UHGV virus genome: UHGV-0125821 | Reading direction: 5' to 3' (one strand) | DNA: 64,000 nt | DNA from: a virus | Notes under the pieces: model-generated | Database searches by the model: none | What the model was told of the DNA's origin: nothing | Seen by the model: the letters and a program-made list of their open reading frames with translations, nothing else | Position numbers and translations under genes: made by a program | In this document: one piece after another, positions 1-64,000 of the stretch | Layout of the letters: each line of letters starts with the position of its first letter | Numbering within the stretch: the stretch's first letter is position 1

Positions 1-85
1 GCAAAGACTTTAAACCTCGTTACGGCTGGCGTGGCAAACGCGACAACCGAGACAGAGCGGTGACGGGCGGAGAGAGTGCCGCATC

Positions 86-162
86 AAGAAAGAAGCCGAC
101 TTGTGATCCCTTTCAGCGGGCATTTGAAAGTGAATCTAGCTCAGGCAGTCGGCTTCTTTCTT
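86..162. repeat. perfect 15-bp inverted repeat around a 47-nt loop
   Basis: AAGAAAGAAGCCGAC at 86-100 and GTCGGCTTCTTTCTT at 148-162, read directly. Confidence 0.6.
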
Positions 163-182
163 GTGTGAGATGTAGCGTATTT

Positions 183-207
183 GCCCATCTTCGGGTGGGC
201 TTTTTTA
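183..207 (+). terminator. intrinsic terminator
   Basis: GC hairpin GCCCA..TGGGC followed by TTTTTT; lies inside track ORF 60..245. Confidence 0.55.
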
Positions 208-379
208 GGGTTTTCGTCATGGTTAGCGACTTTGCGGCGGTTTAGAAACCGACCATTAAAGTAAATGCAAACGATGATCTGATGATGGTAGCGGCCTAAG
301 AAGCCTGACGCCACGGGGTATGAGTCGTCCCCCGTCAAAAAATCGACCGCAGAGTGTCCCCGTCTGTGTATTAGGGAAC

Positions 380-477
380 GGGGAGGCATAACAGGCAAGG
401 GCGCTGGTGTGATTAACCAGATGAATGAGAAGGGTCAGGTCTTTCTGGTCAGCGCCCTTACCTGTTACGTCCCTCCC
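380..477. repeat. 98-nt imperfect palindrome (about 28 paired positions, ~39-nt loop)
   Basis: GGGGAGGCATAACAGGCAAGGGCGCTGG pairs with CAGCGCCCTTACCTGTTACGTCCCTCCC with 3-4 mismatches. Confidence 0.45.
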
Positions 478-666
478 GCGTAATAGCCATTGCTTAATGG
501 CATCCTGGGGGAATTTCTTGTAACGGGTATATCCCGTCATGCTGAAGGCGCTAATCACGCTGGAAGCCAGGGTTATGCATCCCCTGTTACTGAATTGCAG
601 CCAGGGCGCGGTGCGCCGAAAAGCATACGGAGGTGGAAGCCCTCGCCGGAGACGTACCCGGCAAGT

Positions 667-742
667 GATGGTGTAGCTCAGCGGTTAGAGCGGTTGACTG
701 TTAATCAACGGGTCGATGGTTCAAATCCATCCACCATCGCCA
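667..742 (+). tRNA. tRNA-Asn (anticodon GTT)
   Basis: hand-folded cloverleaf: acceptor GATGGTG/CACCATC, anticodon loop CTGTTAA, T-loop TTCAAAT, encoded CCA. Confidence 0.85.
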
Positions 743-744
743 AT

Positions 745-820
745 GCCGGTTTAGCTCAGTTGGTAGAGCGCCTGCCTTGTAAGCAGGATGTCAGCGGTTC
801 GAGTCCGTTAACCGGCACCA
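745..820 (+). tRNA. tRNA-Thr (anticodon TGT)
   Basis: acceptor GCCGGTT/AACCGGC, D-loop AGTTGGTA, anticodon loop CTTGTAA, T-loop TTCGAGT, encoded CCA; 2 nt after tRNA-Asn. Confidence 0.85.
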
Positions 821-828
821 ACACAACA

Positions 829-902
829 GGTAAGGGTATTTTGCGACGTCGGAGATCGCCGTGCTTGGCAGAGGGTTCGAATCCCTACGAAGTACCCTTA
901 CC
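829..902 (+). ncRNA. tRNA-like element that does not fold as a canonical tRNA
   Basis: 10-bp terminal stem GGTAAGGGTA/TACCCTTACC enclosing GGTTCGAATCC T-arm-like motif; no cloverleaf register fits. Confidence 0.3.
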
Positions 903-1241
903 GTTGTGATGAAGTGCAGCTCTTTGAAGCAACCAGAAGATAAGCATCTGGCTTCACAACATAAACCGCAGGAACGACCAATAAACGGTAGTCCGTATGG
1001 AGAACACCCCGTTGAGGAAGAGGCCTGGCCGGAACCGTAACCGGCACTACAACGTTAAGAACACTGGCGTAACGGGGTCATATCCCAATCTATGAATAAA
1101 TGTTGCGTTGCAGCGTGACAACCAGTGTTCTCAACATTGTGGTGAATGCACAGGCTGATGTGCCGCAACTACAGTAGTGCGCGCTTTGCGGGGCTTGCTA
1201 CAACCCTGTGTCGGAGTTCAGCACCGACCATCACAATCACT

Positions 1242-1328
1242 GGAGAGTAGGGAGCATGGTGCTCAAACGGTCTTGAAAACCGTCCCATTGCGCAAGCGAT
1301 GATGGTTCGATTCCATTACTCTCCGCCA
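1242..1328 (+). tRNA. class-II tRNA-like, Ser(TGA)-like anticodon arm, atypical D-arm
   Basis: acceptor GGAGAGT/ACTCTCC plus G plus CCA; anticodon arm ACGGT-CTTGAAA-ACCGT; variable hairpin with GCAA loop; D-loop only 5 nt. Confidence 0.4.
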
Positions 1329-1591
1329 GTGCAACGTTAAGAGTATTTGGCTAATTAAGCGAATGCCGGAAGCAGAACCGGATCACCAAATGCGTACAGG
1401 CGTCATCGCCGCCCAGCCAGCCAAGTGCTCTTACCATTGCGGTGAATGCGGTTAAGCGCACGCGGAACAGTTAAAACAATCCTCCTTAGTGGTTAAGTCA
1501 AACATCCCGGCGTTAATTGTTAACTGGTTAACGTCACCTGGAGGCACCAGGCACCGCAGCTTTTTTATTCGTTAAATAATGGAGTGAGAGG

Positions 1592-1828
1592 ATGCAGAAC
1601 AATCCGAACAAATGTCGAACGCTATGGGTGCGGTTATATATTTATGTCGCCCTCTGTTTGATTGTGTCACTGGTTCTGTATGTTTGGCTTTTGCCAAATA
1701 TGATCTCATCTGACAGCACAATACTTGTATTGTTGGGAGTCCTTCTCGCGCTCATTTACCCGGCTTTTGCAGTAGTCTTTTTTCGTGAAAAAACCAGGAA
1801 ATTGATTAATGAAAAAAACGTTGATTAG
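1592..1828 (+). CDS. small membrane protein with two predicted TM helices
   Basis: hydrophobic 78-aa ORF, SD-like GGAGTGAGAGG before ATG, overlaps start of SPFH gene. Confidence 0.5.
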   Translation: MQNNPNKCRTLWVRLYIYVALCLIVSLVLYVWLLPNMISSDSTILVLLGVLLALIYPAFAVVFFREKTRKLINEKNVD

Positions 1829-2615
1829 TGCAGCGATTATTTTTGGTTCTTTATGTCTGACCGGATGCGACCGGGTAGAACCAGGCAATGTAGGGATCAA
1901 AGTAAATAAGCTGGGGGATGATAAAGGTGTCGGCGAAGTAGTTGGCGTTGGTCGCTACTGGACAGGCTGGAACACAGAAGTTTATATCTTCCCGACCTTT
2001 AAGCAAATGAAGACCTATGATGATCCGTTCAGCTTCCAAATGAGCGACGGGACAACAATTGGTTACCACATTGGTGTAGCTTACAAGGTTGATCCGGCAA
2101 AAGTCACAACTGTATTTCAGACCTACCGCAAAGGCGTGGATGACATTACCGACACTGACCTGCGCCAGAAGATCGCCGATGCACTCAACCGACTGGCCAG
2201 CAAAATGACCACCGATAAGTTTATCGACGGTGGTAAGTCTGAACTGCTGGATTCAGCACTTAAAGATATTCAGGAAGAGATGACCCCCATCGGCATTCAG
2301 GTCATGAGCCTCTCTTATGTCGGTAAACCGGAATATCCGCCAACCGTTATCGACAGCATTAATGCAAAAGTCACGGCGAACCAGAAAACTCTGCAACGCG
2401 AAGCAGAAGCCAACATGCTGCGCGCAGAAGCTGCCGGACAGGCCGATGCCATTCGCACAAAAGCCCAGGCTGAAGCTGATGCCATTCGTTTACGCGGTGA
2501 GGCTCTGCGCCAGAACCCCGGCGTTATGGAGTTGGAAGCGATCAACAAATGGAACGGAACGCTACCGCAGTATATGACCAGTAATACCGCTGTTCCGTTT
2601 GTTCCGGTGAAATAA
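1809..2615 (+). CDS. SPFH/band-7 (prohibitin-like) lipoprotein
   Basis: lipobox LTGC after N-terminal signal; SPFH-type core and Ala/Glu-rich coiled-coil tail. Confidence 0.8.
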   Translation: MKKTLISAAIIFGSLCLTGCDRVEPGNVGIKVNKLGDDKGVGEVVGVGRYWTGWNTEVYIFPTFKQMKTYDDPFSFQMSDGTTIGYHIGVAYKVDPAKVTTVFQTYRKGVDDITDTDLRQKIADALNRLASKMTTDKFIDGGKSELLDSALKDIQEEMTPIGIQVMSLSYVGKPEYPPTVIDSINAKVTANQKTLQREAEANMLRAEAAGQADAIRTKAQAEADAIRLRGEALRQNPGVMELEAINKWNGTLPQYMTSNTAVPFVPVK

Positions 2616-2628
2616 CCAAATAGATAAC

Positions 2629-2760
2629 ATGATGGAATTTTGGACGTTTGCCGACAAGAACCCTTGGTGGACATTTTTATTTCTGCTGGTGGTTGCATAT
2701 GGGGTCGAGCAAGCAGCAAAAGCCTTACGCGGTCCTGGCAAAAAGCGTAAGCGGAATTAA
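2629..2760 (+). CDS. 43-aa membrane peptide with basic C-terminus
   Basis: MMEFWTFADKNPWWTFLFLLVVAYGV...KKRKRN; below track size cut-off, no clear SD. Confidence 0.3.
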   Translation: MMEFWTFADKNPWWTFLFLLVVAYGVEQAAKALRGPGKKRKRN

Positions 2761-2769
2761 CAGTAATCT

Positions 2770-2845
2770 GGCCCTTTAGCTCAGTGGTTAGAGCAGGCGA
2801 CTCATAATCGCACGGTCACCGGTTCAAATCCGGTAGGGGCCACCA
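2770..2845 (+). tRNA. tRNA with CAT anticodon, ileX-like (Ile2 lysidine type) or Met
   Basis: acceptor GGCCCTT/AGGGGCC, anticodon loop CTCATAA, T-loop TTCAAAT, CCA; resembles enterobacterial ileX from memory. Confidence 0.8.
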
Positions 2846-3300
2846 TATTTGGTTGTAACACGGCGTCTGGCACATGCGTCGTTAGCGGTCTGGTGACGTT
2901 AAAAGGGGTATCTTTGACTCTTGCTTAGGCAAACGGACCAGGTAGCCGGAATGTGCAAGCCCCGGTAACAGTGGCGGACCGAGGACTCACCATCCTGGCG
3001 ATTCGGTGTGACAGCCGGAAGAGCACGGCGCACAACAGGAAAAGGCGTTTAATTAGCGTGAGCGCCGTTTCCGTTGTGGTAATTGCGGCTATGCGCTCGT
3101 GACGAAGCCATTTTCATTCACTACGTTCTGATAAGTGACGTCGCCAGGAGTGGCTAACCTGGCAGGTGGAGGCACCACCGCCACAACTCCTTTCAATTCA
3201 TCATATAGCCGCTCAGGCTGTACCCCTTAATTAATACGAAGTTACGACATCACTACCGGTACTTCCGGGGGATAGTCGCGCGTGTAAAAAAGGAGACGTT

Positions 3301-3876
3301 ATGTTAATGGCGAACGATAACGCATATGCAGAAGAAGATCTCATTTTGAGTGACTTCATAGGGAAGCGTGAACGCTGGACCCAAAAGCGAGAGGAACTTT
3401 ACGCCTCATTAGTTCGCAAAGGCGTCAATATCGAAACCGCACAGAGCGGCGATATGACAGTGGTAAGCGTTGGATTGCACGGTGTAAGCGTGTCAGCAAT
3501 CAATCATGAGCCATACGTTGCGTTATCCGAGTCAATGGTAAGGTTAGTTAAGTTCCTGAAGTACACAGAAGCGAATAATGTAATCATTGGCAAAAAGAAT
3601 ATCCCTTTTTCCTCGGCTTTTTACTGGATGATGAAAGGGCTTGATGCCCGGCGGACATCATGGCCTAAAGGGAGCTATATATCGATGTTCCGTGGCAGCA
3701 TTGGCAGCAAAGAAAAGCTCTTCGAATTCTTGCCGGAAGAGGCATTCGATATTGTGGAAGGGTGCGATGTGATGGTGATGCCTCGCCTGGTAATGATGAA
3801 TGGTGATTTACAGGCGCAGACAGACTGGTTTGCAACTGGTGTGGATATTATCGCGACTGACTGGGAGGCTTTCTGA
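3301..3876 (+). CDS. hypothetical protein with Trp-rich C-terminal domain (DUF2829-like)
   Basis: SD AAGGAG before ATG; C-terminus W..G..RR..W ... D(I/L)(I/L)A.DW shared with ORF 11524..12186. Confidence 0.65.
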   Translation: MLMANDNAYAEEDLILSDFIGKRERWTQKREELYASLVRKGVNIETAQSGDMTVVSVGLHGVSVSAINHEPYVALSESMVRLVKFLKYTEANNVIIGKKNIPFSSAFYWMMKGLDARRTSWPKGSYISMFRGSIGSKEKLFEFLPEEAFDIVEGCDVMVMPRLVMMNGDLQAQTDWFATGVDIIATDWEAF

Positions 3877-4268
3877 TGTACGGGACTACCAAATTAAGCA
3901 CTCAACAGGCCACCAATATGGAGTGGTCTATCGCTAACTGTAAGATCGTGTCATGCAATGCCACGCGTACTGATGTGGGCCATAAAAGCACTATAACAGG
4001 CTATCTAGTAATGACCACCAGGGGGATGAGGGTTAGCTTTCGCTGGAAAGCAGAGCAAGTAACGCCATTCAGAGAGCCATCAATGCCGCTGCAGGTTGAG
4101 CAGGATTATCTATGTTTACCAGAAATAGATGGCGGAATGCTGGTGGAGTCTGATGGTAGTAAGGCTGATTTTGAAGCCAATTTGAAGCTGGCACAGGCCG
4201 TAATCAATAGTTATCGCGGAAAGTGGATCGCAAAAGTGAAACATGTTGTTCGTTTGTCTCGCTGGTAG
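3876..4268 (+). CDS. hypothetical protein
   Basis: ATG overlaps upstream stop (TGATG); no family recognised. Confidence 0.55.
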   Translation: MYGTTKLSTQQATNMEWSIANCKIVSCNATRTDVGHKSTITGYLVMTTRGMRVSFRWKAEQVTPFREPSMPLQVEQDYLCLPEIDGGMLVESDGSKADFEANLKLAQAVINSYRGKWIAKVKHVVRLSRW

Positions 4269-4376
4269 CGTTAGGTATTTAATATTAATTTTCTAATACA
4301 ATCATCTTTTTACCAGTCTATACAGTTTTAACATTCTCATTATCATCCCCTCGGTCATTTCCTGCCCGGGGGATTA

Positions 4377-4769
4377 ATGGAACAAATCAGCAGCGCAGAA
4401 ATTGCGGATATCATGATCAGGGCTGACTGCTATCTGACAGTCACTGAAATTACCACTCTCGCCAAAGAAAAATACCCTCATCTCCATGTTTCACGAGTAA
4501 GTGTAACTAACATCATTCGTCATTTTGTTCGTTCAAGCAGGGCAATCTGTGAGCTTGATGATCGTGTTTACCCACGAAAATACTGGTTGCATGGCCTGAA
4601 CGGATATCAGTTCAAGGTGCGTGGGCGAACCCCTGAATATGGCAGTTTACTGGTTAAAAACTGTAGCAGGAAATCAGTCGAACAGGCGCGAAAAGAGCAA
4701 CGAGAGCTGGTGGACATGGCGAATAAGCTGTGGAATGCCGCCGTTATAAAGCGTGGTGTTGCTTTATGA
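4377..4769 (+). CDS. hypothetical protein, Lpa-like by position upstream of terminase
   Basis: position only; stop overlaps pacA-like start (ATGA). Confidence 0.5.
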   Translation: MEQISSAEIADIMIRADCYLTVTEITTLAKEKYPHLHVSRVSVTNIIRHFVRSSRAICELDDRVYPRKYWLHGLNGYQFKVRGRTPEYGSLLVKNCSRKSVEQARKEQRELVDMANKLWNAAVIKRGVAL

Positions 4770-6130
4770 GTCTGGTTAATTGGGAGGAGCACCGCGCCCG
4801 CTTTATAGCGTTGCGTGAAGAAAAAGGGATCACTGTAAAGGAATACTGTGAGGAGCATGGCCTTAGCTTCAATACAGCCAGAAAGCATCTCAATATGAAA
4901 AAAAATGAGGTGCGGTCGCAGGTAAAGACAACAAAAAAAAGCACCAAATCACCTGAAAAAAAACGGGCGGGAAGAGCAACAAAAAAGCTGGAAGAGGGTG
5001 TAGAAAAAACAAAATTTACAGAAATTGACAATTCGCAGGGCGCAGGTTCTTTCCGAAGTATGCCGAGAAAGAAAACTTCGGATCATGAAAATAATTCAAA
5101 TAATAACAATAAGATAAAAGAATCTGTCAGGAGATCATTGCGCGAAAAAATGGCGAAAATGATCCCCGAAGAAGATAAAAACGCCCCAAAAATTGAGGGA
5201 TCTTCTGCAATGATCCATGACGGTGCTGTGCAGCGAGCCACATTGCCAACTACGAATGTGGCTCGCGATATGATGAAGAACGGCGCAGAAGAACACCTGC
5301 GGTTAGCAATTCAAATGGCGCAAGAGCGCGCACTTCAGTATCAAAGCATTGTTGATCAGGAGGCCGAACGTCTACAGGCGGAAATAGACGCCTTGGGCGA
5401 TAAAGAGCCAGAAGGAATGCACCCTGGGCAGCGCCTTCTCGGTCTAATCAGTGACGCGGCCTACTACATGAATGATTTTATCAGTAGGTTGGCAGCTATA
5501 TATCAGTCCGAACAAAAGCTGCGACAGGGGGATGAAAAGCTTCGTCAGAGCGCTCGCCAGCAAGCATTCAAAGAGGCTGAGGCCAGAGAAAAACTCGAAT
5601 TAGCACGCCTACAGGCCGAACAGCGTGGCAAAGAGATTGAATATCGCATTGGCGCTGACGCACGCGCAGCCAGAGTTATCGCCGCCGCTATACGTATGCG
5701 TGAGCGCGAGGAACTGGATGATATCGGTGTTGCTGAATACATCGAGCGCCAGGGTGTCAGCGTCCCGGCTATCCTCGCGGCGCGCGCGGCGAAAGCTATC
5801 ACTCTTCTCGAACCACCTGTTTCTGACGTCAATGATGTTGATGATGAACAGCTGGACAAAGAGGCAAGGGAGTTTGCAACGCTTCAGGCTAACCATCCGC
5901 AATGGCTGGCAGAGCGCCGGGCGGATGTGGCAACCATTGTTGAAGAATTGGGGTGCGGAGATTACGACCGCAATGGCGAGCGTAAAGCTGGAGAATTCGA
6001 GGCCAACGACGAAGAGCTGGATATTGACCCTTCGGCAACGGCTGAAATTTACGGTGATTATGATGCATCTGATGCAGGGTATGACGCCGGAGATGATGAT
6101 ATCGCGATAGAACCGCCGGAGGATGATTAA
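4766..6130 (+). CDS. pacA: terminase small subunit (PacA-like)
   Basis: precedes and is translationally coupled to large terminase; N-terminal HTH-like region, acidic C-terminus; start moved to ATG 4766. Confidence 0.65.
   Translation: MSLVNWEEHRARFIALREEKGITVKEYCEEHGLSFNTARKHLNMKKNEVRSQVKTTKKSTKSPEKKRAGRATKKLEEGVEKTKFTEIDNSQGAGSFRSMPRKKTSDHENNSNNNNKIKESVRRSLREKMAKMIPEEDKNAPKIEGSSAMIHDGAVQRATLPTTNVARDMMKNGAEEHLRLAIQMAQERALQYQSIVDQEAERLQAEIDALGDKEPEGMHPGQRLLGLISDAAYYMNDFISRLAAIYQSEQKLRQGDEKLRQSARQQAFKEAEAREKLELARLQAEQRGKEIEYRIGADARAARVIAAAIRMREREELDDIGVAEYIERQGVSVPAILAARAAKAITLLEPPVSDVNDVDDEQLDKEAREFATLQANHPQWLAERRADVATIVEELGCGDYDRNGERKAGEFEANDEELDIDPSATAEIYGDYDASDAGYDAGDDDIAIEPPEDD
5080..5217. 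other. candidate pac site: five GATC-containing hexamers in 136 bp
   Basis: GATC at 5081, 5134, 5162, 5200, 5213 inside 5-prime part of pacA-like gene. Confidence 0.4.
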
Positions 6131-7638
6131 TGGCTGGCGGGCGCAAGATTAAATGCGTCACCAGAGATCCACGCTGGCGCGATATGGTAATCAAATACCG
6201 CTACAACTTTACCCAGGCTGTTGTCGATATTTTTGGGATGTTCCCCTCCCAGCAGCAGCAGCAGATCATTCAGTCCGTACAGGAAACGGGGAGTAGGACT
6301 ACCGTCACGTCCGGACACGGAACGGGGAAGTCGTCCCTTACCGCGATGTTGCTGTTGATTTTTATGATCCTGTTCCCCGATGCCCGTGTCATCATTGTTG
6401 CTAACAAGATAGGCCAGGTAAAAACAGGCGTATTCAAATACGTTAAACAGTATTGGGCGAATGCAGTTAAGCGTCATGGGTGGTTGCAGACCTATTTTGT
6501 CCTCTCTGACACCATGTTTTATGAGCGCTCCCGTAAGGGGATTTGGGAAGTTCTCTGCAAAGGTTATCGACTCGGCAACGAAGAAGCGCTGGCGGGGGAA
6601 CACGCGGCACATTTGCTTCTAATTCTGGATGAAGCATCTGGTATATCTGATAAGGCGATCGGCGTAATGACCGGTGCTCTTACTGAAGAAGATAACCGGA
6701 TGTTGATGCTATCCCAGCCAACAAGGCCAAGTGGTTATTTCTACGATTCGCACCATTCTCGAGCAAAAACCCCAGACAACCCGAAAGGGATCTGGACAGC
6801 AATTGTTCTTAACTCGGAAGAATCACCGTTCGTCACACCACAATTCATCAAGGAGAAGCTTCTGGAATATGGCGGGCGCGATTCTATTGAGTACATGGTC
6901 AAGGTGCTTGGTCAGTTCCCACGAGAAATTAACGGCTATTTGCTTGGTCGTGATGAATGCGATCGCGCTGCTCGCCGCAAGGTGTTGTTGGAGAAAAACT
7001 GGGGATGGGTGGCAACGGCTGACGTTGGTAATGGGCGAGATAAGTCGGTCCTCAACATCTGCAAGGTATCAGGTCACAGGGATAAGCGGCGCGTTGTTAA
7101 CTTTAAGGTAATGGAGATGCCTGGCACTATGGACCCATTGGCCTTTGCTGACTTCATATATAACGAATGTACGCCGGAAAAATACCCGAATATAACAATC
7201 GCGGTTGATGCTGATGGTTTTGGTTCTGATACGTGTGCGCAGTTGGTGCGTCGTGGTGCGAACCCGGTACGTATTCGGTGGGGAAAACCCATGTTTGCGA
7301 ACAAAGACAGGGAGCGATTTGTTAATCAGCGTGCCTACGCAAATATTATGGCGCGTGATGCCATAAAGTCAGGGCGTATGCGGATAGACAGTGACCCTAA
7401 AACGGCAGAGCAAGCGTCAAAAATCCCCTTTTTACTGAATGAAGAAGGGAAAATGGCGATGATGCGCAAAGAGCACATGCGGCAAAAGCTAAACATCAAA
7501 TCGCCTGACCGATGGGATACCTACTGCTTCACTATGCTGGTGGACTATGTGCCTGCTAATGAAGATATTGGTGCCGAAATGGCAACTTTCCGAGATCAGG
7601 TTCTGGCGGATATCGAAATGCCGGATCTGGATATATAA
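6130..7638 (+). CDS. pacB: terminase large subunit (PacB-like)
   Basis: Walker A GHGTGKS, Walker B-like LLILDEA, nuclease-like C-terminal half. Confidence 0.75.
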   Translation: MAGGRKIKCVTRDPRWRDMVIKYRYNFTQAVVDIFGMFPSQQQQQIIQSVQETGSRTTVTSGHGTGKSSLTAMLLLIFMILFPDARVIIVANKIGQVKTGVFKYVKQYWANAVKRHGWLQTYFVLSDTMFYERSRKGIWEVLCKGYRLGNEEALAGEHAAHLLLILDEASGISDKAIGVMTGALTEEDNRMLMLSQPTRPSGYFYDSHHSRAKTPDNPKGIWTAIVLNSEESPFVTPQFIKEKLLEYGGRDSIEYMVKVLGQFPREINGYLLGRDECDRAARRKVLLEKNWGWVATADVGNGRDKSVLNICKVSGHRDKRRVVNFKVMEMPGTMDPLAFADFIYNECTPEKYPNITIAVDADGFGSDTCAQLVRRGANPVRIRWGKPMFANKDRERFVNQRAYANIMARDAIKSGRMRIDSDPKTAEQASKIPFLLNEEGKMAMMRKEHMRQKLNIKSPDRWDTYCFTMLVDYVPANEDIGAEMATFRDQVLADIEMPDLDI

Positions 7639-7665
7639 AGCCCCGCGATGCGGGGCCGGTTGTGA

Positions 7666-8703
7666 TTACCAGAGCTTCGCGGCGTACTGCGTTTGGGGGA
7701 ATGTGTATCCGTAACGTTCTTCGATTGCTTTGCCGTATTTTTTACGAGCTTCATTCAGTTTAATGCCGGTCAGGTCGTCTCCAGAGGCCATCATTACGTC
7801 TAACAATTCCAGATCCATTTTATCCAGCCTTGCCATTGCTTCACGTGATGTACGTATCTTACGCTCAATGATATGGCGAATAGCCGGATCGGCATCCTCC
7901 AGCATCTTAGCGGATTTCTGCTTAAGGCTTTCATTGCGAATATCGATGTTCCTTAAGATGTACGACTTCGCAACGTAGCTTGGCTGGTGTTTTTCCAGGT
8001 CACGAACACGATATAAGTTAAAATCGCCGAGAAGGCTGCAAGGTACCGATTCGACGCCAGAATAAATTGTAATGCTCCGGCGTTCACCAACATTATTGAC
8101 AACGGGGATCGTTGTCTTCGGTAGTCTTGCGAAAACCAATGCACCATGTGCGCCAACTCTAAAGCGAGAAAGGGCATTGCTGCCTTCGATGTTTGTTGTC
8201 AGCACAACATCTGTATATGCCTCTTTACGCGCCCGGTAGATCTCGCCTTCAGGCTCAGCTTCAAAGAAGCGCTGTTCTTCTTCAAGATCGCCTACGATTT
8301 GAGAAAAAACCCTATTTTTCAGGCTTTTCTTTATGATTTTGTCGTATTTTTTTAGCAATTGTTCACGTGTAAATGTACGTGTTGTTGTAGCGCTTTGCAC
8401 AACGACATGCGTGCTTTGATTGGTGTCCTCAATGATGAATGGGATCGGAGAATATACAGACTCAACAATGTTCGACGCTTTGCCGTCGGCATCGCGGCAC
8501 ATGTCAACGAAGGCTTTCCATTCAGCAAGACATTTTTCAGCTTCTTCTAATATGTTTTGGTCATGCGTTAATGCAACATGGCGGAATTCCTCGCCAGCAT
8601 AACTGGTATCATGGAAAACAGAGTTTGCGACCACCAGCTCTTTCCACCGTTCAGCGGTTTGCAGGAACCGTTTGTACTCTTTCTCGATCGACTTCTTACT
8701 CAT
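7666..8703 (-). CDS. hypothetical 345-aa protein at the position of the P1 c1 repressor
   Basis: antisense between pacB-like and rox/dre; operator-like motif 20 bp upstream of its start; function not established. Confidence 0.6.
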   Translation of the reverse strand: MSKKSIEKEYKRFLQTAERWKELVVANSVFHDTSYAGEEFRHVALTHDQNILEEAEKCLAEWKAFVDMCRDADGKASNIVESVYSPIPFIIEDTNQSTHVVVQSATTTRTFTREQLLKKYDKIIKKSLKNRVFSQIVGDLEEEQRFFEAEPEGEIYRARKEAYTDVVLTTNIEGSNALSRFRVGAHGALVFARLPKTTIPVVNNVGERRSITIYSGVESVPCSLLGDFNLYRVRDLEKHQPSYVAKSYILRNIDIRNESLKQKSAKMLEDADPAIRHIIERKIRTSREAMARLDKMDLELLDVMMASGDDLTGIKLNEARKKYGKAIEERYGYTFPQTQYAAKLW

Positions 8704-8718
8704 TATTCCTACTCGATT

Positions 8719-8738
8719 TAGTTTTCTAACATAAAATT
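8719..8738. promoter_or_regulatory. operator-like motif copy
   Basis: TTATGTTAGAAAACTAAATC on minus strand. Confidence 0.45.
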
Positions 8739-8914
8739 ACTATGACAAATTTATGTCGAATAACAGAGTGAGTAAAGGATCGAACTGTGATTTTTTGTCA
8801 TCAATTTTAGAAAACCAACCGTAGAAACCACACTTCGCAAATTAAAGACCATGAAGGCAACGTGTTACTGGTCATCATCAATCTATGATGGGTTAAAAAA
8901 AAATCGGCATTTTA

Positions 8915-8946
8915 TAACTTTAAATAATTGGCATTATTTAAAGTTA
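8915..8946. other. rox-like recombination site
   Basis: TAACTTTAAATAATTGGCATTATTTAAAGTTA; reverse complement equals the rox sequence as I recall it. Confidence 0.85.
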
Positions 8947-8955
8947 GGCTATAAT
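8928..8955 (+). promoter_or_regulatory. sigma70-like promoter overlapping rox
   Basis: -35 TTGGCA (8928-8933), 16-bp spacer, -10 TATAAT (8950-8955), pointing toward dre. Confidence 0.45.
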
Positions 8956-9098
8956 CATGTGTAGATGAACAGTATTGACATCACTGAAAATACGTACCTC
9001 GAATCAAAGGCTTGTATTTTGAAAATTAACTTATAGCTACCCTGTCATTTTTATATTTTTCGCGTAGCATCATCTGTATATAGAGGTGAAATAGTTTC

Positions 9099-10127
9099 AT
9101 GAGTGAATTGATTATCTCTGGCAGTTCCGGTGGTTTTCTGCGCAACATTGGCAAAGAGTACCAGGAAGCCGCAGAAAACTTTATGCGGTTCATGAATGAC
9201 CAGGGGGCTTATGCGCCGAATACTCTGCGCGACCTCCGGTTGGTGTTTCATTCCTGGGCGCGCTGGTGTCACGCTCGCCAGCTTGCCTGGTTTCCGATCT
9301 CACCAGAAATGGCCCGCGAGTATTTTCTTCAGTTGCATGATGCCGATCTGGCTTCGACCACCATTGATAAGCACTACGCCATGCTTAACATGCTGCTTTC
9401 TCATTGTGGCCTTCCGCCACTTTCGGATGATAAAAGTGTTTCTCTGGCTATGCGGCGTATCCGGCGCGAAGCGGCAACGGAAAAAGGCGAACGAACAGGC
9501 CAGGCTATACCGCTGCGATGGGACGACCTGAAACTGCTCGACGTCCTGTTGTCCAGGTCAGAACGGCTGGTGGACCTGCGCAACCGGGCTTTTCTCTTTG
9601 TTGCATACAATACGCTGATGCGTATGTCGGAAATCTCGCGTATTCGTGTAGGAGATCTGGACCAAACAGGTGACACCGTCACGCTACATATTTCACACAC
9701 GAAGACAATAACGACCGCCGCCGGGCTTGATAAGGTGCTTTCCCGTCGCACTACTGCTGTGCTGAATGACTGGCTGGATGTTTCCGGGCTTCGTGAACAT
9801 CCTGACGCGGTGCTGTTCCCGCCGATACACCGTAGCAATAAGGCCAGGATTACGACAACGCCCCTTACTGCACCTGCAATGGAGAAAATATTCAGCGACG
9901 CCTGGGTGTTGCTGAATAAAAGGGATGCCGCGCCAAACAAAGGGAGATACCGGACGTGGACCGGGCATAGTGCTCGTGTCGGGGCCGCTATCGATATGGC
10001 TGAAAAGCAGGTGTCTATGGTGGAGATCATGCAGGAAGGAACCTGGAAGAAACCGGAAACACTTATGCGGTATCTGCGCCGTGGCGGTGTGTCTGTGGGG
10101 GCTAATAGCCGCTTGATGGATTCGTAG
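9099..10127 (+). CDS. dre: Cre-family tyrosine recombinase (Dre-like)
   Basis: blocks shared with Cre from memory: SWARWC, WFP, AYNTLMRMSEISRIRV, WTGHSARVGAAIDMA. Confidence 0.9.
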   Translation: MSELIISGSSGGFLRNIGKEYQEAAENFMRFMNDQGAYAPNTLRDLRLVFHSWARWCHARQLAWFPISPEMAREYFLQLHDADLASTTIDKHYAMLNMLLSHCGLPPLSDDKSVSLAMRRIRREAATEKGERTGQAIPLRWDDLKLLDVLLSRSERLVDLRNRAFLFVAYNTLMRMSEISRIRVGDLDQTGDTVTLHISHTKTITTAAGLDKVLSRRTTAVLNDWLDVSGLREHPDAVLFPPIHRSNKARITTTPLTAPAMEKIFSDAWVLLNKRDAAPNKGRYRTWTGHSARVGAAIDMAEKQVSMVEIMQEGTWKKPETLMRYLRRGGVSVGANSRLMDS

Positions 10128-10130
10128 ATT

Positions 10131-10148
10131 AAATTTCTAACACATCTT
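10131..10148. promoter_or_regulatory. operator-like motif copy
   Basis: GATGTGTTAGAAATTT on minus strand, just after dre stop. Confidence 0.45.
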
Positions 10149-10200
10149 TTTAGATTGATGTCTTTGCTGTAAAGTACCCTCGCCTATTTCGGAGGGTGCT

Positions 10201-10545
10201 TTGCAGAGTCAAATCACGGAATCAAGACGCTTTAAGGTGGATGGTTACACCGTAACCTTCGCTGCTGGTGTTAAGAACAGTCATGCTGTCGTTGTATTCG
10301 GCATCATGACCGGGCTTGAGGCCGTCCCTGTGTTTACCCTCGAAAAAAACTGGCGAAATCTGGAGGAAGCAGAAAGCTACGTCCGGAAAGTAACCATCAT
10401 TGCCGCCGAAAAACTCCTGGCCCACTATCAGGAAAATTATCGCACTATGGTCGAGAAGATTAATCTCGCTTTCACTCGCCCCACTACCGGCTTTATTGCA
10501 CCGGATACTAATGCAGGTCGCTATCCTGCAAGGGGGCGTCGGTGA
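10201..10545 (+). CDS. hypothetical protein
   Basis: ORF downstream of dre. Confidence 0.55.
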   Translation: MQSQITESRRFKVDGYTVTFAAGVKNSHAVVVFGIMTGLEAVPVFTLEKNWRNLEEAESYVRKVTIIAAEKLLAHYQENYRTMVEKINLAFTRPTTGFIAPDTNAGRYPARGRR

Positions 10546-11018
10546 AAACTTATTACCCATCTCTGAATTGTTACCCGTCTTCCTATCCAGGATTGTCCGG
10601 GAAGCTGTTAGCTCTATTAGCTAAAGCACCTACGGAATGGTTTAAGCCAGTCGTTATCAATCCACACTTCCTGGATTACGGATCTGTTCGCACTCGTAAC
10701 GAACTCAAAAACTTACTGGCGCATGGATTCATTCGACACCGTGCCGGTAAAGGCTATCAGTTATCGATTGCGCCAGAAGAGGCCGTGCGGCTATTCGCAT
10801 ATCGTGACAGCCAGACAAAAGCTCGGGTAATAGCTCAAATACTTCATAACGGCAGCACCTATGCCCGCCAGTTTGGCGGCGACACGTCGCAGTTCTTGCG
10901 GGCGGTGCGATCGCTGGAGGAGCAAGGAGTTATTGAAAGTTCCTGTCTTCCTGTTCCTACCGTTCCACATATCAAACGTCGGGTTTACACCTTCACGCAG
11001 AGAGCTAAAAAACAATGA
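10542..11018 (+). CDS. hypothetical protein
   Basis: coupled ORF (overlapping stop/start). Confidence 0.6.
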   Translation: MKTYYPSLNCYPSSYPGLSGKLLALLAKAPTEWFKPVVINPHFLDYGSVRTRNELKNLLAHGFIRHRAGKGYQLSIAPEEAVRLFAYRDSQTKARVIAQILHNGSTYARQFGGDTSQFLRAVRSLEEQGVIESSCLPVPTVPHIKRRVYTFTQRAKKQ

Positions 11019-11509
11019 TTTACGTAAAAGTGAAACGCCTACATCCGGCAGCAAAACTTCCAGCTTATGCCACCTCCGGATCGGCGGCGATGGATTTTGA
11101 GGCTGTTGAAATAAAACCATGTGTCGATAGCAATGGTGCAATTTCCTCAAGCTGGTGGGTATACACCGGACTGGCTATGGAGATCCCGCCCGGCTGGTGT
11201 CTGAAACTCTATCCGCGTTCCGGATTGGGCTGCAAAAAACATACTCGCCTGGCTAACTGCGTAGGAATTATCGACTCCGATTATCGCGGTGAAATCATGG
11301 CAAAACTGATTACAGATCCCGGTGGTGAAGGCGTTTGCCTCAAGCCAGGAATGGCGGTCATGCAAGGCATTTTTGAGCGTGTTGAACCGGTATCGCTGGT
11401 AGAAGTTGATGAACTCGATGAAACAGAGCGAGGCGCTGGTGGCTTTGGTAGCACATCGGAAGACCGCGTTGAAATCAAGCGTACACCGCTTCAGTACGCA
11501 AAGTTTTAA
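11015..11509 (+). CDS. dut: dUTP diphosphatase
   Basis: motifs PRSGLG, GIIDSDYRGE, RGAGGFGSTS. Confidence 0.85.
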   Translation: MIYVKVKRLHPAAKLPAYATSGSAAMDFEAVEIKPCVDSNGAISSSWWVYTGLAMEIPPGWCLKLYPRSGLGCKKHTRLANCVGIIDSDYRGEIMAKLITDPGGEGVCLKPGMAVMQGIFERVEPVSLVEVDELDETERGAGGFGSTSEDRVEIKRTPLQYAKF

Positions 11510-11523
11510 GTAGAGGAAGGATT

Positions 11524-12186
11524 ATGGTCAGCACTTTTCAGGTGTTCCCCAAATACAAATGCCACAGCATCATTCGGGCATCGAAAATCAAAGATATTGT
11601 TATTGTCGGCAAAGCTTATGCGCCCATTTTTGGCAGTATCGAAGTCGTTGAGCCAAAAGGAATGACGCTTCGTGTTGATGGTGTGTTCTTGGAAAAATTC
11701 CGACCGCAAATAGGAGGATATCTCGTCACTGCTGAAAATGGCTATCTGGTCTATGTGCCAGAGAAAGCATTTGAAAAATGCTATAGCCGGGTTAACGACG
11801 CCTCCGAAAATGGGGTATCGCTCAGCATTGAAGGTCACAATGGGGTGACATTCATTACAGCCAGGGACGTAACTATTTCTGCTGGCGGTATCGCTACTCT
11901 ACAAGAAGAAATCGACCTTGAAGCAGCCGACTTTTCTGACGCGCTGATGTGGCTGAAGGATGGCAAGAAAGTTGCCCGGCGCGGGTGGAACGGCGAAAAC
12001 CAATTCTGCTGGCTGGTTCCTGAAGGACAGTACCCGGCACGAATGGAAGCCATTAAGGGATATTTCCCCGGCGATCTCGTTCCGTATGGTGCTTATTTCG
12101 CCTTAAAAAATGCACAAGGTGTAGTTGTTCCGTGGTTGCCTTCTGTAGGCGACTTACTGGCATGTGACTGGTTTGTAGTGGAGTGA
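11524..12186 (+). CDS. hypothetical protein with DUF2829-like C-terminal domain
   Basis: ALMWLKDGKKVARRGWNG ... DLLACDWFVVE. Confidence 0.65.
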   Translation: MVSTFQVFPKYKCHSIIRASKIKDIVIVGKAYAPIFGSIEVVEPKGMTLRVDGVFLEKFRPQIGGYLVTAENGYLVYVPEKAFEKCYSRVNDASENGVSLSIEGHNGVTFITARDVTISAGGIATLQEEIDLEAADFSDALMWLKDGKKVARRGWNGENQFCWLVPEGQYPARMEAIKGYFPGDLVPYGAYFALKNAQGVVVPWLPSVGDLLACDWFVVE

Positions 12187-12192
12187 TTTAAC

Positions 12193-12993
12193 GTGGAAAA
12201 TACTAAAGCAATTCAATACCGCTTGCGTAATGGCCTGCTGGTGGCTGTGAACGCCGACATGTCACTGCCGTTTGACACGATTGAACGTACTATCATGACG
12301 TATCTCGGCTTTAATGAAGAGCTGAATGAAGAGCATGGCGTAGCTATATGGAGTGATGCAGAAAGCGGCGTTCATCGTTACATCACCGCCAGGGGCAAAG
12401 ACTACTCTCTGGAAGAACTGTTTACCCTTGCACAGTCTTTCGAATGTGTAGCATTAGACATGTTTAATGATCCTGCTATAGCGCAACGACTTATACGCGA
12501 GCTTGGGCTATCCGTTACACCAATTATCTTTAAGAATGGCAGCCTGACTGGCACATGGCGCGTAGAACGCATCTCAAACTACCTTCCATATAACCGACAG
12601 TTAAATGGAGTAATCTCCGGCGTTAATCAGCCCGTAGCGTGTGAAAATGTAAACCTGGTTGCCGCTGTTTTGGCAACCGCATGTCGTGTTATCGGTTTGG
12701 CTAAACAGGCATTTATTCATTTCCCAAATGGTGCAGAAGGTAGCGCAGAGATTATCGCGTGTGATTTCGAATTTACCTGGATGCTACGCGAATATCTGGA
12801 CCAAACAGTATTCCGTGCCGAAGAACTGGATATGTATATCACGTCAACGATTCCAGACGATGTGCGAGCTGAAGCAATCGCTACAGCCAGGGCGAAATGC
12901 CGTGCGGCGATTGCAGAGCAGGCCAAAGAAGAACCGTCCGATGAAGCCGTGGCTGATGTTGAAGCAGAGGTAGCGGAGGATGCTGACGCCTAA
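12193..12993 (+). CDS. hypothetical acidic protein
   Basis: GTG start, 266 aa, acidic C-terminus. Confidence 0.6.
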   Translation: MENTKAIQYRLRNGLLVAVNADMSLPFDTIERTIMTYLGFNEELNEEHGVAIWSDAESGVHRYITARGKDYSLEELFTLAQSFECVALDMFNDPAIAQRLIRELGLSVTPIIFKNGSLTGTWRVERISNYLPYNRQLNGVISGVNQPVACENVNLVAAVLATACRVIGLAKQAFIHFPNGAEGSAEIIACDFEFTWMLREYLDQTVFRAEELDMYITSTIPDDVRAEAIATARAKCRAAIAEQAKEEPSDEAVADVEAEVAEDADA

Positions 12994-13047
12994 AAACATC
13001 ACCGAATTAGCTGGCTGACAGCAGAAAAAATCATTGAGTGATAGTAG

Positions 13048-13076
13048 GAAGCCCGCCTGGTTGAGCGGGCTTCTTT
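13048..13076. terminator. bidirectional intrinsic terminator between convergent genes
   Basis: GCCCGC ctggttga GCGGGC followed by TTCTTTTC. Confidence 0.5.
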
Positions 13077-13457
13077 TCAAATATTGGAACCAAATAATTC
13101 ACGTAGTTTTTCCGCTACTGAAGATACGGGGATTTCTCCAGTTGCGGCCCCCACCGCAAGTTCCACCAGCACGGGAGAATCATATACCTGTATACCGTTA
13201 CGGCGTAGAAATAGCAGCGCACTGTTTAGCGCGGTACGCTTATTGGCATCATTGAATATATGCCCTCTCGCCGTAGCCACCAGGTAGGTGGCGGAGACTT
13301 CGAAAAGGTCGGTGATCTCTTCGTAGGCAACTCTGGCCTGAACTCTCCCGATAATGGCCTCTGCCCTACCCGGATCTGACATTCCCGGCAGGCCGCCGTA
13401 GCGGCTTATATTCGCATCATGAAGCGCAATAAGTTCTTCCGGTGATATATGCCTCAT
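13077..13457 (-). CDS. doc: Doc toxin (Fic-fold kinase)
   Basis: near-identical over most of its length to P1 Doc as I recall it. Confidence 0.9.
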
Positions 13458-13678
13458 TATCGGTTAACCAGTTCCTTGTTGGTGGAGTCCAGGGTGTCAA
13501 ACAGGGATGCAAATTCAGCATCCAGCGCCGCTTTTTTGTAGGCTTCAAAAGTAGCCTTGCTGACAATTACTGCTGGCTCTCGGCCTCTGCGGGTGATTTC
13601 AACCTCTTCCCCGGCTTCAACATTGTTGAGCACTTCAGAAAGGTTGCCGCGCGCGGTACGGAAGTTAATGGATTGCAT
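13457..13678 (-). CDS. phd: Phd antitoxin
   Basis: [49 protein letters not shown]... matches P1 Phd from memory; start set at second Met. Confidence 0.9.
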
Positions 13679-13786
13679 AAACACCTCGTGTGCTCGTTAT
13701 GTGTACGCAATTATAGGTTTTAATGATGCTGAATACCACTTCTTGGTGCCTTAAATCCTCGAGATGCAGTCTTGCAATTGCTGGGA

Positions 13787-14209
13787 TTAAGCAGAATAAG
13801 TGGTTGGAATTCTGAGCAGTAATCCAATCTTGGCTATGTGTGCATATGGCAGCTCTCCGGTTTTACCATCATGTATCGAGGCTATCAGATTCAATTCTTG
13901 CGCCGCTTTACGAATTTCAGTTTCTGATGGAACAAGGCGAAAACCGGTGTGTAACATTTTGATATAGAAAGGTAATAGTTCGTACTTCACCCGTAACTGT
14001 GCTGCCGCATCTTTCAAATCATGGATGATTTCTTGTTTTAAGTCAGAGCGGGGATTCGATAGCTTTGCTTGGTTAGACAATAACAGATGCGATATTTCCC
14101 CCAACTGTTCCTTGAATGAAATGTAAGACTCAACCCCCTTGATGATGAGTCGACCTAGGACAAAAACGCTTACTCCAGTGACAACAGTGACAAAAGCAGA
14201 CGAACTCAT
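13787..14209 (-). CDS. membrane-anchored hypothetical protein (N-terminal TM helix)
   Basis: 140 aa, hydrophobic N-terminus; lies between humD and phd-doc. Confidence 0.55.
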   Translation of the reverse strand: MSSSAFVTVVTGVSVFVLGRLIIKGVESYISFKEQLGEISHLLLSNQAKLSNPRSDLKQEIIHDLKDAAAQLRVKYELLPFYIKMLHTGFRLVPSETEIRKAAQELNLIASIHDGKTGELPYAHIAKIGLLLRIPTTYSA

Positions 14210-14343
14210 TCGCGTACCTAAAAAGAGAATTATAACCTCATCTTATCTTCAAGTGAGTAACCGCGTCTAATGGGAGGAATCATTTAAATGGCCAGGGCGA
14301 TATAGAGCCAGTCATGCCTCTCTATGGTTTCTCTGAAAACAAA

Positions 14344-14733
14344 TCATATAGCAGGACTATCATCAAATTCACCGCCCCTGGCGTCATTGATAATGTGGGT
14401 GATCACACCAAAAACAGCATTACTACCCGTGTAACCATCGTCATCTACTGGTAACGCCTCTTTCTTCCCGGTGCTTAAATCCTCCAGGTGCTGGCGCGGA
14501 TACTTCCGGTATCTTTTTACGCGATATTCCCCCTCCATAGCGCATATAAGCAGTGAGCCATCAACCGGAGTAAGTGAGGAATCAACCACCAGCAAAGCAC
14601 CTTGCAATATTCCCTCACGGTGATGGCTGTCTGCCGCCCGCATGAAGTAGGTCGCTGAAGGATGTCTGATTAGTTGCTGATCAAGAGAAATACGGCTCTC
14701 TGCATAATCCGCCGCAGGAGAAGGGAAGCCCAT
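14344..14733 (-). CDS. humD: UmuD-prime-like protein
   Basis: GFPSPAADY...HPSATYF...FGV(I/V)xH core of UmuD C-terminal domain, no N-terminal cleavage arm. Confidence 0.8.
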   Translation of the reverse strand: MGFPSPAADYAESRISLDQQLIRHPSATYFMRAADSHHREGILQGALLVVDSSLTPVDGSLLICAMEGEYRVKRYRKYPRQHLEDLSTGKKEALPVDDDGYTGSNAVFGVITHIINDARGGEFDDSPAI

Positions 14734-14751
14734 AGCGTTTTACCTCAATGA

Positions 14752-14771
14752 TACTGTTTATTCATACAGTA
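14752..14771. promoter_or_regulatory. LexA box
   Basis: TACTGTTTATTCATACAGTA (CTGT-N8-ACAG) about 20 bp upstream of humD start. Confidence 0.6.
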
Positions 14772-14832
14772 TACATTGAAAAGGCATAGTTTGTGAAAGC
14801 GGGGTTTGCAGGCGCGCCACGCTGGGGGCTAA

Positions 14833-15225
14833 TCACATTGGTGGCGTGAACTTGCCATTCATATATTGCAAAATGCTTGACTCAATTTTTTCATTAAAAT
14901 CAGAATGATGCTCCTCAAGGACAAAGCGCGCCTTATTGTTGCGCACAATAACCTCCGCCAACGGACTAACCAGAGATGTGGAGTTAGAGATTTTCTCGGC
15001 GCGCTCTACATCGCTTTTAAACGTTACGATGAAGTGCTGGTGGCCTGGTGACCGGCGACACAACATGCGTCGCACTTCCACGGTATCTTCACGGCCTTGA
15101 GTATGTACAGGAAAGCTATCGACCACCGCTGTATTGGTGCGGATTGTCTGCATAGAACGCGTGTTGTCGTGATAGTTAAGCATGTTTAATGTCTTCCCCA
15201 TCTTGCCGTTATTTTCTTGGTGCAT
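14833..15225 (-). CDS. hypothetical protein
   Basis: ORF between humD and hot. Confidence 0.55.
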
Positions 15226-15460
15226 CCTCGTTCTGATACACCGGATGGCTCCCTTTTGGCAACTGGAGGCTTAACTGCCGGTAGTGCCGTAACCGTTCCA
15301 TGAAATAGGTGCGCAGGTTCTCTGGTTGCTCGCGGGCTACCTGTTCAGCCATGACAGGTATGTTCAATCGCTCTTTGTACGCCACACCGCTGGCAGCCAG
15401 ATCAACGTTAACCTTATCCCGTTCTTCCTGACTTTTAGCTGCAATATTCCAGTCGCTCAT
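15209..15460 (-). CDS. hot: DNA polymerase III theta-subunit homolog
   Basis: [36 protein letters not shown] closely parallels HolE. Confidence 0.8.
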
Positions 15461-15462
15461 AT

Positions 15463-15735
15463 TTAAGGCTCACATTTCCAGATGGTATTCTGAACACCCG
15501 AACCGGGCGCAAGATTAGGGTTAGCGTTCGCGCTATGCTGATATACTGCTTTAGACTTCCCATATTGCTGACAGGCTTTATCTGCGGTTTTTTGCAGGCT
15601 ATCCAGGCCATACCAACCATCTGACTGTATGCTTACCTTTTCACCGTCGTTGTATTGCACCATTGCACACCCAGATATAGCCAGTATCGCGCCGACAATA
15701 ACGCTTTTCCATAAAACTCTATGCAACATATACAA
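15463..15735 (-). CDS. small lipoprotein
   Basis: signal peptide with lipobox ISGC. Confidence 0.55.
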
Positions 15736-15774
15736 AAATCCCCTCTGTGAATTGAGGGGATTTTAGCATGGTGA

Positions 15775-16605
15775 TCAGATATCGGCCTTATTCGGAATTT
15801 TATCAGCCACCAGCGGCAATAAAGCCTTCGCCATTTCATGAACCAACATGGCATCAATGACGCCTAGCGTATGGCCCGGCTTAATCTTTAATGCGGCCTC
15901 AAGATAGCCTCTTTCCAGAGTGGTTTTTACGCTTTTCTTGGGCGATTGTTGGGAACTATCCGGAAAATCCGGATGGTTGCCAGCCAGTCTACGCAAAACG
16001 GCCTTAACAGCCTCAATACGGTCATCATCGCAATTTTCCAGCGTATCTATGCGGTCGAGCATGATGATTGCGTTATCAATATCAGGATTGCCGGTCCACT
16101 CATTACCGCGATTGGATTCGGCAGCATGGTTGCCGCGTACTGGTTGATTCTCGGCTTTACCCTGTCTGTCGTCGCTGCATGAATGCCCTTCCAGCCAGGC
16201 CAATGCTTGTCGCATGAAATACGCAATATGTTTGCCGTGGTAATCGTCTTCATCGATGTGAAAAGCGATACTGCGGATGTATTCAATTGCGTTTTCAATG
16301 GCCTCCGGCGTTATCGGCGCTGGCGGTGCGGTATAAAACTTCGTCCCCAACGGCAACAACTTCATCGCTTTTTCTCCCTTAATGATGCGATAAGTTGATT
16401 TCCCGCCAAGGTCTACCGTCCCATCCATAACAAGGCCATGTTGCTTCTCTGAAACTTCACCAATAGGCTCTGCTTCCAGCGATGTCAGCGCAATCCGCGC
16501 CAGTTCTTCCGCTTCTTCTGCTGGCAGTACAACGTTGCTACCAGGTCCGTATGTTTCGCGCCACTGCTTGATTGTCAGTAGTCGCTCTTTGGTTATAGTG
16601 GTCAT
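15775..16605 (-). CDS. hypothetical protein
   Basis: 276-aa ORF. Confidence 0.6.
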   Translation of the reverse strand: MTTITKERLLTIKQWRETYGPGSNVVLPAEEAEELARIALTSLEAEPIGEVSEKQHGLVMDGTVDLGGKSTYRIIKGEKAMKLLPLGTKFYTAPPAPITPEAIENAIEYIRSIAFHIDEDDYHGKHIAYFMRQALAWLEGHSCSDDRQGKAENQPVRGNHAAESNRGNEWTGNPDIDNAIIMLDRIDTLENCDDDRIEAVKAVLRRLAGNHPDFPDSSQQSPKKSVKTTLERGYLEAALKIKPGHTLGVIDAMLVHEMAKALLPLVADKIPNKADI

Positions 16606-16883
16606 TTGTTAACCCTCAAAACTTTATGCCCGGGCGCAAAAGCACGCGTTTTGTCTTTGCTTATTCGCCAGCCATCCTTGCGCGCCTCTTTTGCACAGCC
16701 AGCCCATGACGTACCTATATACTCACCGAAGTCTGGCACTGGATATACACCTTCCGTGCACTGACGGCAGTCACAATAGAGATGCATGGTGTAACTTGCA
16801 GCGATAGCCATATCACTCTCCTTTAGTACGCAAGTGGTTTTTCCAGCGGTTTTGCGCCGCGCTGGGCTTTTTGCAAAAACCAC
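16602..16883 (-). CDS. hypothetical Cys-rich protein
   Basis: 93 aa with CDCRQC and other Cys. Confidence 0.45.
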   Translation of the reverse strand: MVFAKSPARRKTAGKTTCVLKESDMAIAASYTMHLYCDCRQCTEGVYPVPDFGEYIGTSWAGCAKEARKDGWRISKDKTRAFAPGHKVLRVNK

Positions 16884-16987
16884 AATCCATCATCCCGTAA
16901 TGTTTCATTAACCCCATCCGTCGGTTGCTGAGTCTCACCCACTGCCAGACGCCAGGAGCGTTTCTACGAACTAACAGAATCTTTGCT

Positions 16988-17740
16988 TTACGGTTTTTCA
17001 TCGTTTTGCTCTCCTGCGTCTCCTTTGATGCAAATGCCAGCGACGCATGGCACATTAACTTCCACGATGCGCACAGTTGGTTTGTACATCTCAATCGCTG
17101 TCAGCCAGTCAGCGCCAGTCATGCGCTTTTCTGCATCGCCATTAGTCCACTTAACCGGTACACCAATAGCCTTCATCGCGATTTCTATTTCCCCGGCGAT
17201 GGCGCTTTTTCCGCAACCAGTAAAACCAGAAACAACGACAAGAACTTCACCTTTGGCTGGTTTTATTTCCCGTGCTTCCAGTTCTGCAATGCGCTTCTCT
17301 GCGGCTTCCAGCTTCTCGCGCATATCGTCAACGTACTCGACCAGAGAACCGCCAGCAGGAATTTCGCACTCCTCGACCAGTTGGAAGTAGATATCAGCTG
17401 CGGCCCGTGTGTTGCTATGCCTAGCGTCGCCCATCTCACCTTCACGAAGAGCATCGCGTTCGGCGGTAAGATTGGCTATTTTGCTGTCTTTGCCTTCCAG
17501 CTCAACACGCAGCTTCCCTACCGTTAGCGCAATATCCTCGTTCTCCTGATCGCGGCTTTTGATGTATTGCAGGTTTCTTTCCCGTTCATCCAACAATGCC
17601 AGCGCGATATCTGGCGAAAAGTGCTTCATAAAATCGTTAAGCGCATTAATTCGCTGATCGAAAGGCATTACAGGTGCTTCACCAGCAATTTTTGTTTTTT
17701 CAGCGATTTCACGAAGCTTTTGATAATCAATCTTGCTCAC
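16988..17740 (-). CDS. Ea22-like family protein
   Basis: N-terminus SKIDYQKLRE, LLDERERNLQYIKSRDQENEDIALTVGKLRVEL block; GTG start overlapping upstream stop. Confidence 0.65.
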   Translation of the reverse strand: MSKIDYQKLREIAEKTKIAGEAPVMPFDQRINALNDFMKHFSPDIALALLDERERNLQYIKSRDQENEDIALTVGKLRVELEGKDSKIANLTAERDALREGEMGDARHSNTRAAADIYFQLVEECEIPAGGSLVEYVDDMREKLEAAEKRIAELEAREIKPAKGEVLVVVSGFTGCGKSAIAGEIEIAMKAIGVPVKWTNGDAEKRMTGADWLTAIEMYKPTVRIVEVNVPCVAGICIKGDAGEQNDEKP

Positions 17741-18381
17741 TGGTTGCCTCCTTTGCGAAGCTGCTCCGCACAATGCAGCAGGGCGTCCGTCGCTTCTTTC
17801 ACCGTAACGATGTCGCCATCGTCCAGCCCGGCAACCGTCGCGTCCTTAACGAACACCGAGCAAAGGTCATTAAACGCCTGCGCACGTACTTCAGCCAGGA
17901 GAGCGTCGGTGACCGGAGTTTCAGGAATCCGTCTCCTCATCCGTTCTATTGCATGATTGAACCCGAAATCTTCAGCAAGAGATACGTCATCCATATTGTC
18001 ATTGTCGTCCTCAATATCCCGTGGTTCTGGAATTGCAGACTTTATTACCGCATTCTCCGCTGCTAGCGCCGCGCACTTGGCCTCAAGAGCGGCAACCACT
18101 TCCTGATGGTCTTTGTACTTAACGTATGAGCCGGAGATGTCATCACCTTCGGTGTTTAGCCATGCGTCATTGCAATTCACTGCGTAGGTTCTGATGCTCA
18201 TGCTGATGCTCTCCCGCCCCTGACAGACGCCAGGCCAGTCAATAAAGTATCCGCAATGCCTACCCTCAGACGTGCGCGCAGGATAAATGCCGTTATGACC
18301 CGGCAAAATATATGCTACCCATTCATCTTGCGTTGCCTGTTTCGCCGCCTCGCGCAGTTCTTTATAGTTAATTTCGCTCAC
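17737..18381 (-). CDS. Ea22-like family protein
   Basis: N-terminus MSEINYKELRE, C-terminus LRKGGNQ; GTG start overlapping upstream stop. Confidence 0.65.
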   Translation of the reverse strand: MSEINYKELREAAKQATQDEWVAYILPGHNGIYPARTSEGRHCGYFIDWPGVCQGRESISMSIRTYAVNCNDAWLNTEGDDISGSYVKYKDHQEVVAALEAKCAALAAENAVIKSAIPEPRDIEDDNDNMDDVSLAEDFGFNHAIERMRRRIPETPVTDALLAEVRAQAFNDLCSVFVKDATVAGLDDGDIVTVKEATDALLHCAEQLRKGGNQ

Positions 18382-18617
18382 TGGTTGCCTCCTTTACGGA
18401 TCTGCGCTGCGATGCGCGAAAAAAAAGACTCCCGCGTATGACTGTTAAGAGCTGGCGCGAACGCTGCGTTAAGAACAGCAGCATCACAGCCGTCATCAAT
18501 ATAGAGCGCAATTTTTTTCTCCAGGCGCGCTTTGGCTTCCTGCAACTGCATACCCCGGCACGCACGCGGGATATAATCAGCAATTTGAGCGATAGCCTTT
18601 TCGTTCTGTTTAAACAT
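18378..18617 (-). CDS. hypothetical protein carrying the RKGGNQ C-terminal module
   Basis: 79 aa ending IRKGGNQ. Confidence 0.5.
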   Translation of the reverse strand: MFKQNEKAIAQIADYIPRACRGMQLQEAKARLEKKIALYIDDGCDAAVLNAAFAPALNSHTRESFFSRIAAQIRKGGNQ

Positions 18618-18813
18618 GCTTCACCTCGATAGGCTTGATGGTGTCTAACAGCAGTCGACGGCGCGTATTTTCTGCAAAGTGGCGGCGTCCGGTATCTTTG
18701 TGGTAAAACTCATTTTTGCCGACGACCCACATCCGCTCTGTTTGGTGCAGTTTTTTTACCTGCGGACCGTCTTTGGTGATCACGGTGCCGGTATGGGTTT
18801 TTACGATTGTCAT
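18610..18813 (-). CDS. hypothetical protein
   Basis: 67-aa ORF. Confidence 0.45.
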   Translation of the reverse strand: MTIVKTHTGTVITKDGPQVKKLHQTERMWVVGKNEFYHKDTGRRHFAENTRRRLLLDTIKPIEVKHV

Positions 18814-18896
18814 GCCACTACCTCTTCGAACAGATGAACGAGACAGGCCGATGCTCGTCCACCTAAAAAGCTGACGACTTGATGCATACTCACGGT

Positions 18897-19589
18897 TTAT
18901 TCCTGAATGCGCTTAAACTCAATTACCCATACCCACGGGTTAGATAGCCAGTTATCCTGCCCGTAAATACTGCGCCAGATATCACCAAAACCAACGCGAT
19001 AAACAGCTTCCGGCGGTGTAATTTTGTACATCGCCGGAGATGCGCCTTCTGCTTTAGCATCTGCCTCGCTCATATCACGCAGCCGTTCCACACGCACGTC
19101 GGTAATTTCCAGCAAAATGCGCGATGCCCAGCGCGGCATGTGAATTGATGGACACCACCCGCCATCAAATTTTTCATTCACAGTGTGAGGTTTCCAGTCG
19201 GCATCATCGGGTATCGACCACAAGCCGTAATCACCCGGCTTTTGCTCACAACTGGCCCGATAAATCCTTGCTGCGTTCTTCTCATCGCCACGACAAAGGT
19301 TGTCGTTCCAGTCCACACTGCAACCATCCTCATTGCCTAATATCGCCCACGCCTCACGGACCCATATGCGATCACCAACGTTACCGAACGGGCATAAACC
19401 ATGTTCAGGTGCATCCATAACGTGGGTATAGACACCATTGCGTTTCTTTGTCGGTTTACGGATAACCAGGCAGTTATCGGCCCTGACATTTTTTACAGGT
19501 CGGCGAGTCTGCGTCTTCCTTCCTTCGAGGATGGCCCTGACCATCTCATCGTTAAAAATCATCCCGCGTTCTTTCATTTTTTGATCCAC
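18897..19589 (-). CDS. hypothetical protein, ASCH/PUA-like N-terminus
   Basis: MIFNDEMVRAILEGRKTQTRR pattern; start codon uncertain. Confidence 0.55.
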   Translation of the reverse strand: MDQKMKERGMIFNDEMVRAILEGRKTQTRRPVKNVRADNCLVIRKPTKKRNGVYTHVMDAPEHGLCPFGNVGDRIWVREAWAILGNEDGCSVDWNDNLCRGDEKNAARIYRASCEQKPGDYGLWSIPDDADWKPHTVNEKFDGGWCPSIHMPRWASRILLEITDVRVERLRDMSEADAKAEGASPAMYKITPPEAVYRVGFGDIWRSIYGQDNWLSNPWVWVIEFKRIQE

Positions 19590-19593
19590 CTCA

Positions 19594-20589
19594 TCAGTTA
19601 TTGAAAGTGATCACTCCGCGCTCGATGGCGAAGTCAAAAAGCTGGTTAGCGGCTACGTAAAGGCGTATGCCATGTGCTTTTTCCCATGCCCGAACATCGT
19701 TTTCTGCGCTTCTGGCGCAGTCATCGCAAAGAGGAACAGCCCAGCGGTCGTGTTCGTTTAACGAGCGGGCGCGGTACATGAACGGGTGGTTAACTTTGCC
19801 ACCGCATCCGATGCACGGACGAGAAACCACAAACCGGAGATAAGCCGGGCTTTTACCGAGGACCGCTTTTGGTCGGCGCATATAAAGCAGACCGGAATCC
19901 TCATCTACAGACAGGTTGACGATCTGCTCTGCGGTTATGTCCACCAGCTCACGGGTGCTGTGCTCCCAGGTGATATCTGATTCTTTCAGCGTACCGGTAG
20001 GGATTTCAGTTTTTGGCTGACAAAATGCAATGCGACCGGCTTCATCTGGCAGCTCATCTTTCAGATTCCGGCGAATGGCCCAAAAAGTGAGTTCAACCAT
20101 GCTCAGATCGCGTTCTGGCGGTAGTTTTAACTCGCTCGCAGCCCAGTTCATAACCCAGTTGGCACGATTCAGGGATAACTGGTCGTCCAGCTTGCTGTAC
20201 CCCTTCATCATGTATTCCGCATCATGCTTCCAGCACAGGCGAACGGCAGAGCCGTTATAGAAATGGGTGGTTAGCTGGTGGCTGCAATCGCGCTTATCGT
20301 GCGCCTGGCAATCGTGGATATTGGAACTTACCCAATGAACAAGCGAATCTTCACCGCCCAACGCGTTAAATACGCGCTCGCTTTGAAAAAACGGTTTCAG
20401 AGACTGGTTGGCAACCAGCGAATAATTCAGATCCACTACGCCATCTGGCGTGTTTTCAGCCTGTTCACGCGGAAGTGGGGAGATAATGAAACGGCGACCT
20501 GCGCCAATGTAGTTGCTGGTGGGCTTGTCTACCGGAAAGACAGCCACACCAGCTCCGTTTACGAAATGAGGTGTGATTATTGCACTCAT
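19594..20589 (-). CDS. hypothetical protein with C-terminal Cys/His cluster (possible DUF968-like)
   Basis: CIGCGGKVNH ... CDDCA near C-terminus. Confidence 0.55.
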   Translation of the reverse strand: MSAIITPHFVNGAGVAVFPVDKPTSNYIGAGRRFIISPLPREQAENTPDGVVDLNYSLVANQSLKPFFQSERVFNALGGEDSLVHWVSSNIHDCQAHDKRDCSHQLTTHFYNGSAVRLCWKHDAEYMMKGYSKLDDQLSLNRANWVMNWAASELKLPPERDLSMVELTFWAIRRNLKDELPDEAGRIAFCQPKTEIPTGTLKESDITWEHSTRELVDITAEQIVNLSVDEDSGLLYMRRPKAVLGKSPAYLRFVVSRPCIGCGGKVNHPFMYRARSLNEHDRWAVPLCDDCARSAENDVRAWEKAHGIRLYVAANQLFDFAIERGVITFNN

Positions 20590-20630
20590 AATGTATACCG
20601 ACTCTGTTTTGTTCCGAGCGGTAAAATAAT

Positions 20631-20667
20631 ATGTTAGAAAACTAAAATCAATGTTCTAACACATTTT
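20631..20667. promoter_or_regulatory. inverted pair of operator-like motifs
   Basis: ATGTTAGAAAACTAAAAT and TGTTCTAACACA facing each other. Confidence 0.5.
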
Positions 20668-20686
20668 GAGTGCGTAAATGATTTGA

Positions 20687-21367
20687 TCAGACTTTAAGCT
20701 GCCCTCCCTTCACCTGCATTAGCGTCAGATTTCCACAAAAAACCGCGCCCGTGTCTATGTAGTGCTGATTCCAGTATGCTTTTGGTCTTCGTACCGGTGT
20801 GTGCCCAAAGATAAAGCGATCTGCGCCTGTGATTTCTCCACCAATGCCATCTATCGAATCACCGACGCGACTGCGCGACCAGACAACATCAAAAAGCGAT
20901 ACATCCTTACCGAACTGGTACTCTCCACCTGGATAGTCGGCATGGGCTATAACGATAGTTTCATGTCCGGTGTTCAACTCAATGATATATGGCAGACGCT
21001 TTACCAGCTCCACCAGCGCCTTGGCTAATATTTCCTGATCAGTGTCCAGCATGAAGAACCATTGTCCGCCATTCATTAGCCAGTTATTCACGTTGCCATC
21101 TGGACTTAACGCATCAAGCATCAACCGCTCATGGTTCCCCATTACTGCCCTGAACCAGGGCATCTGCAATAGTTCCAGACATTCGACATTTTCAGTACCG
21201 CGATCGATAAGGTCGCCAACCGATATCAGTAAATCCTGCGCCGGGTCAAAATCCACACGATGGAGTTCGGACATCAGTCTGGTGTAGCAACCATGCAGAT
21301 CACCAACTACCCATATGTTTCTGTAGCCAGAACCATCAATACGGCTATATAAATTCACTTCATGCAT
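20687..21367 (-). CDS. Ser/Thr protein phosphatase (lambda PPase-like)
   Basis: GDLHG, GDLIDRG, GNHE motifs; start set at MHEVNLYS. Confidence 0.8.
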
Positions 21368-21375
21368 AGCTTGGA

Positions 21376-21687
21376 TCATGCGGCAACCTTCTCCCGCAGC
21401 CAGATACAAACTGGACCATCTTCAGTGTCATGAATAGAGCCAACAAACCAGCCTTCACCCTCTGGTCGCTCCGGTTCCCAGGCGGCAATATCGGGACCAG
21501 CTGCGTCCATATCAAAATCATCTTCATCCATACTGCGAATAGTCCACTGAAGATTATTTTCCTTCATCCAGGCGTCAAATTCCTCAGTGGAAATATATTC
21601 ACGACCTGCGCAAAACTTCTCATACTCCGGATGTGTCCAGCAGCCATATTCATCACGTTCTACCGGCATTTCTTTAATTGTGTTCAC
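21376..21687 (-). CDS. hypothetical protein
   Basis: 103-aa ORF. Confidence 0.5.
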
Positions 21688-21908
21688 TCTTCATCCTCCA
21701 AATCAGCAACCGCGTCCATCACATCAGAACCGCGAATAACTTCAAAAGCGCGGCAGGCCATTTGAAATACCCGTTGCTCTTGCGGGTGCGGAGACTCCCA
21801 ATATTTGAAGCCTGGGCGATGCGTGTACCCCATCATGGAATAAAAATCGCCAGCAAGTTCAATCGCGGCATCAACAAGTTCGCGATTTGTCATCGTCTGT
21901 TCTGTCAT
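21684..21908 (-). CDS. hypothetical protein
   Basis: 74-aa ORF. Confidence 0.45.
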   Translation of the reverse strand: MTEQTMTNRELVDAAIELAGDFYSMMGYTHRPGFKYWESPHPQEQRVFQMACRAFEVIRGSDVMDAVADLEDEE

Positions 21909-22195
21909 TTGGTTTTCTCCTGTCTGAACATCACTATCATCAGGTCGCCTTTTGTCGCTATTCTGGCTGTTGTGCCTGGTTCAATGCTGCCAAGTTCAAA
22001 TGCGTCATAGAACGCTTCTAATGCCTTCTGGCGTAGTTCCTGTTTGCGCCGTTTTTTCCACTGTTTCAGGAAAATGGAACCCAGCCATCGCCATGTACGG
22101 GACATGATGTAAAGCCAACCGAGAAGTGCCAGACCGGAATTTAGGAGCGTATCGATCGTTATTGTCGTGTCGATATTCATTGGATTCTGCCTCAT
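21905..22195 (-). CDS. small membrane protein
   Basis: TM segment LLNSGLALLGWLYIM, basic stretch after it. Confidence 0.45.
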   Translation of the reverse strand: MRQNPMNIDTTITIDTLLNSGLALLGWLYIMSRTWRWLGSIFLKQWKKRRKQELRQKALEAFYDAFELGSIEPGTTARIATKGDLMIVMFRQEKTK

Positions 22196-22271
22196 CTTTT
22201 TTCATCGTATCCCCCTCCCATGCGGGGCGACGGTGCGCCCCGTTAAAATTCAAAGTGATCAAATTCGTCAT

Positions 22272-22595
22272 TCATTTTCTTAAGTCCTCTTCCCGGATAA
22301 CGTTGTTGCACGCATCCACACACTCGTCGCAGATGAAAACGTCTTCCCCGGCAATTAACTTTTTGACGGCGTGCTGTGGTTTATTGCAGAAGCTGCAATA
22401 AAGCGTTCGCCTGACTGATACGGATGGTGCGCCAGATGTCAGCCGCGCGATGTCGTTCTTGCGACGCAATATCACACGGCTGCACTCGACCAGCATCTCC
22501 GGGGATATCTTCTCCTCCGTAGCGAGCGTTTCTAATCGTTCGAGTATGTGGAAGGCTTTTTCCTGGGTAATTGCAGAATGCGATGTGGTCATCAT
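22272..22595 (-). CDS. ClpX N-terminal zinc-binding-domain-like protein
   Basis: C-terminal [39 protein letters not shown] parallels ClpX ZBD; no AAA+ module. Confidence 0.65.
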
Positions 22596-23260
22596 CTTTT
22601 CCCTTCAAAGTTCGGGCGCAGGCAGGATTGTCCTTTACGAAGCAGGGCTGCGAACCTGTCAGCCGCATCCGCGCAAGCAGAAGCAACGGAATCAAAAAAT
22701 GGATCATCTCCGGTATCGCGCATCGTCAAAGCGAATGCCTCCAATCCCTGAGCCTGTATTTCAACAAGGTAAGCTTCAGATGTAGTGCTTTTCGCCTCGC
22801 CTAATTTGTTATGAGCTATGTTCGCTACACATGCGATGTCTATATCTGGATGATTAATTGGGAGATGGCTAAGAATTTCCTCAAGTGCTGCTTTTTTGTT
22901 TTGGCATTCCGCCACCAGCGCCCCGCAATTGCTTTCCAGCTCTGCAATACACTTTTTAGCGGCTTCCAGCTCAACACGCAGATTCTCAAGCGTTAGAGCC
23001 ATCTCCACGTTCTCGTCCAGCAGTTCAATCACATCAGGATCGCTATCATCAACTACTGTTATGCGCGATTTTTTGTAATGCTCGTCAGCATAAGTTCGTC
23101 CAGTTTTGAAGCATCCGTCATCCTCCATGCCAGAACAGGCATAAACAACATGTGATCCAGATATGCGCTGCATTGACATTTCCTCGCCACAAACAGAGCA
23201 TTTAGGCGCTGGTTTCGGTGAAAAACGTTCACGTAACGTCTGATAATAAAGCTCGCTCAC
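22592..23260 (-). CDS. Ea22-like family protein
   Basis: N-terminus [11 protein letters not shown], coiled-coil middle; GTG start overlapping upstream stop. Confidence 0.6.
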
Positions 23261-23766
23261 TGGATGACTCCTTTACGAAGCTGTTCGGCGATATCTTCGA
23301 GAACGCCATCAGAGAATGAGCGATCAAAATCGCCTTCCGGCGCATTAGCCATAAACTCAGTAGAGGTAAGAATCATCCGGGCAATATCCGCGGCGTTCTT
23401 CGCAGTATCATCAATAAAACCAGCTTTCCAGGCAGCCAGCATTCTGTTCGCCACAAAGTAAGCGCCCTCCTTGCGTGCTTCAGTCTTCACTTCATCCAGG
23501 AAAGTGTCGGTCGCAGGAGTAGTTTTTTGTGGTGATAGGGCGATACGAATTGTTTCAAGAGCTGGATCTATTTCCACTGTTGGCACCTTGATAAAACCAA
23601 GCTGCACGCCATTCATAATGAACGTGCGGCGATCCTCACATATCGCCTTCAGTCTCGCATTCTCCGCAGCCAGCGCCGCGCGCTCTTTCTCAAGTCGGGA
23701 AATTTCCGTTACATACTCAGCGTTACGCTCTGCCAGTTGTGCGGGCGTTAAACCTTCAGACTTCAT
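23257..23766 (-). CDS. hypothetical protein with RKG..Q C-terminal module
   Basis: ends EQLRKGVIQ. Confidence 0.55.
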   Translation of the reverse strand: MKSEGLTPAQLAERNAEYVTEISRLEKERAALAAENARLKAICEDRRTFIMNGVQLGFIKVPTVEIDPALETIRIALSPQKTTPATDTFLDEVKTEARKEGAYFVANRMLAAWKAGFIDDTAKNAADIARMILTSTEFMANAPEGDFDRSFSDGVLEDIAEQLRKGVIQ

Positions 23767-24073
23767 ACACTCTCCTTTCGAAATAAACGTACTGATTAAT
23801 CATGCCCAGGGGCATTTCGAGTTTTTCCGCGATCTCACGGCGGGGAACACCACACTGATGAAGCTGCCGTGCCAGTTCTATATCGCTCTGCCGGTATTTG
23901 GCTGACGGATGAAAGTCTCCTTTCAGAATCATGCTGATCCCCAACTCCCGCGCTTTAGTCCTGACGGCATCACCGGTACGACCGATCAGCTTCCCAATAC
24001 TCTCGACCGTCATAGTTCCGGCGCACTGGCGGAGTATCATGATTTCTGCCCTTCCCCATCCCCGCCAGCTCAC
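23756..24073 (-). CDS. hypothetical protein, possible HTH
   Basis: two HTH-like segments. Confidence 0.45.
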   Translation of the reverse strand: MSWRGWGRAEIMILRQCAGTMTVESIGKLIGRTGDAVRTKARELGISMILKGDFHPSAKYRQSDIELARQLHQCGVPRREIAEKLEMPLGMINQYVYFERRVYEV

Positions 24074-24708
24074 GCAGAACTCCTTCTAACCAAAAGAACG
24101 CCATCTTCAGAAACAACGTTGCAGGACTTCAGGTAATTCATTGCCTCTTTCGGTAATGGATTCTTTGGATCGGCGTTTGCCAGGGATTTCGATAACCTCA
24201 TGATAAATTTGATCATTACCTTCTGGCGGAGCTTGTGCTCATGAGATAAAGAAAGGTAATAGGAAATGGTATGGGCTAAACGCTCACGAAGCTGTTCTGT
24301 GCCGTGATATACAGCAGCGATATCACGCAGTGCATTGACCAGTTCCCGGTAAATATGTGGAGCAACCTGGCATTCAATGTTGGTTGGTGACTCATAAATT
24401 ACAGTCAGCCCCAGCTTTTCAGCCAGCGCGTGCTCTGCACGAGCACCAACCGATTCTTCCCATTGATTGAGCAAATAGATCGCATCAGCAGAACGCACCA
24501 TTGCCAGGCAAATATCCATGTATTCACTCTGGCAAAGGCCACCAGGTAACACCGCTGGATTCAGAACGATATGCCCTTCAGCCATCAGCTCGCTCGCTTT
24601 CGCATTAAACGCCGCACGGTTGTAATCTGGATAACCAGTCATCGGCCCCGCGATGTAAATTTTCAAAACACGTTTCACCATCAAAATTTCCCCAAAATCG
24701 TGACGCAA
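24070..24708 (-). CDS. DUF4406-like (deoxyribosyltransferase-fold) protein with C-terminal extension
   Basis: KIYIAGPMTGYPDYNRAAF...HIVLNP; true start may be the internal Met. Confidence 0.55.
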   Translation of the reverse strand: MRHDFGEILMVKRVLKIYIAGPMTGYPDYNRAAFNAKASELMAEGHIVLNPAVLPGGLCQSEYMDICLAMVRSADAIYLLNQWEESVGARAEHALAEKLGLTVIYESPTNIECQVAPHIYRELVNALRDIAAVYHGTEQLRERLAHTISYYLSLSHEHKLRQKVMIKFIMRLSKSLANADPKNPLPKEAMNYLKSCNVVSEDGVLLVRRSSA

Positions 24709-24872
24709 AACATAAGCACTGCGAAAAGCTCAATACCAAGCTCAAGTAGCGCCAACGCCCCGAAAAACAACACATAGAACAGGCCAATCTCATTCACAGA
24801 TGGCTGGTGGATCGCACTTAAAGCTATAAGCATCATGTCCTCCAAACAGTTATCAGGAATGATATTAATGTT

Positions 24873-24906
24873 TTGTGTTAGAAAATCAATTTTGAATATC
24901 TAACTG
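24873..24906. promoter_or_regulatory. operator-like motif with partial inverted half-site
   Basis: TGTGTTAGAAAATCAA ... TATCTAACTG in divergent promoter region. Confidence 0.45.
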
Positions 24907-24953
24907 TTTTGATCAATCATAGAAAAATAGCTGAAAAGTAAGAGGCAGCCATC

Positions 24954-25532
24954 ATGCAGAAACAGAGCTATTGGGAGAAACAGAGACAAAAAGCCATGCA
25001 AAAATTGGCTGACCCAGCCTGGCGAGAGGAACAAAGGGCAAAGCGCCTTCAACAAGCTCAACGCCAGCAGCAACGAGCGAGAGAAAAAGCCGCATCGCCT
25101 GAATATCGGCAAAAGAGAATTGAAAAAGCAAAGCAATATGACCAGCGGAGAAAAGAGAAAACTGTATCCGCTCCGTCCAAAAAAACACGCACGTCACGCG
25201 GCCTGAAGGGCAGATCACTCACAGCCGATGAACGCCGGATACAGACCGCTATCGGTACTCTCCCCTGCATTGCCTGCCATATTCACGGGCAACATAGCCC
25301 AGTGGTATCCCTGCACCATATCTTCGGGAGAACGGCAGAGAACGCGCATAAATATGTCCTCCCTTTGTGTAAATGGCACCACCAGTACGCAGCGCCAGCC
25401 GAGGTCCGAGAACAATATCCCTGGCTGGTCCCTGTTCATGCTGACGGAAAAATAGGCGGAAAAGCAGATTTCATGCGGCACAATGCCGATGAAATGACGT
25501 TATATCAGATGGCGATTGAATTGATAAATTAG
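24954..25532 (+). CDS. ref: HNH-type endonuclease, Ref-like
   Basis: LPCIACHIHG ... LHHIFGRT ... LCKWHHQ His/Cys motifs; similarity to P1 Ref is from memory. Confidence 0.6.
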   Translation: MQKQSYWEKQRQKAMQKLADPAWREEQRAKRLQQAQRQQQRAREKAASPEYRQKRIEKAKQYDQRRKEKTVSAPSKKTRTSRGLKGRSLTADERRIQTAIGTLPCIACHIHGQHSPVVSLHHIFGRTAENAHKYVLPLCKWHHQYAAPAEVREQYPWLVPVHADGKIGGKADFMRHNADEMTLYQMAIELIN

Positions 25533-25548
25533 TTTTCTAACATTTTAA
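25531..25548. promoter_or_regulatory. operator-like motif copy
   Basis: AAATGTTAGAAAACT on minus strand. Confidence 0.45.
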
Positions 25549-25777
25549 GTTGAATTGTAAATTTCTCCGATGTACATTCACTACCGATTGGCACACCGGT
25601 CAACTTTTTGAGACAAACTGTTTAGTTTTTCGTATTATTGCCGCCGCCATACCTATGGCGGTGCAATATAGGTGGCTGAAAAGCCCCCGTTGACTCACGG
25701 TGTTCCAGCCTTTATTGCGCCGCCACCAGACCGTGGAACAGTCGATGGCGGCTCCGAAAGCAAGGAGTCACTACACT

Positions 25778-25867
25778 ATGAACAACTACAGTCTTTTCCC
25801 ATCACTCGTCGTCCACCACTCACGCGATAATCTGCATTCTTTACTCGCGCTGGGGGTGTCAAAATGA
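25778..25867 (+). CDS. 29-aa ORF coupled to next ORF
   Basis: SD AAGGAG 10 nt upstream; stop TGA overlaps next ATG. Confidence 0.3.
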   Translation: MNNYSLFPSLVVHHSRDNLHSLLALGVSK

Positions 25868-26031
25868 CTGTTCGCTACCTCAACTTTCAAATCAAGAACA
25901 TTACTGGCGGTTGCTATGACTGGTTTGTCACTCTCGGAAAAGAAGTGATCACCGGGAAGCTGGATGAAGTGAAAGCTAAAGCAATGGCCTACGCCTGCAA
26001 GCAAGCCCGGAAGAAATCCGCCAAAGCATAA
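25864..26031 (+). CDS. 55-aa hypothetical protein
   Basis: MTVRYLNFQIKNITGGCYDWFV...; followed by terminator. Confidence 0.35.
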   Translation: MTVRYLNFQIKNITGGCYDWFVTLGKEVITGKLDEVKAKAMAYACKQARKKSAKA

Positions 26032-26135
26032 AATACTGACTGTTGCGCCCTGGCATTATCGTGGGGTATATTTCTACGGCACCTTAGAAAAACGGGTGCC
26101 GGGATTGGAACCCCGGATAATGCAAAAGGCGACAC

Positions 26136-26160
26136 AGACGCCGAAAGCGTCTTTTTTTTT
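26136..26160 (+). terminator. intrinsic terminator
   Basis: GACGC cgaaa GCGTC followed by T9. Confidence 0.6.
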
Positions 26161-26345
26161 GTGTCATGCCATCGCACAGCCATACGTAGCGTTTAGCTCA
26201 GAGATCAATGGTAGTGCTGGCTGGGCTGCCGAAAGGCAGGCCGGTTCCCTTTTGCGCCGGTAGTTCCAACCCAGTCAGTGCTACCGCCATTGAGATTGGA
26301 ACCTCACGCGGTAGCTCCTTAAATTAGCAAAAGGAGGCTGCCAAT

Positions 26346-26516
26346 ATGGCTACTATCCCTACCCCAACTCATTCTGAATTTATCTGGCGTTTCTATTCCT
26401 GCCAAAAGCACCTGTATATCTGCGTCATGGCTGCTACCGAATCAGAGGCGCGCTCATACCTTCCCGAAGAACCCTGCATTTTTGCTGCTCGCTTCACTCT
26501 AATTGAAAGGTCTTAA
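26346..26516 (+). CDS. 56-aa hypothetical protein
   Basis: strong SD AGGAGG; MATIPTPTHSEFIWRFYSCQ... Confidence 0.4.
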   Translation: MATIPTPTHSEFIWRFYSCQKHLYICVMAATESEARSYLPEEPCIFAARFTLIERS

Positions 26517-26638
26517 CGATAGTCTGCCACGAATAGTTACTTCCACTGCCTAAAGTTATTTAATTGCATTACAAAGTGTAAATTAGTAACATTAGAATCT
26601 CACACAGCACTATAACTATATGTTTTTTATGTAAAAGG

Positions 26639-26998
26639 ATGATAATCGTGGCTACTAAAATTAAACTTGAAAACCCTCAAACTGGCGAATCAATCACCGG
26701 TTTTTATGGTTTTTCCTGGACTACATTCTTGTTTGGTGCTTTTCCAGCTTTGTTCAGGAAAGACTTTATAACTTTTATTGGGGTATTTGTAGTGATGCTG
26801 ATACTGGCATTCCTCACAGCCGGAATTGGCCCGTGGATTGCCTCATTTATCTGGGCGTTCATGTATAATAAATATTTCACCGTAAATAAGATAAAACAAG
26901 GCTTCATTTTTGCTGGTTCTCACACAGAAAATGAGTTGGCTGCTAGCAAGCTAGGATTGTCATTAAATCAAAACAACTGCAAAACTATTACCGAGTAA
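26639..26998 (+). CDS. membrane protein (2-3 TM helices), AT-rich gene
   Basis: 119 aa; low GC relative to backbone. Confidence 0.6.
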   Translation: MIIVATKIKLENPQTGESITGFYGFSWTTFLFGAFPALFRKDFITFIGVFVVMLILAFLTAGIGPWIASFIWAFMYNKYFTVNKIKQGFIFAGSHTENELAASKLGLSLNQNNCKTITE

Positions 26999-27006
26999 AG
27001 CCAAAA

Positions 27007-27030
27007 AGCAGGCTTAATAGTAAGCCTGCT
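27007..27030. terminator. 10-bp hairpin between convergent genes
   Basis: AGCAGGCTTA atag TAAGCCTGCT. Confidence 0.5.
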
Positions 27031-27037
27031 ATGTCAA

Positions 27038-27871
27038 TCACGAATCTCTCTGACAATTCAGAAACATAAACGCCCGCTTGTCTGTTAAATCCGTAACATA
27101 ATACTCTCTCATGCCTGTAGGTTTTATTCTACGAGCATATACAAACTTATGAACTGGTTGTTTTTCCCCATAACTTACATCAGTCCTAAATTCATCAACC
27201 ACGCTACCATCTTTTTCAGTTTCCTTTCTCACTAGCTGATTTTCTAATACAGGCTTTGATTCGTCCATGCCACTAAAAGCATCCTGACCTGTGCTGTTGC
27301 CTCGGTTTCCGCGTGGCAAATCCCATGAAAAATAAGTGCCATAGTCAGTAATCACACGATCCCATGTTCCGGAATCCCCCATATAGTTAGAACGCTCCCC
27401 CTTGTAAGTTACAGCCACCTTACAGGCATACGTTTCACCATTATTTTTTTTATCATGTCCAGCCATGCTTGCAGGAGTTGCAGGGGAATTATGAATAGAT
27501 GCGCTTACATCATCTTGCGTTAATTCCTCAACTGGAGCAAATTCATATATGGGTGTGCCGAGGCTATTTAAATATAACTTATATCTAACCCTAAGCGCAC
27601 TTCCATCAGAGAATTCATACGTTCCCAGACATTGGAGCTTATTTTTTTCTCTTATCTCATTGATCTGATTATAAGCATCAATTACAGAGATTGCTTCCTG
27701 ATCGTCCTTAAGCAGTTCATTATAATCATCGATTAACATCTGTCTGGTTTTAGGGGCATTACAGTCAATTTTGCTAAAATCATAAGCAAAGGCAAATGTG
27801 GGAACAGAGAGAGCAACAACAGTAGCAAGTATTGTTGAGGAACATCTTTTCCCATTTTTTATAAAAAACAT
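27038..27871 (-). CDS. secreted protein with cleavable signal peptide, AT-rich gene
   Basis: start set at MFFIKNGKR (SD GGAG); signal peptide ending AFA; 4 Cys in mature part. Confidence 0.6.
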   Translation of the reverse strand: MFFIKNGKRCSSTILATVVALSVPTFAFAYDFSKIDCNAPKTRQMLIDDYNELLKDDQEAISVIDAYNQINEIREKNKLQCLGTYEFSDGSALRVRYKLYLNSLGTPIYEFAPVEELTQDDVSASIHNSPATPASMAGHDKKNNGETYACKVAVTYKGERSNYMGDSGTWDRVITDYGTYFSWDLPRGNRGNSTGQDAFSGMDESKPVLENQLVRKETEKDGSVVDEFRTDVSYGEKQPVHKFVYARRIKPTGMREYYVTDLTDKRAFMFLNCQRDS

Positions 27872-28163
27872 TTCATTAACTCCATACTTTACCATCTTAG
27901 CCGCGAGCGCGGTCCCTAAAACCCTTAACTTCACTGCACCGTCCTTCATGCAATCAAAATGACTTTTATGTTATAAAAATAATCAGCAAAATCAACATGA
28001 TTTAGGCCAAATTTCGGTCAAAAATAAAATCCACAAAAAGTGGTTGACACTATTTTGGAAATCACAAACTGCACATAATCCATCGCGCTAACGGCTCCCG
28101 TTGAAGGTTCTTTTGACGATTAACTTTCAGCCGAAGCGCGGTAGGGAGTCATAACGCCAAAGC

Positions 28164-28188
28164 AGGCCGCCATGTGCGGCCTTTTTTT
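28164..28188 (+). terminator. intrinsic terminator immediately upstream of next gene
   Basis: AGGCCGC catgt GCGGCCT followed by T7. Confidence 0.55.
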
Positions 28189-28215
28189 GTATCCGTCATC
28201 CGTGGAGGAAGGACA

Positions 28216-28869
28216 ATGGAAAAGATCGCAATATTCAGCCTGACCACCAGCAAGCCTCAAATGCTCACTGCAATACTGAAAGACGGTGCTCTCATTATTA
28301 ACGAAGTAAAACCCCTCCCCGCGTCAGCATTGGAGCAAAAGCAAAAAATTCCTCCAGCTATAGCAGCCCTGCGGAAAAGCAAATTTAAGGTACTGGTAGA
28401 CGAAATTACGCCAACGATCTCCGCTGGCACCGGAGCAAGCCAGGTGACTCTCAAGACCCGTCATGCCGATGGCAGAGCAGCAATCATCGTCGGGATGGAA
28501 AGATACAGAGAGTTAAAACTCCAGAAGCTATTATCCCTGCCGCAAAATAACAAAGGTGCTTTCGAAATCCCTGACTCCATCGTTGACACCGAATACAACG
28601 GTAACGGAGAAGAAGTCTACCGGGTGAACTGGCAGGATATCAGGCCGGAGCATATTCTGATGATCCTGTGTTGCTACGCAACCGTATACCACAACGTTGC
28701 CAGTGCGGATTACGTAGAGCAGATGATCGGTACAGTCGAGAAAGAGCAAAAAACAGGCATACTCGCTTCGTTCCTGTCCATTATTGGGCATGAAAAAGTT
28801 AAAGCAGGCACCTCCCAGCCAAAGTCACTGACTGGGAAAGAAGTTGATGAAGATACCGTGATACTTTGA
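28216..28869 (+). CDS. hypothetical protein
   Basis: start set at MEKIAIF with SD GGAGGAAGG. Confidence 0.6.
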   Translation: MEKIAIFSLTTSKPQMLTAILKDGALIINEVKPLPASALEQKQKIPPAIAALRKSKFKVLVDEITPTISAGTGASQVTLKTRHADGRAAIIVGMERYRELKLQKLLSLPQNNKGAFEIPDSIVDTEYNGNGEEVYRVNWQDIRPEHILMILCCYATVYHNVASADYVEQMIGTVEKEQKTGILASFLSIIGHEKVKAGTSQPKSLTGKEVDEDTVIL

Positions 28870-29004
28870 TCACATTAGTAGCTTTGTTAACTCCCTCAAT
28901 ACCAGGTAGAAGAGTAACAAAAATATTGACGCGAGTATTTGAGTGGTCAATGAAGCGTTCATAAACAGATCAATTAGCATTAATAATTCGAAGATAACAT
29001 CCAT
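28870..29004 (-). CDS. 44-aa hydrophobic peptide (single TM), type I toxin-like
   Basis: MDVIFELLMLIDLFMNASLTTQILASIFLLLFYLVLRELTKLLM; SD GGAG 9 nt upstream; hand translation, may be off by 1 nt. Confidence 0.35.
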   Translation of the reverse strand: MDVIFELLMLIDLFMNASLTTQILASIFLLLFYLVLRELTKLLM

Positions 29005-29197
29005 GTCATTCACTCCGTTTAATTTTTAATCTAATGCCAGCAAATGAAGCTGGCCCCCGCATAAAGATTAATGAAAGTCACTTGTCACCAGTGAGGGGAT
29101 TTATGAACCACATCCCCCTGAACTGGTGGCCTGTCTGTTTCTCGCATTTCACACCCTGCATACAGTTTCCCCCAGGTTATGACTGAGAGGCTTTGTT

Positions 29198-29527
29198 ATG
29201 GGCTATAGCAGACTCGACGATAGGTACATTGAAGACGATATTTTTCGTGCGCTGTTTCACCAGGAAATGATTAAGCGGGTATCGGAGTATCACTCTGATA
29301 ATTTCCAGTACACGATAAAGATTGATGAAGTATATCGTTCAGATCTTGCAGCCTACCGGGCGTATGGCAATGCAGATTTGCGCTGGGTATTCCGGGTGCT
29401 GGTGGGCCATGAGTCAGAAATGGAAGAAATGCCCGCAGGGACCACGTTAACTCTTCCTGATGTGGCATGGCTGAGGAACAAGATCCGTGATTACGCGAGC
29501 GCGGAACCGGAGATAGAAAATGCCTGA
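29198..29527 (+). CDS. hypothetical protein
   Basis: 109-aa ORF. Confidence 0.55.
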   Translation: MGYSRLDDRYIEDDIFRALFHQEMIKRVSEYHSDNFQYTIKIDEVYRSDLAAYRAYGNADLRWVFRVLVGHESEMEEMPAGTTLTLPDVAWLRNKIRDYASAEPEIENA

Positions 29528-30713
29528 TTTCCTGAAAAACCAGGACGGGCGCTATATCACTGACGGCCTGTCCTCTAAGGACTTCACGCGTTTATTCGAG
29601 CTTATCAGGAAAGAACAAACCCGTAAGCGCCGACAAGCTCACCGGACGCTGACGCCAGGTAGACTGAGGAACAAATCCGCCGAAGATATTCTCAAGTTAG
29701 GGAAGAAAAAAGGCGGCACGTTCTTCACGCGAGACGACCTGAAAGGTTTCGAAAAGCTACGGAGTAAAACGCGCGAAAAATACGACAGCAAGACGGCTGG
29801 CATCACATACGCCCAGCTGGTGGCATCCAGCCAGGCAATCGATATTAAGCGTGCAAATAACGCCGTGGATGACGGATCTGGTATCAAAAGAGCTACACCC
29901 GTATCTCTTCGCCACAATGTGATTAATATCCGCGTAGAAGCATCGGATATATCCGTCCACCAGCACCATATCGTCCGGATACGCTTTGAAGAATGGGATC
30001 AGATGGTTGATGACATCGCAGAAGACGATAAATCAGCTCTCAAAATCACTAAATCACTGTGCGCCGGGCGAGTGTCTTTCGATTGTGACTGTGGTCGTCA
30101 TCAATACTGGTATCGTTACATCGCCACTGCGGGTAACTTTGCCCTGGCACCGCCAAAAGAATACGCCTATCCAAAAGTTCGCAACCCGAAGCTGCAAGGC
30201 GTCGCCTGTAAACACGTGATCCACTCAATGACGCGGTTACAGTCCGCCAGTTGGCAAATGAGTATTGCTCGTGCGCTACAAAAGGCTGCAACGCAAATTG
30301 CATTTGGTGATGATCGCCGCCGTACAACCAAACACTTCTCAAAAGAAGACGAGAAGGAGTTTAATCGCAATCGTAGCAGTAAAACGAACGTTGAAGCCGC
30401 CAAACGCGAATGGAGGCTCTATCAGAAGCGCCAGGCAGCTTTAAGTACAAAACTGGCAAAGGACAACGGCAAGATCGACAAACTACGTGACCAATTGACC
30501 AAGGCCAGAAAGTTGTCAGATGCACAGAAAAAACGGGCGGCAGCAAAAGAAGCGGCCTTGCAACGTGAGAAACAGAAAAACAAGGAGCTTCAGCAACGCC
30601 TTGCCGATCAGTTCGCACTGAAGAAGCAGGCGTTCATTGATGCGCTTGTCATGGCTGGAACACCACCAGCACAAGCTGAAAAAATGTTCATGGAGTATGT
30701 AAAAAAAGCATAA
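29520..30713 (+). CDS. SWIM-type zinc-finger protein with basic coiled-coil C-terminus
   Basis: FDCDCGRHQ ... GVACKHVIH (CxC-Xn-CxH). Confidence 0.65.
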   Translation: MPDFLKNQDGRYITDGLSSKDFTRLFELIRKEQTRKRRQAHRTLTPGRLRNKSAEDILKLGKKKGGTFFTRDDLKGFEKLRSKTREKYDSKTAGITYAQLVASSQAIDIKRANNAVDDGSGIKRATPVSLRHNVINIRVEASDISVHQHHIVRIRFEEWDQMVDDIAEDDKSALKITKSLCAGRVSFDCDCGRHQYWYRYIATAGNFALAPPKEYAYPKVRNPKLQGVACKHVIHSMTRLQSASWQMSIARALQKAATQIAFGDDRRRTTKHFSKEDEKEFNRNRSSKTNVEAAKREWRLYQKRQAALSTKLAKDNGKIDKLRDQLTKARKLSDAQKKRAAAKEAALQREKQKNKELQQRLADQFALKKQAFIDALVMAGTPPAQAEKMFMEYVKKA

Positions 30714-30746
30714 ACCACACATAGCCTAGTAGTTTATGCTGGGCTT

Positions 30747-31475
30747 TCATTTTTTTGAAAGATCAATTCCAGTATTATCAAACAAACTGGAAATATCAGA
30801 CACCAATTTATTAAAATGCTTGTCATCATTATAGAATGATGTGCTTTTTATAGCGACTATAAAATCACATAAATCTTGCGGAGATTCAATGCTAACCCCC
30901 TTATTTTTATATAGTTCAATAATACTGCCAACATCAGTATGCAATAGTTTTATCGCGCCACAAATTTCTCGCTGTTTCGTAACCAAGTCATTAAGTTTAT
31001 TTTCATTTTCATCTAAGATTTGTTTTGAATATTTAGCGTCATTGGTTGCTTGATTTAACTTTGTTTTCTTTCTTTGCAATTCTATTCTTTTATCATAATC
31101 AGCAACTTCATCTAAATATCTTATTTCAGTGTATAATTTACTTGTTAGCTTAGATATCTTCAGTGTGAGAACAGGAGCTAACACAGATGCAAATACTCCA
31201 TAAACAAATGGGATTACAACGTGATAAACCCACGGGGATACAATCCAATTATCAATGAACGGGACATTACCACCAACAGAAACAATAGATAATGTATATA
31301 GGATGTCGTCCTTTGACTTTAATATAATTAAAATATCCTTCCAGTTAAAAATTAGAAAAGAAATGACAACATATGCAAAAACCTTGTTAAATATTTTATC
31401 TTTTATTATTTCAGAAAATGATTTTAGTTCTGTTTCATTTATAGACGGATTATCTTTAACTTTTTCTGACATCAT
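30747..31475 (-). CDS. membrane protein with cytoplasmic coiled-coil domain, very AT-rich gene
   Basis: 2-3 TM helices then Lys/Asn-rich coiled coil; SD AGGA before ATG. Confidence 0.6.
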   Translation of the reverse strand: MMSEKVKDNPSINETELKSFSEIIKDKIFNKVFAYVVISFLIFNWKDILIILKSKDDILYTLSIVSVGGNVPFIDNWIVSPWVYHVVIPFVYGVFASVLAPVLTLKISKLTSKLYTEIRYLDEVADYDKRIELQRKKTKLNQATNDAKYSKQILDENENKLNDLVTKQREICGAIKLLHTDVGSIIELYKNKGVSIESPQDLCDFIVAIKSTSFYNDDKHFNKLVSDISSLFDNTGIDLSKK

Positions 31476-31496
31476 AGCTTATCCTGATTACTTTTA

Positions 31497-31697
31497 TTAT
31501 GGATAGTTAAAAGATTCAACAGGTGATGGTGGTTGAATTGGGTAATGTTTCTTCTCGTACTCCTCAATGAGAAGACTCATAACCTCAAAGAAATCACCTT
31601 CCGGAGTATTCATTTCCGGTTCGTTATCGAACATCGGTTCGACCGCACGCAGTGCGGCCTCATAATCTTGTTCTGTACGGATAGGTTTAATGTTCAT
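31497..31697 (-). CDS. 66-aa protein resembling the N-terminal domain of HigA-type antitoxins, no HTH
   Basis: IRTEQDYEAALRAVEPMFDNEPEMNTPEGDFFEVMSLLIEEYEKKHYPI; no obvious SD. Confidence 0.45.
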   Translation of the reverse strand: MNIKPIRTEQDYEAALRAVEPMFDNEPEMNTPEGDFFEVMSLLIEEYEKKHYPIQPPSPVESFNYP

Positions 31698-31710
31698 TAA
31701 TTACAAAGGA

Positions 31711-31737
31711 AAGCCCACTTGCTAAGTGGGCTTTTTG
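31711..31737 (+). terminator. intrinsic terminator-like hairpin
   Basis: AAGCCCACT tgcta AGTGGGCTT followed by TTTT. Confidence 0.5.
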
Positions 31738-31753
31738 TATGTGTTTTACTATA

Positions 31754-32092
31754 TCAGGCTGCTTTTTTATTCAGGTTCCGCTGAGAAATAAATTTTTCAG
31801 CAGTATTGATACGACTTAACTCTTCCTGAACGCGCATATCATTTTCGACTTCCCACAGATCTACTGCGGTCTGAAGATTAATCCAAAAATCTACAGAAGT
31901 ATCGAATGCTTTTGCCAGGCGATATGCCATATCCATCGTTAGCTTACGATTGTTATTAACAAGAGCACTTACGGTGTTACGATGAACATGAAGTATTTCT
32001 GCTAACTCGTTGATCTTCAGCTCTAACGGCTCCAGGTATTCGTACAGCAGGATATCACCTACGGTCGTCGGTTTTCTGGTTGCCTGTTTCAT
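31754..32092 (-). CDS. higA: HigA-family antitoxin (XRE-type HTH)
   Basis: TTVGDILLYEYLEPLELKINELAEILHVHRNTVSALVNNNRKLT. Confidence 0.8.
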   Translation of the reverse strand: MKQATRKPTTVGDILLYEYLEPLELKINELAEILHVHRNTVSALVNNNRKLTMDMAYRLAKAFDTSVDFWINLQTAVDLWEVENDMRVQEELSRINTAEKFISQRNLNKKAA

Positions 32093-32162
32093 TTTTTGCC
32101 CTTACTAGCGTGCGTATTAAGTGGACTCTGGTCAGAACCCGGTCCGTAACCGGGTATCTGTT

Positions 32163-32465
32163 TTAGTATTTGTGAGGGTCGAGATACAAGTCCTCGGCCT
32201 TTCCGTTAACCCACTTAAAAATTAACCTATATTGCTTATTCACCCTTACTGATGAATAGCCATTTAGCTTCCCTGACAGTTCCTCATACCGATTACCTGG
32301 TGGTGATCTTAAATCCTTACAGGTAGTTGCGGCATTGATAATGTCCAACTTCCGTGACAATGTCATATGAATATCAGGAGGTATCTTTCTATGTGGTGTT
32401 GAAAATTCAAAAAAATCATCAAGCCACGCATCCCTGAAATCCTTTATGTTAATTTTTTTGGTCAT
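32163..32465 (-). CDS. higB: HigB-family toxin (RelE/ParE superfamily)
   Basis: DFRDAWLDDFF...HRKIPPDI...LRSPPGNRYEEL...RLIFKW...LYLDPHKY. Confidence 0.8.
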   Translation of the reverse strand: MTKKINIKDFRDAWLDDFFEFSTPHRKIPPDIHMTLSRKLDIINAATTCKDLRSPPGNRYEELSGKLNGYSSVRVNKQYRLIFKWVNGKAEDLYLDPHKY

Positions 32466-32627
32466 TAGTCATTTGATCCTCCGTGATGATTACCGAATGC
32501 CATAACTATAGCGCACCGTTGCACTGTGCGCAAGTGCATTTTATGAATTCCCCCTCCTTCATCCAAAATCACAATCTCCAGAAAATCTTCCTTTCGATAC
32601 CTGACAGATCGACCTTTGAGGATGCTT

Positions 32628-33419
32628 ATGGGCCGTTTTGACGAATGGTTTGCTGACGATGCAAACCTGGCAAGTAAGGAGTCAGAACATGACAGCACGC
32701 AGAGAGAAACGCCAGCGCCGATTGAAGCGAATGCAGGAGGCGCGCCGGAACATGGCAATACCGGTTCGGATTCATTCAGCATTCTGGAAGAGCAACCCGC
32801 CGCCCAAGCTGATAGCCATGATAATTTTGCTGATAGCAACGGTGGCCTTACTCCGGATGCTGGCGAATCAGATATAGCCATACTTCCATCTTCCCTGGCT
32901 GGCAGAGAACCGACTCCACAGTTAAAAGCACGCTATAACGGGCATAAAGCCTTTAACGACCAAATCCGCGCAGACTGGATGCTGATTATTGAATCCAGCC
33001 CAGACGCGTTTCAGGCTCTCTTATATCGACCAGATGTTGGCACATATGGGGTAGTCAGCGACGAAACAGGAGAAGAGTCATTCACTGAACTGGATAACAA
33101 CCAACGCGAACTGACTTACCAGGAACCTGAAATCGTTTATGTGCTGGATAACCCTGACGGGCGTGACTCTTTCCATGCGATTGACGCAGACGGTGAGCAG
33201 GATGGCTTAACCGATGATGTTCTGATTCTGCGTATTGCAGCAAATAACGTCCCCGTCGGCTCAATTCTTGAATGGAATGAAGAGATGGTAAACGGCGTAG
33301 CGCGCCGCTGGTGGTACGTGCACCGTATTTTTAGCTACGGCACACAGCATGTTGGTTCGCTTTACTACTGCATACCTGCCAGGAATTTTGATACGACTCA
33401 AAACGGAGTGATCGAATGA
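32628..33419 (+). CDS. hypothetical acidic protein, possible virion component
   Basis: start set at MGRFDEWF with SD GAGGA. Confidence 0.6.
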   Translation: MGRFDEWFADDANLASKESEHDSTQRETPAPIEANAGGAPEHGNTGSDSFSILEEQPAAQADSHDNFADSNGGLTPDAGESDIAILPSSLAGREPTPQLKARYNGHKAFNDQIRADWMLIIESSPDAFQALLYRPDVGTYGVVSDETGEESFTELDNNQRELTYQEPEIVYVLDNPDGRDSFHAIDADGEQDGLTDDVLILRIAANNVPVGSILEWNEEMVNGVARRWWYVHRIFSYGTQHVGSLYYCIPARNFDTTQNGVIE

Positions 33420-34183
33420 CTTCAAATAAAACCCTCCTGGCGCGAACAGGTGAATGGCAAACCTCACGCACAGGAAAATTCCAGACCACGGGCTTTGAAA
33501 ACGTGGATAACGCGTTTGCGACGCTAATCAGCAACATTTTTTCTGATATCTTACTGGTGGCCCCCGCGCCGGAAGAAAAACGCTTTGCGTCATTCCTGAA
33601 TCGTCCACCAGCAGAGCGTGTCTATGTGGCCCGTTTCGACAATGCGATCGAGTTTCTTAAAGCAGTTCGTCGCGCAAATGCCGGGCAAGGGAGAAAACCT
33701 GAAAACCAGAACATTAACCGGGATGCTCTCCCCCTGGTCAATATCTCACGCACTATGGATATCAATTATATCAACGATGATCAGCAGATTGACCGCAAAA
33801 AAGTAGCCAGTTTTTGCGAACCGGATACCGGAATGCCTTTAGCAGAACTGGAATACACCCAGGCCATTCTGACGTATGACGTTACGTTAATGGCAACTGA
33901 TAAAGCGACCATGAGTCTGATGTGTAATTCGCTGGGCGCACGGCTTCGCCTGATGACAGGTACACAATTTGAAGCAACCACTCACCTTGTTCGTGTCCCG
34001 GTCCCGCTGATTTGCTCGATACAGGATGCCAAAGAAGTCGGCTTTACGGATGTTTCAGCACCAATTGGAGAAGAGCGTATTTATGCCACACAAGCGCCGA
34101 TAAGTGTGATTGCAGACGTGATCACAGCATGGGAGTTGGACGCAAAACGTATTATTACCGAAACCTCGATATCTATGGGGTGA
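33416..34183 (+). CDS. hypothetical protein, possible baseplate or tail component
   Basis: coupled to neighbours in plus-strand block. Confidence 0.55.
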   Translation: MTSNKTLLARTGEWQTSRTGKFQTTGFENVDNAFATLISNIFSDILLVAPAPEEKRFASFLNRPPAERVYVARFDNAIEFLKAVRRANAGQGRKPENQNINRDALPLVNISRTMDINYINDDQQIDRKKVASFCEPDTGMPLAELEYTQAILTYDVTLMATDKATMSLMCNSLGARLRLMTGTQFEATTHLVRVPVPLICSIQDAKEVGFTDVSAPIGEERIYATQAPISVIADVITAWELDAKRIITETSISMG

Positions 34184-34186
34184 TAA

Positions 34187-35167
34187 GTGGCCCAGGAGTT
34201 ACAACAATATTTTCTACAGTCAGTGCTCATTAACGATAACAAAGTGCCACGAGACTGGATTTTTACCGCAGTATATGTAGAAAAAACCAGCCTCAAAGCC
34301 CCTTTGCTAAAACTGGAAATTCATGACGCTACCGGCACCGTAATTGATGACTGGAAAGCCAAATACGGTGCATCGCTGGTGGCTGAAATGGGCGATCCAA
34401 ACGGTAATGCAGGCACTTTTAAAACAGATTTCTTTGTTACGTCTGCAATGCTGGCTGGTGATGTTGTTACCGTTATTGCTGTCAGTGAAGACGTGCGCAG
34501 GTTTAAGATCCCCTCCCCGCGCACAAATTTACATACCAACAAAACACCAGACGCTATATTCAAGGCATATTCCGGCAAACTTAAAATTACCAGCAGCGTG
34601 CTAAAACGCGCAGTTACATATCATCTGAATGCCGGTGACAAACCGTCAAAAATGCTTTCGGAGATAGCGCGAGACAAAGGTGCATTGTGTTGGGTATGTC
34701 GGGGGGAATTTAACTTTTACACCCTGGCTGATCTGATGAAGCAAACGCCATCATTTACCTACGAGGGGAATAACCCTAAAGCAGAATACACTTTGTCCAA
34801 AATGCGCCTACTCCAACAGGAACATGCGACAACAGCAAAGAATCAATATCGTTTTGTTGGGTATTCCATGACCGATGGCTACGTCGAATATGGCGATAGC
34901 TCACTCCCAGTGCGTTATATATCCGACTCTGATATGGAAACTCTTCGCAATATGCAGCTGTCTCTCGTCCCCAAAATGGATATAGAAGTCGCAGGCAATC
35001 CTGATATAAAACCGGGGATGGTAATAGAGATTATCGTATACCGCTATGACCAGGAAAACCGCATTGATGAATCAATGCCCCGTAAGCTGATAGTAAAAAA
35101 TGTTGCGCACTTTGAGGACCGCGTAGGCTACACAACACGAATGATATTGGGAGTGCCTAACAAATGA
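34187..35167 (+). CDS. hypothetical protein, possible baseplate component
   Basis: 326 aa, adjacent to gpV-like gene. Confidence 0.55.
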   Translation: MAQELQQYFLQSVLINDNKVPRDWIFTAVYVEKTSLKAPLLKLEIHDATGTVIDDWKAKYGASLVAEMGDPNGNAGTFKTDFFVTSAMLAGDVVTVIAVSEDVRRFKIPSPRTNLHTNKTPDAIFKAYSGKLKITSSVLKRAVTYHLNAGDKPSKMLSEIARDKGALCWVCRGEFNFYTLADLMKQTPSFTYEGNNPKAEYTLSKMRLLQQEHATTAKNQYRFVGYSMTDGYVEYGDSSLPVRYISDSDMETLRNMQLSLVPKMDIEVAGNPDIKPGMVIEIIVYRYDQENRIDESMPRKLIVKNVAHFEDRVGYTTRMILGVPNK

Positions 35168-35817
35168 AGCGTAGAGCGCAAATTGTTGGAACTGTGCACC
35201 CGGCAGGGCTTATGCGTGCTCAAGTCCGTGTTTTACCTGACTGGAATGGCGTTCCTGATGACGATCTACCCTGGGCGGAATACCAGTTACCCATCGGGAA
35301 CGCTTTTGTACCTACAGTCAAAGGTGACCTGGTCTGGGTAGAGTTTCCTTATTTAGATGTTAACGGTCGAATAGACACCAGACGCCCAATGATAGTTGGT
35401 GCCGCTCAGGATGCACCGGGAGGAATTCCAAACGTTGCACCAGAAGCATCTGGCAAAGGCAACGGCTGGACGCCGCCGGAAGTAGATGGAGCACCTCCCC
35501 GCCCCCAAATCTCAGCAACGAAAGACTTCGTTATTCACCGCAACAATATTCTTGAAGTACGAACTGCTGGTGGCGGCTATGAAATTGCCAATACGGCAGC
35601 AGGCTCAAGGATTGGCATGAATGAGTCCGGGCAGATATATATCATTGGTCCGGCTGATGTAATCGTGAATGCAGGAGGGAGTGTTAACGTCAAATCAGCC
35701 AACAACATCAATGTTAATGGGGAAAATATAGCTGTCACCGCTAACGGAGACATAGCTTTCAAGGCAGGAGGAACCTTTCAGGCCACTGCTGGCAACTTCG
35801 ATTTCAAGAAAGGATAG
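35164..35817 (+). CDS. baseplate spike/hub protein (gpV-like)
   Basis: N-terminal OB-like VRVLPDW...LPWAEY...VKGDLVWVEF, C-terminal beta-helix repeats. Confidence 0.65.
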   Translation: MKRRAQIVGTVHPAGLMRAQVRVLPDWNGVPDDDLPWAEYQLPIGNAFVPTVKGDLVWVEFPYLDVNGRIDTRRPMIVGAAQDAPGGIPNVAPEASGKGNGWTPPEVDGAPPRPQISATKDFVIHRNNILEVRTAGGGYEIANTAAGSRIGMNESGQIYIIGPADVIVNAGGSVNVKSANNINVNGENIAVTANGDIAFKAGGTFQATAGNFDFKKG

Positions 35818-35826
35818 AAAATGCAC

Positions 35827-35870
35827 CCATTTGTGTTAGATAATTAATATGTATTTTCTAACACAAATGG
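35827..35870. promoter_or_regulatory. palindromic operator pair
   Basis: CCATTTGTGTTAGA, 16-bp spacer, TCTAACACAAATGG; ends 7 bp before rdgC ATG. Confidence 0.55.
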
Positions 35871-35876
35871 TGAGAC

Positions 35877-36782
35877 ATGAGATCAGTCGCTTTCAAAAAT
35901 ATCTTCATCTATCGTCTTTCACGCGAAGTTAGCTGGGATACTGCAGAAGTAAATGCAGCCCTTAGCAAGTTTGTGTTTACCCCATGCGGTTCTCAGGATA
36001 TGGCTAAAGCTGGTTGGACCTCCGTTCTTGGTGACAACCTCACCCATGAATACCAGGGTTTTCTTCTGATACAGCATAAACGAGAGGAAAAAATCCTACC
36101 CTCTCAAGTGCTCAAAGAAGAGTTACAGAAAAAAATCCTGACACTTGAAGAAGAGCAAGACAGAAAGCTGAAGAAGACTGAAAAAGATTCGCTGAAGGAT
36201 GAAGTGCTTCACTCTCTGCTTCCTCGTGCTTTCACGAGAAAATCAGTCGCTAAAATCCTGATAGACCGAAGCAATCATCTGGTTTTTGTCGAGGCCAGCA
36301 GTGCTAAAAAAGCAGAGGATCAGCTGGCTTTGTTACGGAAATCGCTTGGCAGCTTGCCCGTTGTCCCCTTCTCTCCGAAAGACCCATTAGAACTGACCAT
36401 CACTGGCTGGATTAAAAATGGCTTCCCGAACGGTTTCCGTGCCGGTGAGGAAGCGACCTTAAAAGCATTGCTTGATGATGGCGGCGCGGTCCGCTGCAAA
36501 AAAGTGGACCTGCTATCCGACGAGATCATGAGTCATATAGAAGCTGGTAAGGTTGCAACCACAGTTGCGGTTAACTGGCAAGACCGTGCATTTTTCAGAC
36601 TGAATGACGATATGAGTATCAAGGCTTTGTCGTTCAGCGACGAATTGTACGACCAGAACGACGATATTGATCGAGAGGATGTTGCGCAACGATTTGACGC
36701 TGACTTTATCCTGTTTACTGCTGAATTATCCGCGATGTTCACTTCGCTGGTGGAGGCCGTTGGTGGTGAAGCTGAACGTTAA
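35877..36782 (+). CDS. rdgC: recombination-associated protein RdgC
   Basis: [14 protein letters not shown] ... [21 protein letters not shown] ... [18 protein letters not shown] parallels E. coli RdgC. Confidence 0.9.
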
Positions 36783-36795
36783 CAATAGACCTCTG

Positions 36796-37446
36796 ATGGT
36801 GAGTCTTTGTGATTTCACGGGGAAAATGGTCGCCCCCTGGCTGGAGCATGGTATAGATGCTGTTATCGTCGATCCACAACACGCAGAGACCAGAGATGAG
36901 CTGATGCAATCAGGCGCAGTTCTGACACGTATCAGTGCGATTATCGATAGTGATGAAGTTTATGCTTTTCTCCGAAATAATTTACAACGTATTGTGTTTT
37001 TAGCTGGTTTTCCGCCGTGCACGGACCTTGCTGTTTCCGGTGCGCGCTGGTTTGCGCATAAGGCTGACAAAGATCCGTTTTTCCAGTTCAAAGCAATGCA
37101 GGTTGTCTGGCAGTGTTATGACATTGCAAAGATGATCGGTTGTCCGTACATGATTGAAAATCCGGTCAGCAAAATATCGACATTCTGGCGTAAGCCAGAT
37201 CACATCTTTCACCCTTACTTCTTCACTGCATATTGTCAGGAAGATAACTACACCAAAAAAACATGCCTCTGGAGCGGCCAGGGCTTTGTCATGCCTGATG
37301 CCCTAATGGACGAATCATTAGGCAAGCCAGATAACAGAATCCATGCCGCGCCACCAGGGCCTGACAGGGCTAATTTTCGAAGTGCTACTCCACATGGATT
37401 CGCAAAGGCAGTTTTCGAAGCGAATAAGGGGGTGCTCTATGAGTAA
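36796..37446 (+). CDS. small C5-cytosine-methyltransferase-like protein
   Basis: FTG, GFPPC and ENP motif-like segments; too short for a full MTase; start set at MVSLCDF. Confidence 0.4.
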   Translation: MVSLCDFTGKMVAPWLEHGIDAVIVDPQHAETRDELMQSGAVLTRISAIIDSDEVYAFLRNNLQRIVFLAGFPPCTDLAVSGARWFAHKADKDPFFQFKAMQVVWQCYDIAKMIGCPYMIENPVSKISTFWRKPDHIFHPYFFTAYCQEDNYTKKTCLWSGQGFVMPDALMDESLGKPDNRIHAAPPGPDRANFRSATPHGFAKAVFEANKGVLYE

Positions 37447-38344
37447 ATCTATAGCAAGCATAGCCATAGAAAAACAGGATACGATGGCTGAAATTAGCTA
37501 TATGCGCACCATTCGGACTCCGGATGAATATGAGCGTCCGATATTCAAATGGGTAGGTGGTAAATTCTCAGAATTGCCTACAGTGCTTGAGCATCTACCA
37601 CACGGTAAGCGGTTAATAGAACCATTCGTTGGTGGCGGTTCCGTATTTACGAATGCAGGATTTTGCCACAACCTGCTTAATGATATTAACGGTGACCTGA
37701 TTAACTTCTATCAGACATTGCAGCGAGAAGGACATTCGCTCGTCACGCTGTCATATAGTTTTTTCCAAAATTACAACAACGCTGACGCTTACCTCGAAGT
37801 GCGTGAGGCATTTAACAGAGGAAAGTATGACCAGCTACATCATGCTGCCGCCTTTTTGTACCTTAATCGGCACTGTTTTAATGGCGTAACGCGGTACAAC
37901 CAAAATGGCGAGTTCAACGTGGGGTATGGCAAATACAAAGCGCCCTACTTCCCACATGCAGAGATGGAGGCATTTTTGGCTGATGACGTACTCAAAAACA
38001 CGTCCTTTGTATCAGGTGACTTTGCTGGCGTCATCGAGGCGGCTGGTGAAGGCGATGTGATTTTTTGCGATCCGCCGTATGAACCGCTGCCGGATACAGA
38101 AGGGTTTACCAGTTATTCAGGAAATAGCTTCCGTTTCGACGAACAGAAACGGCTGGTATCTCTATTGGTGGAAGCCCACCAGCGCGGCGCTAAGGTAGTG
38201 ATAACAAATAGTGGTGCGCCAAACATCCGTGAACTATATGAAGGAAACGGGTTTAAAGTACATCATATGGCAGCCAGACGGTCGGTGTCCTGCAAGGCGT
38301 CAACACGTGTAGTTGCTAACGATATAATTGCAATAATGAAGTAA
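37439..38344 (+). CDS. dam: DNA adenine methyltransferase (Dam family)
   Basis: FKWVGGK, EPFVGGGSVF, DPPY motifs; start set at MSKSIAS. Confidence 0.85.
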   Translation: MSKSIASIAIEKQDTMAEISYMRTIRTPDEYERPIFKWVGGKFSELPTVLEHLPHGKRLIEPFVGGGSVFTNAGFCHNLLNDINGDLINFYQTLQREGHSLVTLSYSFFQNYNNADAYLEVREAFNRGKYDQLHHAAAFLYLNRHCFNGVTRYNQNGEFNVGYGKYKAPYFPHAEMEAFLADDVLKNTSFVSGDFAGVIEAAGEGDVIFCDPPYEPLPDTEGFTSYSGNSFRFDEQKRLVSLLVEAHQRGAKVVITNSGAPNIRELYEGNGFKVHHMAARRSVSCKASTRVVANDIIAIMK

Positions 38345-38346
38345 AA

Positions 38347-38376
38347 AACGCCGCAGTAGCGGCGTTTACTTTTTTA
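38347..38376. terminator. bidirectional intrinsic terminator between dam and glnS
   Basis: AACGCCGC agta GCGGCGTT with T-runs on both strands. Confidence 0.6.
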
Positions 38377-38392
38377 TGTGGCGAAATACCTA

Positions 38393-40054
38393 TTAACCTA
38401 ACTTCGCCCAGGTATCACGCAGCCCAACGGTGCGGTTAAATACCGGTTTTTCCGCCGTAGAATGGCGGCTGTCGAGGCAGAAATAACCTTCACGCTCAAA
38501 CTGGAATGCTTTACCCGCTACCGCTTCTTTCAGCGACGGTTCAGCAAAACCCTGTTTGATCACCAGCGATTCCGGGTTAATCACCGACAGGAAATCATCC
38601 GCAGCACCTGGGTTCGGCACGCTGAACAGACGATCGTACAGGCGGATTTCAACCGGCAGCGCATGTGCCGCGCTCACCCAGTGAATAACGCCTTTCACTT
38701 TACGACCATCTGCCGGATCTTTGCTTAAGGTGTCGGCGTCATAAGTACAGAAGATGGTGGTGATATTGCCTTCGGCATCTTTCTCCACGCGTTCAGCCTT
38801 AATGACGTAAGCATTACGCAGACGCACTTCTTTACCCAGCACCAGACGTTTGTACTGCTTGTTAGCTTCTTCGCGGAAATCGGCGCGGTCGATCCAAATC
38901 TCACCGCTAAACGGCACCTGACGGCTACCCATTTCCGGTTTGTTCGGATGGTTCGGCATGGTGACCATTTCGCCTTCGCCCTGGTAGTTTTCGATAACCA
39001 GTTTCACCGGATCGATAACCGCCATTGCGCGCGGCGCATTTTCGTTGAGATCTTCACGGATGCAGGATTCCAGCGACGCCATCTCAATGGTGTTGTCCTG
39101 CTTGGTCACGCCGATGCGTTTGCAGAACTCACGAATAGAAGCCGCAGTGTAACCACGACGACGCAGACCGGAAATGGTCGGCATACGCGGGTCATCCCAG
39201 CCTTCAACGTGCTTGTCGGTCACCAGCAGGTTCAGCTTACGCTTGGACATCACGGTGTATTCCAGATTCAGGCGCGAGAATTCGTACTGGCGCGGGTGAA
39301 CAGGAATGGTGATGTTGTCCAGCACCCAGTCGTACAGGCGACGGTTGTCCTGGAACTCAAGCGTACACAGAGAGTGCGTAATACCTTCCAGCGCATCGCT
39401 GATGCAATGGGTGAAGTCGTACATCGGGTAGATGCACCACTTGTTGCCAGTCTGGTGGTGTTCAGCAAATTTAATGCGGTACAGCACCGGATCGCGCATT
39501 ACGATAAATGGCGACGCCATGTCGATTTTCGCACGCAGGCAGGCTTTACCTTCTTCAAAACCACCGGTACGCATTTTTTCGAACAGCGCCAGGTTCTCTT
39601 CAACGCTGCGGTCGCGGTACGGGCTGTTTTTACCCGGCTGCGTCAGGGTGCCGCGGTATTCGCGGATCTGTTCCGGCGTCAGTTCATCAACGTACGCCAG
39701 GCCTTTATTGATCAGTTCGATCGCATAGGCGTGGAGCTGATCAAAATAATCGGAGGAGTAACGGACGTTACCAGACCAGTGAAAACCTAACCACTCAACG
39801 TCGTTTTTGATCGACTCAACATACTCGATATCTTCTTTTACCGGGTTAGTGTCGTCGAAACGCAGGTTGCACTGGCCTTTATAGTCCTGGGCGATCCCGA
39901 AGTTCAGGCAGATAGATTTCGCATGACCAATATGCAGATAGCCATTCGGTTCCGGCGGGAAACGGGTATGTACTGTGGTGTGCTTACCACTGGCCAGATC
40001 TTCATCGATGATCTGACGAATAAAGTTAGTCGGGCGGGCTTCTGCCTCACTCAT
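38393..40054 (-). CDS. glnS: glutaminyl-tRNA synthetase
   Basis: 553 aa essentially identical to enterobacterial GlnS as recalled; last residues read KLG. Confidence 0.95.
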
Positions 40055-40225
40055 TGTGGATTCCTCAAAGCGTAAACTACGTATAACAGCGTATGATCTT
40101 ATAAGCCGAATAGGCTGACAACCACTAGTTGATTAGAAATTGCTTTCTATCGTTATTTCAATAATGAGCTTTTTCATGAAGCCCACTTTTGCGCATAAGT
40201 AAATTAATGACAAATGGTACACAAT

Positions 40226-40285
40226 TGGAACCAAAAAGGATGTAAAGGTGCACCAAATTAGTGGTGTATTGGTGCACCTTTGGTT
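40226..40285. repeat. GGTGCACC-type short repeats
   Basis: TTGGAACCA, GGTGCACCA, GGTGCACC downstream of parG-like gene. Confidence 0.4.
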
Positions 40286-40322
40286 CAAGACTTTTTAAGT
40301 TCTAAAACCAACCTGAAAGACT

Positions 40323-40610
40323 TTATTTTGCTTCCTCAGACTCCGCTAACATGAGGATAGCATGGCGGATCATATTCAATTTGCTGCGATTATGCTTTTT
40401 ACTTAACGCATCAAGTACCTGGTACTCGTATTCATTGAAACCAACACGAATAGATTTAAAATCACGTGGAGCGTCCTTATCGAGCACTTTGTTGTCTTCT
40501 GGTTGCTCACCTGGCACCAAATCAGCCTTACTGGCAAAATCCTCAATTCGGCGTTCAAGATCGGGGTCTTTTACTTCGGGGGCTTTTACCGATTTACGAG
40601 GCTTAATCAC
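40323..40610 (-). CDS. parG: ParG-like ribbon-helix-helix partition protein
   Basis: C-terminal RHH-like SIRVGFNEYEYQVLDALSKKHNRSKLNMIRHAI; coupled to ParF-like gene. Confidence 0.7.
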   Translation of the reverse strand: MIKPRKSVKAPEVKDPDLERRIEDFASKADLVPGEQPEDNKVLDKDAPRDFKSIRVGFNEYEYQVLDALSKKHNRSKLNMIRHAILMLAESEEAK

Positions 40611-41244
40611 TTAATAACTCCTTAACCAACATCTGGATTTCACCTTTAGCTTTCCCGTTGTCCATCTCAACAACGCCCTTCCCTTCAGCCATGCAATCGC
40701 GGTAAACCTTACGATCACGAATGATGGTTTTCAGCAACTTCAGTTGCGGATATTCAGCCAGGTACTCTTTGGCCTCATTGGTTTCATTCACAACCGGATT
40801 GGATGGGGCCATTGTTAAGACTGCGAACGCCTTAATGCTAGGATTAGGCATCAGGTCCAAAGCCTCTTCAAACACTTCAACAAAGTGTGCCAGCGTGTCT
40901 AAATCTGGTTGAGATGGTCTGAATGGGACCAACACAATATCTGCAGCGGTTATGCCTGTACGCATCTCTTTGCTATCGCGCCCGGCTGTATCAACAACTA
41001 CAAATTCATAACGCTTATCCAGATCGAGAAGTGTTTCTCGAATATTACCAAACTTCTGGACACAATGAATAACAGGAGAAACCTCTGCCGTGTTACGGTC
41101 AGCTGCCCAGCGGGCAGCTGTTCCTTGCTTGTCTGCATCTAGTAACACTACATCCTTATTTGCGCGGGCAAGCTCCGCACAGATGTTTACGCTTGTGGTT
41201 GATTTTCCACAGCCACCTTTTTGGCTGACTACCAATATAATCAT
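40603..41244 (-). CDS. parF: ParF-like (type Ib ParA) partition ATPase
   Basis: Walker A KGGCGKST; start set at ATG with SD GAGGAA. Confidence 0.8.
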   Translation of the reverse strand: MIILVVSQKGGCGKSTTSVNICAELARANKDVVLLDADKQGTAARWAADRNTAEVSPVIHCVQKFGNIRETLLDLDKRYEFVVVDTAGRDSKEMRTGITAADIVLVPFRPSQPDLDTLAHFVEVFEEALDLMPNPSIKAFAVLTMAPSNPVVNETNEAKEYLAEYPQLKLLKTIIRDRKVYRDCMAEGKGVVEMDNGKAKGEIQMLVKELLSD

Positions 41245-41404
41245 ATCCGTTCCTCGGTGTGATTTTGGTATCAAAACGGTTCCAGATAAGAGCCTTTTTG
41301 ATGCGGGACAGGCTCTATAATGGAGTCATGAATGTTTGGCAAAGTATAACATCAATCAGACCAAATACACCTTATATTGCATCCTATTTAACACGAAATC
41401 AGCC

Positions 41405-41485
41405 CCAAATTGGAACCAGATACAAAACTGCACCATAACAGCACCTAACTGGTGCCAGATAAACACCAATTAGGCACCATTAAGG
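41405..41485. repeat. centromere-like array of GG(T/C)(G/A)CCA motifs upstream of parF
   Basis: TGGAACCAG, TGCACCAT, GGTGCCAG, ACACCAAT, GGCACCAT. Confidence 0.45.
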
Positions 41486-41513
41486 CATAAAAAAGGCTGC
41501 AATTTGCAGCCTT
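41485..41513 (-). terminator. intrinsic terminator after parR
   Basis: AAGGCTGC aattt GCAGCCTT followed by T-run on minus strand. Confidence 0.55.
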
Positions 41514-41531
41514 AAACCAGCACATCTTCTG

Positions 41532-41876
41532 TCAATCAGGTAGAGAGTCAGCCAGATTGCGCGCCGACGCGCTTTTGGCAACAACTTGCTCCTTCACTGG
41601 CTCAATGGAGGCAGGGCGCTCCTCAACCGCAGCTGGTAGTTCCAGGAAGGATGCCAGCATTTTTCGGATCAGCTCCGGATTATTATCTTCGGTCAGCAGG
41701 GAAGCCAGTAATCCTGGAAGCCTGCTATCGACTTCTCCCAGCGCAAGCCCTGCCAACAATGCGGTTCTTGCCATATCGCTATGTTTTTTTATCTTCTCGC
41801 TCGCCGCCTTTTCATTAGCATAAGCCTCTGGGCGAAGATAAATCATCACTTTCTTACGTTCCTGAGACATGGACAT
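41532..41876 (-). CDS. parR: ParR/StbB-like centromere-binding protein
   Basis: ARTALLAGLALGEVDSRLPGLLASLLTE parallels R1 ParR. Confidence 0.7.
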   Translation of the reverse strand: MSMSQERKKVMIYLRPEAYANEKAASEKIKKHSDMARTALLAGLALGEVDSRLPGLLASLLTEDNNPELIRKMLASFLELPAAVEERPASIEPVKEQVVAKSASARNLADSLPD

Positions 41877-41883
41877 TACCTCG

Positions 41884-42864
41884 TTAACCGATTGCTTTCA
41901 GGCCATGAACAAGAGCAAGTTGCGGGTCATCCGCCACGAAGAAACGGTCATCACGAATATTAACTTGCTCGCGAATTGCATCTGCCACCAGCGGTGCGCC
42001 ACCACCGATCACCATGACATGCGTATATCCTTTAAAGTCGCCAATCACATCAAGAACGCGGGTACGCAGACGGTCAATGCTTGCGGCAATGGCCTTTTTC
42101 ACATCACCAATCGCTGATGGGTCATTGATATTGTCGTTCAGATAATCTTCATCGTGGCGGTTAATAATGAGCTGATCGACATTGTAATTTGACGTTTCGG
42201 TATTGGCTCTGGCAAGTGCTTGCCTTACTTCCCTGGTAACCAGAGAGACGCCAAGATTCGAATCGCCAAAAACACGGGAAACTGCCGTCATTTGCCCGGC
42301 GACCATTGAAACATCAAGGGTAGTTCCACCCAAATCGACGATAAGAACAGAATGGGCAGGGTTCAGATTGTCGCACAGGCCAATTCCTGCCGGAATAGAC
42401 TCCGGGCGTACCGTAACTTTCTTAATCGTGAACACATTGCCTTTATTCAGCGTGACGGGGCGCATAAGGCTGGCTTTCTTGCGCTCGATGTTATCGAGAT
42501 TGTATTGCGCGTCGTCGTCGTAAAACTCCGCCAGAGGCAGCGTGACCACAATTTCTACTTCCTGCGGCTCAATGCCACTTGTCAGCAGGGCATGGTGAAC
42601 AGCCAGGACGTTAAGCGGGCTGTATTGCCATTCCACGTTATTCGTCGGCAGAACATCTGGCGAGATCAAATCATACGAATACTTTTCGTCGTCAATGACA
42701 TAGTTAAACGGCTTGCCCGCACCAAATGTTGCTGACCATCCGCGCTTAAAGCTGTTAGGGCTGATGTGAGTGCGAGTTTCCCCGTCGTGCTCCCACAGCA
42801 TTTTGATATTGGTTGAACCATCATCGATAAAAATGCGCATCTTCTTGCTCCACTTCTGAGACAC
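41884..42864 (-). CDS. parM: ParM/StbA actin-like partition ATPase
   Basis: FIDDGSTNIK ... IVDLGGTTLD ... VMVIGGGA parallels R1 ParM. Confidence 0.85.
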   Translation of the reverse strand: MSQKWSKKMRIFIDDGSTNIKMLWEHDGETRTHISPNSFKRGWSATFGAGKPFNYVIDDEKYSYDLISPDVLPTNNVEWQYSPLNVLAVHHALLTSGIEPQEVEIVVTLPLAEFYDDDAQYNLDNIERKKASLMRPVTLNKGNVFTIKKVTVRPESIPAGIGLCDNLNPAHSVLIVDLGGTTLDVSMVAGQMTAVSRVFGDSNLGVSLVTREVRQALARANTETSNYNVDQLIINRHDEDYLNDNINDPSAIGDVKKAIAASIDRLRTRVLDVIGDFKGYTHVMVIGGGAPLVADAIREQVNIRDDRFFVADDPQLALVHGLKAIG

Positions 42865-42865
42865 A

Positions 42866-43020
42866 TTTGAGAATCAAAATGCAATTTTAAAAGAGAAGCA
42901 CCCAAAAATCCACACCAAAAGAGATAAAAAAGAGTGATTATTGAGTTCATTTTGAGAATATCTTAATCACCCAATGAATGATGGTCTGACAGTGAGATTT
43001 ATTTGAGAATGAATTGAGAA
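42866..43020. repeat. parC-like repeats upstream of parM
   Basis: at least four copies of TTGAGAAT. Confidence 0.45.
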
Positions 43021-43106
43021 TACAAAAATATTCCGAAATTTAACTCTCAGTTTGAATGACGAAATAACAAAGTGATGACAATAGGAGGATAACCAGGAGG
43101 TGAAGA

Positions 43107-43391
43107 ATGAGCGCAATAGCCACCAGCGACACCCTTTGTTCTGGTCACGGAGGATTTCCGCCGCGACTGGTAGCTGAAACTGTTCCCTGGTTCACCGTTA
43201 ACGGTAAGCCAATTGTTGTAGATGGTGCCATGTTTCCCAGTCACACTGACGGTAACAGTGCACATCCAGGGGCAGCTGTATCGACGCGAGTATGGTTTTC
43301 GATAGGTGGAAAGGGAGTTGTCTGTGTAGGCGATCCGCTTTCTTGTGGTTCTGTTATCGCCAACGGCGAGGATATTTTTCAGGTTGCATAA
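43107..43391 (+). CDS. PAAR-like baseplate spike-tip protein
   Basis: 94 aa, SD AGGAGG, Gly/His-rich PAAR-like pattern. Confidence 0.6.
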   Translation: MSAIATSDTLCSGHGGFPPRLVAETVPWFTVNGKPIVVDGAMFPSHTDGNSAHPGAAVSTRVWFSIGGKGVVCVGDPLSCGSVIANGEDIFQVA

Positions 43392-44194
43392 TGCTTGATT
43401 CAATAGGTGAAGTTAAAGCCTTCAAAATTCTGTCAGATGCCGGTATCTCTACACCAGAATCTATAACCATAAGCCGGGCAGCTTCTGTAAAAGCCTCATC
43501 GCTCGCCAGCGCCATACAGGGAATAGTTCACGCCGATAAAGCCTATCCTGATTCTGTTTCGGCCTGGACTACTCAATTGCTTGGCTTTTCTGAACAGCTC
43601 AATGAGGCCAGCAAAGCGTCTTCATTACTGGCTGATTCTCTTTCCCCATACACCAAGCCATCAGAGCTGTTACAGATGAAGATTGGCTGGGAATGCTACG
43701 TAAAAGGTAACGAGCTGACCCCCATACCTGCTTTCGCCCTTGTTGAGGGGATGGGGAATGTTTCCATTCCGCAATCTCTAACGGACGCATTGACGGCGCT
43801 AAAACTTGATGCTCTGAAAACCGCCATGAACGCCATTAACGCAAAAATAGAAGCTGCTGGAAGTGCTGGTGGTTATAGCAATGGTGGACAGGGTGGTGCT
43901 GGGGGCGCTCAGGCTCCAGTCATTACTCAGGATGAAATTGATGCTTTACGGGAAGCCGTGACAGCCGCCGAAGTTTTACTCTCCGAAATTAACTCAGCAA
44001 GTGAGAGTGTCGTAGCCCTTACAGGTCGCATTAAAACGTCAACCACTCAGGCAACCAAAGGTTTAGAGAACGCTGTCGCCATCACGTTAACTGGTTCTCT
44101 ACTGGATGATGCAGTAATGAGTCCGGCAATCAGTTTAATCATGCCACAAGGCGTTATCGATGCGCTCCAAAAGAACACCAAAAAGGAACAATAG
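43391..44194 (+). CDS. hypothetical protein
   Basis: start set at ATG overlapping PAAR stop (TAATG). Confidence 0.55.
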   Translation: MLDSIGEVKAFKILSDAGISTPESITISRAASVKASSLASAIQGIVHADKAYPDSVSAWTTQLLGFSEQLNEASKASSLLADSLSPYTKPSELLQMKIGWECYVKGNELTPIPAFALVEGMGNVSIPQSLTDALTALKLDALKTAMNAINAKIEAAGSAGGYSNGGQGGAGGAQAPVITQDEIDALREAVTAAEVLLSEINSASESVVALTGRIKTSTTQATKGLENAVAITLTGSLLDDAVMSPAISLIMPQGVIDALQKNTKKEQ

Positions 44195-44249
44195 CAACAC
44201 CACTTAGGAACACAAAAGGATGTGAATTGGTACATGTTTAACACCAAAA

Positions 44250-44723
44250 ATGAACCTGAAGAGGATGGTTTTGAAAAAGATAATTTTGATTGTAATTGCG
44301 CTTTTAGCCATTTCTGGAATTTACCGAACAACGACGGCAGTTATCGAACACATCAGGTATGTCCGATCGCTTGAAGACTCAAAATCACAACTGGAAAGCA
44401 CGAACAACACACTTTCTACCGCATTACAGTTAAGTGAGAACGCTCGCTCAGCCATGCTGACCGAAAACGAAAGAATTAAAGCACTGGAAAAGGAGTACCA
44501 GCGCAAAACAGCAGAACTGAATGCCAACCTAATCAAACAACGGGAGGAAAGCCAGAATGAAATCACTCGCCTTGAAAATGCGTTACGCCGTGCTGGGATT
44601 AACGATGTGCGTGTGCCTGATGACGTTATCAGGATGCAGCGGGAACGGGCAAAAGCCATCAACCAGCGTGCCAGTGAAAATTACCGTAGAAGCCACCAGC
44701 AGGCCGCAGGCAAATCTGATTGA
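44250..44723 (+). CDS. i-spanin (Rz-like)
   Basis: N-terminal TM helix then coiled-coil periplasmic domain. Confidence 0.65.
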   Translation: MNLKRMVLKKIILIVIALLAISGIYRTTTAVIEHIRYVRSLEDSKSQLESTNNTLSTALQLSENARSAMLTENERIKALEKEYQRKTAELNANLIKQREESQNEITRLENALRRAGINDVRVPDDVIRMQRERAKAINQRASENYRRSHQQAAGKSD

Positions 44724-44889
44724 TTACTCCCCTTGTTTAGTGCCAGAAGACACGCCAGTGCTGTTAAACAAGTATCCGACATACGCTGAACAGTTATTCA
44801 GCACGATCGACGAATGCAACCAACGAAACGCACTGAATAACCAAAGAAACAGGGAGATTTGGGAAGGGAAGGGGGATCAAGGCTCCTGA
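44557..44889 (+). CDS. o-spanin (Rz1-like lipoprotein) overlapping the i-spanin gene
   Basis: SD GGGAGGA; lipobox LSGC; Pro-rich; starts inside Rz-like ORF in +1 frame. Confidence 0.6.
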   Translation: MKSLALKMRYAVLGLTMCVCLMTLSGCSGNGQKPSTSVPVKITVEATSRPQANLIDYSPCLVPEDTPVLLNKYPTYAEQLFSTIDECNQRNALNNQRNREIWEGKGDQGS

Positions 44890-45335
44890 AGCCAGATGTC
44901 CTGGCTGTCAGCTTCTTCGAAACCGTGACAGACGTTAAAGTCACTCAAACGATACTGACGCTGACGGCCCCTATTTCGCTCATGCCAATGCATATATCCA
45001 CCAGCAAATGCCAGCGGACAATCGCTATAGTCTATGTAACCAATACCATTCCCCAAACGTGCTTCGCGCGCACCAGCTTTCCAGGACAGTAGAAAAGAGT
45101 CACGATCCGCCAGCATAACAACAAAATCGTCCGGATCTCCGATACAGTGAAGAATACCAGCCTTACATAACTGCTTGAGCGCTTTTGACTGGCTCAGGAT
45201 GTCTTCTCCGTAATACTGAAAACAATCATCAACAACAGCGGGATAGCCTGTCGGGGGATTCAGGCTGGCTGGTATAGCTGACGCGATCGCCAGCATTAAG
45301 CGATATTGTGTTTTTGATGGGTTAACGTGACTCAT
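44877..45335 (-). CDS. hypothetical protein
   Basis: 152-aa ORF. Confidence 0.55.
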   Translation of the reverse strand: MSHVNPSKTQYRLMLAIASAIPASLNPPTGYPAVVDDCFQYYGEDILSQSKALKQLCKAGILHCIGDPDDFVVMLADRDSFLLSWKAGAREARLGNGIGYIDYSDCPLAFAGGYMHWHERNRGRQRQYRLSDFNVCHGFEEADSQDIWLQEP

Positions 45336-45351
45336 TTTGTCCCTTGTTTAC

Positions 45352-45744
45352 TCATTGTCGCCATGCATTTTTTAACTCAGGAATATCTGCCATTTCAATT
45401 AACTTGCGAAGTCCAGCACTGACTTTCCCATTGCCAACCATAGCAAGCCAATCTCTTACAGCTTTCGGCATGTAGAGCGTTGCAGTTACCGGCTCTTCAA
45501 CCCTGGCAGGACATCCGCATACAGGCCATTTAATTGATTCCATAACTTCGGATGCCGGGGTGAGGGCGGGGACATTGAGTATATCTCTACCAGAAAACTG
45601 GATAACGATCCGTTCAGCGAGCGAGAGTATCTCACTTTCGGCAAGAATTGATGCCAACTGCGCCTCAACAAGAAAGCGACTTGTTGTGTTCAGAGAGTGG
45701 CTCTTAGCGCCATTTTTATACGAAACAAAGATTCGATACGCCAT
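45352..45744 (-). CDS. hypothetical protein
   Basis: 130-aa ORF. Confidence 0.55.
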   Translation of the reverse strand: MAYRIFVSYKNGAKSHSLNTTSRFLVEAQLASILAESEILSLAERIVIQFSGRDILNVPALTPASEVMESIKWPVCGCPARVEEPVTATLYMPKAVRDWLAMVGNGKVSAGLRKLIEMADIPELKNAWRQ

Positions 45745-45764
45745 AACTCTAATGATTTGTGTTA

Positions 45765-45790
45765 GAAAACTAAAATTAAATCACATAACA
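45765..45790. promoter_or_regulatory. operator-like motif copy
   Basis: TTTGTGTTAGAAAACTAAAATTAAATC between divergent genes. Confidence 0.5.
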
Positions 45791-45902
45791 ACATGAGTGT
45801 TAATAGATTTTATTTTACTAAACCTATTGACTAAATCACAAAGTAAGTATTGTTAGCCCGTCAAAAGAACCTTCACGCCGCGCCCGAATTTAGGGCTTAA
45901 CC

Positions 45903-47600
45903 GTGAATAAAAACATTCAGCCAGCTCGTGATCGCGAGCGCGAGATTATGAATCGGGCGGCAAGCGTCATGGCTATGACCGTCGATCCGACCACCGATGC
46001 AGCAGGCAACATGATTGCTGACCAGGCAGTAATGATGGAAAACCTGGATAAAGCAATCCAGAAAGTGCCTATGTTTGAAGGCGTAAATCCAGAGGTCGCT
46101 CGTCAGATCACTGGTGGGTGGGCTATGTCTCTGCATGAGTATAAACGTCAACATGGTCATTACCCGGCAAGTGACATCCTGGCGAACGCACACATGGCTC
46201 TTGAGCGCCTGATGACTGAATGTGCCAGTGATACCCATGAAGGCACGGGTAAGGCAATGTTTGAGTCTGTCGCGCAATCAATGCGTAGCTCTGACGGCGT
46301 AATGAAAGTTGCTCAATATGCTGCTCTAATTCTGCCTGCCTCTCTGGGCGCTGCTACCAGTGATGCCTGTACTTTTGTTCCTTGTGATCGTGACGAGTCA
46401 AATATTTATGAACTGGTCAACGTAGCAGGCACAAAATTCGGCACCTTCAACCAAGGTGACGAACTGAATATGCAGTCAGCTGGTGTTTATTCTCAAATGA
46501 AGCGCCTGTATGCCCTTTCCACTAAAGGGGATGGCAGCACCAAAACCTTCCAGTTCAACATCCAAAAATTTGAGGGACAATCCTGCCCGCTTCGCGCTGG
46601 TTATAACAAACTGCTGATCAACCGCAAACCGTCCAAAGTTGACGACGGCGATGGCAACCTTTATTTCAATGCTAAAGACAGCAAAGGTAATACTTTCTCA
46701 GCGACTGCCAAAGTTGCCTATGACACTGGTGTCATTGACATTACATTTACCCAGGCTCCGCCAGAAGGTACTGAAATTGCTGTTCAGGTCGAAATTAACA
46801 TCGAGCGCAATCCAAGCCTGATTCCGGTGATCAACCAGGCTATGCGTAAGTACGAAGTTCGTCCGTCCCAGTACGTACTTGCTTCCGAACACACGGTAAT
46901 GTCCGCATCCGATTTAAGCCGTGAGCACGGCCTTGAATTAGCGGCACTTCAGTTCTCCGCGATGCGTAACTGGATCTCCCATGAAACCGACATCATGCGT
47001 CTGCGCACCCTGGTATTCCATACCGTTTATGGTCGTGAATTTGATGTGGCTCTGCCGGAAGCTCAAAACTATGAGTCCTGGGTCGGCCTCCTGCGTCACG
47101 TAGTAAACGCTCTGTCTCAAGAAATGGCAAATCGTACCCTGACAACGGGTATTCGTGGCGGCTTTGCTGGTAGTGACGCCGCGAACTTCCTGCGCTCTCT
47201 GCCTCCACAGCACTTCCAGATCGCACCAGGTTACGTTCAGTCGCCGTATGTACAGTACATCGGCACCCTGTTTGGCACGATTCGTATTTACGAAGTGCCG
47301 CAACCTGTCTGTGAGCAATTCCAGGCACAGGGATATGACTTCGGGCTGGATGACATCTTCTTCTATGGGCGTGGCGAAGGCATTGGTAAAGCCGGTCTGA
47401 TTGCTGGTGATGCAGTCCCAGCAATCCCTTACGTTCACGAAACCAATCCGTCTCTCGTTAACCGTACCACTCTCTGGGGCAGTGCCATCAACGAAGTACA
47501 TCCTCGCAACGGTGAAAACTACTTCACCCGCCTGCGTCTGACTCGTGCCAAAGAAGGTGCTTTCGACATGCTGACAGGCAAGGTTAACGAAAAAAAGTGA
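45903..47600 (+). CDS. major capsid protein candidate
   Basis: 565 aa, GTG start; assignment by size, late-block context and Ig-like fragments downstream. Confidence 0.55.
   Translation: MNKNIQPARDREREIMNRAASVMAMTVDPTTDAAGNMIADQAVMMENLDKAIQKVPMFEGVNPEVARQITGGWAMSLHEYKRQHGHYPASDILANAHMALERLMTECASDTHEGTGKAMFESVAQSMRSSDGVMKVAQYAALILPASLGAATSDACTFVPCDRDESNIYELVNVAGTKFGTFNQGDELNMQSAGVYSQMKRLYALSTKGDGSTKTFQFNIQKFEGQSCPLRAGYNKLLINRKPSKVDDGDGNLYFNAKDSKGNTFSATAKVAYDTGVIDITFTQAPPEGTEIAVQVEINIERNPSLIPVINQAMRKYEVRPSQYVLASEHTVMSASDLSREHGLELAALQFSAMRNWISHETDIMRLRTLVFHTVYGREFDVALPEAQNYESWVGLLRHVVNALSQEMANRTLTTGIRGGFAGSDAANFLRSLPPQHFQIAPGYVQSPYVQYIGTLFGTIRIYEVPQPVCEQFQAQGYDFGLDDIFFYGRGEGIGKAGLIAGDAVPAIPYVHETNPSLVNRTTLWGSAINEVHPRNGENYFTRLRLTRAKEGAFDMLTGKVNEKK
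47591..47597 (+). other. A_AAA_AAG slippery heptamer at last codons of capsid-candidate gene
   Basis: codons GAA AAA AAG TGA; -1 frame continues 35 codons. Confidence 0.35.
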
Positions 47601-47746
47601 TGGTGGCGAACGTGTCGGTATCACCAACGTCACTTGACGTAGATGAAGGTGAAACTATCGCCGCGAACACTTCAAAGGCACAGAAAAAAACAAAGCAGAA
47701 GTAAGGCAAAAACACGCCCCTGATTAAGGGGCGTTCAGGAGAAAAA

Positions 47747-48025
47747 ATGGCAAACATTCAAGTAACTATCACGCCATCTGACGCAACAGACAAATCTTTC
47801 ACTGTTGAGTCAGATCACCCTGAAATTGTCCGGGTTGATGGCACTACATGTACCGCTCTTAAGGCCGGGCAGGCAGTGCTGACAATCAAAACAAATGACG
47901 GCAATAAAACCGCACAGTGCACAGTCACTGTTAGGGAGGCACATAAAAGCGTAAGCACCGTCAGTGTTGAACCAACTACGAAAGAAGTAACCGTAGGCGA
48001 TAACTTCACGGTAAGCGAATCCTGA
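47747..48025 (+). CDS. Ig-like (Big_2-type) domain protein
   Basis: TITPSDATDKSFTVESDHPEIVRVDGTTCTALKAGQAVLTIKTNDGNKTAQCTVTV; SD AGGAG. Confidence 0.6.
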   Translation: MANIQVTITPSDATDKSFTVESDHPEIVRVDGTTCTALKAGQAVLTIKTNDGNKTAQCTVTVREAHKSVSTVSVEPTTKEVTVGDNFTVSES

Positions 48026-48092
48026 TCAGAGGCTGCCCATTAACCGTGGGTAGCCTTGCCTCGTTCTCTCGCTTTAGAGGATAAGAACCAGC

Positions 48093-49751
48093 ATGAATAA
48101 GATTAGTTTTTCGGTAGGGCAGGCAGCTGGCGTTGCTGTAATGTCAGTAAATGCTGACGCTACCCTCACCAATACCAGCGGTGGCGCATCCGTCTTTGCT
48201 GGGCTTGTAATATCGCGTCGTGGCGCACCGGGTAAGGTACTGAAAGTTGACGATACGACTTATCAAAGCGTATTAGGTTCACCGATTCACCCTCGCCAGG
48301 GCGCGGCATTTGAACCATATCGCCACGTGGAGCGTGCAGTAAAAGGCGGCTCTGGATATGTCGTTCGAGTTTGCGCTAAAGACATGAAGGTGCCGGGTAT
48401 TTCTGTTTCCGTTGTGGGCAGAGCAAAAGCGGCAAAGGCGAGTAAAGAACTTTCCGTTGAACCAACTGAAACCACAGTAAATCCAGGTGTCACATTAAGC
48501 GTTGGTGTTGCTTCAACTGCAACGACTCAATCAGTGACCTTCACACCCAAAGAGACGCCCCAGATTAAAGGTGAAGAGAAGGCATTATTCTTCATCAAAG
48601 ATGGTGATGCATCTCAAAATCGCACGTTATCACTAACTCGCGATGATGAAGAAAGCGAACTCTTTACGCTGACGCTGAAAGAAAAACAAACCGATGGGTC
48701 CATTGAGGTGCTGGAAAGCCACCAAGTGTCTTTCAATCCAGAAGGCACCAACGACATGGGCCAACCAGCATGGATTCCGACACTGCTTGAAAGCCAGTCC
48801 ACTCGCATTGGTGCCGTACTGGCAGATAATGCAGAAGCATCCGCTGCTCAACTCATTTTTGAGGATGTAGCTTTTGAAGGTGGTACTGATGGAAATCTAT
48901 CCGAAATTAACGCTGCAGACTATCTGGAAGCATTAAAGGTTCTCGAAGCTTCAGAGGTTAATTACACCGCATTGCTGTCATTGGGTTGTTATGACGCATC
49001 CGCCTTAGCCGCAATCAAAAAGCTGGCTGAAGATGTTCGCGTAGACATGTTCTATGACCTGAAGGGCAACCAGACACCTGAAAACGCTATTTCAGAAGCG
49101 AAAAGCCATAGTTTTGGCGGCTCACATCAACCAAGCCGTTACTACTTCCCGCTCTCCTGCCGAGATACTTTCACTGGAATGAATGTCGTCTATGGCATTA
49201 GCTGCGACGCATTCGTAGCGAAGGCAAAAGGAGTGGCGCTGGTACCGGATGTTGGTGGTTGGCATTACGCACCGGCAGGTATATCACGCGCGATTATTGA
49301 TCGACAGAACATTGCCCGAATTCCAAATATCGGTGCAGTTGATCGTGAAGCGTTCGTTCTTGCGCGCATTAATCCAGTTTCAGTTGCTGCTGACGGGTCC
49401 GTTTACATTGACGACTCTTTAACAACTTACAGCAAAAACAACTATCTGCGATTCCAGCATGTGTCTTCCTTGATGAACGCCATCGCCAGAGATTTCTATG
49501 AAGTAGCTCAGGCGATTAAGCACGAACCGGATGGCATTACCAAAGAAACGCTAATGAAAGCAATGACTGAATTGCTTGACCGTTACGTTGCAGCCGGTGC
49601 GCTGGTTACTCCACGAGACAAGTCCCAGGGTGAAGATCCATATGTTGTTCAGGTTGTCCAAAAGGACATCGATCTGTGGGAAGTGTCCTGGTCTGTTTGT
49701 CCGACCGGCACAGCTCGCCGAATCGTCGGTAAGCCAATTCTGATGCGCTGA
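48093..49751 (+). CDS. tail sheath protein candidate
   Basis: 552 aa upstream of tube-like genes. Confidence 0.6.
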   Translation: MNKISFSVGQAAGVAVMSVNADATLTNTSGGASVFAGLVISRRGAPGKVLKVDDTTYQSVLGSPIHPRQGAAFEPYRHVERAVKGGSGYVVRVCAKDMKVPGISVSVVGRAKAAKASKELSVEPTETTVNPGVTLSVGVASTATTQSVTFTPKETPQIKGEEKALFFIKDGDASQNRTLSLTRDDEESELFTLTLKEKQTDGSIEVLESHQVSFNPEGTNDMGQPAWIPTLLESQSTRIGAVLADNAEASAAQLIFEDVAFEGGTDGNLSEINAADYLEALKVLEASEVNYTALLSLGCYDASALAAIKKLAEDVRVDMFYDLKGNQTPENAISEAKSHSFGGSHQPSRYYFPLSCRDTFTGMNVVYGISCDAFVAKAKGVALVPDVGGWHYAPAGISRAIIDRQNIARIPNIGAVDREAFVLARINPVSVAADGSVYIDDSLTTYSKNNYLRFQHVSSLMNAIARDFYEVAQAIKHEPDGITKETLMKAMTELLDRYVAAGALVTPRDKSQGEDPYVVQVVQKDIDLWEVSWSVCPTGTARRIVGKPILMR

Positions 49752-49794
49752 TTTATAACCCCCGCTAAATGATGCGGGGGAGAGAGGTTTGAAT

Positions 49795-50529
49795 ATGAAA
49801 AATTATACTGCTGATCCTTTTATGCGTGCGATTTTCGGTTCTGGCTGCTTTGAAAGCGGTGATAAATCCACGCAGGACAATAATGATAACGCCATGCTGG
49901 AAAGCGCAGGACAGAAAGGAAAGGACACTCAACCAAAGCCCAAAGGCGACATTGAAACCGCGATGATGGAAGCGGTTGAATCCCGTGCACAAGGTGATAT
50001 GCGCAGCCTGGCAGCTTCCATGCTTGCTGGTTGGGTTGAAGATGGTGATCCGGAGGCTGACTCATTTGATGCATTAGCAATCACTATGGCTGGCCTGGCT
50101 GATATCGATGAAGACACCGATTTCACCGATGAGCAAATCGATGCTTATAACGATGCTCTCGCAGCTCTTGCTGATGCAGCTGTTGCGCTTGGCGCTGATC
50201 AGGACGATGTAACCGAAATGATCGACGATGAAGATGACTCAGCTGCCGAACGTGTTTATGACGCTCTTTCCGAAAGCGACACCGACATGATGGAAACAGC
50301 TATTGCCATTTACACCGTTGCTGGTGGTGATAGCGCAATGCTGGAAGCGGTACGTAAAAAAGTGGTTCGTGATGGCAAGGTTACCATCATCCGTAAACGC
50401 CCGCGTCCTCGCCGCATGACGTCATTGCAAAAACAGGCGCTGAAAAAAGCACGCCGCAAAGCACATACATCCGTAGCGAATATCAACCGCAAAAAATCAA
50501 TGCGCATTCGCAAAAAACGCGGTTTGTAA
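49795..50529 (+). CDS. highly acidic protein with strongly basic C-terminal tail
   Basis: Asp/Glu-rich body, C-terminus RKRPRPRRMTSLQKQALKKARRK...; start set at ATG with SD GAGAGG. Confidence 0.6.
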   Translation: MKNYTADPFMRAIFGSGCFESGDKSTQDNNDNAMLESAGQKGKDTQPKPKGDIETAMMEAVESRAQGDMRSLAASMLAGWVEDGDPEADSFDALAITMAGLADIDEDTDFTDEQIDAYNDALAALADAAVALGADQDDVTEMIDDEDDSAAERVYDALSESDTDMMETAIAIYTVAGGDSAMLEAVRKKVVRDGKVTIIRKRPRPRRMTSLQKQALKKARRKAHTSVANINRKKSMRIRKKRGL

Positions 50530-50578
50530 GTGACATAGGTCGCCTGCAAAGGTGGCCTCTACCTGGGAGAAATAGCGT

Positions 50579-51169
50579 TTGATTTGCGGCGCGATAATGC
50601 CTGACGGAATAAGTCCGTTAATGAAGGTTTATATCCTCTCTTCAGAGGATATGGTCGTCGGTTATATCGGTGAAGGATCTACCGCAGAACTGTCATCAAT
50701 GTGGCAATCACCATTTGAAAACCAGTCAGTAGGAGGTTTGCTTGGCGGTATTAGCGCTGCGGCTGGCTCTCTTGCAGATACGCTTCAGACCGCAACCGGC
50801 GTAACAACAAAAACCCTCTTCAACTCAATGCTTGTTTGGGAAGGTCAGCAACCGCCTGAATTTAATCTGGTAATTGATTTCATGGCGACAACGAACGCGC
50901 AACTTGAAGTGAACGCAGCCATTACAGCATTGCTGAAGATGGAATCGCCGGAACTGAACAATGTAGCGCCATTCGGTCGTCGCCCGGAGACAGTAACGTT
51001 AAACATAGGTAGGAACATAGCCCTTACCGACGTTGTTATCAAAAGCGTGAGTTACCAACTGGACGCCCCGCGCACACCGGAAGGCTATTTCACTCATAAC
51101 ACGGTAACCCTGCAATGCAGCGGTAACACATCGATCAACCGTAGCAATATCTCATCTGTTTTTGTGTAG
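50579..51169 (+). CDS. hypothetical tail-associated protein
   Basis: 196-aa ORF between sheath and tube candidates; start uncertain. Confidence 0.55.
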   Translation: MICGAIMPDGISPLMKVYILSSEDMVVGYIGEGSTAELSSMWQSPFENQSVGGLLGGISAAAGSLADTLQTATGVTTKTLFNSMLVWEGQQPPEFNLVIDFMATTNAQLEVNAAITALLKMESPELNNVAPFGRRPETVTLNIGRNIALTDVVIKSVSYQLDAPRTPEGYFTHNTVTLQCSGNTSINRSNISSVFV

Positions 51170-51177
51170 GAGTATTT

Positions 51178-51669
51178 ATGTCCGGTTTTGCAAATACAAA
51201 AGCCGATATGGCCTTTCTAAAATCCCGGTTTAATAAAAACCTGGCTGCAGGCGAAAAACTTATTGGTTCTGAATATTGGATGACCATTAAGGGTTACGAA
51301 CATCTGTCTGTACTAGTTCGTACAGCTCAGTTACCAGAAATGACACGTGAAGATGTGGAGGATTACGCCCCTGGTGGCATGAAATTCAACCAGCACGGAC
51401 CATTACGCAACTCTGGTGAATTTCAGGTCACATGCGCGGAAACTATCGAAGGCGCAGTTCTCGCCGCTGTAAAACAGATGGTATACGGAAAAGAATATCT
51501 GGAAATTACCTTACAGGCGGCGGCTGAATCGAATAGCGGTAACCATAAAGGTCTGACCCGCACATATTCTCATTGCAAAGTGTATTCCGACGCCGTGGAC
51601 TTCTCATCCGAAGACGTAACGGCGGTCGTTAAACCTTCCCTGCGCATTGTTTACAACTGGGCGGAATAA
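51178..51669 (+). CDS. tail tube protein candidate
   Basis: 163 aa, size and position typical of contractile-tail tube. Confidence 0.55.
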   Translation: MSGFANTKADMAFLKSRFNKNLAAGEKLIGSEYWMTIKGYEHLSVLVRTAQLPEMTREDVEDYAPGGMKFNQHGPLRNSGEFQVTCAETIEGAVLAAVKQMVYGKEYLEITLQAAAESNSGNHKGLTRTYSHCKVYSDAVDFSSEDVTAVVKPSLRIVYNWAE

Positions 51670-51723
51670 TCCCTATCCCGCCCTTGTGGCGGGAACATCC
51701 TTGTTATTGAGTTGTAGGCAACA

Positions 51724-52275
51724 ATGACACCAATTGAATTATTAGAAAGCGTTAAAGAGCGATTTAATCCGCTGCTTGTGCGTGAAGAAGAAACGTTGAA
51801 AGCATTCCTGATCAAAGCTCTGACCACGTATCAGGACAGGGCAGGGGTAGTGAAAACGTTAAAACTTGAAAAAGCTGGTGGTACTGCAATCCCGTTGCCA
51901 GAAGATTATCTCTCTCTGGTTCATGTTACCGACAACAACGGCTTGTTGGTCTATTCGGATGAATTATCCGGATTTATTGAATTAGAGCTAACAGGTTCAG
52001 AACGCTGGCCTTTTCGAATGCTGTATCTGGTTAATCTACGCGACAGAGAGCTGGATGAATGGCAAGTGCCTCCTGCAATCATTGGAATGCTGGAGGAATA
52101 TCTGGAGGCGCTTATCAATGTAAGAAATGTCGCCCGGCAGCGTAGAGCGTCCATCGACGGGAAATTTGACTACTCCGATCTGCCCGATGAAGCCACGCTA
52201 TATGCCCGCGTGCAGGAGATTGAGGAAAAAATGTCCTCAAACCGGGCCATTATTCCGGGGGCTACCATTTTTTAA
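51724..52275 (+). CDS. hypothetical tail assembly protein
   Basis: 183-aa ORF. Confidence 0.55.
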   Translation: MTPIELLESVKERFNPLLVREEETLKAFLIKALTTYQDRAGVVKTLKLEKAGGTAIPLPEDYLSLVHVTDNNGLLVYSDELSGFIELELTGSERWPFRMLYLVNLRDRELDEWQVPPAIIGMLEEYLEALINVRNVARQRRASIDGKFDYSDLPDEATLYARVQEIEEKMSSNRAIIPGATIF

Positions 52276-52290
52276 CGCTGGAGGCGCAGA

Positions 52291-52998
52291 GTGAGTATTT
52301 TCAGCAGCGTTGGTAGAACGTTGACCACCGCATTGTCATTTAACACGAAATCATTCACCAGCAACCTCATTAGCGACATTCTTGATAAAGCCATATCAGG
52401 CGGCGGGGTAAGCGGGAATTACAGTAGCGATATTGCCTACGGGAAAAATATTGTTGCTGCCGCTATGCGTATCCGTTACGCCCAGGGGTGGCAGTGGACC
52501 GTTGAAGTGGATGGCCTGAACGGCTTCGATATGTTCGTGAAGGATATCACCTACAGCAGTGGAAACATTGAGACAGAAAGCAAGGTGATCGGCAGCGTAG
52601 AATTCAGCAAGCCAACCTATGTTAGCGCCGGACCGGTCACTATGACCGTGAGGGATACCGAAGATGGCAAGATCATGGACTGGTTCAAAGAGCGTCGTTC
52701 TCGTGTAACAAATCCTGATGGAACAATAAACCTTCCTCCTGAATATCTGATGAAAATCCGTGTCTACCGGGTGACTCAGGACGGCGGAAAAGAACTGGAA
52801 GAAGAAATGCGCGTATTTCCTACGCAACTTGGGGAAATCACACGCTCACGTGATCAGGTGTCAGAGTTCTTGTCATACCCAATCACTTTCCAGAAATACA
52901 CATCCGCAGGCTCAGGTGTTTCTGCTTTGGTCAACGGTGCCGCTGGCATGGCTACAAGTGCGTTAAAGGGGGCTGTGAGTGGAGTGATCAAATTCTGA
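52291..52998 (+). CDS. hypothetical tail-associated protein
   Basis: GTG start with SD GGAGG. Confidence 0.55.
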   Translation: MSIFSSVGRTLTTALSFNTKSFTSNLISDILDKAISGGGVSGNYSSDIAYGKNIVAAAMRIRYAQGWQWTVEVDGLNGFDMFVKDITYSSGNIETESKVIGSVEFSKPTYVSAGPVTMTVRDTEDGKIMDWFKERRSRVTNPDGTINLPPEYLMKIRVYRVTQDGGKELEEEMRVFPTQLGEITRSRDQVSEFLSYPITFQKYTSAGSGVSALVNGAAGMATSALKGAVSGVIKF

Positions 52999-53087
52999 AT
53001 AGCTTTAATTATGTGTGCTGGAGGGTTGCTCATTTCCCGTCAGCACCCACGCCCTCAACGATAGCGGGTAGGGAAGGTAGCGCAATT

Positions 53088-53384
53088 TTGAGGGCATTTT
53101 TTACATCATCAATTCATCTGTAATGAAGGCATTCTTTACACATTTCAATAATATCAATCAGTTAACACAGTGAATGATAATAAAAAAGCGCAATAAGAAT
53201 GCACGATACGCACGATATTGGTTGAGGGCGATTTTTACATAGTCCTTACATATCAATACGTTATATAAAAACACAACTTGCTAATAACAAGATACATGCA
53301 ATTAAGATGTAAAAATTGCCCTCAATTGCCGATCGTTAAGGGCAAATTCTACACCTTGAGAGGGGTGTAAAAATTGCCCTTAAG
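53088..53384. repeat. iteron array downstream of repA (incA-like), five copies in both orientations
   Basis: TTGAGGGCATTTTTTACATC, TTGAGGGCGATTTTTACAT and relatives in AT-rich DNA; last copy overlaps repA stop. Confidence 0.6.
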
Positions 53385-54135
53385 ACTGCTGATAGGTAAA
53401 TTTTATCCTGGTAACTTTGCCGCCTTCCGTCACCTCTGAGAAGACTATTTTCATTTTTGTATTTTTTTCAATCTCTGCTACAGCCTTCGTTAAAAAACTT
53501 CTCTTAAATTCGGCATACCGCTGATAGCTTTTTGGTAACCCATAACGCTCCCGCATCCATTCGACGCCAAGTATGGCAAAGCCGCTTCCATCATCCTTCC
53601 TGTACTGGCATAAGGACTCATAAAGCCGCATAGAATAAGGATTTGTAAGGCGAGATACTTCGGTAAAATTCAGCCTTGTGAATCTCTTATCAAGCAGAGT
53701 AAAAAACGGCATGAGATATGGATTAAGATGAATAATGTAAGTCCCGCGACGTGGTGAATAGGCATCCTTAATCATCCAGGGATAAGACTCATAACTGTCT
53801 TCTGATTCGGTCGATTCATCAGGGTTATATATCGTAACTTTCTTCTCGCTAAGACCTGAAATGGCCTTACGAATATCCTTGCTGGCTTCAGCAGAGGGCA
53901 AATTATACATCTCTGCATATTCGTTGACCGTCAACTCACAGGCACCTGAACCAAGAACGCCATCCTTAGAAGCATAGCGAAGTCTTCCCACCACAATAAA
54001 CAACAGTCGCTTTTGGTCGCGAGTCAGGTGATAAGCAGCCTCCGTGATCTCATTGGCTTGTGCCAAACTACGACTAATAGGTGTCGCTGACTCAATCAGG
54101 CTGACGGCTTTTGCTGTTAATTCCGCTCTGTTCAT
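53380..54135 (-). CDS. repA: iteron-binding replication initiator RepA (Rep_3-like)
   Basis: TNPYSMRLYESLCQYR signature-like block; flanked by iterons; start set at internal ATG. Confidence 0.75.
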   Translation of the reverse strand: MNRAELTAKAVSLIESATPISRSLAQANEITEAAYHLTRDQKRLLFIVVGRLRYASKDGVLGSGACELTVNEYAEMYNLPSAEASKDIRKAISGLSEKKVTIYNPDESTESEDSYESYPWMIKDAYSPRRGTYIIHLNPYLMPFFTLLDKRFTRLNFTEVSRLTNPYSMRLYESLCQYRKDDGSGFAILGVEWMRERYGLPKSYQRYAEFKRSFLTKAVAEIEKNTKMKIVFSEVTEGGKVTRIKFTYQQS

Positions 54136-54159
54136 AACCCTGTGTGATCCTTCAAATGG

Positions 54160-54277
54160 TGAGGGCAATTTTTACATCACTTTGAGGGCAATTACTACAC
54201 CTTTTGAGGGCAAATCTTACACCTTCTGAGGGCAAATCTTACACCGACCGTATTTAATTGAGGGCAAATCTTACACC
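54160..54277. repeat. iteron array upstream of repA (incC/oriR-like), five direct copies
   Basis: TTGAGGGCAAATCTTACACC at 22-bp spacing; sixth inverted copy near 54400. Confidence 0.7.
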
Positions 54278-54372
54278 AGCCTCCTCTACAGCCCGCGCCA
54301 CTACTGGCTCCAGCGACGCCTAAAAAGGATCTAAAAAGGATTAAAAATGGAAAAAGGTTTATAAAAATACTC

Positions 54373-54381
54373 TGTGGATAT
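54373..54381. promoter_or_regulatory. DnaA-box-like 9-mer
   Basis: TGTGGATAT, 8 of 9 to TGTGGATAA, beside AAAAAGGAT repeats. Confidence 0.4.
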
Positions 54382-54523
54382 GTGAGTAGCGTCACTTAAG
54401 GTGTAAAAATCACCCTCAATAATCGCTTCTCGACCGGCAAAGATCTTCATTCAATCCCCATCGCAAATCACACACTCCCTATCCTCTGGAAAATGAACAG
54501 ATACCTGCTTTTCGGAGGAATAA

Positions 54524-55345
54524 TTGAACATTCCAAAATTCCCATTGCCTTCCCGTCCTGAGACAGAAATTCAGTTCCACGCCCCTACCGTGAAGGATGC
54601 GCTGAAATATTCTGACCTGAACCCGGCAGAAGATGAGGCAACTACTACAGAGTACCTTAACTCTATGCAGGATGGTGAAATTAACGACAGTGCTAACTGG
54701 ACAGTTCAGGATCGCAGAACTGCTCTTTGGTGGATATTTGTTAATTCGCGCCCCGATGCAGTAATGACCTACTCCTATGAGTGCAGTCACTGCGGTAATA
54801 CGCATCATGCAGATATTAACCTGAGCGACCTGGCCCAAACAGTAGAAATACTCACTGTACCTCCTTACGTGAAAACCAACGTACCAGTAAATGGAGTACC
54901 AACTGACTGGATACTTAAACCATTAACCGGGAAAGGCGCGGAACTCCTTGAACGAATGCGAGCGTCACTTCCTGATATGAAAAGCCCCGAATACAGTGCT
55001 GGCGTGGCACGGATGCGAATTGCTGAACTCGCTTTATGCACGGCGCTTGAAGACGATCCGGAGGACTTCACGCAGGCCGCTAACCGACGCTTTGACATCA
55101 TTGAAAGCATGGCGCTTGAAACCGAATTTACCCCGCTTGTGGCTCGCATACAGCTTATGCAAAAAGACCTACGCCACGGCCTGAAAATGTCTATTGAGAG
55201 AGGCTCAAGCCGACTGATCCTGCCTCCGCAACATTGCAAAAACGCTAAGGAGGGTGCAGATGTGACAACCACACTGTACGTCCCCTTTCTCAATAGAGAG
55301 TTTATCCCATCAATTAGATCTGAATGGATGGCTAACCATTATTAA
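54524..55345 (+). CDS. hypothetical protein upstream of tape measure
   Basis: 273-aa ORF, TTG start in track. Confidence 0.55.
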   Translation: MNIPKFPLPSRPETEIQFHAPTVKDALKYSDLNPAEDEATTTEYLNSMQDGEINDSANWTVQDRRTALWWIFVNSRPDAVMTYSYECSHCGNTHHADINLSDLAQTVEILTVPPYVKTNVPVNGVPTDWILKPLTGKGAELLERMRASLPDMKSPEYSAGVARMRIAELALCTALEDDPEDFTQAANRRFDIIESMALETEFTPLVARIQLMQKDLRHGLKMSIERGSSRLILPPQHCKNAKEGADVTTTLYVPFLNREFIPSIRSEWMANHY

Positions 55346-55359
55346 CAACCTGACTCTGT

Positions 55360-58300
55360 ATGGATATCAGCCCGTTAGTGACGTTGAACAATTGCCACAA
55401 TGGCGAGCACTCCATATGTCAAAAGCCCTGGAAGAAAAATACAAAGCTCAAGCCGGGAAACGTTGTCGCCGCTGGTAAAAGAGAGGTTATTTTGAAAGAG
55501 AATAAAGACCGTATCGCAATAATTGACGCTATTCAGGGGGCGAGCACAAACGAACTTAAGGCTCTTGCTGAGATCAAAGATGCCATTCTTTCTGGGGCAA
55601 GCACCATAACTCAACAGGCCGAAAGGCAAGGCAGAGTTAGCAACAGACTATCACGCAGGCGTAAAGAGTACGAGCAAAGTACATCTGATAGCGTTAGAGA
55701 TGTCCAAACTAACCCATATAAAAAACGTCTCCCTGCTAAAAAGGAAAGGGCACCGTTAAACCAAACCGTGGACCGCTCTATCGTTGCAACGAACACACCA
55801 GAAAGTGTTCGCTCCGTGCAATCACGTCAGACCATCCGAAAATCGGACGGTTTTATACCGGTAGCTGCTAATTCAGCCCCTCTTGAACCACAATCCCCCC
55901 AAAGTCTAAAAGGCCCGCTGCGGGATAGTAATGGACGTTTTGTATCCCAAAAAAGCAATGAGGATGTAGCCAGAAAAAAAGAATTGCAGAACGCACGTAA
56001 AGCCGACGCAAAATTACAAGCTGGCTTTCTCAGAAAGCTAGGTTCCATTATGGGGGTAGATGGCAATCGGTCTTCCAGTGAAGAGTCTTTAACAAATGCA
56101 GCTGGTGTCGGTGCTGGTGGGCCGTTCTGGATGGCGGCTCGTGGCATGTACGACATAACTAAAGAGATCACAGGTAAAGCAGAATCTCTTAAAGAATGGG
56201 TAGAAAAGGGGAAAAAAGAAACATCAACCTCGAAAGCAATATCACCAGTAATTACTTATCCGGCGGCGGTGAATTCTCAAAAAGCAACATCTGCAAAAGC
56301 GTTCAATAACGCTGTTGAGACAAAATCCGCACAAGCAGTAGAAGAGCAAACCAAAATCCTTCAGACCAATGACAACAAAATAATTGATGGTCTGGAAAAT
56401 GTTTCTGACGAGATAGTTAAGCTTCGGAAATCAGTGTCTTCTGGAAATAAGTTCGGCTTAAGTGATCTCTGGAAAAATCGAGCAAGCAGAAGAAATAAAA
56501 TCAATATTGGTGATCAGACGGGAAAAAATAAACGGAACAAATCGAAAAGGAAAGGACGCAATCTTGGGAAAAAAGCACTCTCCGCTGGCGAAAAAGTTGC
56601 TGCCGGTAGCGCTGCGGCTGGCACTGGTGTCGGAGCAGCAAAAGTAGTTAAAAATAAGATCAGCAAACCCAAAGATGTAAGCACTATCAGCGATACATCA
56701 AAGGGGATTGCAAAGGAAACAAAAAATACTGCTAAGGCCGTGAAGTCAGCTGGTGTTGTGGCTGAAGATGCCACCATTAAAACCGGCGAAGCCATTGCAA
56801 AGAAAAAAACTGAATCTGTAGCCCTCAAAAGTGCTGCAAAAATAGGTGTTAAATCAGCAGCATCCACAGCGGCAAGAGCGGTCCCTATCATCGGTTCGCT
56901 GGCAATGGCTGGATATGACGCCATAGATGGTTACACAGATACAGAGGCGCAAAAGGCAGCCTTTGGCTTAAGTGATGATAATGCTGTATCCACACAGCAA
57001 AAAACCGCTTATGCAGCAGCTAATGTGCTTGATATGGGCGGCTTAGTGTCGGGTGCAACCAACCTAATAGGCAAAGGGATTTCTGCGTTAGGCTTTGAAG
57101 GGGCAGGTGAAAAACTTCAGAATTTTAACACTGGAGATATTGCTCGTGACATAAATAGTTCTATAGACACGACAAAAACCGTATTCAGCAGCCTAAAAGA
57201 ATCGTTCTCATCAAGCAGCGAAGGCACTGCGCAGGTTAAGAAAGCCGTTGAAGATGGCACCAAGCAAACGGTAACCGCAATTAATAACCTGGGCCGACAG
57301 CTACAAGGCGGGCGTGATGGTGAAGATGGTGTTGGTGAGCACGGGTATACTTCCCCGGCTGAATTTAATGCGCCTACCAGTAACACCATTGCTGCGGATC
57401 TGAATATTGGTGGCAGCAACGCTAAAAACCGCAATTATCGGAATAATAATCTCGGGAACCTTGTTTTCGCCAATCAGGAAGGGGCGACGCTGGAAGCACC
57501 GAATGCAAAAGGTGAACAGCGTTTTGCTCGATTCAACACGCCTGAAGAAGGGATCAGGGCGTTGGCAAACCAAGTGTCAAGCTATTACAACGGCACCAGT
57601 GCCGCAGCAGGACATCAGAAGTTACAGACGGTATCAAGCATCATTTCCAAATGGGCGCCGCCAAATGAGAACAATACCAATCAATATATTGATAACGTCA
57701 GTAAATATCTTGGCGTCTCGCCTAATGAAAAAATAGACGTCAGCAACCCAGAGGTTATGACGCAATTAGTTCGTGCAATAGCGACGAAAGAAGGTGGAAA
57801 CCCGGCGGTTAACAATGAGTTCATAAAGAATGCTCTTGGGGCATTCAACGCAAATACTGGTCGTTGGGAAGGGCGGTTCTCCGATGAAACATTGGCGCGG
57901 CTTAATAAAATTCAGCAAGAGAATGGCGGTCAACTAATTGCTCGTGATTCGCAATATAGCGTTGGTCGCAAGGTGAAATATGCTGATGGTACATCTCCAG
58001 CACAACCTGTATTGAATGCAGTTCCAACAGCAACACCTAAGCCAATTGAAGTTGCACAACATGCCCAGGCCGCCAAAAAGCCACAAAAAAAAGGTAACCA
58101 ACCACAACCGATTAATCCAGAGAACGCTGATGTTAATACCGGCTCTCCATCGAGTTTGCTTGAGCGGTTAATCGCAATAAATGAAAGCGGAATCAGTGGT
58201 GCAAGTAATTTATTTGGCGGCGCGGCTACCAGCCTTGCTGGAACAAGTCTGGACCTGGTAAAGGATTTTGCGTCGGCTACTTCGTTTGGTTCTATATCTT

Positions 58301-59529
58301 CGCTTTCCGAAAAAGCGAAAGGAATGGATCAGGCTCTTACTGAAAAGATATCCGGCTTAACCGGTAAATCTTTTGGATTTAAAAAAGCTTCTCAAGTGGC
58401 TGATATCGCAACAGCCATACAACAAAAACGCACTGTTAATCACGATACAGAAATCATTGATCTACTTCCGGGAGATCAAGTATCCCCTTCTACTCCGAAA
58501 ACTCCACAGCAGGAGCAGGCTCTAGCAATCAGCCAGGCTATGGCGGGCTTTTCGTCTGCAGCGCCAGCACCGAAAACCCCACAGCAGGAGCAGGCTCTAG
58601 CAATCAGCCAGGCTATGGCGGGCTTTTCATCTGCAGCGCCAGCACCGAAAACCCCACAGCAGGAGCAGGCTCTAGCAATCAGTCAGGCTATGGCGGGCTT
58701 TTCGTCTGCAGCGCCAGCACCGAAAACCCCACAGCAGGAGCAGGCTCTAGCAATCAACCAGGCTATGGCGGGCTTTTCGTCTGCAGCACCAGCACCGAAA
58801 ACCCCACAGCAGGAGCAGGCTCTAGCAATCAACCAGGCTATGTCGGGAGCTGCGCCAGTAGTTACCTCTGGAAAACGAACTATCACGGCACCAAGTGATG
58901 TGCAGATTTATGACAACGGCTACAAGGTGGTTACAGGTGAGGATAAGAGCTTCTTTGGTTCGCTATTTGATTCCACGGTGTCAGGGCTTAAACAGGCAGG
59001 AACCGCAGTAATTCCTGCCGTTGGCGATAACCTTTCACGACTTGTTGGGGGGATTGATAGTACAGGGATATTGAACGATCTTGTAATGCAGTCTACTGGG
59101 CAGAATAGTGCGATTGCGCGAGCTATTAGCCCATTAACAAGAAATGTTGGAGACTGGCTGAATGGGGGGATTCAACAAACCGCTAATAGCATTAGGGGAA
59201 TAGCAACTGGTGCCAATAACGCCATATTTGGCTCTGCTTCAGCTGTGCAAGAACCTTTTCTTGCTATGCCGCCACAACTCCCTACTGTAACCGATCTCGC
59301 ACGAAGCGGAATAAGACAACCATTAACTACTGACACTATAAATAACGATCCTGCTATGTTGAAGGCGCTGGATAACATCTGCTCTATCCTGAACGATCTG
59401 CTGAATGTGAACAAGAACAATACAAAAGGCGATCCGGATAATGTTGTCAAAACATCGCAGCCGCAGCCGCGACCACGTGCGAGCACAACTATTAATGACC
59501 AGTCGCTGGATGCTCTGCTTGAGGATTAA
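55360..59529 (+). CDS. tail tape measure protein candidate
   Basis: 1389 aa, Ala/Gly/Lys-rich, upstream of baseplate genes; contains 25-aa tandem repeats. Confidence 0.7.
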   Translation: MDISPLVTLNNCHNGEHSICQKPWKKNTKLKPGNVVAAGKREVILKENKDRIAIIDAIQGASTNELKALAEIKDAILSGASTITQQAERQGRVSNRLSRRRKEYEQSTSDSVRDVQTNPYKKRLPAKKERAPLNQTVDRSIVATNTPESVRSVQSRQTIRKSDGFIPVAANSAPLEPQSPQSLKGPLRDSNGRFVSQKSNEDVARKKELQNARKADAKLQAGFLRKLGSIMGVDGNRSSSEESLTNAAGVGAGGPFWMAARGMYDITKEITGKAESLKEWVEKGKKETSTSKAISPVITYPAAVNSQKATSAKAFNNAVETKSAQAVEEQTKILQTNDNKIIDGLENVSDEIVKLRKSVSSGNKFGLSDLWKNRASRRNKINIGDQTGKNKRNKSKRKGRNLGKKALSAGEKVAAGSAAAGTGVGAAKVVKNKISKPKDVSTISDTSKGIAKETKNTAKAVKSAGVVAEDATIKTGEAIAKKKTESVALKSAAKIGVKSAASTAARAVPIIGSLAMAGYDAIDGYTDTEAQKAAFGLSDDNAVSTQQKTAYAAANVLDMGGLVSGATNLIGKGISALGFEGAGEKLQNFNTGDIARDINSSIDTTKTVFSSLKESFSSSSEGTAQVKKAVEDGTKQTVTAINNLGRQLQGGRDGEDGVGEHGYTSPAEFNAPTSNTIAADLNIGGSNAKNRNYRNNNLGNLVFANQEGATLEAPNAKGEQRFARFNTPEEGIRALANQVSSYYNGTSAAAGHQKLQTVSSIISKWAPPNENNTNQYIDNVSKYLGVSPNEKIDVSNPEVMTQLVRAIATKEGGNPAVNNEFIKNALGAFNANTGRWEGRFSDETLARLNKIQQENGGQLIARDSQYSVGRKVKYADGTSPAQPVLNAVPTATPKPIEVAQHAQAAKKPQKKGNQPQPINPENADVNTGSPSSLLERLIAINESGISGASNLFGGAATSLAGTSLDLVKDFASATSFGSISSLSEKAKGMDQALTEKISGLTGKSFGFKKASQVADIATAIQQKRTVNHDTEIIDLLPGDQVSPSTPKTPQQEQALAISQAMAGFSSAAPAPKTPQQEQALAISQAMAGFSSAAPAPKTPQQEQALAISQAMAGFSSAAPAPKTPQQEQALAINQAMAGFSSAAPAPKTPQQEQALAINQAMSGAAPVVTSGKRTITAPSDVQIYDNGYKVVTGEDKSFFGSLFDSTVSGLKQAGTAVIPAVGDNLSRLVGGIDSTGILNDLVMQSTGQNSAIARAISPLTRNVGDWLNGGIQQTANSIRGIATGANNAIFGSASAVQEPFLAMPPQLPTVTDLARSGIRQPLTTDTINNDPAMLKALDNICSILNDLLNVNKNNTKGDPDNVVKTSQPQPRPRASTTINDQSLDALLED
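58495..58869 (+). repeat. in-frame 75-bp tandem repeat, about 4.6 copies
   Basis: unit encodes PKTPQQEQALAISQAMAGFSSAAPA; copies differ by 1-3 substitutions. Confidence 0.85.
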
Positions 59530-59534
59530 TACTG

Positions 59535-59909
59535 ATGCTTTACGAAATAGACGCAAGACTTCAAACGAATGAGAGCGGTGTCATTATTGCAGAAGGAAGT
59601 ACCGCAGCATGGATGGCCCGACTTGACGAGTGGCTACGAACCCCTGAAGGGAGTGTTTATGGTTTACCCTCTTGGGGGAGTCCAATGGAAGAATTTAAGC
59701 ATGAACCATTCGGCTCTGAAACTTCGCACATAGTTGAAGTGGCTATTGAAGGGAGAATGATGAAAAAACTACGACAAGACTTGCCAGGTTTGGATGTGCA
59801 GGGGATTCGTTGCACATCAATTTCTGAAGATTCTTTATTAATTAGTTTTTATGCGAAAGGTGGGAGCATGGATATTGTTATGCAGAAATCAAGTGGGGTG
59901 GGCGCGTGA
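59535..59909 (+). CDS. baseplate wedge protein (gpW/gp25-like)
   Basis: 124 aa, position before gpJ-like gene. Confidence 0.55.
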   Translation: MLYEIDARLQTNESGVIIAEGSTAAWMARLDEWLRTPEGSVYGLPSWGSPMEEFKHEPFGSETSHIVEVAIEGRMMKKLRQDLPGLDVQGIRCTSISEDSLLISFYAKGGSMDIVMQKSSGVGA

Positions 59910-61336
59910 CGATTACAGAATTACTGGACAAATTTAACGCCAAGTTAAATGAAAACACATGGTGGTCACGATTTGTAAATAGTCAGTTTGTGCAGATGCA
60001 CGCTATATTCGGATCGCAGCTTATTTATATTGCCCGTACATTTGCAAGCCGCGGCCTCACTGAGGGACTTATTTCAACGGCAACGCGTCGCTCAAGTATT
60101 TTAGCGGTTGCTGAAGACCGTAGCTACGTAGGGCGATTTGTTAGTGCTTCATACGGAACAACGTCTATAACCAATAAAACTGATCGGGATATTACGTTAC
60201 CAGCCGGGGCTGAATTGCTTGCCAATGACCAAACACCTTTGGCAATTATTAACAGTGTTGTAATTCCTGCTGGAGGAACTGTTTCTGGCGTAGAAACTAA
60301 ACAGCATGAAGCTGTTAGCATTACATTTGATATTGAGAAGGAAACTTTATTTCTGACATTGTTGCTTTCCAGAGAGTTAACAAAAGAAGTCTCTAGCCTG
60401 GATGTTTATGTTATTACAGATGGAGTAGAAGAAAAATGGACATATAACCCATTATTTAGAATGTCCAGAGACAAGAGTAAGCACTATTCATTGGCATATA
60501 AACCTACAGAACAACTTGGAGTCAAGTTTGGTGATGGTTCTATGGGTATGATGCCTCCAGCAGGCTGTCAGGTTCGAATCGATGTTATGGCTAGCCTTGG
60601 CGACTATACTTTGGCTGAAGGACAAAAGTTAGAACCGGCTGGAAATATCGCTCAATATGTGGAGTCACTAGAGTTTAAAACTGATTCGATCATTACCGGT
60701 GGTAGTGGTATGGAAACTACAGAAGAAACTCGAAATCGTGCTCAGTATTATGTTGCATACGATGAACAAGTGGTATGGGGCGGTGATTATCGCCAATTCA
60801 TTCAGAATGTTGTTCATGGAACTTCATGGTTGAACGTTTGGGGCGAAGCGTTACAAGAGAAAATAACTGGGTTTGACGTTCGAAACATCAACAAAATTTT
60901 CTTTTGCGGACATAAGCCGGGTGTAAGCCAGGCTCAGCTAAAATCAGAAATACTGAAAGCTCTAGAGAATGTTCCAAATGAGTTGAACAAGCGGTTCGAG
61001 TATGTAGATACAAATGAACAGCCATTTACTATAAATTTTATAGGTATTGCACGTAAAAATGTTCTGATAGACGATGCTCAAAATGCTATTAAAGCAGCAT
61101 TGGAAGATAATTTTGGCCGTGATTCGTCATCATTCAGTTTATTACTACAGAGTGATGATGATTCCCAACAATGTTATGCACAGGTAAAAGTTAAAGATAT
61201 TTGGCGAGTAATAGAGTCTCTGGATATGTTTCTGTCTTACGACATAACAATACAAAATATGAAAGATGCTGTTTACTTTAATGACTTCATTTATCTTAAC
61301 GTAAAATCTTCAACGTTCAGCATTTCTTACCCGTAA
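59906..61336 (+). CDS. baseplate protein (gpJ-like)
   Basis: 476 aa, position and size. Confidence 0.6.
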   Translation: MTITELLDKFNAKLNENTWWSRFVNSQFVQMHAIFGSQLIYIARTFASRGLTEGLISTATRRSSILAVAEDRSYVGRFVSASYGTTSITNKTDRDITLPAGAELLANDQTPLAIINSVVIPAGGTVSGVETKQHEAVSITFDIEKETLFLTLLLSRELTKEVSSLDVYVITDGVEEKWTYNPLFRMSRDKSKHYSLAYKPTEQLGVKFGDGSMGMMPPAGCQVRIDVMASLGDYTLAEGQKLEPAGNIAQYVESLEFKTDSIITGGSGMETTEETRNRAQYYVAYDEQVVWGGDYRQFIQNVVHGTSWLNVWGEALQEKITGFDVRNINKIFFCGHKPGVSQAQLKSEILKALENVPNELNKRFEYVDTNEQPFTINFIGIARKNVLIDDAQNAIKAALEDNFGRDSSSFSLLLQSDDDSQQCYAQVKVKDIWRVIESLDMFLSYDITIQNMKDAVYFNDFIYLNVKSSTFSISYP

Positions 61337-61346
61337 TGAGGTTAGC

Positions 61347-62192
61347 ATGAAAGATAATTGGCTTAAGGAACGATTAACTAAAGTAAAACAGGATTCACAT
61401 CTCTGGAGTGCATTTATAGACGCTTTACAGGATGTCTGGAATGAGGCAGTAGAACCAATATTAACAAGAATAAGTAACAGAAAATCCTTCTTCACTATGG
61501 ACAGTGAGGATATGGATGCCCGCATTGCTGAATACGGGCGTTTTTTCGTTATCACTGAAAAAGATAAGGACCGTAGGCCAATGCTGCTGGCGCAACGTTT
61601 AGATGAAGTGCACTTTAAAGGCACTATCTTGCCTATTGAGCAGACATTCTGGCGTGAATTCGGTTGTATTCCTGTTAGTTGGGAACCGCTGTATGCACCT
61701 GTAAATATAGAAAAACACCCCTATGGTTCATATTTTGCGACCGAAATAGAAATACCTACGGCACAGGCTCAATTCGGTGAGTTCTTCCTGACATCAAGGG
61801 GGCTGGTCGTTGTTGATCAGAACAAGCTATATCGCTCATATGGAGAGCAGGATAAAGAAGCCGCTGTGCAGAAATTGTTATCTGACTTCGAAACAGTAAT
61901 AGCCCCTTTGTTGCCATTGCATATTGTTTTTGATGGCGTCTCGTTTCGGCTTAGTGCTGTATTCCCTGAAGTGGCAGAAATACTAAATTGCTTGTCTACG
62001 GATGTTTCGGTAATTGAAGGTGTTTATGTTACTGAGAGTATGGCTGATATGCTATCCCGTAGTGATACCTCCTGCCAGGTAAACAATATTTCTCTTAACG
62101 CCATACAGAACAGAACGGCAGAAAAGCAATTACATCTTGATGTAACCCCACTCGATGCGTGGCCTTTGGATTACCACCTTCAACCTGTTTAA
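61347..62192 (+). CDS. baseplate protein (gpI-like)
   Basis: 281 aa following gpJ-like gene. Confidence 0.5.
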   Translation: MKDNWLKERLTKVKQDSHLWSAFIDALQDVWNEAVEPILTRISNRKSFFTMDSEDMDARIAEYGRFFVITEKDKDRRPMLLAQRLDEVHFKGTILPIEQTFWREFGCIPVSWEPLYAPVNIEKHPYGSYFATEIEIPTAQAQFGEFFLTSRGLVVVDQNKLYRSYGEQDKEAAVQKLLSDFETVIAPLLPLHIVFDGVSFRLSAVFPEVAEILNCLSTDVSVIEGVYVTESMADMLSRSDTSCQVNNISLNAIQNRTAEKQLHLDVTPLDAWPLDYHLQPV

Positions 62193-62286
62193 TAATTCTT
62201 CCCCCAAATGCGGGGGAAGAACAACGGAAATCACAAACTGAGCATACTCTCCTTTGGTTCATTGCTTATGAAGGGGCTATGTTCGT

Positions 62287-62733
62287 ATGGCTGAAAATTT
62301 AAAGGCAAGAGATGGTAACCGCCTGTATAAGGCGCAATTGCTTTCCTACTATTATTCACGCCGCGCTGAGTCGGCGATCGGCAAAGGTGCGCGTTTTGTT
62401 ATCTCTAAGGCGTATTGGTGCAAATCTAGTCTGGTAACTGCTAATGGTGCAGGAGGCTGGAATATAGCGGACATTCCACTCGATTTTAAATTGAGAAACG
62501 CTCAACAGTTTGCTGTGTCCGATCTGATATTGTCCAGTGTGGATGGGATTATCACTATCAATGCAGCCTTCCCTCAAGAAAGAATGCCGGATAACACGCC
62601 TTACGACTTTAACACGCTTGTGCTTGTTGATGCTGAGGAACAGGCTTTTGCTGTGCTTTGCACCCAGCAAGACACCCTCTATAAAGGTAAACGTTACAGT
62701 ATTCTCATGACAATCGAGCAAGTTGAGGGGTGA
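62287..62733 (+). CDS. hypothetical tail protein
   Basis: 148-aa ORF before tail fibre gene. Confidence 0.5.
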   Translation: MAENLKARDGNRLYKAQLLSYYYSRRAESAIGKGARFVISKAYWCKSSLVTANGAGGWNIADIPLDFKLRNAQQFAVSDLILSSVDGIITINAAFPQERMPDNTPYDFNTLVLVDAEEQAFAVLCTQQDTLYKGKRYSILMTIEQVEG

Positions 62734-62735
62734 TT

Positions 62736-64000
62736 ATGGGTGCTGATAAAACGAACAACATAATGACACTATCCTCTGGTGTCTCACAGCCGTTGCTTGC
62801 TGATGTTCAATATTTCGAACTCTATAGTAGTTCGGCTCTTAACAGAAAACTTAAAAATATTGTTTTGCCGGGCTTTTACTGTGGATTTGAACCAGTTCCC
62901 GGCACAGGGTTGAGCGTCCGTATAACTTCTGAAAACTCAGAAGGTAAAGGGGCTGCTTCAGTAGATGTAAATAATGTTCAGATATCCGTTCAGCAAATAG
63001 AAGATGTGACTGTCTCGGTAAAGGCTGGGGCTACCAACATTATTGTGCTGGAAGCCAATTTTGAACATGGTGTAAAAACGACACAGGTAGAGAGCGCATC
63101 TTCTGTCAGTGCTGCAAGAATTTACGCGCGTACGGACAATACTATTGGGCAGAATCAAATTGAATTATGTCGAGTTATCGTGCCTAACGGCGCAACGGCT
63201 GTGACTAAAGAAATGATTGTGCTTAAATACCGGGTTAACCGTGCTGTTGGTGTCGAATTCTCTAATGAAATAAGCAGTACAGAAGAAAGAAAAGCGGCTA
63301 CACCTCTGGCTGTCAAAACTCTCCATGATTTGGTTGATACAAAAGCTCCGCTCGATAGTCCACATCTGTCAGGTACGCCGACTTCGCCGACACCTGAACC
63401 CGGTACAAACAACACACAGATCGCAAATGCGGCCTTTGTTAAGGCAGCTATAACGGCACTTATCAACGGTGCACCTGGCACATTGGATACGCTGAAAGAA
63501 ATAGCGGCTGCGATCAATAACGACCCGAATTTCAGCACAACTATCAACAATGCTCTGGCCCTTAAAGCGCCTTTAGCAAGTCCTGCATTAACGGGAATAC
63601 CTACTGCGCCTACCGCTGCACAGGGTACGAATAACACGCAGATTGCTACGACCGCTTATGTAAGAGCTGCTATCTCTGCATTGGTCGGCTCATCACCTGA
63701 AGCTCTTGATACCCTGAATGAGCTTGCAGCAGCACTGGGCAATGACCCGAACTTTGCGACAACAATGACAAATGCGCTGGCAGGCAAACAGCCTCTGGAT
63801 GCAACTTTAACCGCGCTCGCTGCCCTTGCGACTGGTGCAAACAAACTGCCTTATTTCACTGGTAAGGATACGGTAGCGCAGACTGATTTAACGTCAGTCG
63901 GTCGCGATATTCTGGCTAAAACAAGCACACTGGCCGTTATCCAATACCTTGGTTTAAGAGAACTCGGTACCAGCGGTGAAAAGATCCCCCTGTTGAGCAC
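62736..64000 (+). CDS. tail fibre protein, 3-prime partial (runs off window)
   Basis: open frame from ATG 62736 to window end; two copies of a ~55-aa GTNNTQIA...NDPNF...T(I/M)(N/T)NALA motif. Confidence 0.7.
   Translation, partial: MGADKTNNIMTLSSGVSQPLLADVQYFELYSSSALNRKLKNIVLPGFYCGFEPVPGTGLSVRITSENSEGKGAASVDVNNVQISVQQIEDVTVSVKAGATNIIVLEANFEHGVKTTQVESASSVSAARIYARTDNTIGQNQIELCRVIVPNGATAVTKEMIVLKYRVNRAVGVEFSNEISSTEERKAATPLAVKTLHDLVDTKAPLDSPHLSGTPTSPTPEPGTNNTQIANAAFVKAAITALINGAPGTLDTLKEIAAAINNDPNFSTTINNALALKAPLASPALTGIPTAPTAAQGTNNTQIATTAYVRAAISALVGSSPEALDTLNELAAALGNDPNFATTMTNALAGKQPLDATLTALAALATGANKLPYFTGKDTVAQTDLTSVGRDILAKTSTLAVIQYLGLRELGTSGEKIPLLS

Follow-up and report, generated by a model that had tools for sequence, protein, structure and literature searches.

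The closest described counterparts of the sites analysed here are the operators of the ImmC system of P1 (and P7), in which, as is proposed for the present element, one repressor serves many dispersed asymmetric sites on a plasmid prophage of about 90 kb. P1 has 22 C1 sites with a 17-bp asymmetric consensus (PMC8546580). The CI/Cro operators of lambdoid phages (OL and OR) are likewise immunity-repressor sites that overlap promoters and whose specificity defines the immunity group, but they are dyad-symmetric, 17 bp long, and arranged as two tripartite arrays flanking the repressor gene. The stretch of DNA studied here (64,000 nucleotides, hereafter the window) derives from a D6-like phage-plasmid, a relative of P1 that is 96.5% identical to Escherichia phage D6.

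An earlier note, made from the letters of this DNA, had pointed to a scattered operator-like motif with the core TGTTAGAAAAC, and every copy that it listed was found in place. The motif is real: it is a 19-bp asymmetric element, T(G/A)TGTTAGAAAA(C/T)TAAWNT, with about 19 asymmetric positions in its information profile and 10 strong copies at eight loci. Allowing at most one mismatch, the core matches the window seven times against 1.18 expected, a count reached by 0 of 100 shuffles, and the 19-mer with at most three mismatches matches five times against 0.04 expected. A scan by position weight matrix (PWM) with shuffled controls, one of the checks that the earlier note had proposed, was run with a 20-column matrix, leave-one-out rescoring, and 200 dinucleotide-preserving shuffles. 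Ten sites scored 25–31 bits (17.8–29.3 on leave-one-out), the next-best match scored 15.0 bits, and the 11 matches of at least 14 bits compare with a shuffle mean of 0.22 (n=200). Moreover, GTTAGAAAA was the top word in the window in an unbiased search for enriched intergenic 9-mers; as a control of the method, the same de novo search applied to P1 put its known C1 operator at the top.

Each of the eight loci lies between genes, as had been claimed, with 89% of the window being coding sequence (P ~2e-8); two of the sites overlap a stop codon (by 2 and 7 bases). At four loci the sites form convergent pairs with cores exactly 25 bp apart, giving 34-bp imperfect palindromes in which the two sites overlap by 4 bp; each of the other four loci has one asymmetric site standing alone, and c1 has only one strong site nearby. 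The PWM scan of the window found no site of at least 12 bits in the structural gene block at 45.9–64 kb. The whole D6 genome contains 15 strong sites, all intergenic or overlapping no more than a stop codon, and those beyond the window include sites upstream of c4-icd-ant (a second module), of repL, and of pmgR/S.

The loci correspond in position to C1 operators annotated in the P1 record, namely Oc1, Olpa, Oref, Omat, Odmt, OpmgRa/b, and, by way of D6, Oc4 and OrepL. The first, at 4267–4300 upstream of lpa (ATG 4377), is a convergent pair whose TTAGA anchors lie exactly 25 bp apart and whose equivalent in P1 is Olpa. Its strong half (4282–4300, minus strand) scores 28.7 bits, on par with the rest, and the earlier description of a weaker variant near 4290 does not hold; the other half (4267–4285, plus strand) is weak at 10.6 bits, and both halves are strong in NZ_CP085065 (23.2 and 20.9). 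The best predicted lpa promoter, 4319–4346, lies downstream of the pair and does not overlap it. The site at 8715–8733 (minus strand; 26.4 bits, 21.8 on leave-one-out) stands 12 bp upstream of the c1 ATG, just downstream of a conserved promoter-like pair, TTTACT-17-TAAATT (8776..8748), and is a candidate for c1 autoregulation. Compared with the S. dysenteriae plasmid, its block stands out at 89% identity in a region otherwise 64% identical, and a site occurs at the equivalent position in pK91 and NZ_CP085065. Between c1 and rox lies a doubtful degenerate site (8803–8821, plus strand; 15.0 bits), the TTTAGAAAACC core of which is conserved in the S. dysenteriae plasmid; its core match, 8805–8815, failed leave-one-out rescoring (-0.3).

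The single site at 10126–10144 (minus strand; 27.0 bits) covers the cre/dre-like gene's stop codon and precedes the orf117...dut operon, and its position is also occupied in D6, the S. dysenteriae plasmid, pK91, and NZ_CP085065. Between the ppp stop codon and the pdcB-like gene (ATG 20589), the inverted pair noticed earlier resolves into convergent sites at 20630–20648 (plus strand, 29.0 bits) and 20645–20663 (minus strand, 25.1 bits) with the 25-bp core spacing. This pair is kept in three relatives, has a minus-strand promoter-like pair, TTGATT-17-TATTTT, with its -35 hexamer at the dyad, and has as its P1 counterpart OpmgRa/b, downstream of ppp-pmgQ. Between the divergently oriented orf88 operon and ref (ATG 24954), where P1 has Oref, the bivalent locus at 24874–24907 again shows the 25-bp spacing; its left site (24874–24892, plus strand) scores 29.8 bits, and its right half (minus strand) is weak in this element, at 7.6 bits, but strong in the S. 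dysenteriae plasmid (25.4 and 26.3). The operator columns here are 88% identical against 51% in the flanks, and back-to-back -35-like hexamers, TTGAAT and TTGATT, occupy the centre.

The ref stop codon is overlapped by a single site at 25526–25544 (minus strand; 27.8 bits), just as the ref stop codon of P1 is overlapped by its counterpart, Omat. This site lies upstream of small ORFs, isrK, and the C4 antisense RNA of immI (26204–26291), and is overlapped by a plus-strand promoter-like pair, TTGAAT-16-TAACAT (25516–25543). The palindrome that had been noted at 35827–35870 has perfect 14-bp arms (35827–35840 and 35857–35870) and contains a bivalent locus, 35832–35850 (plus strand, 28.7 bits) and 35847–35865 (minus strand, 26.1 bits), with 25-bp spacing, 12 bp upstream of hrdC (ATG 35877) and then the dmt genes; in P1, Odmt lies upstream of uhr-hrdC-dmt. 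The last site, 45758–45776 (plus strand), is the best match to the consensus at 30.6 bits; it is single, 14 bp from the minus-strand ATG of orf52 (45744), lies near a late gene, being 127 bp upstream of the major capsid gene 23, and is present in D6. Predicted promoter-like hexamers overlap the sites near c1, ppp, the ref start, the ref stop, and hrdC, and some of them are conserved, but the promoter calls are weak, and a stricter promoter scan found no promoter at most sites.

The gene at 7666–8703 (minus strand; 345 aa), which the earlier note had named as a first guess for the repressor, is c1-like, and its product is the candidate reader of the motif. It corresponds to D6 orf1, annotated as 'prophage repressor, similar to P1 C1', and lies between pacB and rox/dre, the same genomic position as c1 in P1. 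The homology is remote: BLASTP aligns the product with P1 C1 at 21% identity over 268 aa (E = 1e-8), and both proteins match PHROG 1678 (4.9e-170 and 2.6e-140, respectively). The NCBIfam model phage_rep_C1 gives just 25.9 bits, and as its equivalog cutoff is 500, the protein is a distant member of the C1 family, not a C1 equivalog. About 60 aa at its C terminus form an extension with no counterpart in P1 C1, and searches gave no Pfam match and, by sequence, no PDB relative.

The distribution of the motif follows that of D6-type C1. In two relatives, whose C1 proteins are 69.5% and 80% identical, the motif holds these loci and its paired sites keep their 25-bp spacing, a geometry shared with D6, and the operator columns are 85–89% identical against 51–75% in flanking intergenic DNA. 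Among IMG/VR stretches with an exact motif match, 36 of 41 are D6-like. The resistance plasmid pK91, which has only a D6 remnant, gives just two matches to the D6 PWM, at the c1-upstream and cre-end positions. The Leclercia and Citrobacter elements, with C1 proteins 28–30% identical, have a different motif with a TTAGA core, CCTTAGAATCT, at several of the same loci: aAAAagCCTTAGAATCTat occurs at the c1-upstream, cre-end (the 10126–10144 position), and ref-upstream loci in both, and at the capsid-upstream locus (equivalent to 45758–45776) also in Leclercia. No match of at least 12 bits to the D6 PWM was found in P1 or the Leclercia plasmid.

We conclude that the sites are very probably operators of a C1-family immunity repressor, the 7666–8703 product, in a diverged P1-type system. 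The earlier reading of the motif as the mark of an immunity-repressor regulon is thus supported by sequence comparison, through the P1-equivalent loci, the C1 homolog, and the clade restriction. In the plasmid-prophage state the repressor would bind each 19-bp asymmetric site, and at four loci would bind two convergent sites with cores 25 bp apart, barring RNA polymerase from promoters overlapping or adjacent to them and so keeping lytic genes silent. The predicted targets are c1 itself (autoregulation), lpa, ref together with the orf88-ppp operon that diverges from it, hrdC-dmt, the operons of the pdcB-like gene and downstream of dre/cre, the immI region with its C4 RNA, and the orf52/gene 23 region, and, outside the window in D6, repL, the second c4-icd-ant module, and pmgR/S. 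Late genes would stay off because their activator, Lpa, would not be made.

That C1 is the protein that reads the motif, and that its binding represses transcription, we infer by analogy with P1. Several further proteins of the element are putative DNA-binding proteins, and a different regulator is conceivable, whether one of these (for example of HTH or Rha/Ant type, co-varying with c1) or a host factor. We consider this improbable, since every clade examined has a site directly before c1, the positions coincide with those of P1 C1 operators that were defined by experiment, and pK91, over the 41 kb examined, retains c1 and its flanking sites but no other part of the D6 backbone. A host factor in particular is unlikely because the motif is absent from P1, which has the same host, and changes with the C1 clade.

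The repressor reading also has to be set against the possibility that the motif is an Lpa-dependent late promoter, an activator box followed by a -10 such as TAAAAT. Both are short elements dispersed in similar genomes with an element-encoded reader: the 3' half of several copies does resemble a -10 hexamer (TAAAAT, TAATAT), one site is upstream of capsid gene 23, and the element has a gene for an Lpa homolog (PF25716, 5e-56). The P1 late promoters, however, consist of a 9-bp box (the -22 box), AAGTGACTT, with the -10 four to ten bases on, and the motif differs from them in sequence and in the genes served and bears no constant relation to a -10; boxes of the P1 late type are found elsewhere in the window, at 29075–29091 before gene 26 and at 27957 before mat. 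Seven of the eight loci precede early, regulatory, or immunity genes (c1, lpa itself, ref, hrdC-dmt), the structural block has no site, and convergent pairs and overlaps with stop codons ill suit a promoter element. This explanation is largely refuted, and we give it very little weight.

It is just as improbable that the copies are non-regulatory repeats, such as remnants of mobile repeats, hairpin or terminator palindromes, or chance likenesses in AT-rich DNA. The motif is AT-rich like intergenic DNA in general, but the counts are not reproduced by dinucleotide-preserving shuffles. The palindrome at 35826–35871, right after gene 5, could fold as RNA (-20.5 kcal/mol), but no T-run follows it, the pair at 20628–20665 folds weakly (-5.4 kcal/mol), and half of the loci, being single asymmetric sites, can form no hairpin. 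Repeats of this sort would also not account for sites that are conserved islands within diverged intergenic DNA, or for a different motif at the same loci in another clade. Finally, the motif lacks the CTGT-N8-ACAG pattern of a LexA (SOS) box, the only LexA-like box in the window being at 14752–14771 upstream of a humD-like gene, and a lambdoid CI-type arrangement is ruled out for asymmetric sites spread over more than 40 kb with one strong site near c1.

The likeness to the P1 operators that the earlier note had seen is borne out in sites that are asymmetric, dispersed, sometimes bivalent, and placed at equivalent loci. P1 and the D6-type elements alike have single and bivalent (inverted, overlapping) operators and a homologous repressor gene beside pacB and a lox/rox-recombinase module. 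The TTAGA echo is genuine as well: the P1 consensus, ATTGCTCTAATAAATTT, shares the TTAGA/TCTAA core (its reverse complement contains ATTAGAGCAAT), and TTAGA is common to the P1 form, ATTGCTCTAAT, the D6-type motif, and the Leclercia/Citrobacter motif. The rest of the P1 consensus is not matched, as the P1-operator PWM reaches no more than 12.3 bits in the window, against 15.6–28.1 bits for P1's own operators, and this failure indicates a different immunity specificity. D6 and P1 sites agree at 9–10 of 17 positions in either orientation, and the syntenic orientations conflict. P1 differs further in having a 17-bp site as against about 19 bp here, in Obanab, which spans 28 bp as against the 34-bp bivalent operators here with cores 25 bp apart, and in its C1, which has 21% identity to the 345-aa C1 here and no C-terminal extension.

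Homologs of P1 Lxc, Coi, ImcA/B, and C8 were not found in D6 or the window by tblastn (E <=0.01), and a D6-like plasmid in which Lxc went undetected has also been reported (PMC6799933). The Leclercia pE1_003 and Citrobacter portucalensis phage-plasmids have the same architecture, several of the same loci, the TTAGA core, and the C-terminal extension of C1, and their sites differ in the flanks, with an A-rich 5' side followed by CCTTAGAATCT. We know of no description of these CCTTAGAATCT-type sites in the literature. One possibility, which we put forward tentatively and hold somewhat short of an even chance, is that P1-like, D6-like, and Leclercia/Citrobacter-type C1 repressors share an invariant TTAGA core with clade-specific flanks, the D6-type system being a P1-like switch that is streamlined and orthogonal. 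If so, the sequence by itself could reveal the immunity group, the D6-type switch would work without Lxc or Coi, with the extra C-terminal domain of C1 perhaps assuming cooperative or corepressor roles, and its 34-bp bivalent operators, with their fixed 25-bp core spacing, would put a -35 hexamer at the dyad. The D6-type operator set and its code may not have been described before; the system itself is a further case of the known P1-type immunity by C1 and dispersed operators.

The earlier note had described an operator-like motif dispersed over eight or more intergenic sites, and this description holds: ten strong sites lie at eight loci in the window. An 11-bp core is found there seven times with at most one mismatch (1.18 expected), and the 19-mer five times with at most three mismatches (0.04 expected). 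When the copies are aligned on TTAGA, information spans positions -4 to +14, and the 19-bp asymmetric consensus reads T(G/A)TGTTAGAAAA(C/T)TAAWNT. A position-weight matrix (PWM) scores the ten sites at 25–31 bits (17.8–29.3 with leave-one-out) and everything else at no more than 15 bits; matches of at least 14 bits number 11, against a mean of 0.22 in 200 dinucleotide-preserving shuffles. An additional core match at 8805 fails the leave-one-out PWM test. All eight loci are intergenic though 89% of the window is coding by a greedy ORF map (P ~2e-8); two of the sites share a few bases with a stop codon. Among over-represented intergenic 9-mers, sought without bias, GTTAGAAAA ranked first in the window, and the same search on P1, used as a control of the method, ranked first the experimentally known C1 operator. 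Restriction to intergenic DNA worked, while in 10-mer enrichment over the whole sequence Chi sites and coding bias dominated the result. Of the remaining top intergenic words, TTGCCCTCA turned out to be the repA iteron, the others noise.

Megablast with 20 kb of the window matched Escherichia phage D6 (NC_050154), a distant relative of P1 that exists as a plasmid prophage, at 96.5% identity and 98% query cover, and an E. coli plasmid at 99.5%. By local blastn the window is collinear with D6 from 8516 down to 1 and then from 91159 down to 36363, broken by a few replaced or deleted segments, and gene names were transferred from the D6 annotation. They include orf1, 'prophage repressor, similar to P1 C1' (7666-8703, minus strand), rox (~8930), the Cre-like Dre recombinase (9099-10127, plus strand), ref (24954-25532, plus strand), hrdC followed by the dmt genes (35877 onward) and the major capsid gene 23 (45903-47600); an Lpa homolog is encoded at 4377-4769 on the plus strand (Pfam PF25716, 5e-56). 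The segments without a blastn match to D6 (1559-2763, 14809-15952, 17752-19591 and 58389-59013) are cargo or replacement modules in which the window departs from the type phage, and one of them falls within the region of the sit (tape-measure/transglycosylase) gene. Four tRNA genes, Asn(gtt), Thr(tgt), Ser(tga) and a Met/Ile2-type (cat), are found at 667-2845, the fourth, at 2770, directly past the unaligned segment 1559-2763. The element also carries a full-length glutaminyl-tRNA synthetase gene, glnS, at 38393-40054 on the minus strand, annotated likewise in D6.

At four of the eight loci there are two convergent sites, at a distance of exactly 25 bp from one TTAGA anchor to the other, and each such pair makes a 34-bp imperfect palindrome. 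The anchors (plus strand, then minus) are at 4271 and 4296 upstream of lpa, where the plus half is weak; at 20634 and 20659 between ppp and pdcB, both halves strong; at 24878 and 24903 upstream of ref, where the minus half is weak; and at 35836 and 35861 upstream of hrdC, both halves strong. We estimate the chance of two weak partners at exactly this offset at ~3e-7, from the rarity of PWM matches of at least 7.6 bits in the window. The same geometry is seen in D6, in a Shigella dysenteriae plasmid and in the E. coli plasmid NZ_CP085065, in the last of which both halves of the lpa-upstream pair are strong. Single asymmetric sites occupy the other four loci, at 8715-8733, 10126-10144, 25526-25544 and 45758-45776.

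In P1, C1 binds at 22 operators scattered over the genome, whose asymmetric consensus of 17 bp is ATTGCTCTAATAAATTT (PMC8546580). With operator positions taken from the annotation of the P1 GenBank record, sites in the window fall at equivalent loci: the site directly upstream of c1 (8715-8733) corresponds to Oc1, those upstream of lpa (4267-4300), ref (24874-24907) and hrdC-dmt (35832-35865) to Olpa, Oref and Odmt, the one overlapping the ref stop codon (25526-25544) to Omat, and the pair just downstream of ppp (20630-20663) to OpmgRa/b. Outside the window, D6 has sites at 21274, upstream of a c4-icd-ant module (Oc4), at 22469, upstream of repL (OrepL), and at 9080 and 10329, at pmgR/pmgS (OpmgRa/b). 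The two operator types differ in sequence specificity, in length (~19 bp in the D6 type, 17 bp in P1) and in the span of the bivalent operators (34 bp against 28 bp). As to which orientation of the D6 site matches the P1 site, the results conflict both by consensus alignment and by synteny.

The sequence of the motif follows the type of C1. The D6 PWM has no match of at least 12 bits in P1 (94.8 kb), and a P1-operator PWM, which scores P1's own operators at 15.6–28.1 bits, reaches no more than 12.3 bits anywhere in the window. The motif is kept at the same loci in two elements whose C1 proteins are 80% and 69.5% identical to that of the window, and in comparison with the latter the operator columns are 85–89% identical, against 51–75% for the rest of the same intergenic regions. 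A scan of IMG/VR with the exact degenerate 19-mer returned 41 stretches, 36 of which align to D6, the other five being unrelated singletons. What the S. Typhi resistance plasmid pK91 (NZ_CP029871) retains of a D6-like element is a c1-dre remnant only, and the 41 kb scanned contain exactly two D6-PWM matches, at the c1-upstream and dre-end positions. Where C1 is 28–30% identical to the window's, in Leclercia adecarboxylata pE1_003 and a Citrobacter portucalensis plasmid, the D6 motif is absent and both carry a dispersed motif of their own, aAAAagCCTTAGAATCTat, at c1-upstream, recombinase-end and ref-upstream positions, and in Leclercia upstream of the capsid gene too, all syntenic with sites in the window. 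In view of the D6, P1 and Leclercia/Citrobacter comparisons, the loci stay the same but the sequence varies with the repressor clade, the TTAGA core being common to all three. The earlier note's comparison with the scattered C1 operators of P1, and its remark that TTAGA echoes the P1 operator, are supported, and this pattern is the strongest computational support available for reading the sites as an immunity-repressor regulon. As to pK91 itself, it is a conjugative IncFIB multiresistance plasmid (qnrS1, blaTEM-1, sul2, tetA), and its D6-like fragment at 14000-21900, with an intact c1 (68% identical), dre and the two operator-like sites, is cut by IS26 within pacB.

The candidate repressor, the 7666-8703 product, is by sequence a remote but clear homolog of P1 C1 (21% identity over 268 aa, E = 1e-8), and the two share PHROG 1678. 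Its NCBIfam score is far under the equivalog cutoff, and it has no Pfam match and, by sequence search, no PDB match. It shares with the Leclercia-type C1 a C-terminal extension of ~60 aa that P1 C1 does not have. Homologs of Lxc, Coi, ImcA/B and C8 were not detectable in the window or in D6 by tblastn (E of 0.01 or better), in agreement, for Lxc, with a report on a D6-like plasmid (PMC6799933). This C1 type is encoded in 149 PLSDB plasmids by tblastn; a profile search of genome contigs with the C1 alignment found four loci only, all P1-type.

It is possible, though not likely, that the motif is read instead by another regulator encoded by the element. Recognition by a host factor is unlikely, since the motif is missing in P1 and co-varies with the C1 clade. 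A role as Lpa-dependent late promoters is rejected on a search of the window for P1-type late boxes: boxes of the P1 form, AAGTGACTT, lie at 29075-29091 and 27957, apart from the motif, which keeps clear of the structural gene block. Neither chance nor a structural repeat can account for the copies, given the shuffles, the occurrence of single asymmetric sites and the pattern of conservation. The late-promoter boxes themselves are a palindromic one (AAGTCACTTGTCAC / AAGTGACTT) at 29075-29091, between the mat side and gene 26, and AAATGACTT at 27957-27980, upstream of mat, the latter overlapped by a weak operator-like match (27967-27985, 11.6 bits).

The sites are most likely C1 operators, and repressor bound there would, by analogy with P1, occlude promoters. 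A relaxed hexamer scan places promoter-like elements on or beside several of them, the overlaps being tentative. At c1, TTTACT-17-TAAATT is kept in the S. dysenteriae plasmid and the site covers ~+8 to +26. The -35 of a minus-strand TTGATT-17-TATTTT lies at the dyad of the ppp/pdcB pair, as do both -35 hexamers of the back-to-back elements upstream of ref, of which TTGAAT points to ref and TTGATT to the orf88 operon. Two elements have their -10 within a site: TTGAAT-16-TAACAT, at the ref stop codon and reading toward isrK and C4 RNA, and TAGAAA-18-GATAAT, whose -10 falls in the left half-site upstream of hrdC. A strict scan predicts promoters at few sites and does not call most of these elements, and the best predicted lpa promoter is downstream of the operator pair. 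A near-consensus sigma-70 promoter-like sequence, TTGGCA-16-TATAAT (11/12 matches), at 8928-8955 on rox, reads toward the dre/cre-like recombinase gene.

Chi sites (GCTGGTGG) occur far more often than expected, as is known of P1 too, with 22 on the plus strand (2685, 4139, 4706 ... 56113) and 16 on the minus strand (8631 ... 44998) in 64 kb, and Chi-containing 10-mers are the top over-represented words in the window, P1 and two other relatives. An iteron array at 53097-54267 flanks a repA-like ORF (53380-54168, minus strand), with five tandem ~22-bp copies of GTGTAAGATTTGCCCTCA at 54168-54267 and further copies scattered over 53097-53374; presumably RepA binds there, which would make them the counterpart of P1 incC/incA. 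At 14752-14771, just upstream of a humD/umuD-like gene (14344-14733, minus strand), is a good LexA box, TACTGTTTATTCATACAGTA; a LexA site is found at the corresponding position in P1. Rfam identifies isrK (26079-26157) and the C4 antisense RNA (26204-26291). D6 73681-75023 is missing just downstream of the latter (~26500), which truncates icd at residue 56 and removes the Rha-type antirepressor gene together with the start of pmgF; the immI module thus seems to be disabled in this copy.

The D6 operator sequence, its 25-bp pairing and the CCTTAGAATCT specificity are annotated in neither D6 GenBank record, and we found no description of them in the literature open to text search, so that an earlier description is possible. 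E. coli and Salmonella commonly carry D6-like phage-plasmids, some of them as remnants in conjugative resistance plasmids. With the operator known, annotators can delimit the immunity regulon, and it becomes easier to predict heteroimmune elements, which could therefore co-reside or superinfect, and to interpret deletions such as that of the icd-ant module in the window. Systems of this kind belong to textbook P1 biology: the P1 C1/operator paradigm dates from the late 1980s, and since the D6 set merely extends it, it will not surprise a specialist. To judge from the reciprocal PWM scans, the predicted repressor/operator pair should be orthogonal to P1 C1; if so, there would be a parallel to Dre/rox and Cre/lox, which come from these two phages as well.

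Follow-up and report, generated by a model that had tools for sequence, protein, structure and literature searches.

A conserved cluster of GATC-centred repeats within pacA as a candidate packaging site of D6-type phage-plasmids

The closest described counterpart of the locus considered here is the packaging site of phage P1. P1 pac spans 161 bp within pacA, contains seven TGATCA/G repeats, and is cleaved under the control of Dam methylation (PMC10028697), in agreement with the original prediction, which had described it as a set of methylation-sensitive TGATCA/G hexamers inside that gene. The site (161-162 bp) is cut by PacA/PacB with IHF/HU. The P1 record AF234173 marks the cleavage positions, together with an IHF site, in the interval between two hexamer arms; the IHF site, AAACAAAGAGTTA, adjoins the cleavage sites and has one mismatch to the consensus WATCAANNNNTTR. 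In pacA coordinates, the left arm has sites at nt 195, 202, 214 and 229 and the right arm at nt 325, 337 and 348 (376), a 4+3 layout whose arms are separated by a central cleavage region some 90 bp long. P1 packaging runs towards the recombination site, which is thereby placed in the terminal redundancy. In P1, 4.0 kb separate lox from the positions at which pac is cleaved.

The stretch of DNA analysed here (hereafter the window) comprises 64,000 nucleotides of the viral genome UHGV-0125821 and is a plasmid prophage of the phage D6 type, D6 being itself related to P1. Positions 4300-7700 are 98.8% identical at the nucleotide level to Escherichia phage D6 (AY753669, MF356679), and the gene order is lpa-pacA-pacB-c1-rox-dre. 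The lpa gene (4377-4769), named after the D6 annotation, matches the Pfam late-promoter-activator family (E=5e-56). It is followed by pacA (4766-6130, plus strand), which encodes the small terminase (pacase A) and shares 98.8% of its nucleotides with D6 pacA (positions 761-2125 of AY753669), and by pacB (6130-7638, plus strand), which encodes the large terminase (pacase B), the presumed nuclease/ATPase partner, 99% identical to D6 PacB. Both genes are intact. Further on lie c1 (7666-8703, minus strand), again as annotated in D6, and the rox recombination site (8915-8946, plus strand), which is annotated in D6 and matches the rox arms exactly. The gene that had been called PacA-like on first reading is thus the homologue of D6 pacA, with pacB next to it. 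Because D6 carries the same five GATC sites and the 98.8% identity extends over lpa-pacA-pacB-c1, what is described below applies directly to D6. Neither D6 GenBank record bears a pac annotation, and a full-text literature search turned up no account of a D6 pac, which may nonetheless have been noted before. D6 is reportedly among the P1-related phages whose pac-c1 regions were compared by Sauer & McDermott (2004), and the D6 site may well be discussed in Gilcrease & Casjens (2018) too.

Within pacA of the window, five GATC sequences start at positions 5081, 5133, 5161, 5199 and 5212, separated start to start by 52, 28, 38 and 13 bp. The corresponding hexamers on the top strand are, in order, GGATCA, AGATCA, TGATCC, GGATCT and TGATCC, each found in the small-terminase gene just where the original prediction had placed it. 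The cluster (5079-5217) covers codons 106-150, after the N-terminal helix-turn-helix-like region and before the conserved C-terminal two-thirds, in a variable, indel-prone stretch that is the least conserved of the gene. The sites had also been described as two groups flanking an Asn/Lys-rich segment. This is only roughly so: the Asn-rich codons (5088-5123) set one site (5081) apart from the remaining four.

The window contains 221 GATC sequences, or one per 290 bp. A 135-bp segment is expected to hold 0.47 of them and here holds five, a 10.6-fold density that bears out the roughly ten-fold excess first claimed. Indeed, 5079-5217 is the tightest five-site GATC cluster of the window. However, uniform random placement of 221 sites over 64 kb yields a five-site cluster at least as tight in 19% of the trials, so that density by itself is weak and non-significant evidence at the scale of the window (scan P ~0.19). 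GATC as a whole is slightly less frequent than in dinucleotide shuffles (221 observed versus 239 ± 15 expected). The longer word ATGATCC is more discriminating, with three of its ten copies in the window lying in the 137 bp that the cluster spans (scan P ~0.0014). The sole other GATC cluster of the window, a denser and extended one at 39665-40098, falls in the 5' part of glnS. This gene shares ~96.6% identity with the glnS of the E. coli chromosome and, being host-derived, does not provide a competing pac candidate.

To place these sites in an evolutionary frame, a pacA set was assembled from 13 plasmid records, phage D6, P1 and 74 IMG/VR loci. Conservation was analysed without L011, an indel-ridden record, and L008, in which pacA is frameshifted. 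The D6 clade then comprises 31 unique sequences falling into four deep lineages, for which the window, L006, L007 and L009 serve as representatives. Read on the appropriate strand, the five sites share the motif (A)ATGATCC(C), in the orientations -, -, +, - and + from first to last. Site 1 (5079-5087, GATC at 5081-5084) reads CATGATCCG on the bottom strand and encodes Asp-His in frame 0; its GGATCA is unchanged in all 31 unique sequences of the clade. It is separated from sites 2-5 by an AT-rich spacer (5088-5129, 80-90% A+T) that encodes the Asn-rich segment. A break at 5085-5094 between two contigs of one genome, L046 and L037, falls here; coming from a single draft assembly and lying in an AT-rich region, it was not retained as a physical DNA end.

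Site 2 (5131-5139, GATC at 5133-5136) is AATGATCTC on the bottom strand and encodes Arg/Gly-Ser in frame 1. Among the lineage representatives its GATCATT is invariant, while the preceding codon alternates between AGA (Arg) and GGA (Gly) with GATC kept. Site 3 (5158-5166, GATC at 5161-5164) is AATGATCCC on the top strand, encodes Met-Ile-Pro in frame 2, is paired with site 2 in inverted orientation, and is invariant over AAATGATCCC among the same representatives. At site 4 (5197-5205, GATC at 5199-5202), which reads GAAGATCCC on the bottom strand and encodes Gly/Arg-Ser in frame 1, only the GATC core is fixed; the flanks vary, as does the encoded residue (Gly or Arg). Site 5 (5209-5217, GATC at 5212-5215), AATGATCCA on the top strand, encodes Met-Ile in frame 2 and is invariant over AATGATCC. 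Perfect copies of AATGATCCC account for four of the five sites in the L006 lineage, where sites 4 and 5 together make a perfect palindrome, GGGATCATT-gca-AATGATCCC.

The strongest argument for a function at the DNA level comes from the contrast between these cores and their surroundings. The four lineages are 69-76% identical over pacA and only 62-66% identical in nucleotides 300-460 of the gene. All 20 bases of the GATC cores are invariant across them, as against 41-44% of the other linker bases, and five randomly chosen linker tetramers were all invariant in just 4 of 200,000 draws (P ~2e-5, a value that refers to only four lineages and disregards codon structure). The linker has 11 invariant runs that are 4 nt or longer, and GATC lies within five of these; no indel occurs between sites in any of the four lineages. 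The cores are not a by-product of coding, since they occupy all three frames and both orientations and outlast the Arg/Gly replacements at sites 2 and 4, a pattern open to selection on the DNA and closed to selection on the protein. The remainder of pacA serves as an internal control: its downstream GATC sequences (nt 589, 681, 1032, 1086, 1147 and 1261) are each confined to one lineage. Two close relatives have lost a site, site 2 in L027 and site 3 in L043, which implies either that single sites are dispensable or that these copies are impaired. Taken at the level of sequence comparison, the five sites are very probably a selected DNA element, held by purifying selection on the DNA within a fast-evolving linker.

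A positive control for this type of conservation is offered by P1 itself. The divergent P1-like locus L081, which is 56% identical to P1 in this region, keeps six of the seven experimentally defined P1 hexamers, and these stand out as conserved islands of the same kind as in the D6 clade. By this comparison the D6 pattern is just what a pac of known function displays. GATC clusters also recur in almost every PacA lineage, most of them bipartite. Of 14 lineage representatives, 12 show a 3.4- to 7.2-fold excess of GATC in pacA nt 130-500 relative to the rest of the locus; in the other two, L049 and L053, the enrichment is weak (3-4 sites). Besides the P1-like lineage, bipartite layouts are found in the Pantoea-like (left arm of six sites 12 bp apart at nt 154-214, with nt 237 in addition in some; right arm at nt 363 and 379), Serratia-like (nt 199-255 and 338-375) and Enterobacter-like lineages (nt 157, 169 and 181 on the left, nt 380-471 on the right). 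Like D6, its Enterobacter-type relatives (pJBIWA008_2, L010; IMG/VR loci L047 and L048) use ATGATCC(C), in seven of eight sites, and three of their sites occupy the same positions as in D6 (alignment columns 466, 494 and 557). They differ in being bipartite, 3+5, with a left arm (pacA nt 157-181) that is absent from the D6 clade.

The likeness between the D6 cluster and P1 pac goes beyond the mere presence of GATC. In both phages, multiple GATC-centred repeats are lodged in the homologous gene, in a variable stretch just after the N-terminal helix-turn-helix; pacB follows pacA directly; and about 4 kb further downstream, again in the same direction, there is a recombination site of the Cre/lox type (Dre/rox in D6). 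In the window, 3.8 kb separate the cluster from rox, which lies downstream in the direction pacA-pacB-c1, and the gene order matches that leading to P1 lox. Like P1, the element carries its own Dam-type methylase. Five motifs fixed amid diverging DNA, in such a setting, are most likely the packaging start site, a variant of P1 pac. That the cluster is a candidate Dam-controlled pac site by analogy with P1, as first proposed, is thus supported by strong comparative evidence: its location in pacA with pacB next to it, selection at the DNA level, the recurrence of clusters among PacA lineages and, besides, the Dam homologue encoded on the element. On these sequence grounds, 5079-5217 is probably the pac site of D6-type phage-plasmids, or the core recognition part of it.

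The differences from P1 are equally clear. Read in the orientation of the motif, the window hexamers are TGATCC (three copies), TGATCT (one) and AGATCC (one), as compared with TGATCA/G in P1, so that only the GATC core is common to both. Unlike that of P1, the D6 repeat is asymmetric and is used in both orientations. There are five copies rather than seven, arranged as 1+4 around a 47-bp AT-rich spacer in place of the P1 layout, or, seen otherwise, as two inverted pairs plus one. The centre of the cluster lies about 100 nt deeper in the gene, at nt 383 versus about nt 280 in P1. A search of positions 4950-5300 on both strands for the IHF consensus, allowing one mismatch at most, found no site; a weaker site may escape such a scan, or HU may be relied on. 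While the class of mechanism is already well known, the repeat sequence, the mixed orientation and the single-arm layout thus appear to be different.

The PacA protein itself is highly diverged. In tblastn searches of phage records (E<=1e-5), D6 alone was matched and P1 PacA was not connected; the P1 protein was therefore reached through PacB, which is 55.7% identical between the window and P1 over 97% of its length, its match to Terminase_6N being weak. In the family alignment, the PacA proteins of the window and P1 are 23% identical. A profile search against PDB sequences gave no meaningful match to PacA, and a scan of genome contigs yielded no confirmed relatives. The N-terminus has a weak match to Pfam HTH_23, and the residues W6, H9, G21, T23, Y27, N36, T37 and R39 are invariant in the family. 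A single-sequence structural model (pLDDT 62, pTM 0.26) was used only for the N-terminal helices and for low-confidence linker segments: three N-terminal helices are predicted at pLDDT 70-86, and residues 59-110 and 135-170 fall below 50. The predicted recognition helix includes NTARKHL in D6 PacA and NTARRYL in P1 PacA.

This helix varies together with the repeat. TGATCA and TGATCG are used in the P1-, Pantoea- and Serratia-like lineages and TGATCC in the D6 clade and the Enterobacter-like lineage, a split that coincides with NTARRE/YL versus NTARKHL in the putative recognition helix. Among 164 linker sites of genes encoding the NTARKHL helix, 116 are TGATCC, 24 TGATCT, 22 AGATCC and two TGATCA. 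The correlation is suggestive only, because it involves essentially two clades. It may be, though we hold the idea tentatively and would put it at somewhat below even chances, that D6-type pacases have switched specificity to an asymmetric (A)ATGATCC(C) repeat arranged as inverted pairs in one arm, that the change in the helix tracks this switch, and that gating by GATC and Dam has been kept. If so, the pac signals of D6 and P1 would be orthogonal, and neither of two phage-plasmids residing in one cell would package the DNA of the other.

The element was said to carry a Dam gene of its own at 37439-38344, and the product of this open reading frame (plus strand) is indeed a Dam-family N6-adenine methyltransferase of the D12 class (PF02086, E=5e-56). 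It scores 250.5 bits against TIGR00571, for which the cut-off is 114.85, and matches E. coli Dam over its full length (2G1P, E=1.5e-58) as well as M.DpnII (E=1.1e-45). E. coli Dam and M.DpnII both methylate GATC. Because the protein scores 240 bits against NF008152, the E. coli Dam equivalog family, below the cut-off of 441, its specificity for GATC is likely by homology rather than assured, and we presume that the enzyme modifies this sequence.

Cleavage within 5079-5217 and its control by Dam we infer by analogy. By the P1 model, the PacA/PacB pacase would make the first cut in replicated concatemeric DNA at this locus and so initiate headful packaging. PacA would bind the repeats through its N-terminal helix-turn-helix, and both binding and cutting would need N6-methylated adenines in GATC, supplied by the host Dam or by that of the element. 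Hemimethylated sites, as they arise after replication, would be bound and left uncut until fully methylated. The strict invariance of GATC and the presence of a Dam homologue on the element are circumstantial evidence for such a dependence of cleavage on methylation. PacB would then cut nearby; our guess is that it does so in or beside the AT-rich spacer (5088-5129), which could serve as a bending or cleavage region. Packaging would proceed towards pacB-c1-rox, so that rox would often be included in the terminal redundancy, where Dre could recircularise the incoming DNA.

An alternative is that the cluster is a regulatory element responsive to Dam or SeqA, involved in the timing of pacA/pacB expression or in sequestration after replication, and that pac lies elsewhere. 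The flanks vary more than the GATC core does, as would suit any function that reads methylation, and neither an IHF consensus nor the 4+3 layout of P1 was found. However, a promoter scan covering both strands of 4300-6300 found no promoter-like site within the cluster or close to it, which leaves a Dam-regulated promoter unsupported, and in P1 the same region of the gene holds an experimentally defined pac. Moreover, SeqA reads GATC alone. The conserved unit is the extended ATGATCC(C), which the Enterobacter-like lineage has as well, and its length indicates a sequence-specific binding protein rather than SeqA. A regulatory role in place of packaging is in our estimation unlikely.

The same low probability is given to the possibility that the cluster makes up only an arm, or an accessory portion, of a larger pac, with essential determinants outside 5080-5217. 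The two arms of P1 and of the Enterobacter-like lineage are 90-200 bp apart, and D6 has one dense arm plus site 1. Invariant runs devoid of GATC do exist upstream in the same linker, namely the islands at 5013-5031 (AATTTACA, TGACAA) and 5060-5065 (ATGCCG). These coincide, however, with conserved residues (F-T-x-x-D and M-P), and selection on the protein may explain them. A further candidate is a distal TGATCCC on the minus strand at 4827-4833 (GATC at 4828-4831), which is found in all D6-clade sequences and may be an additional copy of the motif. It falls on the Gly21-Ile22-Thr23 codons of the helix-turn-helix, within a strongly conserved protein motif, so that selection on the DNA and on the protein are inseparable there. 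In any event, the flagged cluster would remain part of such a larger pac, which would refine rather than contradict its reading as a packaging site. That the cluster is due to chance, or to the PacA residues encoded (DH, GS, MIP), with no function in the DNA, is hardly credible: the unremarkable density statistics and the GATC count of the window would allow it, but the invariance of the cores in lineages that are ~62% identical here, the use of three frames and two orientations with GATC surviving residue changes, and the independent clusters in the same pacA region of nearly all PacA lineages all stand against it.

A defined D6 pac of ~140 bp would have practical uses. It would help to predict which DNA is transduced by D6-like elements, and D6-based phagemids could be constructed alongside P1 delivery systems (PMC10028697). 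It would also make it possible to test whether methylation-gated packaging is general to the P1/D6 supergroup. The apparent switch between TGATCC and TGATCA/G, together with the changed PacA helix, amounts to a simple natural experiment on site recognition by small terminases. E. coli and Salmonella commonly harbour D6-like phage-plasmids, PacA relatives occurring on 140 plasmid records, and no pac is annotated in the GenBank records of these elements. They have been linked to the emerging ST213 genotype of Salmonella Typhimurium, which carries multidrug-resistance plasmids (PMC6799933).

The predicted recognition helix of PacA differs between lineages in step with the hexamers of the pac region. 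This helix, residues 36-42 (window 4871-4891), was compared among the pacA loci L003-L090, which come from plasmid records, phages and IMG/VR contigs. Across these loci, an NTARKHL helix goes with lineages whose pac-region hexamers are TGATCC, and an NTARRE/YL helix with lineages carrying TGATCA/G. The split is clean, but its basis is essentially two clades. Two records with a disrupted pacA were excluded from the analysis: that of the Shigella dysenteriae plasmid CP026821 (L008), which contains 9 in-frame stops, and that of the Salmonella plasmid pSa1423-90k (L011), whose many small indels form the kind of pattern that uncorrected long-read assemblies typically show.

Two IMG/VR contigs whose PacA is 95-99% identical to that of the window have each lost one of the five GATC sites of the cluster and kept the other four. 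In L027 it is the second site (5133-5136) that is gone, in L043 the third (5161-5164), where GATC has become GACC. This suggests either that single GATC sites are dispensable or that these two copies are poor at packaging.

Further sequence elements surround the cluster. Another copy of TGATCCC (4827-4833, minus strand) lies 253 bp upstream of the first site, in the helix-turn-helix codons Gly21-Ile22-Thr23 of PacA, and is found in all sequences of the D6 clade; it may be a distal portion of the site or a mere reflection of the conserved protein motif. Between this copy and the first site, invariant DNA islands (AATTTACA, TGACAA and ATGCCG; 5013-5031 and 5060-5065) stand out from a linker that is otherwise variable. 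Because they overlap the conserved residues F-T-x-x-D and M-P, the selection that maintains them may act on the DNA or on the protein. Directly downstream of the cluster is a perfect 12-nt inverted repeat, GCGAGCCACATT (5233-5244) and AATGTGGCTCGC (5255-5266), with arms 10 nt apart. Among the lineages of the D6 clade, only that of the window and D6 has this repeat; the others have not conserved it.

Two IMG/VR contigs of one genome (2537562191) break off at the equivalent of window 5085-5094, directly after the first site and within the AT-rich spacer. The end of one (L046) and the start of the other (L037) overlap by 10 nt, ATGAAAATAA. The break may be an artefact of assembly, the sequence here being AT-rich, or it may be the trace of a physical end.

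A second GATC-dense stretch, with 9 sites in 434 bp (39665-40098), covers the 5' part and the upstream region of the element's glutaminyl-tRNA synthetase gene, glnS (38393-40054, minus strand). Of 5426 complete E. coli genomes, 5425 have a chromosomal glnS that is ~96.6% identical to this DNA, so this GATC cluster arrived with the host gene. The Dam gene (37439-38344) is preceded, at a distance of ~650 bp, by an RdgC-family gene (35877-36782; PF04381, E=6e-102); one unassigned ORF separates the two.

Follow-up and report, generated by a model that had tools for sequence, protein, structure and literature searches.

A Dre/rox site-specific recombination module in a D6-like phage-plasmid

The locus described in this report is almost certainly the module for site-specific recombination, Dre/rox, that D6-like phage-plasmids carry, present here as a natural allele of the published system; no result speaks against this identification. 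It lies in a 64-kb stretch of viral DNA, the whole of which was analyzed and is called the window below; the window represents 64 kb out of an element of about 90 kb, which may be circular, given the plasmid location of most of its relatives. The module is already known, and the window adds one more D6-like variant to it: D6-like plasmids have been catalogued before, and there is no new biology in the Dre/rox module itself. Its identity nevertheless has value for annotation, in that it fixes the whole window as a D6-like phage-plasmid and guides which genes are to be expected there.

The rox site and the Dre protein

The rox site, TAACTTTAAATAATTGGCATTATTTAAAGTTA, occupies positions 8915 to 8946 and, having no strand assigned, is described here as it reads in the window: a left arm at 8915-8928, the spacer TGGC at 8929-8932, and a right arm at 8933-8946. 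The initial annotation had pointed to a 32-bp site with 14-bp inverted arms and a 4-bp spacer, and this description is exact, since the site is a perfect 14-4-14 arrangement in which the two arms, 14 nt each and separated by 4 nt, are 100% complementary. A survey of short-range inverted repeats over the whole window returned eight, and besides rox just two of them have perfectly complementary arms (13 and 12 nt). The full site is the sole match in 64 kb at ≤3 mismatches, compared to none in 100 shuffled sequences. No second rox or pseudo-rox was found in the 64-kb window; half-sites (≤3 mismatches) occur elsewhere at the chance rate, and we therefore count a single rox in the window.

All 32 positions of the site (32/32) are identical to the feature labeled “region of crossover (rox) site for Dre recombinase” in AY753669.1. 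Published versions of the sequence agree. The natural rox with its flanks has been printed as (A)TAACTTTAAATAAT TGGC ATTATTTAAAGTTA(G) (PMC3082901), which the window site reproduces exactly, with the flanking A and G included, and it has also been printed as TAACTTTAAATAATGCCAATTATTTAAAGTTA (PMC4777119), of which the window site is the reverse complement. The window site thus has the feature that we used to assign membership, inverted arms of 14 bp, TAACTTTAAATAAT, on either side of a TGGC/GCCA spacer of 4 bp, and the proposal in the initial annotation that this is the rox site recognized by Dre of phage D6 proved correct. The end of rox and the ATG of dre are 152 bp apart, in good agreement with the distance of about 150 bp first given.

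The dre gene, an open reading frame with an ATG start at 9099 to 10127 on the plus strand, encodes a Cre-like tyrosine recombinase of 342 amino acids, here the A278 allele. A Shine-Dalgarno-like GAGGTG, read from the sequence at 9084 to 9089 (plus strand), lies 9 nt before the ATG, and its GAGGT is kept in all eight aligned sequences. The protein matches the Pfam family Phage_integrase (E = 5e-17). Against the PDB it aligned over its whole length with Cre structures (E = 5e-69), and the chains matched in that search were all of Cre or Tre, with no Dre structure among them. Its identity to P1 Cre is 41%, as would suit a 342-residue tyrosine recombinase that shares blocks with Cre yet is clearly diverged from it, which is how the open reading frame had first been characterized. 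The catalytic residues listed for Dre are R175, H290, R293, W316, and Y325 (PMC4777119), and the catalytic set in the window protein is complete at six of six positions (R175, K202, H290, R293, W316, and Y325).

Comparison with Dre of phage D6 (AAV84949.1) gave 341 of 342 identical residues, the one difference being A278 in the window and T278 in D6; the genes differ at 8 nt. The attribution of the open reading frame to D6 Dre is borne out by this result, and the comparison with phages D6 and P1 as a whole returned the published rox and Dre as matches, with Cre as a relative at 41%. Because T278A is the sole amino acid difference from published Dre, it could be asked whether the change inactivates or retargets the enzyme, which would make this copy a non-functional Dre/rox pair. 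We consider this very unlikely. Residue 278 is not catalytic and falls where the alignment with Cre has gaps and little conservation, rox is unchanged beside the A278 protein, and relatives with 22-36 substitutions keep an identical rox. Furthermore, another natural plasmid, pEC213_2, also carries A278, and for this reason the residue is, by sequence comparison, a natural polymorphism.

The D6-like backbone and the distribution of the module

The surroundings of the module are those of phage D6. Window positions 8700-10200 share 98.9% nucleotide identity over their full length with AY753669.1, the phage D6 immC region, and the match covers the features “dre: tyrosine recombinase” and rox. The window is collinear with this D6 immC record over 7.3 kb (4006-11319, 98.98% identity), with lpa, pacA, pacB, c1 (minus strand), rox, dre, small open reading frames, and dut in the same order as in D6. 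The terminase genes pacA (4766-6130) and pacB (6130-7638), both open reading frames on the plus strand with positions mapped from the D6 annotation at an offset of 4005, lie upstream of c1, an order common to P1 and D6. The c1 gene (7666 to 8703, minus strand) encodes a prophage repressor of 345 amino acids, is the counterpart of D6 c1 (AY753669.1, 3661-4698), and is divergent from dre as a member of the pacA-pacB-c1-rox-dre block.

The D6-like backbone that the initial annotation expected across the window is found there: an alignment with MF356679.1, the D6 genome, runs collinearly but in the opposite orientation over 58.2 kb of the 64, at 87-100% identity, in general about 94-98% and mostly about 97%. 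Window positions 1-8930 correspond to D6 positions 8516 down to 1, and window positions 8931-64000 correspond to D6 positions 91159 down to 36363. The window therefore crosses the origin of the MF356679.1 record, which its depositors placed in the middle of rox, and it is without host flanks. According to the D6 annotation it includes structural genes for the capsid, sheath, tube, and baseplate. It also includes a Rep3-family initiator, recognized by domain matches to Rep3_N and Rep3_C (53380-54168), and the partition genes for ParM/StbA (41884-42864) and a ParA-like ATPase (40603-41274). No database entry matched the window at 100%, the best match being 99.1% over 5 kb of the E. coli plasmid pEC213_2, and by these alignments the window is a D6-like phage-plasmid that is distinct from D6 itself. 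The label “P1-family” that had been given to it holds in the broad sense but not strictly, since within the P1 phage-plasmid group the relatives of D6 are classed apart, as subgroup P1-g2; similarity between the two subgroups is 0.23, compared to about 0.75 within each (PMC7969092).

Several other features of the window may be recorded. Four tRNA genes, for Asn(gtt), Thr(tgt), Ser(tga), and Met(cat), lie in 667-2845, compared to only Ser, Thr, and Asn in the D6 record; the tRNA-Met gene (2770-2845) adjoins a 1.07-kb segment (1559-2627) without a D6 match. An open reading frame of 220 amino acids at 11524-12186 (plus strand) has a C-terminal Tad2-like domain (Thoeris anti-defence 2, DUF2829; E = 2e-22), and its N-terminal part (11527-11863) has no D6 counterpart. 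The region 13087-21325 is mosaic. Four segments of it have no D6 match (14830-15799, 16323-16601, 17312-17493, and 17752-19591), it shows 92-93% nucleotide identity with the P1-type phages P1, RCS47, and vB_EcoM-813R1, and it contains two Ead/Ea22-like open reading frames; the similarity pattern indicates exchange between the P1 and D6 subgroups. Finally, an isrK-like RNA (26079-26157) and a C4 antisense RNA (26204-26291) are followed by an icd-like open reading frame (26346-26516) that ends prematurely where 1.34 kb of the D6 sequence (D6 73680-75024) is deleted. Because the deletion truncates this open reading frame and removes the antirepressor gene orf82, the immI-type antirepressor module at 26079-26516 looks disabled in the window element.

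The dre/rox module is carried by 144 plasmids in PLSDB (Escherichia, 118; Salmonella, 16; Shigella, 9; Enterobacter, 1) and by 124 of 5426 complete E. coli genomes. These E. coli genomes hold the module at 127 places, 124 of them on plasmids, mostly of 88-97 kb, and the close relatives among them (≥95% nucleotide identity) are all on plasmids. The chromosomal places number three: two have a full-length variant of 79% nucleotide identity, and the other gives a match that is short and partial. Dre/rox had previously been found in two E. coli genomes (PMC4957104), and D6-like plasmid prophages have been described in Salmonella, with multimer resolution assigned to the module in pYU39_89 (PMC6799933). 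Of ten relatives whose Dre is 1-36 residues away from that of the window, nine have the identical rox and the tenth a rox with one mismatch; the distance from rox to the ATG is 152 bp in every one. We also observed a Dre variant (about 89.5% amino acid and 79% nucleotide identity), with identical rox and 152-bp spacing, as an isolated fragment bounded by IS elements in NZ_KX960110.1, NZ_CP049291.1, and NZ_CP115312.1 (a chromosome); the hosts of these loci are an IncX3/IncY NDM plasmid, an Enterobacter IncC/IncFIB plasmid, and an E. coli chromosomal IS island.

These data bear on whether the pair might instead be a lambda-type integrase and its attachment site, which would insert the prophage into the host chromosome. 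Although Dre belongs to the tyrosine recombinase (Phage_integrase) family and 3 of the 127 E. coli places are chromosomal, such a reading is extremely improbable. The simple symmetric 32-bp site is rox, which Dre recombines without accessory factors (PMC4957104), and Dre aligns over its full length with Cre. None of the three chromosomal places is a close (≥95%) relative, and the window holds replication and partition genes. The one chromosomal copy that we inspected sits amid IS26, IS1, IS30, and IS903, with VapBC, StbA, and part of a rep gene nearby; what it represents is plasmid debris captured among IS elements rather than a prophage with its junction at rox. Chromosomal integration through rox was rejected on inspecting this match. 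Membership of the locus in the lambda-type integrase/attP class, which would call for a complex att site with arm-type sites and insertion into a chromosomal attB, was likewise rejected, on the grounds of the simple 32-bp palindrome, the full-length Cre alignment, and the lack of a rox junction at the inspected copy.

Expected natural roles of the module and possible control of dre

Dre recombines rox in E. coli and in mammalian cells without acting on lox, and its recombination of two rox sites, as shown for the T278 protein, needs no accessory proteins (PMC3082901, PMC4957104). By analogy with Cre structures, to which the protein is related by 41% homology over its full length, a pair of Dre monomers would occupy the 14-bp arms of each rox, and two such sites would synapse in a Dre tetramer. 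The active-site tyrosine, Y325, would then carry out an ordered strand exchange in the central region via a Holliday junction, as in Cre. The element has one rox per genome, so a plasmid dimer would have two, and recombination between them would yield monomers to be segregated by the partition system; recombination between rox copies in the terminal redundancy of injected DNA would yield a circular genome.

From the example of P1 Cre/lox, we infer that the natural roles of Dre/rox are dimer resolution and the cyclization of infecting DNA. The prediction in the initial annotation of plasmid-dimer resolution rather than integration would follow from the same example, and the plasmid location and the plasmid genes support it indirectly; our literature search for natural dimer resolution by Dre found no relevant paper. 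Cyclization of infecting DNA would, by this analogy, be as much expected as dimer resolution, and the order pacA-pacB-c1-site-recombinase is consistent with such a role.

It is conceivable, though we think it doubtful, that circularizing a terminally redundant linear genome is the main natural role and dimer resolution a secondary one, a proposal that differs only in emphasis from the dual role given above. The circularization of a terminally redundant linear genome after infection is the original meaning of “Cre.” In P1 the gene order sets lox within a few kilobases of pac and thereby brings it into the terminal redundancy of the first headful, and the pacA-pacB-c1-rox-dre order of the window is shared with P1. 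However, a P1-type pac site (clustered TGATC[AG] hexamers) was not found in pacA, there being just three scattered sites in 4000-7700. With no hexamer cluster found, the pac site is therefore not placed, the geometry of cyclization is drawn from gene order only, and a position of rox inside the terminal redundancy is assumed on that same basis. In P1, moreover, RecA of the host suffices to circularize most genomes, and it is in plasmid stability that Cre has its clear phenotype. Dre-like genes with identical rox are also found on plasmids other than intact phages, for which resolution alone would be relevant. A role in both dimer resolution and cyclization is the reading that we retain as an expectation from P1.

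Two candidate promoters lie between rox and dre or across rox itself. A consensus scan identified a promoter-like sequence at 8928 to 8955 on the plus strand, TTGGCA-16 nt-TATAAT, which matches at 11 of 12 positions and points at dre; its -35 hexamer, TTGGCA (8928-8933), spans the rox spacer. The candidate -10 is kept in seven of eight aligned loci (the window and seven relatives), in one of them with a 17-nt spacer, and it is kept even at loci with diverged sequence just downstream. The second candidate is a perfect TTGACA at 8975-8980, present in all eight aligned relatives, with a conserved TCGAAT 18 nt later (8999-9004); together these could form an additional promoter for dre, weaker than the first and on the downstream side of rox. 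Control by Dam methylation (GATC), as at the P1 cre promoters, is unsupported, the one GATC (8778) being upstream of rox with none near the candidates.

A further dispersed element may contribute to regulation in the window. It is an asymmetric motif of about 17 bp, aTTa[A/G]TTTTCTAACAC, with 14 matches (≤2 mismatches) compared to 6.9 expected. It occurs at 4288, 8721, 10132, 20631/20651, 24875, 25532, 27239, 35833/35853 (an inverted pair), and 45759, often ahead of operons. Motif search and flank comparison placed two copies of its consensus, ATTTTCTAACAC, near the module, both on the plus strand: that at 8721 to 8732 adjoins the c1 start, and that at 10132 to 10143 begins 5 nt past the dre stop and precedes the operon downstream. 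The motif is probably the operator of a D6-type C1 repressor, by analogy with P1, in which C1 operators are likewise scattered. No C1-operator-like motif overlaps the region upstream of dre, which would fit expression of dre in the prophage state.

Given the overlap between the rox spacer and the -35 hexamer of the first candidate, Dre that occupies rox could repress the dre promoter. The recombination site would then double as an operator, through which Dre would repress its own promoter as Tn3 resolvase does at res. We regard this as unlikely, even though several observations are in its favor. The candidate is the strongest sigma-70-like match in the 64 kb, the only one of at least 11 of 12, and lies on the dre strand, its -10 is retained in all but one of the aligned loci, the distance from rox to the ATG is fixed across all ten relatives, and no C1-operator-like motif overlaps the candidate. 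Yet it is a consensus match only, of a kind that shuffled sequences yield about once per 64 kb, and the AT content of rox is high. In one relative the -10 is weak (CATGAT). The arrangement of a promoter in the spacer was sought at 43 distant Cre/Dre-like loci and was absent from them, the cre promoters annotated in P1 lie clear of lox, and the conserved TTGACA at 8975-8980 could serve another promoter. No paper on rox/dre autoregulation was found, and we know of no such feedback described for Cre-type recombinases. If true, autoregulation would mean a low recombinase level in the prophage state, with expression tied to occupancy of the site. In Tn3 and gamma-delta resolvase the recombination site at res overlaps the recombinase promoter, as proposed for rox/dre, but these enzymes are serine recombinases with a site architecture unrelated to rox.

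Comparison with known recombinase/site pairs

Since 2004, Dre/rox has served as a standard tool of genome engineering. Of practical interest in this regard are the invariance of rox across natural Dre variants up to 10% apart in protein (identical in 9/10 relatives, one mismatch in the tenth) and the existence of a natural A278 allele of Dre. The rox/pox/lox-like sites of Erwiniaceae and related genera could, in addition, be mined for orthogonal recombinase/site pairs. Among GTDB species representatives a scan gave no close Dre, only homologues of 41-47% identity; these make up 74 loci, mainly in Pantoea, Mixta, Rahnella, Erwinia, and Chimaeribacter, with several on large plasmids. A rox/pox/lox-like 14-4-14 site is present at 46 of the 74, in Pantoea, Mixta, Rahnella, and Erwinia, and because 43 of the 74 have the site within about 400 bp upstream of the gene, mostly at 150-300 bp, a site just upstream of the recombinase gene holds as a family-wide layout. 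On Pantoea sp. C3 plasmid pC3_3, the sequence TAACTTCGTATA-ATTATACT-TATACGAAGTTA at 1258-1289 lies upstream of a recombinase that is 43-44% identical to Dre, and one further locus is alike. Its arms match the loxP arm, ATAACTTCGTATA, with a different spacer, and it could be a natural lox-arm variant.

The Dre/rox system of Escherichia (Salmonella) phage D6 was reportedly described by Sauer and McDermott in 2004. The D6 records (AY753669.1 and MF356679.1) resemble the window in rox, Dre, the flanking genes, the 152-bp spacing, and the backbone, and differ from it in that the element is about 97% identical, with several small segments replaced or deleted in the window. From the D6-like plasmid prophages (P1-g2, e.g., pYU39_89), the window element shows no difference of substance; elements of the pYU39_89 type are about 90 kb in size and have cre-like/lox-like multimer resolution, repB/Rep3, parM/stbA, and phd-doc (PMC6799933, PMC7969092).

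Panto/pox, Vika/vox, VCre/VloxP, SCre/SloxP, and Nigri/nox are similar to Dre/rox in having a simple tyrosine recombinase and a palindromic site near its gene, but the proteins are far more distant, and the arms and spacers differ from those of rox. Panto/pox was itself found by the logic of a site near its gene, and Panto and Dre cross-recombine rox and pox (Karimova et al., PMC4957104).

Cre/loxP of P1 shares with Dre/rox the fold, the catalytic residues, a site upstream of the gene, and a place beside c1 and pacAB, and the same roles, dimer resolution and cyclization, are expected of both. The P1 loxP site is 13-8-13, however, compared to 14-4-14 for rox, with a different sequence and no cross-reaction in published tests (PMC3082901). 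The gap between lox and cre in P1 is about 435 bp and contains cra and three cre promoters, whereas the gap in the window is 152 bp and has no open reading frame. Strict membership in Cre/loxP was rejected on the 41% protein identity, the 14-4-14 site, and the published heterospecificity: Dre/rox works like Cre/lox but is not Cre/lox.

Follow-up and report, generated by a model that had tools for sequence, protein, structure and literature searches.

A promoter-like element overlapping rox and directed at the Dre recombinase gene of a D6-type phage-plasmid

The recombination site rox of a D6-type phage-plasmid overlaps a near-consensus sigma-70 promoter-like element that matches 11 of 12 consensus positions and is directed at dre, the gene of the Dre recombinase. 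We consider it likely, on the sequence data presented below, that this element is a real promoter (P_rox), which would then probably serve dre and the co-oriented genes downstream as their main promoter. Autorepression of dre by occlusion of P_rox is plausible, and we rate the chance that the proposal holds as a whole, i.e. that a Dre-repressed promoter drives dre, at slightly better than even. Dre/rox is a widely used genome-engineering tool, and we found nothing on the natural control of Dre expression in the accessible literature that was searched.

The rox site and the promoter-like element

We analysed a stretch of viral DNA of 64,000 nucleotides (UHGV virus genome UHGV-0125821), referred to as the window. 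The surroundings of rox are 99% identical to the phage D6 records AY753669 and MF356679, and judged by sequence the source of the element is a D6-type phage-plasmid. The dre product is 99.7% identical to Dre of AY753669, carries the Pfam domain PF00589 and matches Cre structures with E = 5e-69; the family alignment shows no variation at its catalytic residues R175, K202, H290, R293, W316 and Y325. The PDB copy that we searched held no Dre-DNA structure. Dre proteins at least 80% identical are encoded by ~190 PLSDB plasmids from Escherichia, Salmonella and Shigella. The features of the locus are as follows.

6130-7638, + strand: pacB
7666-8703, - strand: c1 repressor gene, divergent from dre (annotated c1 in AY753669)
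8915-8946: rox, the Dre recombination site, a perfect inverted repeat (rox in AY753669, at the homologous position)
8928-8933, + strand: -35-like hexamer TTGGCA, 5/6 consensus
8934-8949, + strand: 16-nt promoter spacer (13 nt of the right rox arm and the 3-nt linker GGC)
8950-8955, + strand: -10 hexamer TATAAT, 6/6 consensus, 3 bp beyond rox
8961-8963 (~8962), + strand: predicted transcription start, from the spacing to the -10
8962-9098, + strand: predicted 5' leader of dre mRNA, ~137 nt
8970-8980, + strand: conserved island CAGTATTGACA, containing a perfect TTGACA (8975-8980)
9083-9089, + strand: Shine-Dalgarno sequence GAGGTGA, 9 nt before the dre ATG, kept in relatives
9099-10127, + strand: dre, Cre-family tyrosine recombinase, 342 aa

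Between the convergent genes pacB and c1 lies a G+C-rich hairpin (7639-7657) of eight pairs, seven of them G-C, which is followed on the minus strand by a T-rich tail and is likely a terminator. Because c1 is divergent and this terminator-like hairpin separates it from pacB, dre needs a promoter within the c1-dre intergenic gap, which comprises 395 nt and is 69% A+T. Downstream of dre, co-oriented ORFs, a dUTPase gene among them, are tightly packed.

The 32 bp of rox form a perfect 14+4+14 palindrome with a left arm (8915-8928), an asymmetric core TGGC (8929-8932) and a right arm (8933-8946), and match exactly the published rox, TAACTTTAAATAAT-GCCA-ATTATTTAAAGTTA, read as the reverse complement. 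The -35-like hexamer consists of the TGGC core flanked by one arm base on each side, the T that ends the left arm and the A that begins the right one. It occupies positions 2-7, i.e. the central six base pairs, of the 8-bp crossover region ATTGGCAT (8927-8934; numbering after Chuang et al., PMC4777119). The original prediction had placed TTGGCA inside the core of rox, followed after 16 bp by TATAAT just outside the site and oriented toward dre, and the sequence reads exactly so. The hexamers are close to TTGACA and TATAAT and lie within the 16-18 bp spacing of sigma-70 promoters, the spacer being one below the optimum. The start of dre follows the -10 after 144 nt on the same strand, and no + strand terminator or terminator-like site was found between 8955 and 9099. 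Transcription typically starts 6-8 nt past the -10. With a start at ~8962, rox spans about -47 to -16, which is the classic position of a repressor; rox thus overlaps core promoter elements of dre, as would be found in a recombinase gene that is repressed through its own site.

We compared the element with chance expectation and with competing candidates, using a position weight matrix built from the classic frequencies. TTGGCA/16/TATAAT was the sole match of at least 11/12 positions on both strands of the window and scored 13.5 bits, the second best value in the window. First-order Markov sequences of window size contained 1.2 such sites on average and the window contained one, so that the element is not significant window-wide. 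Within the c1-dre gap, the probability of a site of at least 11/12 was ~0.018 (one strand, with the gap's own 69% A+T), and against the local A+T-rich background TTGGCA/16/TATAAT scored 11.9 bits, making it the top + strand candidate there. The next + strand candidates were TTGACA/18/TCGAAT (8975-9004) with 8.7 bits and CTGTCA/17/TAGCAT (9042-9070) with 8.2 bits, both with poor -10 hexamers. The claim of a near-consensus promoter-like element overlapping rox and directed at dre is upheld, the element being the best + strand candidate upstream of the gene. A leftward promoter across rox, similar to P2coi of phage P1, was rejected: minus-strand hexamers matched at most 6/12 positions (by eye) and the best score near rox was ~5 bits.

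The match could be fortuitous, with dre driven by one of the two weaker candidates. One 11/12 site per 64 kb is what chance predicts, accidental promoter-like matches are favoured in rox as it is A+T-rich and palindromic, and lox-like arms ending in TATAAT yield -10-like hexamers unaided. In addition, TTGACA (8975-8980) and the CCTGTCA...CGTAGC block each form a conserved island of their own. However, these alternative promoters score at least 3 bits lower, TCGAAT lacks the A at position 2, TAGCGT, the form of the other -10 in relatives, matches 3 of 6 positions, and a site as good as that at rox is improbable in the gap. Taking also the conservation described below into account, we regard a fortuitous match as unlikely.

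The predicted leader was searched for signals of its own. We discarded a structured leader, as folding was not unusual (z = 0.28), and a known RNA, the only Rfam match being IS128 with 21.9 bits against a gathering score of 80. A small leader ORF at 8966-9037 (23 codons, by eye) was discarded as well, its ATG being missing in L106 and other relatives. The island CAGTATTGACA reaches 1.52 bit over ten lineages and is conserved down to 56% Dre identity; the sole -10 candidate downstream of it, TCGAAT at 8999-9004, is poor and not conserved in relatives. A second leader island, TTTTTCGCGTAGC, carries the CTGTCA/17/TAGCAT candidate. Conservation of the two islands may hint at further regulation.

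Conservation among Dre relatives

Loci of Dre relatives came from collections of genomes, viruses and metagenomes, supplemented by look-ups of identical proteins. Exact-pattern scans for rox variants returned the same 33 contigs from the viral collection, and 20 contigs with few new lineages from the metagenomes. We calculated the information per position for ten lineages spanning 64-100% Dre identity. Upstream of rox, alignment was essentially impossible (0.39 bit per position), and the 3-nt linker past rox, which read GGC, GTA, TCA, GGT, TGC, GTG, GCG or TAG, reached 0.5 bit. The -10 hexamer stood at 1.42 bit compared with 0.86 bit for the next 18 nt. It was TATAAT in six of the ten lineages, TATGAT in L165 and TATTCT in L170; a usable -10 was lost in the remaining two, L163 (TATAAC) and L167 (where it is absent and the sequence reads GCTAGC).

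Among 42 distinct sequences of the D6 clade, TATAAT was present in 39. The hexamer at -35 was TTGGCA in 34 of these 42, TTAGCA, TTAGTA and TGGGAG in two each, and TGGGGA and TTGGAG in one each. The natural cores TAGC, TAGT, GGGG, TGGA followed by G, and GGGA followed by G weaken or abolish the -35, and seven of eight variant-core sequences keep the -10 as TATAAT or TATGAT. This pattern suggests that the -10 behaves like a selected element and that the -35 drifts with the crossover sequence: conservation above the flanks in diverged relatives, as in a sigma-70 promoter under selection, was found for the -10, and the -35 was less well kept. Variation of the natural core and the two lineages without a -10 are in line with a fortuitous match, but the rox-adjacent -10 is a sharp conserved island amid diverged sequence, which argues for P_rox as a real promoter.

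Natural core variants were seen in L103, L111, L114/L226, L165/L166, L209, L213 and L223. To judge from engineered rox cores, these variants may no longer recombine with standard rox. Engineered changes at crossover positions 2, 3, 6 and 7 still allow efficient self-recombination (PMC4777119), showing that Dre does not need TTGGCA. Distant sites in Pantoea have the identical TTGGCA core with no -10 at +19, and hence the promoter is not the reason for the conservation of the core. From this distribution it appears more likely that the -10 arose beside a pre-existing -35-like core.

Instead of promoting transcription, the conserved TATAAT might serve recombination, for instance by offering Dre or a host protein an additional contact or a bend in the DNA. 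Its constant 3-bp separation from the arm, seen in nearly all sequences of the D6 clade, would fit such a role. However, the 32-bp rox alone suffices as a target in heterologous hosts (PMC4777119, PMC4957104), and the other side of the palindrome, at 0.39 bit, has no comparable conserved element. We consider a role in recombination highly improbable.

At loci L082-L113 and L206-L225, two upstream haplotypes of rox (atgatgg...tttta and cgcggaaagg...atttc) and two downstream haplotypes (catgtgtagatgaacagt and catgggtagatgatcagt) were distinguished. All four combinations of upstream and downstream flank occur in natural populations, indicating natural exchange at or near rox, which leaves the promoter elements unaltered. 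An A/G polymorphism of the left arm, TAACTTTA[A/G]ATAAT, breaks the palindrome and travels mostly with the upstream haplotype. In the window, 8898-8921, before the middle of rox, and the adjoining 8922-8945 form a 24-nt direct repeat of 75% identity (AAAAAATCGGCATTTTATAACTTT / AAATAATTGGCATTATTTAAAGTT); it is confined to one upstream haplotype and could represent an additional, degenerate half-site or a coincidence favoured by A+T-rich sequence.

Predicted control by Dre and other regulators

As established for Cre, a dimer of this type grips the core of loxP together with both arms. A Dre dimer bound in this manner to rox (about -47 to -16) would have to exclude sigma region 4 from the -35, and joint occupancy by Dre and RNA polymerase would be impossible; polymerase already bound should in turn hinder Dre. 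On Dre-free DNA, such as a newly injected genome, the near-consensus P_rox would fire and produce a burst of Dre. Accumulating Dre would then fill rox and shut off P_rox, holding Dre near the level needed to occupy the site, which would just suffice for cyclisation and multimer resolution. Read most simply, the arrangement would thus provide negative autoregulation through occlusion.

A further part of the original prediction, that the promoter couples the recombination state to expression, is not supported, since exchange between two rox sites restores the same core and flanks. Products of cyclisation or multimer resolution carry an identical promoter, and the promoter therefore cannot report past recombination. 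Occupancy or synapsis of rox alone, rather than the product of recombination, could matter for expression.

Both D6 GenBank records (AY753669, MF356679) lack a promoter annotation at rox. The literature that we searched on Dre/rox, D6-like plasmids and Cre, which did not include the original description of rox (reportedly by Sauer and McDermott in 2004), contained no mention of a promoter in rox and no start-site or footprint data for P_rox.

Other regulators may act at the locus, and the corresponding sequence signals are as follows.

8721-8732, + strand: C1-operator-like motif GTTTTCTAACAT
8804-8815, - strand: inverted second copy of the C1-operator-like motif
20631-20642 (- strand), 25532-25543 (+ strand) and 45759-45770 (- strand): further C1-operator-like copies
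8955-8974: weak LexA-box-like sequence TCATGTGTAGATGAACAGTA (ATG-N10-CAG) over the predicted start, heterology index 11.7

The C1-operator-like motif reads GTTTTCTAAMAT / GTTTTCTAA(C/A)AT, with the extended consensus ATTTTAGTTTTCTAACAT. Five copies are present in the window compared with 1.0 expected, and none of 100 shuffles reached five. The copies at 8721 and 8804 flank candidate c1 promoters, and those at 20631 and 25532 coincide with other high-scoring promoter-like sites. GTTTTCTAA(C/A)AT resembles the P1 C1 operator and is probably the D6-type C1 operator; the c1 homologues carry the domain PF27008 (Phage_P7_repressor_C1). Between 8880 and 9098 the motif was not found, the best match having 3 mismatches in 12, and we therefore rejected control of P_rox by C1. 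With no C1-operator-like motif in this interval, P_rox would be open in lysogens and another brake would be needed.

P_rox could be real and yet constitutive or governed mainly by the host rather than by Dre, through LexA at 8955-8974 or, in relatives bearing GATC, through Dam. We scored LexA boxes by a heterology index from a matrix rebuilt from E. coli sites, with TACTG(TA)5CAGTA as the reference box. The box overlapping the predicted start is the third-best LexA-like position in the window, and with the same rebuilt matrix the P1 box scored 7.2. Some relatives have a canonical CTG-N10-CAG (L162, L116 and L169), a LexA box and Dam sites are annotated beside lox in P1, many D6-like variants carry GATC inside the LexA-like box, and Pantoea relatives carry GATC pairs around the site-adjacent promoter. 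In the window, however, ATG replaces the critical CTG of the box, GATC does not occur between 8779 and 9098, and the box is absent in L106, L114 and L170. Moreover, any protein on -47 to -16 should still exclude RNA polymerase. We think it rather unlikely that the host and not Dre is mainly in control; the box at 8955-8974 may correspond, in decayed form, to the LexA box annotated next to lox in P1.

Elsewhere in the window, 14752-14771 is a strong palindromic LexA box (TACTGTATGAATAAACAGTA, heterology index 2.3 with the rebuilt matrix). Two minus-strand ORFs flank it (14344-14733 and 14833-15225), and it overlaps the promoter-like site TTCACA/18/TATACT at 14797-14768; it is probably an SOS-controlled promoter for the 129-aa ORF.

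Comparison with known systems and significance

Phage P1 is the obvious comparison. P1 and D6 have homologous recombinases (~42% identity), a homologous type of site and the same order of c1, site and recombinase gene, with the site upstream of and co-oriented with the gene. In the P1 record, lox ends at 17 and the cre promoters lie at 104-129, 283-312 and 400-424 (named pR1/P3cre, pR2/P2cre and pR3/P1cre). A minimum of 87 bp thus separates them from the end of lox, none overlapping the site, whereas the D6 element sits on rox. The P1 promoter closest to lox is the leftward, LexA-controlled P2coi (41-68), which points away from cre, and the P1 record annotates a LexA box and Dam sites beside lox. 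The last ~60 nt before dre (9040-9098; CCCTGTCA...TTTTTCGCGTAGC...AGAGGTGAAA...ATG) align with the P1 sequence preceding cra and not with that preceding cre (shared ATTTCGCGTAGCG...AGAGGTGAAA...ATG; P1 side, L171 116-206), which indicates that D6 is without cra and the pR2/pR3 region. An inverted repeat, CGCTACGT/ACGTAGCG, is present in P1 and in the clade with ~55% Dre identity; D6 retains its right half only.

Recombinases that control their own genes are known from transposons. In Tn3, promoters lie inside res and binding of the resolvase TnpR autoregulates its own gene, which has been described as allowing a burst of synthesis on entering a new host (PMC7157771). Tn3 and gamma-delta employ a serine recombinase and a three-subsite res between the divergent genes tnpA and tnpR, and their regulation was shown experimentally; D6 has a single simple 32-bp site and a tyrosine recombinase. 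In Tn5401, the tyrosine recombinase TnpI modulates expression by binding to irs, which contains the promoter of its own gene (PMC7157771). This irs is complex, with extra TnpI-binding repeats, and resides on a transposon, and unlike Dre, TnpI is not a Cre-family protein. According to the title of Lane et al. 1986, ResD (D protein) of the F plasmid, acting at rfsF, is both repressor and resolvase (PMC7157771). As far as the title goes, ResD resembles the proposal for Dre in being a plasmid multimer-resolution recombinase that doubles as a repressor.

In the ColE1 cer site, the internal promoter Pcer (Rcd RNA) links the state of a multimer-resolution site to expression. A regulatory RNA is made from Pcer in response to the synaptic architecture peculiar to multimers. 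Coupling of this kind had been proposed for rox; in contrast to cer, nothing in rox gives a multimer-specific signal, and the transcript would be a recombinase mRNA.

We asked how sites and promoter-like signals are arranged in the wider family. A lox/rox-like palindrome lies 125-270 bp upstream of the gene in nearly all Enterobacterales Dre/Cre relatives. For 85 non-redundant sites, which are phylogenetically non-independent, we counted promoter-like signals overlapping or abutting the site. Signals toward the gene averaged 9.7 bits and those pointing away 7.3 bits; 30 sites had a gene-ward signal of at least 11 bits and four had one in the other direction (Wilcoxon p = 1.5e-7). This bias is suggestive only, since the sites are not independent and arms ending in TATAAT create -10-like hexamers. 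The elements cluster at registers -8, +19 (D6 clade) and +38. In one register the -10 is inside the left arm (L116, L117 and L169: TTTACA/16/TATAAT; 56-57% Dre identity), in that of the D6 clade the -35 is in the crossover core, and in Pantoea the -35 lies immediately outside the right arm (ATGACA/17/TATGAT, in many cases accompanied by Dam sites).

In L116, L117 and L169, the left-arm element is followed by a canonical LexA-type box TACTGTATGCTTGATCAGGT and then by TTGACA. Pantoea, Erwinia and relatives (L035, L037, L040, L041, L043, L053, L057, L060, L061, L066, L070 and L072) have the block GGATCC-N7-GATCC-GGG-TATGAT-N3-GATC directly 3' of the lox-like site, i.e. a promoter-like -10 at +38 amid Dam sites, which recalls the Dam-regulated P1 cre promoter.

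That a resolvase acts as its own repressor is already established; the gain here is a new example and a possible family-wide pattern, without a new mechanism. By its arrangement, P_rox is a probable further example of the resolvase self-repression known from TnpR of Tn3 and TnpI of Tn5401, unlike P1. For users of the tool, rox supplies a one-directional near-consensus -35, and a -10-like hexamer 16-18 bp downstream could make a promoter in bacterial constructs. Heterospecific rox cores such as rox12 alter the hexamer yet recombine with themselves (PMC4777119), offering a ready means of separating the function in transcription from that in recombination.

Excess Cre-type activity is harmful in lysogens. 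If P_rox is real and repressed by Dre, the D6 circuit would be simpler than that of P1, with one strong self-switched promoter, and this would explain a recombinase burst on infection and a low steady level in lysogens. More tentatively, the sites of the relatives raise the possibility, which we hold to be doubtful, that overlap of site and promoter is a general, repeatedly evolved design of Cre/Dre-type systems and not a peculiarity of D6. If true, the six base pairs that set recombination specificity would, in the D6 register, double as the -35, and core changes that block recombination between elements would also reset the recombinase output of each element.

Follow-up and report, generated by a model that had tools for sequence, protein, structure and literature searches.

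Among the roles known for small membrane proteins that temperate elements encode, the one with the best precedent is protection of the carrier from other phages or mobile elements, through superinfection exclusion or abortive infection. T4 Imm, P22 SieA, HK97 gp15, and P1 Sim are small inner-membrane superinfection-exclusion proteins, and they are expressed independently of the lytic programme. Membrane-acting abortive-infection effectors, such as lambda RexB and those of CBASS and Pycsar, work with a sensor partner. The genomic setting considered here is known from phage P1, where humD, whose product complements UmuD', and the phd-doc addiction module lie side by side. Only 72 nt separate the humD stop codon from the phd start codon in P1, and the phd promoter is the sole content of this gap. 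An earlier note on the DNA described here had described humD and phd-doc as neighbours in P1, and in this it was right.

The window (the whole stretch of DNA that was analysed, 64,000 nt) is a D6-like (P1g2-type) plasmid prophage, and the region of interest is 96–97% identical to that of phage D6. Between humD and phd, it carries a gene for a protein of 140 amino acids. The arrangement is as follows:

13077 to 13457, minus strand: doc toxin gene (Pfam Fic/DOC)
13457 to 13678, minus strand: phd antitoxin gene (Pfam PhdYeFM), directly downstream of the 140-residue gene
13787 to 14209, minus strand: accessory gene, the orthologue of D6 orf109; open reading frame from ATG to TAA, 140 amino acids
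14344 to 14733, minus strand: humD, encoding a UmuD'-like S24 peptidase (Pfam Peptidase_S24), directly upstream of the 140-residue gene and co-oriented with it
13716 to 14353, 638 bp: segment without a P1 or P7 counterpart, delimited by BLAST break-points and alignment

Homology to P1 ends at 13715/13716 and 14353/14354 in both BLAST and alignment, and between these break-points 45 bp in P1 correspond to 638 bp in the window. The segment is made up of a 134-nt upstream region, the open reading frame, and 71 nt downstream. The flanking genes are readily recognised as those of P1, with nucleotide identities of 90.8% in humD and 93.8% in phd-doc, and alignment with the annotated P1 sequence indicates that the −10 element and operator region of the phd promoter Pphd (13685–13715) have been retained. 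The gene is absent from P1, P7, SJ46, RCS47, and other P1-like phages, whose matches are split into two pieces. In a tblastn search of 50,697 deposited phage records, a homologue was found in D6 alone. The synteny comparison thus agrees with the earlier view of a gene inserted between humD and phd-doc; it is extra relative to P1 and P7 and present in D6. A copy with a known function at this position in P1 itself was what would have spoken against the note, and P1 does not carry one.

The gene itself is already annotated as D6 orf109 (H7U15_gp018, YP_009914786.1), with which it shares 99.1% nucleotide identity and the same position between humD and phd; the two proteins differ at two amino acids (T/I and A/E). 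The whole segment is also present, with 100% identity, in the E. coli plasmid NZ_CP047013.1 from swine. The databases assign no function to the gene. D6 orf109 is listed as a “hypothetical protein” and PHROG 7512, to which the product belongs, as “unknown function”, and the literature search found no paper that names the accession numbers of the gene or the PHROG.

The neighbourhood of the gene in the window differs from that in D6 at two places. One is 14833–15460 (minus strand), between the humD promoter and hot. Here, the hot gene of the window is full-length and P1-like (15209–15460; 83 amino acids, DNA_pol3_theta, 93% nucleotide identity to P1) and is accompanied by an open reading frame of 130 amino acids (14833–15225; PHROG 2594, unknown function), while D6 has only an annotated 147-nt hot fragment and a different gene, orf106. 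The other is 12994–13076, where only 83 nt lie between the stop codon of the isaA-like gene and that of doc. The pdcA-like gene found downstream of doc in D6 (orf112) and in P1 is missing from the window.

The 140-residue gene also stands out in base composition. The earlier note had called it lower in GC, and the values bear this out: its GC content is 0.42, while humD, phd, and doc are at 0.50–0.51 and the window as a whole is at 0.47, and its GC at third codon positions is 0.40, compared with 0.46–0.48 for the three neighbours. The GC content of the whole 638-bp segment is 0.418. Such a departure from the surroundings is one of the marks by which a moron is recognised. Another is the pattern of presence and absence, and D6 and D6-like plasmids carry the gene, whereas P1-like relatives lack it at the same site. 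A repeat search found neither direct nor inverted repeats flanking the segment, so the hallmarks of transposition are absent. There is no second copy of the gene in the window. The locus gave no relevant Rfam match and no sign of a hidden RNA or a type I toxin–antitoxin system, and computed folds predicted stable folding for neither of the intergenic regions around the gene.

Some trace of the way in which the segment arrived may have been kept downstream of the gene. At 13735–13760, the window reads GGATTTAAGG, which resembles the last codons and the stop codon of P1 humD, TCATTTAAG. The P1 stretch in this comparison is about 3597–3650 of locus L002 (comparison loci are given here by L numbers), and in the window GGATTTAAGG is followed by sequence of weak similarity. 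The similarity, too weak to be decisive, hints that the segment may have entered a P1-like humD gene at its extreme end and not been lost from P1.

The relation of the gene to its two neighbours becomes clearer in four D6-like elements (L018–L021), in which humD and the gene are present and phd-doc is absent. The flanks of these elements are close to those of the window, with 99% nucleotide identity on the dUTPase/isaA side and 87% on the hot side, whereas the block formed by humD and the gene is only 71% identical. At the protein level, identity to the window is 76% for HumD and about 70% for the gene product. Alleles at the same site therefore differ at about 30% of their amino acids between flanks that are 87–99% identical. 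By these alignments, the divergence of D6-like elements has affected humD and the gene as a single block, and within the D6 lineage, the gene is the constant neighbour of humD and phd-doc is the variable piece. Because L018–L021 have humD and the gene without phd-doc, the adjacency of the gene to the addiction module is incidental.

This bears directly on the reading in which the gene would be a third component or an accessory of the phd-doc module. The gene does lie immediately upstream of phd, in the same orientation and with no terminator before phd. However, in P1 the module is complete and autoregulates in the absence of the gene, the −10 element and operator of Pphd are kept in the window, and all other contexts of the gene family lack Phd and Doc. 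Membership in the module is hardly credible, and the four elements that carry the gene without phd-doc effectively exclude it. The earlier note had based its functional suggestion on a position next to addiction and SOS genes; humD has proved to be a stable neighbour within the D6 lineage, and the nearness to the addiction genes incidental.

The open reading frame at 13787–14209 is a genuine gene and not a chance reading frame, as its PHROG match, its homologues, and its dN/dS values demonstrate. The match to PHROG 7512 covers the full length (E 1.4e-76; residues 1–140 on profile positions 1–141). In pairwise comparisons of the window gene with the homologous genes of other elements, dN/dS was 0.11–0.37, and the gene is under purifying selection. 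The protein belongs to no named family, as the earlier note had held: no match was found in Pfam-A (hmmscan, E<=1), NCBIfam, or PADLOC (E<=1). When the search was widened to 29 members (the window protein and 28 diverse relatives), there was no consistent Pfam match, and PADLOC-DB v2 gave only four isolated matches at chance level. The Pfam superinfection-exclusion, immunity, holin, LemA, and DUF1043 families were unmatched by the protein, and nothing consistent appeared for them among the 29 members. The family is nevertheless large. A word-indexed search returned only 18 clusters, all from enterobacteria, and an exhaustive profile search was needed to reach 1003 clusters (50% identity) at E<=1e-3, of which 228 were at E<=1e-10. 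Nearly all of these clusters are 135–160 residues long and align from end to end. A wider scan of genome contigs returned just a single locus, since there is no long peptide that the whole family conserves.

The N-terminal anchor described in the earlier note was recovered both from hydropathy and as a helix in the AlphaFold2 model. The most hydrophobic 19-mer of the window protein starts at residue 5 (Kyte-Doolittle 2.19), the transmembrane helix is predicted at about residues 5–23, and hydropathy gave no second hydrophobic segment in this protein. The same holds for the family: among 155 members, the median start of the hydrophobic stretch is residue 5, the median score is 2.22, and a second segment occurs in only 5. 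The positive-inside rule relates flanking charge to membrane topology. In the family, the mean number of Lys and Arg residues is 0.2 before the helix (net charge −0.3); over the 15 residues that follow the helix, it is 2.2. Because positive charge follows the helix and does not precede it, an N-out/C-in topology is predicted. The AlphaFold2 model, built from the family alignment, has a pLDDT of 85.3 and a pTM of 0.75. In this model, one long helix (residues 3–45) comprises the membrane segment and continues as the first member of an up-down four-helix bundle, completed by helices 59–77, 96–113, and 121–132. The product is thus predicted to be a bitopic inner-membrane protein with a very short outside N-terminus, one transmembrane helix, and a cytoplasmic four-helix bundle of about 115 residues.

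The model gave no informative fold match, and a profile search of PDB sequences returned only spurious coiled-coil matches. The invariant or near-invariant positions of the family are Leu44, Pro94, Leu132, Val13, Pro28, Asn107, and Tyr138. This set does not look catalytic, and for that reason the protein most likely works through binding or oligomerisation and not as an enzyme. The allele shared by the window and D6 deviates at two well-conserved positions of the family, Q20R and P28S.

Relatives of the gene are spread over several kinds of mobile elements. A copy that is 73% identical is found on phage-plasmids of about 48 kb whose RepA is of the IncFII type; there, it is divergent from a small HTH gene and near HigBA. 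A tblastn search found a homologue in 346 plasmid records, 264 of them conjugative, including pAPEC-O1-ColBM (IncF) and IncX1 and IncX4 plasmids. A relative occurs in 333 of 5426 complete E. coli genomes (about 6%). There are 340 copies in all, 336 of them plasmid-borne; the carriers include ColV/ColBM virulence plasmids and IncX plasmids. Many prophages also carry relatives. In lambdoid prophages (Atlantibacter and others; 27 IMG/VR loci), the copy is solitary, with the replication genes on one side and the DUF1367/nin genes on the other. It is on the strand opposite to theirs and thus antisense to the early rightward operon in which it lies. In Desulfuromusa and metagenome contigs, solitary chromosomal copies have metabolic genes as neighbours.

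On the conjugative plasmids, the family member often sits between genes of unknown function for proteins of 159 and 500 amino acids. Neither flanking gene has a match in Pfam, NCBIfam, or PADLOC, and neither is present in the window. On IncF (pAPEC-O1-ColBM) and IncX4 plasmids (L022 4326–7509; L024 5329–8464; L009–L013), the 159-residue gene is divergent from the family member, and the three genes may form a unit on these plasmids. An inverted repeat, ACTGGAC...GTCCAGT, lies immediately upstream of the promoter-like element in the IncF and IncX4 copies. A reading of the inverted repeat upstream of plasmid copies as a LexA box was rejected, since its spacing is wrong for LexA.

Some members of the family adjoin genes of defence or of toxin–antitoxin systems. 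The pAPEC-O1 copy (L022) lies in an island bounded by IS1, beside a protein with a DpnII/MboI-type, Argonaute-associated restriction endonuclease domain. On a mobilisable plasmid (L031), the copy stands between a relaxase gene and a gene for an Mrr-type restriction enzyme, with a type III restriction-modification system and a DEDDh exonuclease nearby. On a viral contig (L035 3171–6414), a member with 47% identity is divergent from a gene for a 542-residue ABC/OLD-type ATPase, which matches PADLOC NsnB at 5e-55. This ATPase is accompanied by a partner of 297 amino acids, and the arrangement resembles a defence pair adjoining the family member. The toxin–antitoxin neighbours are phd-doc in the window, HigBA in L003, and HicAB in L014. 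No partner gene recurs across the contexts; what moves between phage-plasmids, conjugative plasmids, and lambdoid prophages is the single gene with its promoter-like element. In the window itself, a gene at 11524–12186 (plus strand), about 1.6 kb from the 140-residue gene, encodes a 220-residue protein whose C-terminal part matches the Pfam family Tad2-like (PF11195, E 2e-22), the Thoeris anti-defence 2 domain, and is a candidate anti-defence gene. Its D6 homologue is shorter and is annotated only as DUF2829.

This distribution can be read in more than one way. The product could be a factor of membrane physiology or fitness that acts outside any conflict with phages or mobile elements, for example an envelope-stress adaptor or a regulator of host membrane proteins, and that is carried as cargo. 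The size of the family, the solitary chromosomal copies among metabolic genes (Desulfuromusa, metagenome contigs), and the lack of a match to any defence model are in keeping with this, as is the architecture, since an N-terminal anchor followed by a cytoplasmic helical domain is also found in housekeeping bitopic proteins such as YhcB/DUF1043 and LemA. A housekeeping role does not sit well, however, with E. coli copies that are nearly all on plasmids (336/340), with a patchy distribution and an antisense placement in prophage operons, or with alleles that diverge strongly between near-identical flanks; moreover, no Pfam family of this kind was matched. On balance, the fitness role is somewhat unlikely.

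The sequence upstream of the gene contains elements that may govern its expression, and further elements precede humD:

14216 to 14219, minus strand: Shine-Dalgarno-like AGGT, 6 nt before the ATG
14229 to 14234, minus strand: second TATAAT, a perfect one (14234–14229), within the upstream region
14240 to 14269, minus strand: candidate promoter of the gene itself (−35 TAGACG at 14269–14264, 18-nt spacer, −10 TAAGAT at 14245–14240)
14754 to 14769: LexA box CTGTTTATTCATACAG, found by pattern search; in the P1 annotation, a LexA site occupies this position
14768 to 14797, minus strand: humD promoter-like site (14797–14768), TTCACA-18-TATACT, 10/12 consensus matches, with its −10 element overlapped by the LexA box

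The upstream regions from seven contexts (the window, the D6-like variant, the 48-kb phage-plasmid, IncF L009, IncF pAPEC-O1-ColBM, IncX1, and IncX4) align over about 65 nt. All seven share TAGAC(A/G)-N17/18-TA(A/G)GAT, followed by about 25 nt, AGG, and the ATG. The candidate promoter has 8/12 consensus matches, which is below the threshold of a generic scan. From the conservation of these elements, we infer a weak sigma-70 promoter and a ribosome-binding site that travel with the gene.

A second source of transcription may lie further upstream. Apart from the LexA box, the window contains no CTGT-N8-ACAG site. Between humD and the gene, and again between the gene and phd, neither a terminator-like site nor a stable hairpin was found, and the gene has no terminator of its own in 13685–13786, where the fold is no more stable than that of shuffled sequence. 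With a LexA box lying over the humD promoter and neither terminator nor hairpin behind humD, SOS-induced read-through from this promoter into the gene, and onward into phd-doc, is plausible. The gene's own upstream region contains no LexA box, as judged by pattern search. The earlier assignment to an SOS-controlled leftward operon thus comes down to read-through at most: the LexA box at the humD promoter and the missing terminator after humD would permit read-through, whereas the promoter-like element of the gene itself, which is conserved also on plasmids without humD, speaks for separate expression.

A closer functional tie to HumD and the SOS response has to be weighed here. The gene would then follow humD as second cistron of a shared operon, and the product could, for example, be a membrane protein induced by damage, or one that modulates or tethers UmuD'-like proteins. 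The position of the gene 134 nt downstream of LexA-controlled humD, with the same orientation and no terminator between, would suit such a tie, and so would the common divergence of humD and the gene in D6-like elements and the dinQ-like SOS toxins near the IncX copies. An unrelated viral contig (L059 3468–6447) provides a second, independent case near UmuD-like genes: a umuD-umuC pair and a member with 40% identity occupy opposite strands some 800 nt apart, and the interval holds a gene for 193 amino acids. The family member is, however, divergent from umuDC and outside the operon. In most contexts (48-kb phage-plasmids, IncF, IncX, and lambdoid prophages), no umuD or umuC is found within 6–8 kb, P1 and P7 HumD function without the gene, and, as stated above, no LexA box lies in the region upstream of the gene. 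A function tied to HumD or the SOS response is therefore improbable.

The upstream region also raises the question of late transcription. A membrane protein of the lytic cycle (a holin, an antiholin, or a lysis-timing factor) could be expressed from a P1-type late promoter, and the size and single transmembrane helix of the product are like those of small lysis regulators. Upstream of the gene, CGGTTACTC-9 nt-TAAGAT resembles the −22 box of the P1 late promoter LPhot, AAGTTACTT-9 nt-AATAAT. The resemblance does not distinguish the site from chance, given that the motif was found 10 times in the window against 8.8 expected from shuffled sequence, and the late promoter was rejected. Furthermore, the gene is frequent on conjugative plasmids and chromosomes from which both the Lpa activator and a lysis cassette are missing, the lambdoid copies are antisense to lytic transcription, and no holin family of Pfam was matched. 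A lytic role is very improbable.

Taken together, the gene is best explained as a single-gene accessory cassette (“moron”), consisting of a putative promoter and one gene, which is resident directly downstream of humD in the D6 lineage. The traits that it shares with morons are a lower GC content, patchy presence, an antisense position in prophages, and exchange between different kinds of elements, to which the candidate promoter of its own may be added; it has no terminator of its own. In the plasmid-prophage state, the gene would be transcribed from its weak sigma-70 promoter, and after DNA damage, transcription would be raised through read-through from the LexA-repressed humD promoter. Two observations count against this scheme of expression, namely the 8/12 promoter and the co-orientation of the gene with its neighbours in the window. 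The product, at the inner face of the membrane, would then protect the carrier cell or element from incoming phages or rival mobile elements. Such protection could come about through entry exclusion or through an abortive, membrane-directed response when the bundle binds a protein of the invader.

A protective role of this kind, whether superinfection exclusion or abortive infection, had been suggested by the earlier note; it is argued from analogy and is put forward tentatively, as a possibility. It fits because defence or toxin–antitoxin genes are occasional neighbours, because the family is biased towards plasmids, and because alleles diverge between near-identical flanks. It is weakened by the fact that defence neighbours occur in only some contexts and that chromosomal copies lie in ordinary metabolic neighbourhoods, as well as by an uninformative fold and the absence of a matching PADLOC model. 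The departures of the window protein from the family at Q20R and P28S also count against it. More specifically, the product might be a stand-alone exclusion or abortive-infection determinant of about 140 residues, in which the bundle senses a component of the invading phage or plasmid and the transmembrane helix blocks DNA entry or collapses the membrane. The promoter-attached gene would be traded among phage-plasmids, conjugative plasmids, and prophages, and a family of about 1000 clusters without a Pfam entry would thereby gain its first recognised representative. This more detailed version is doubtful.

If the protective role is correct, the gene would represent a very compact, single-gene determinant of defence or exclusion that is absent from current defence catalogues. 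It would also offer a clean example of one cargo gene being exchanged between phage-plasmids and conjugative plasmids. For phage-plasmids, gene exchange with plasmids is reported to be more frequent than gene exchange with phages (PMC10879196). If the protective role is not correct, the gene is still D6 orf109 and still stands outside phd-doc, and the family merits a database entry as a membrane-anchored four-helix-bundle protein.

The comparison with known systems can be drawn at several levels. At the level of the locus, the counterpart is the humD–phd-doc junction of P1 and P7, with flanking genes that are 91–94% identical and with a conserved LexA box and Pphd −10 element and operator; what P1 lacks is the gene. 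At the level of the protein, YhcB/DUF1043 and LemA offer a likeness in their short N-terminus, single transmembrane helix, and helical cytoplasmic domain of about 110–150 residues. They differ in that neither the protein nor its 28 relatives has a Pfam match to them and in that, in E. coli, the gene belongs to mobile elements and not to the core genome. With lambda RexB and the transmembrane effectors of CBASS and Pycsar, the product has in common that it is membrane-anchored and borne by mobile elements, with some family members adjoining defence genes. The gene differs from these in having no conserved partner and no PADLOC match. T4 Imm, P22 SieA, HK97 gp15, and P1 Sim differ from the product in sequence and fold, with no Pfam similarity at E<=1 and no fold match for the 140-residue protein, and in topology, since its bulk is predicted to be cytoplasmic and not periplasmic or multi-spanning. 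What it shares with them is that they are all small accessory membrane proteins of temperate elements, of comparable size and moron-like placement. The gene is thus an uncharacterised addition to the known class of moron-encoded small membrane proteins, and its novelty is modest.
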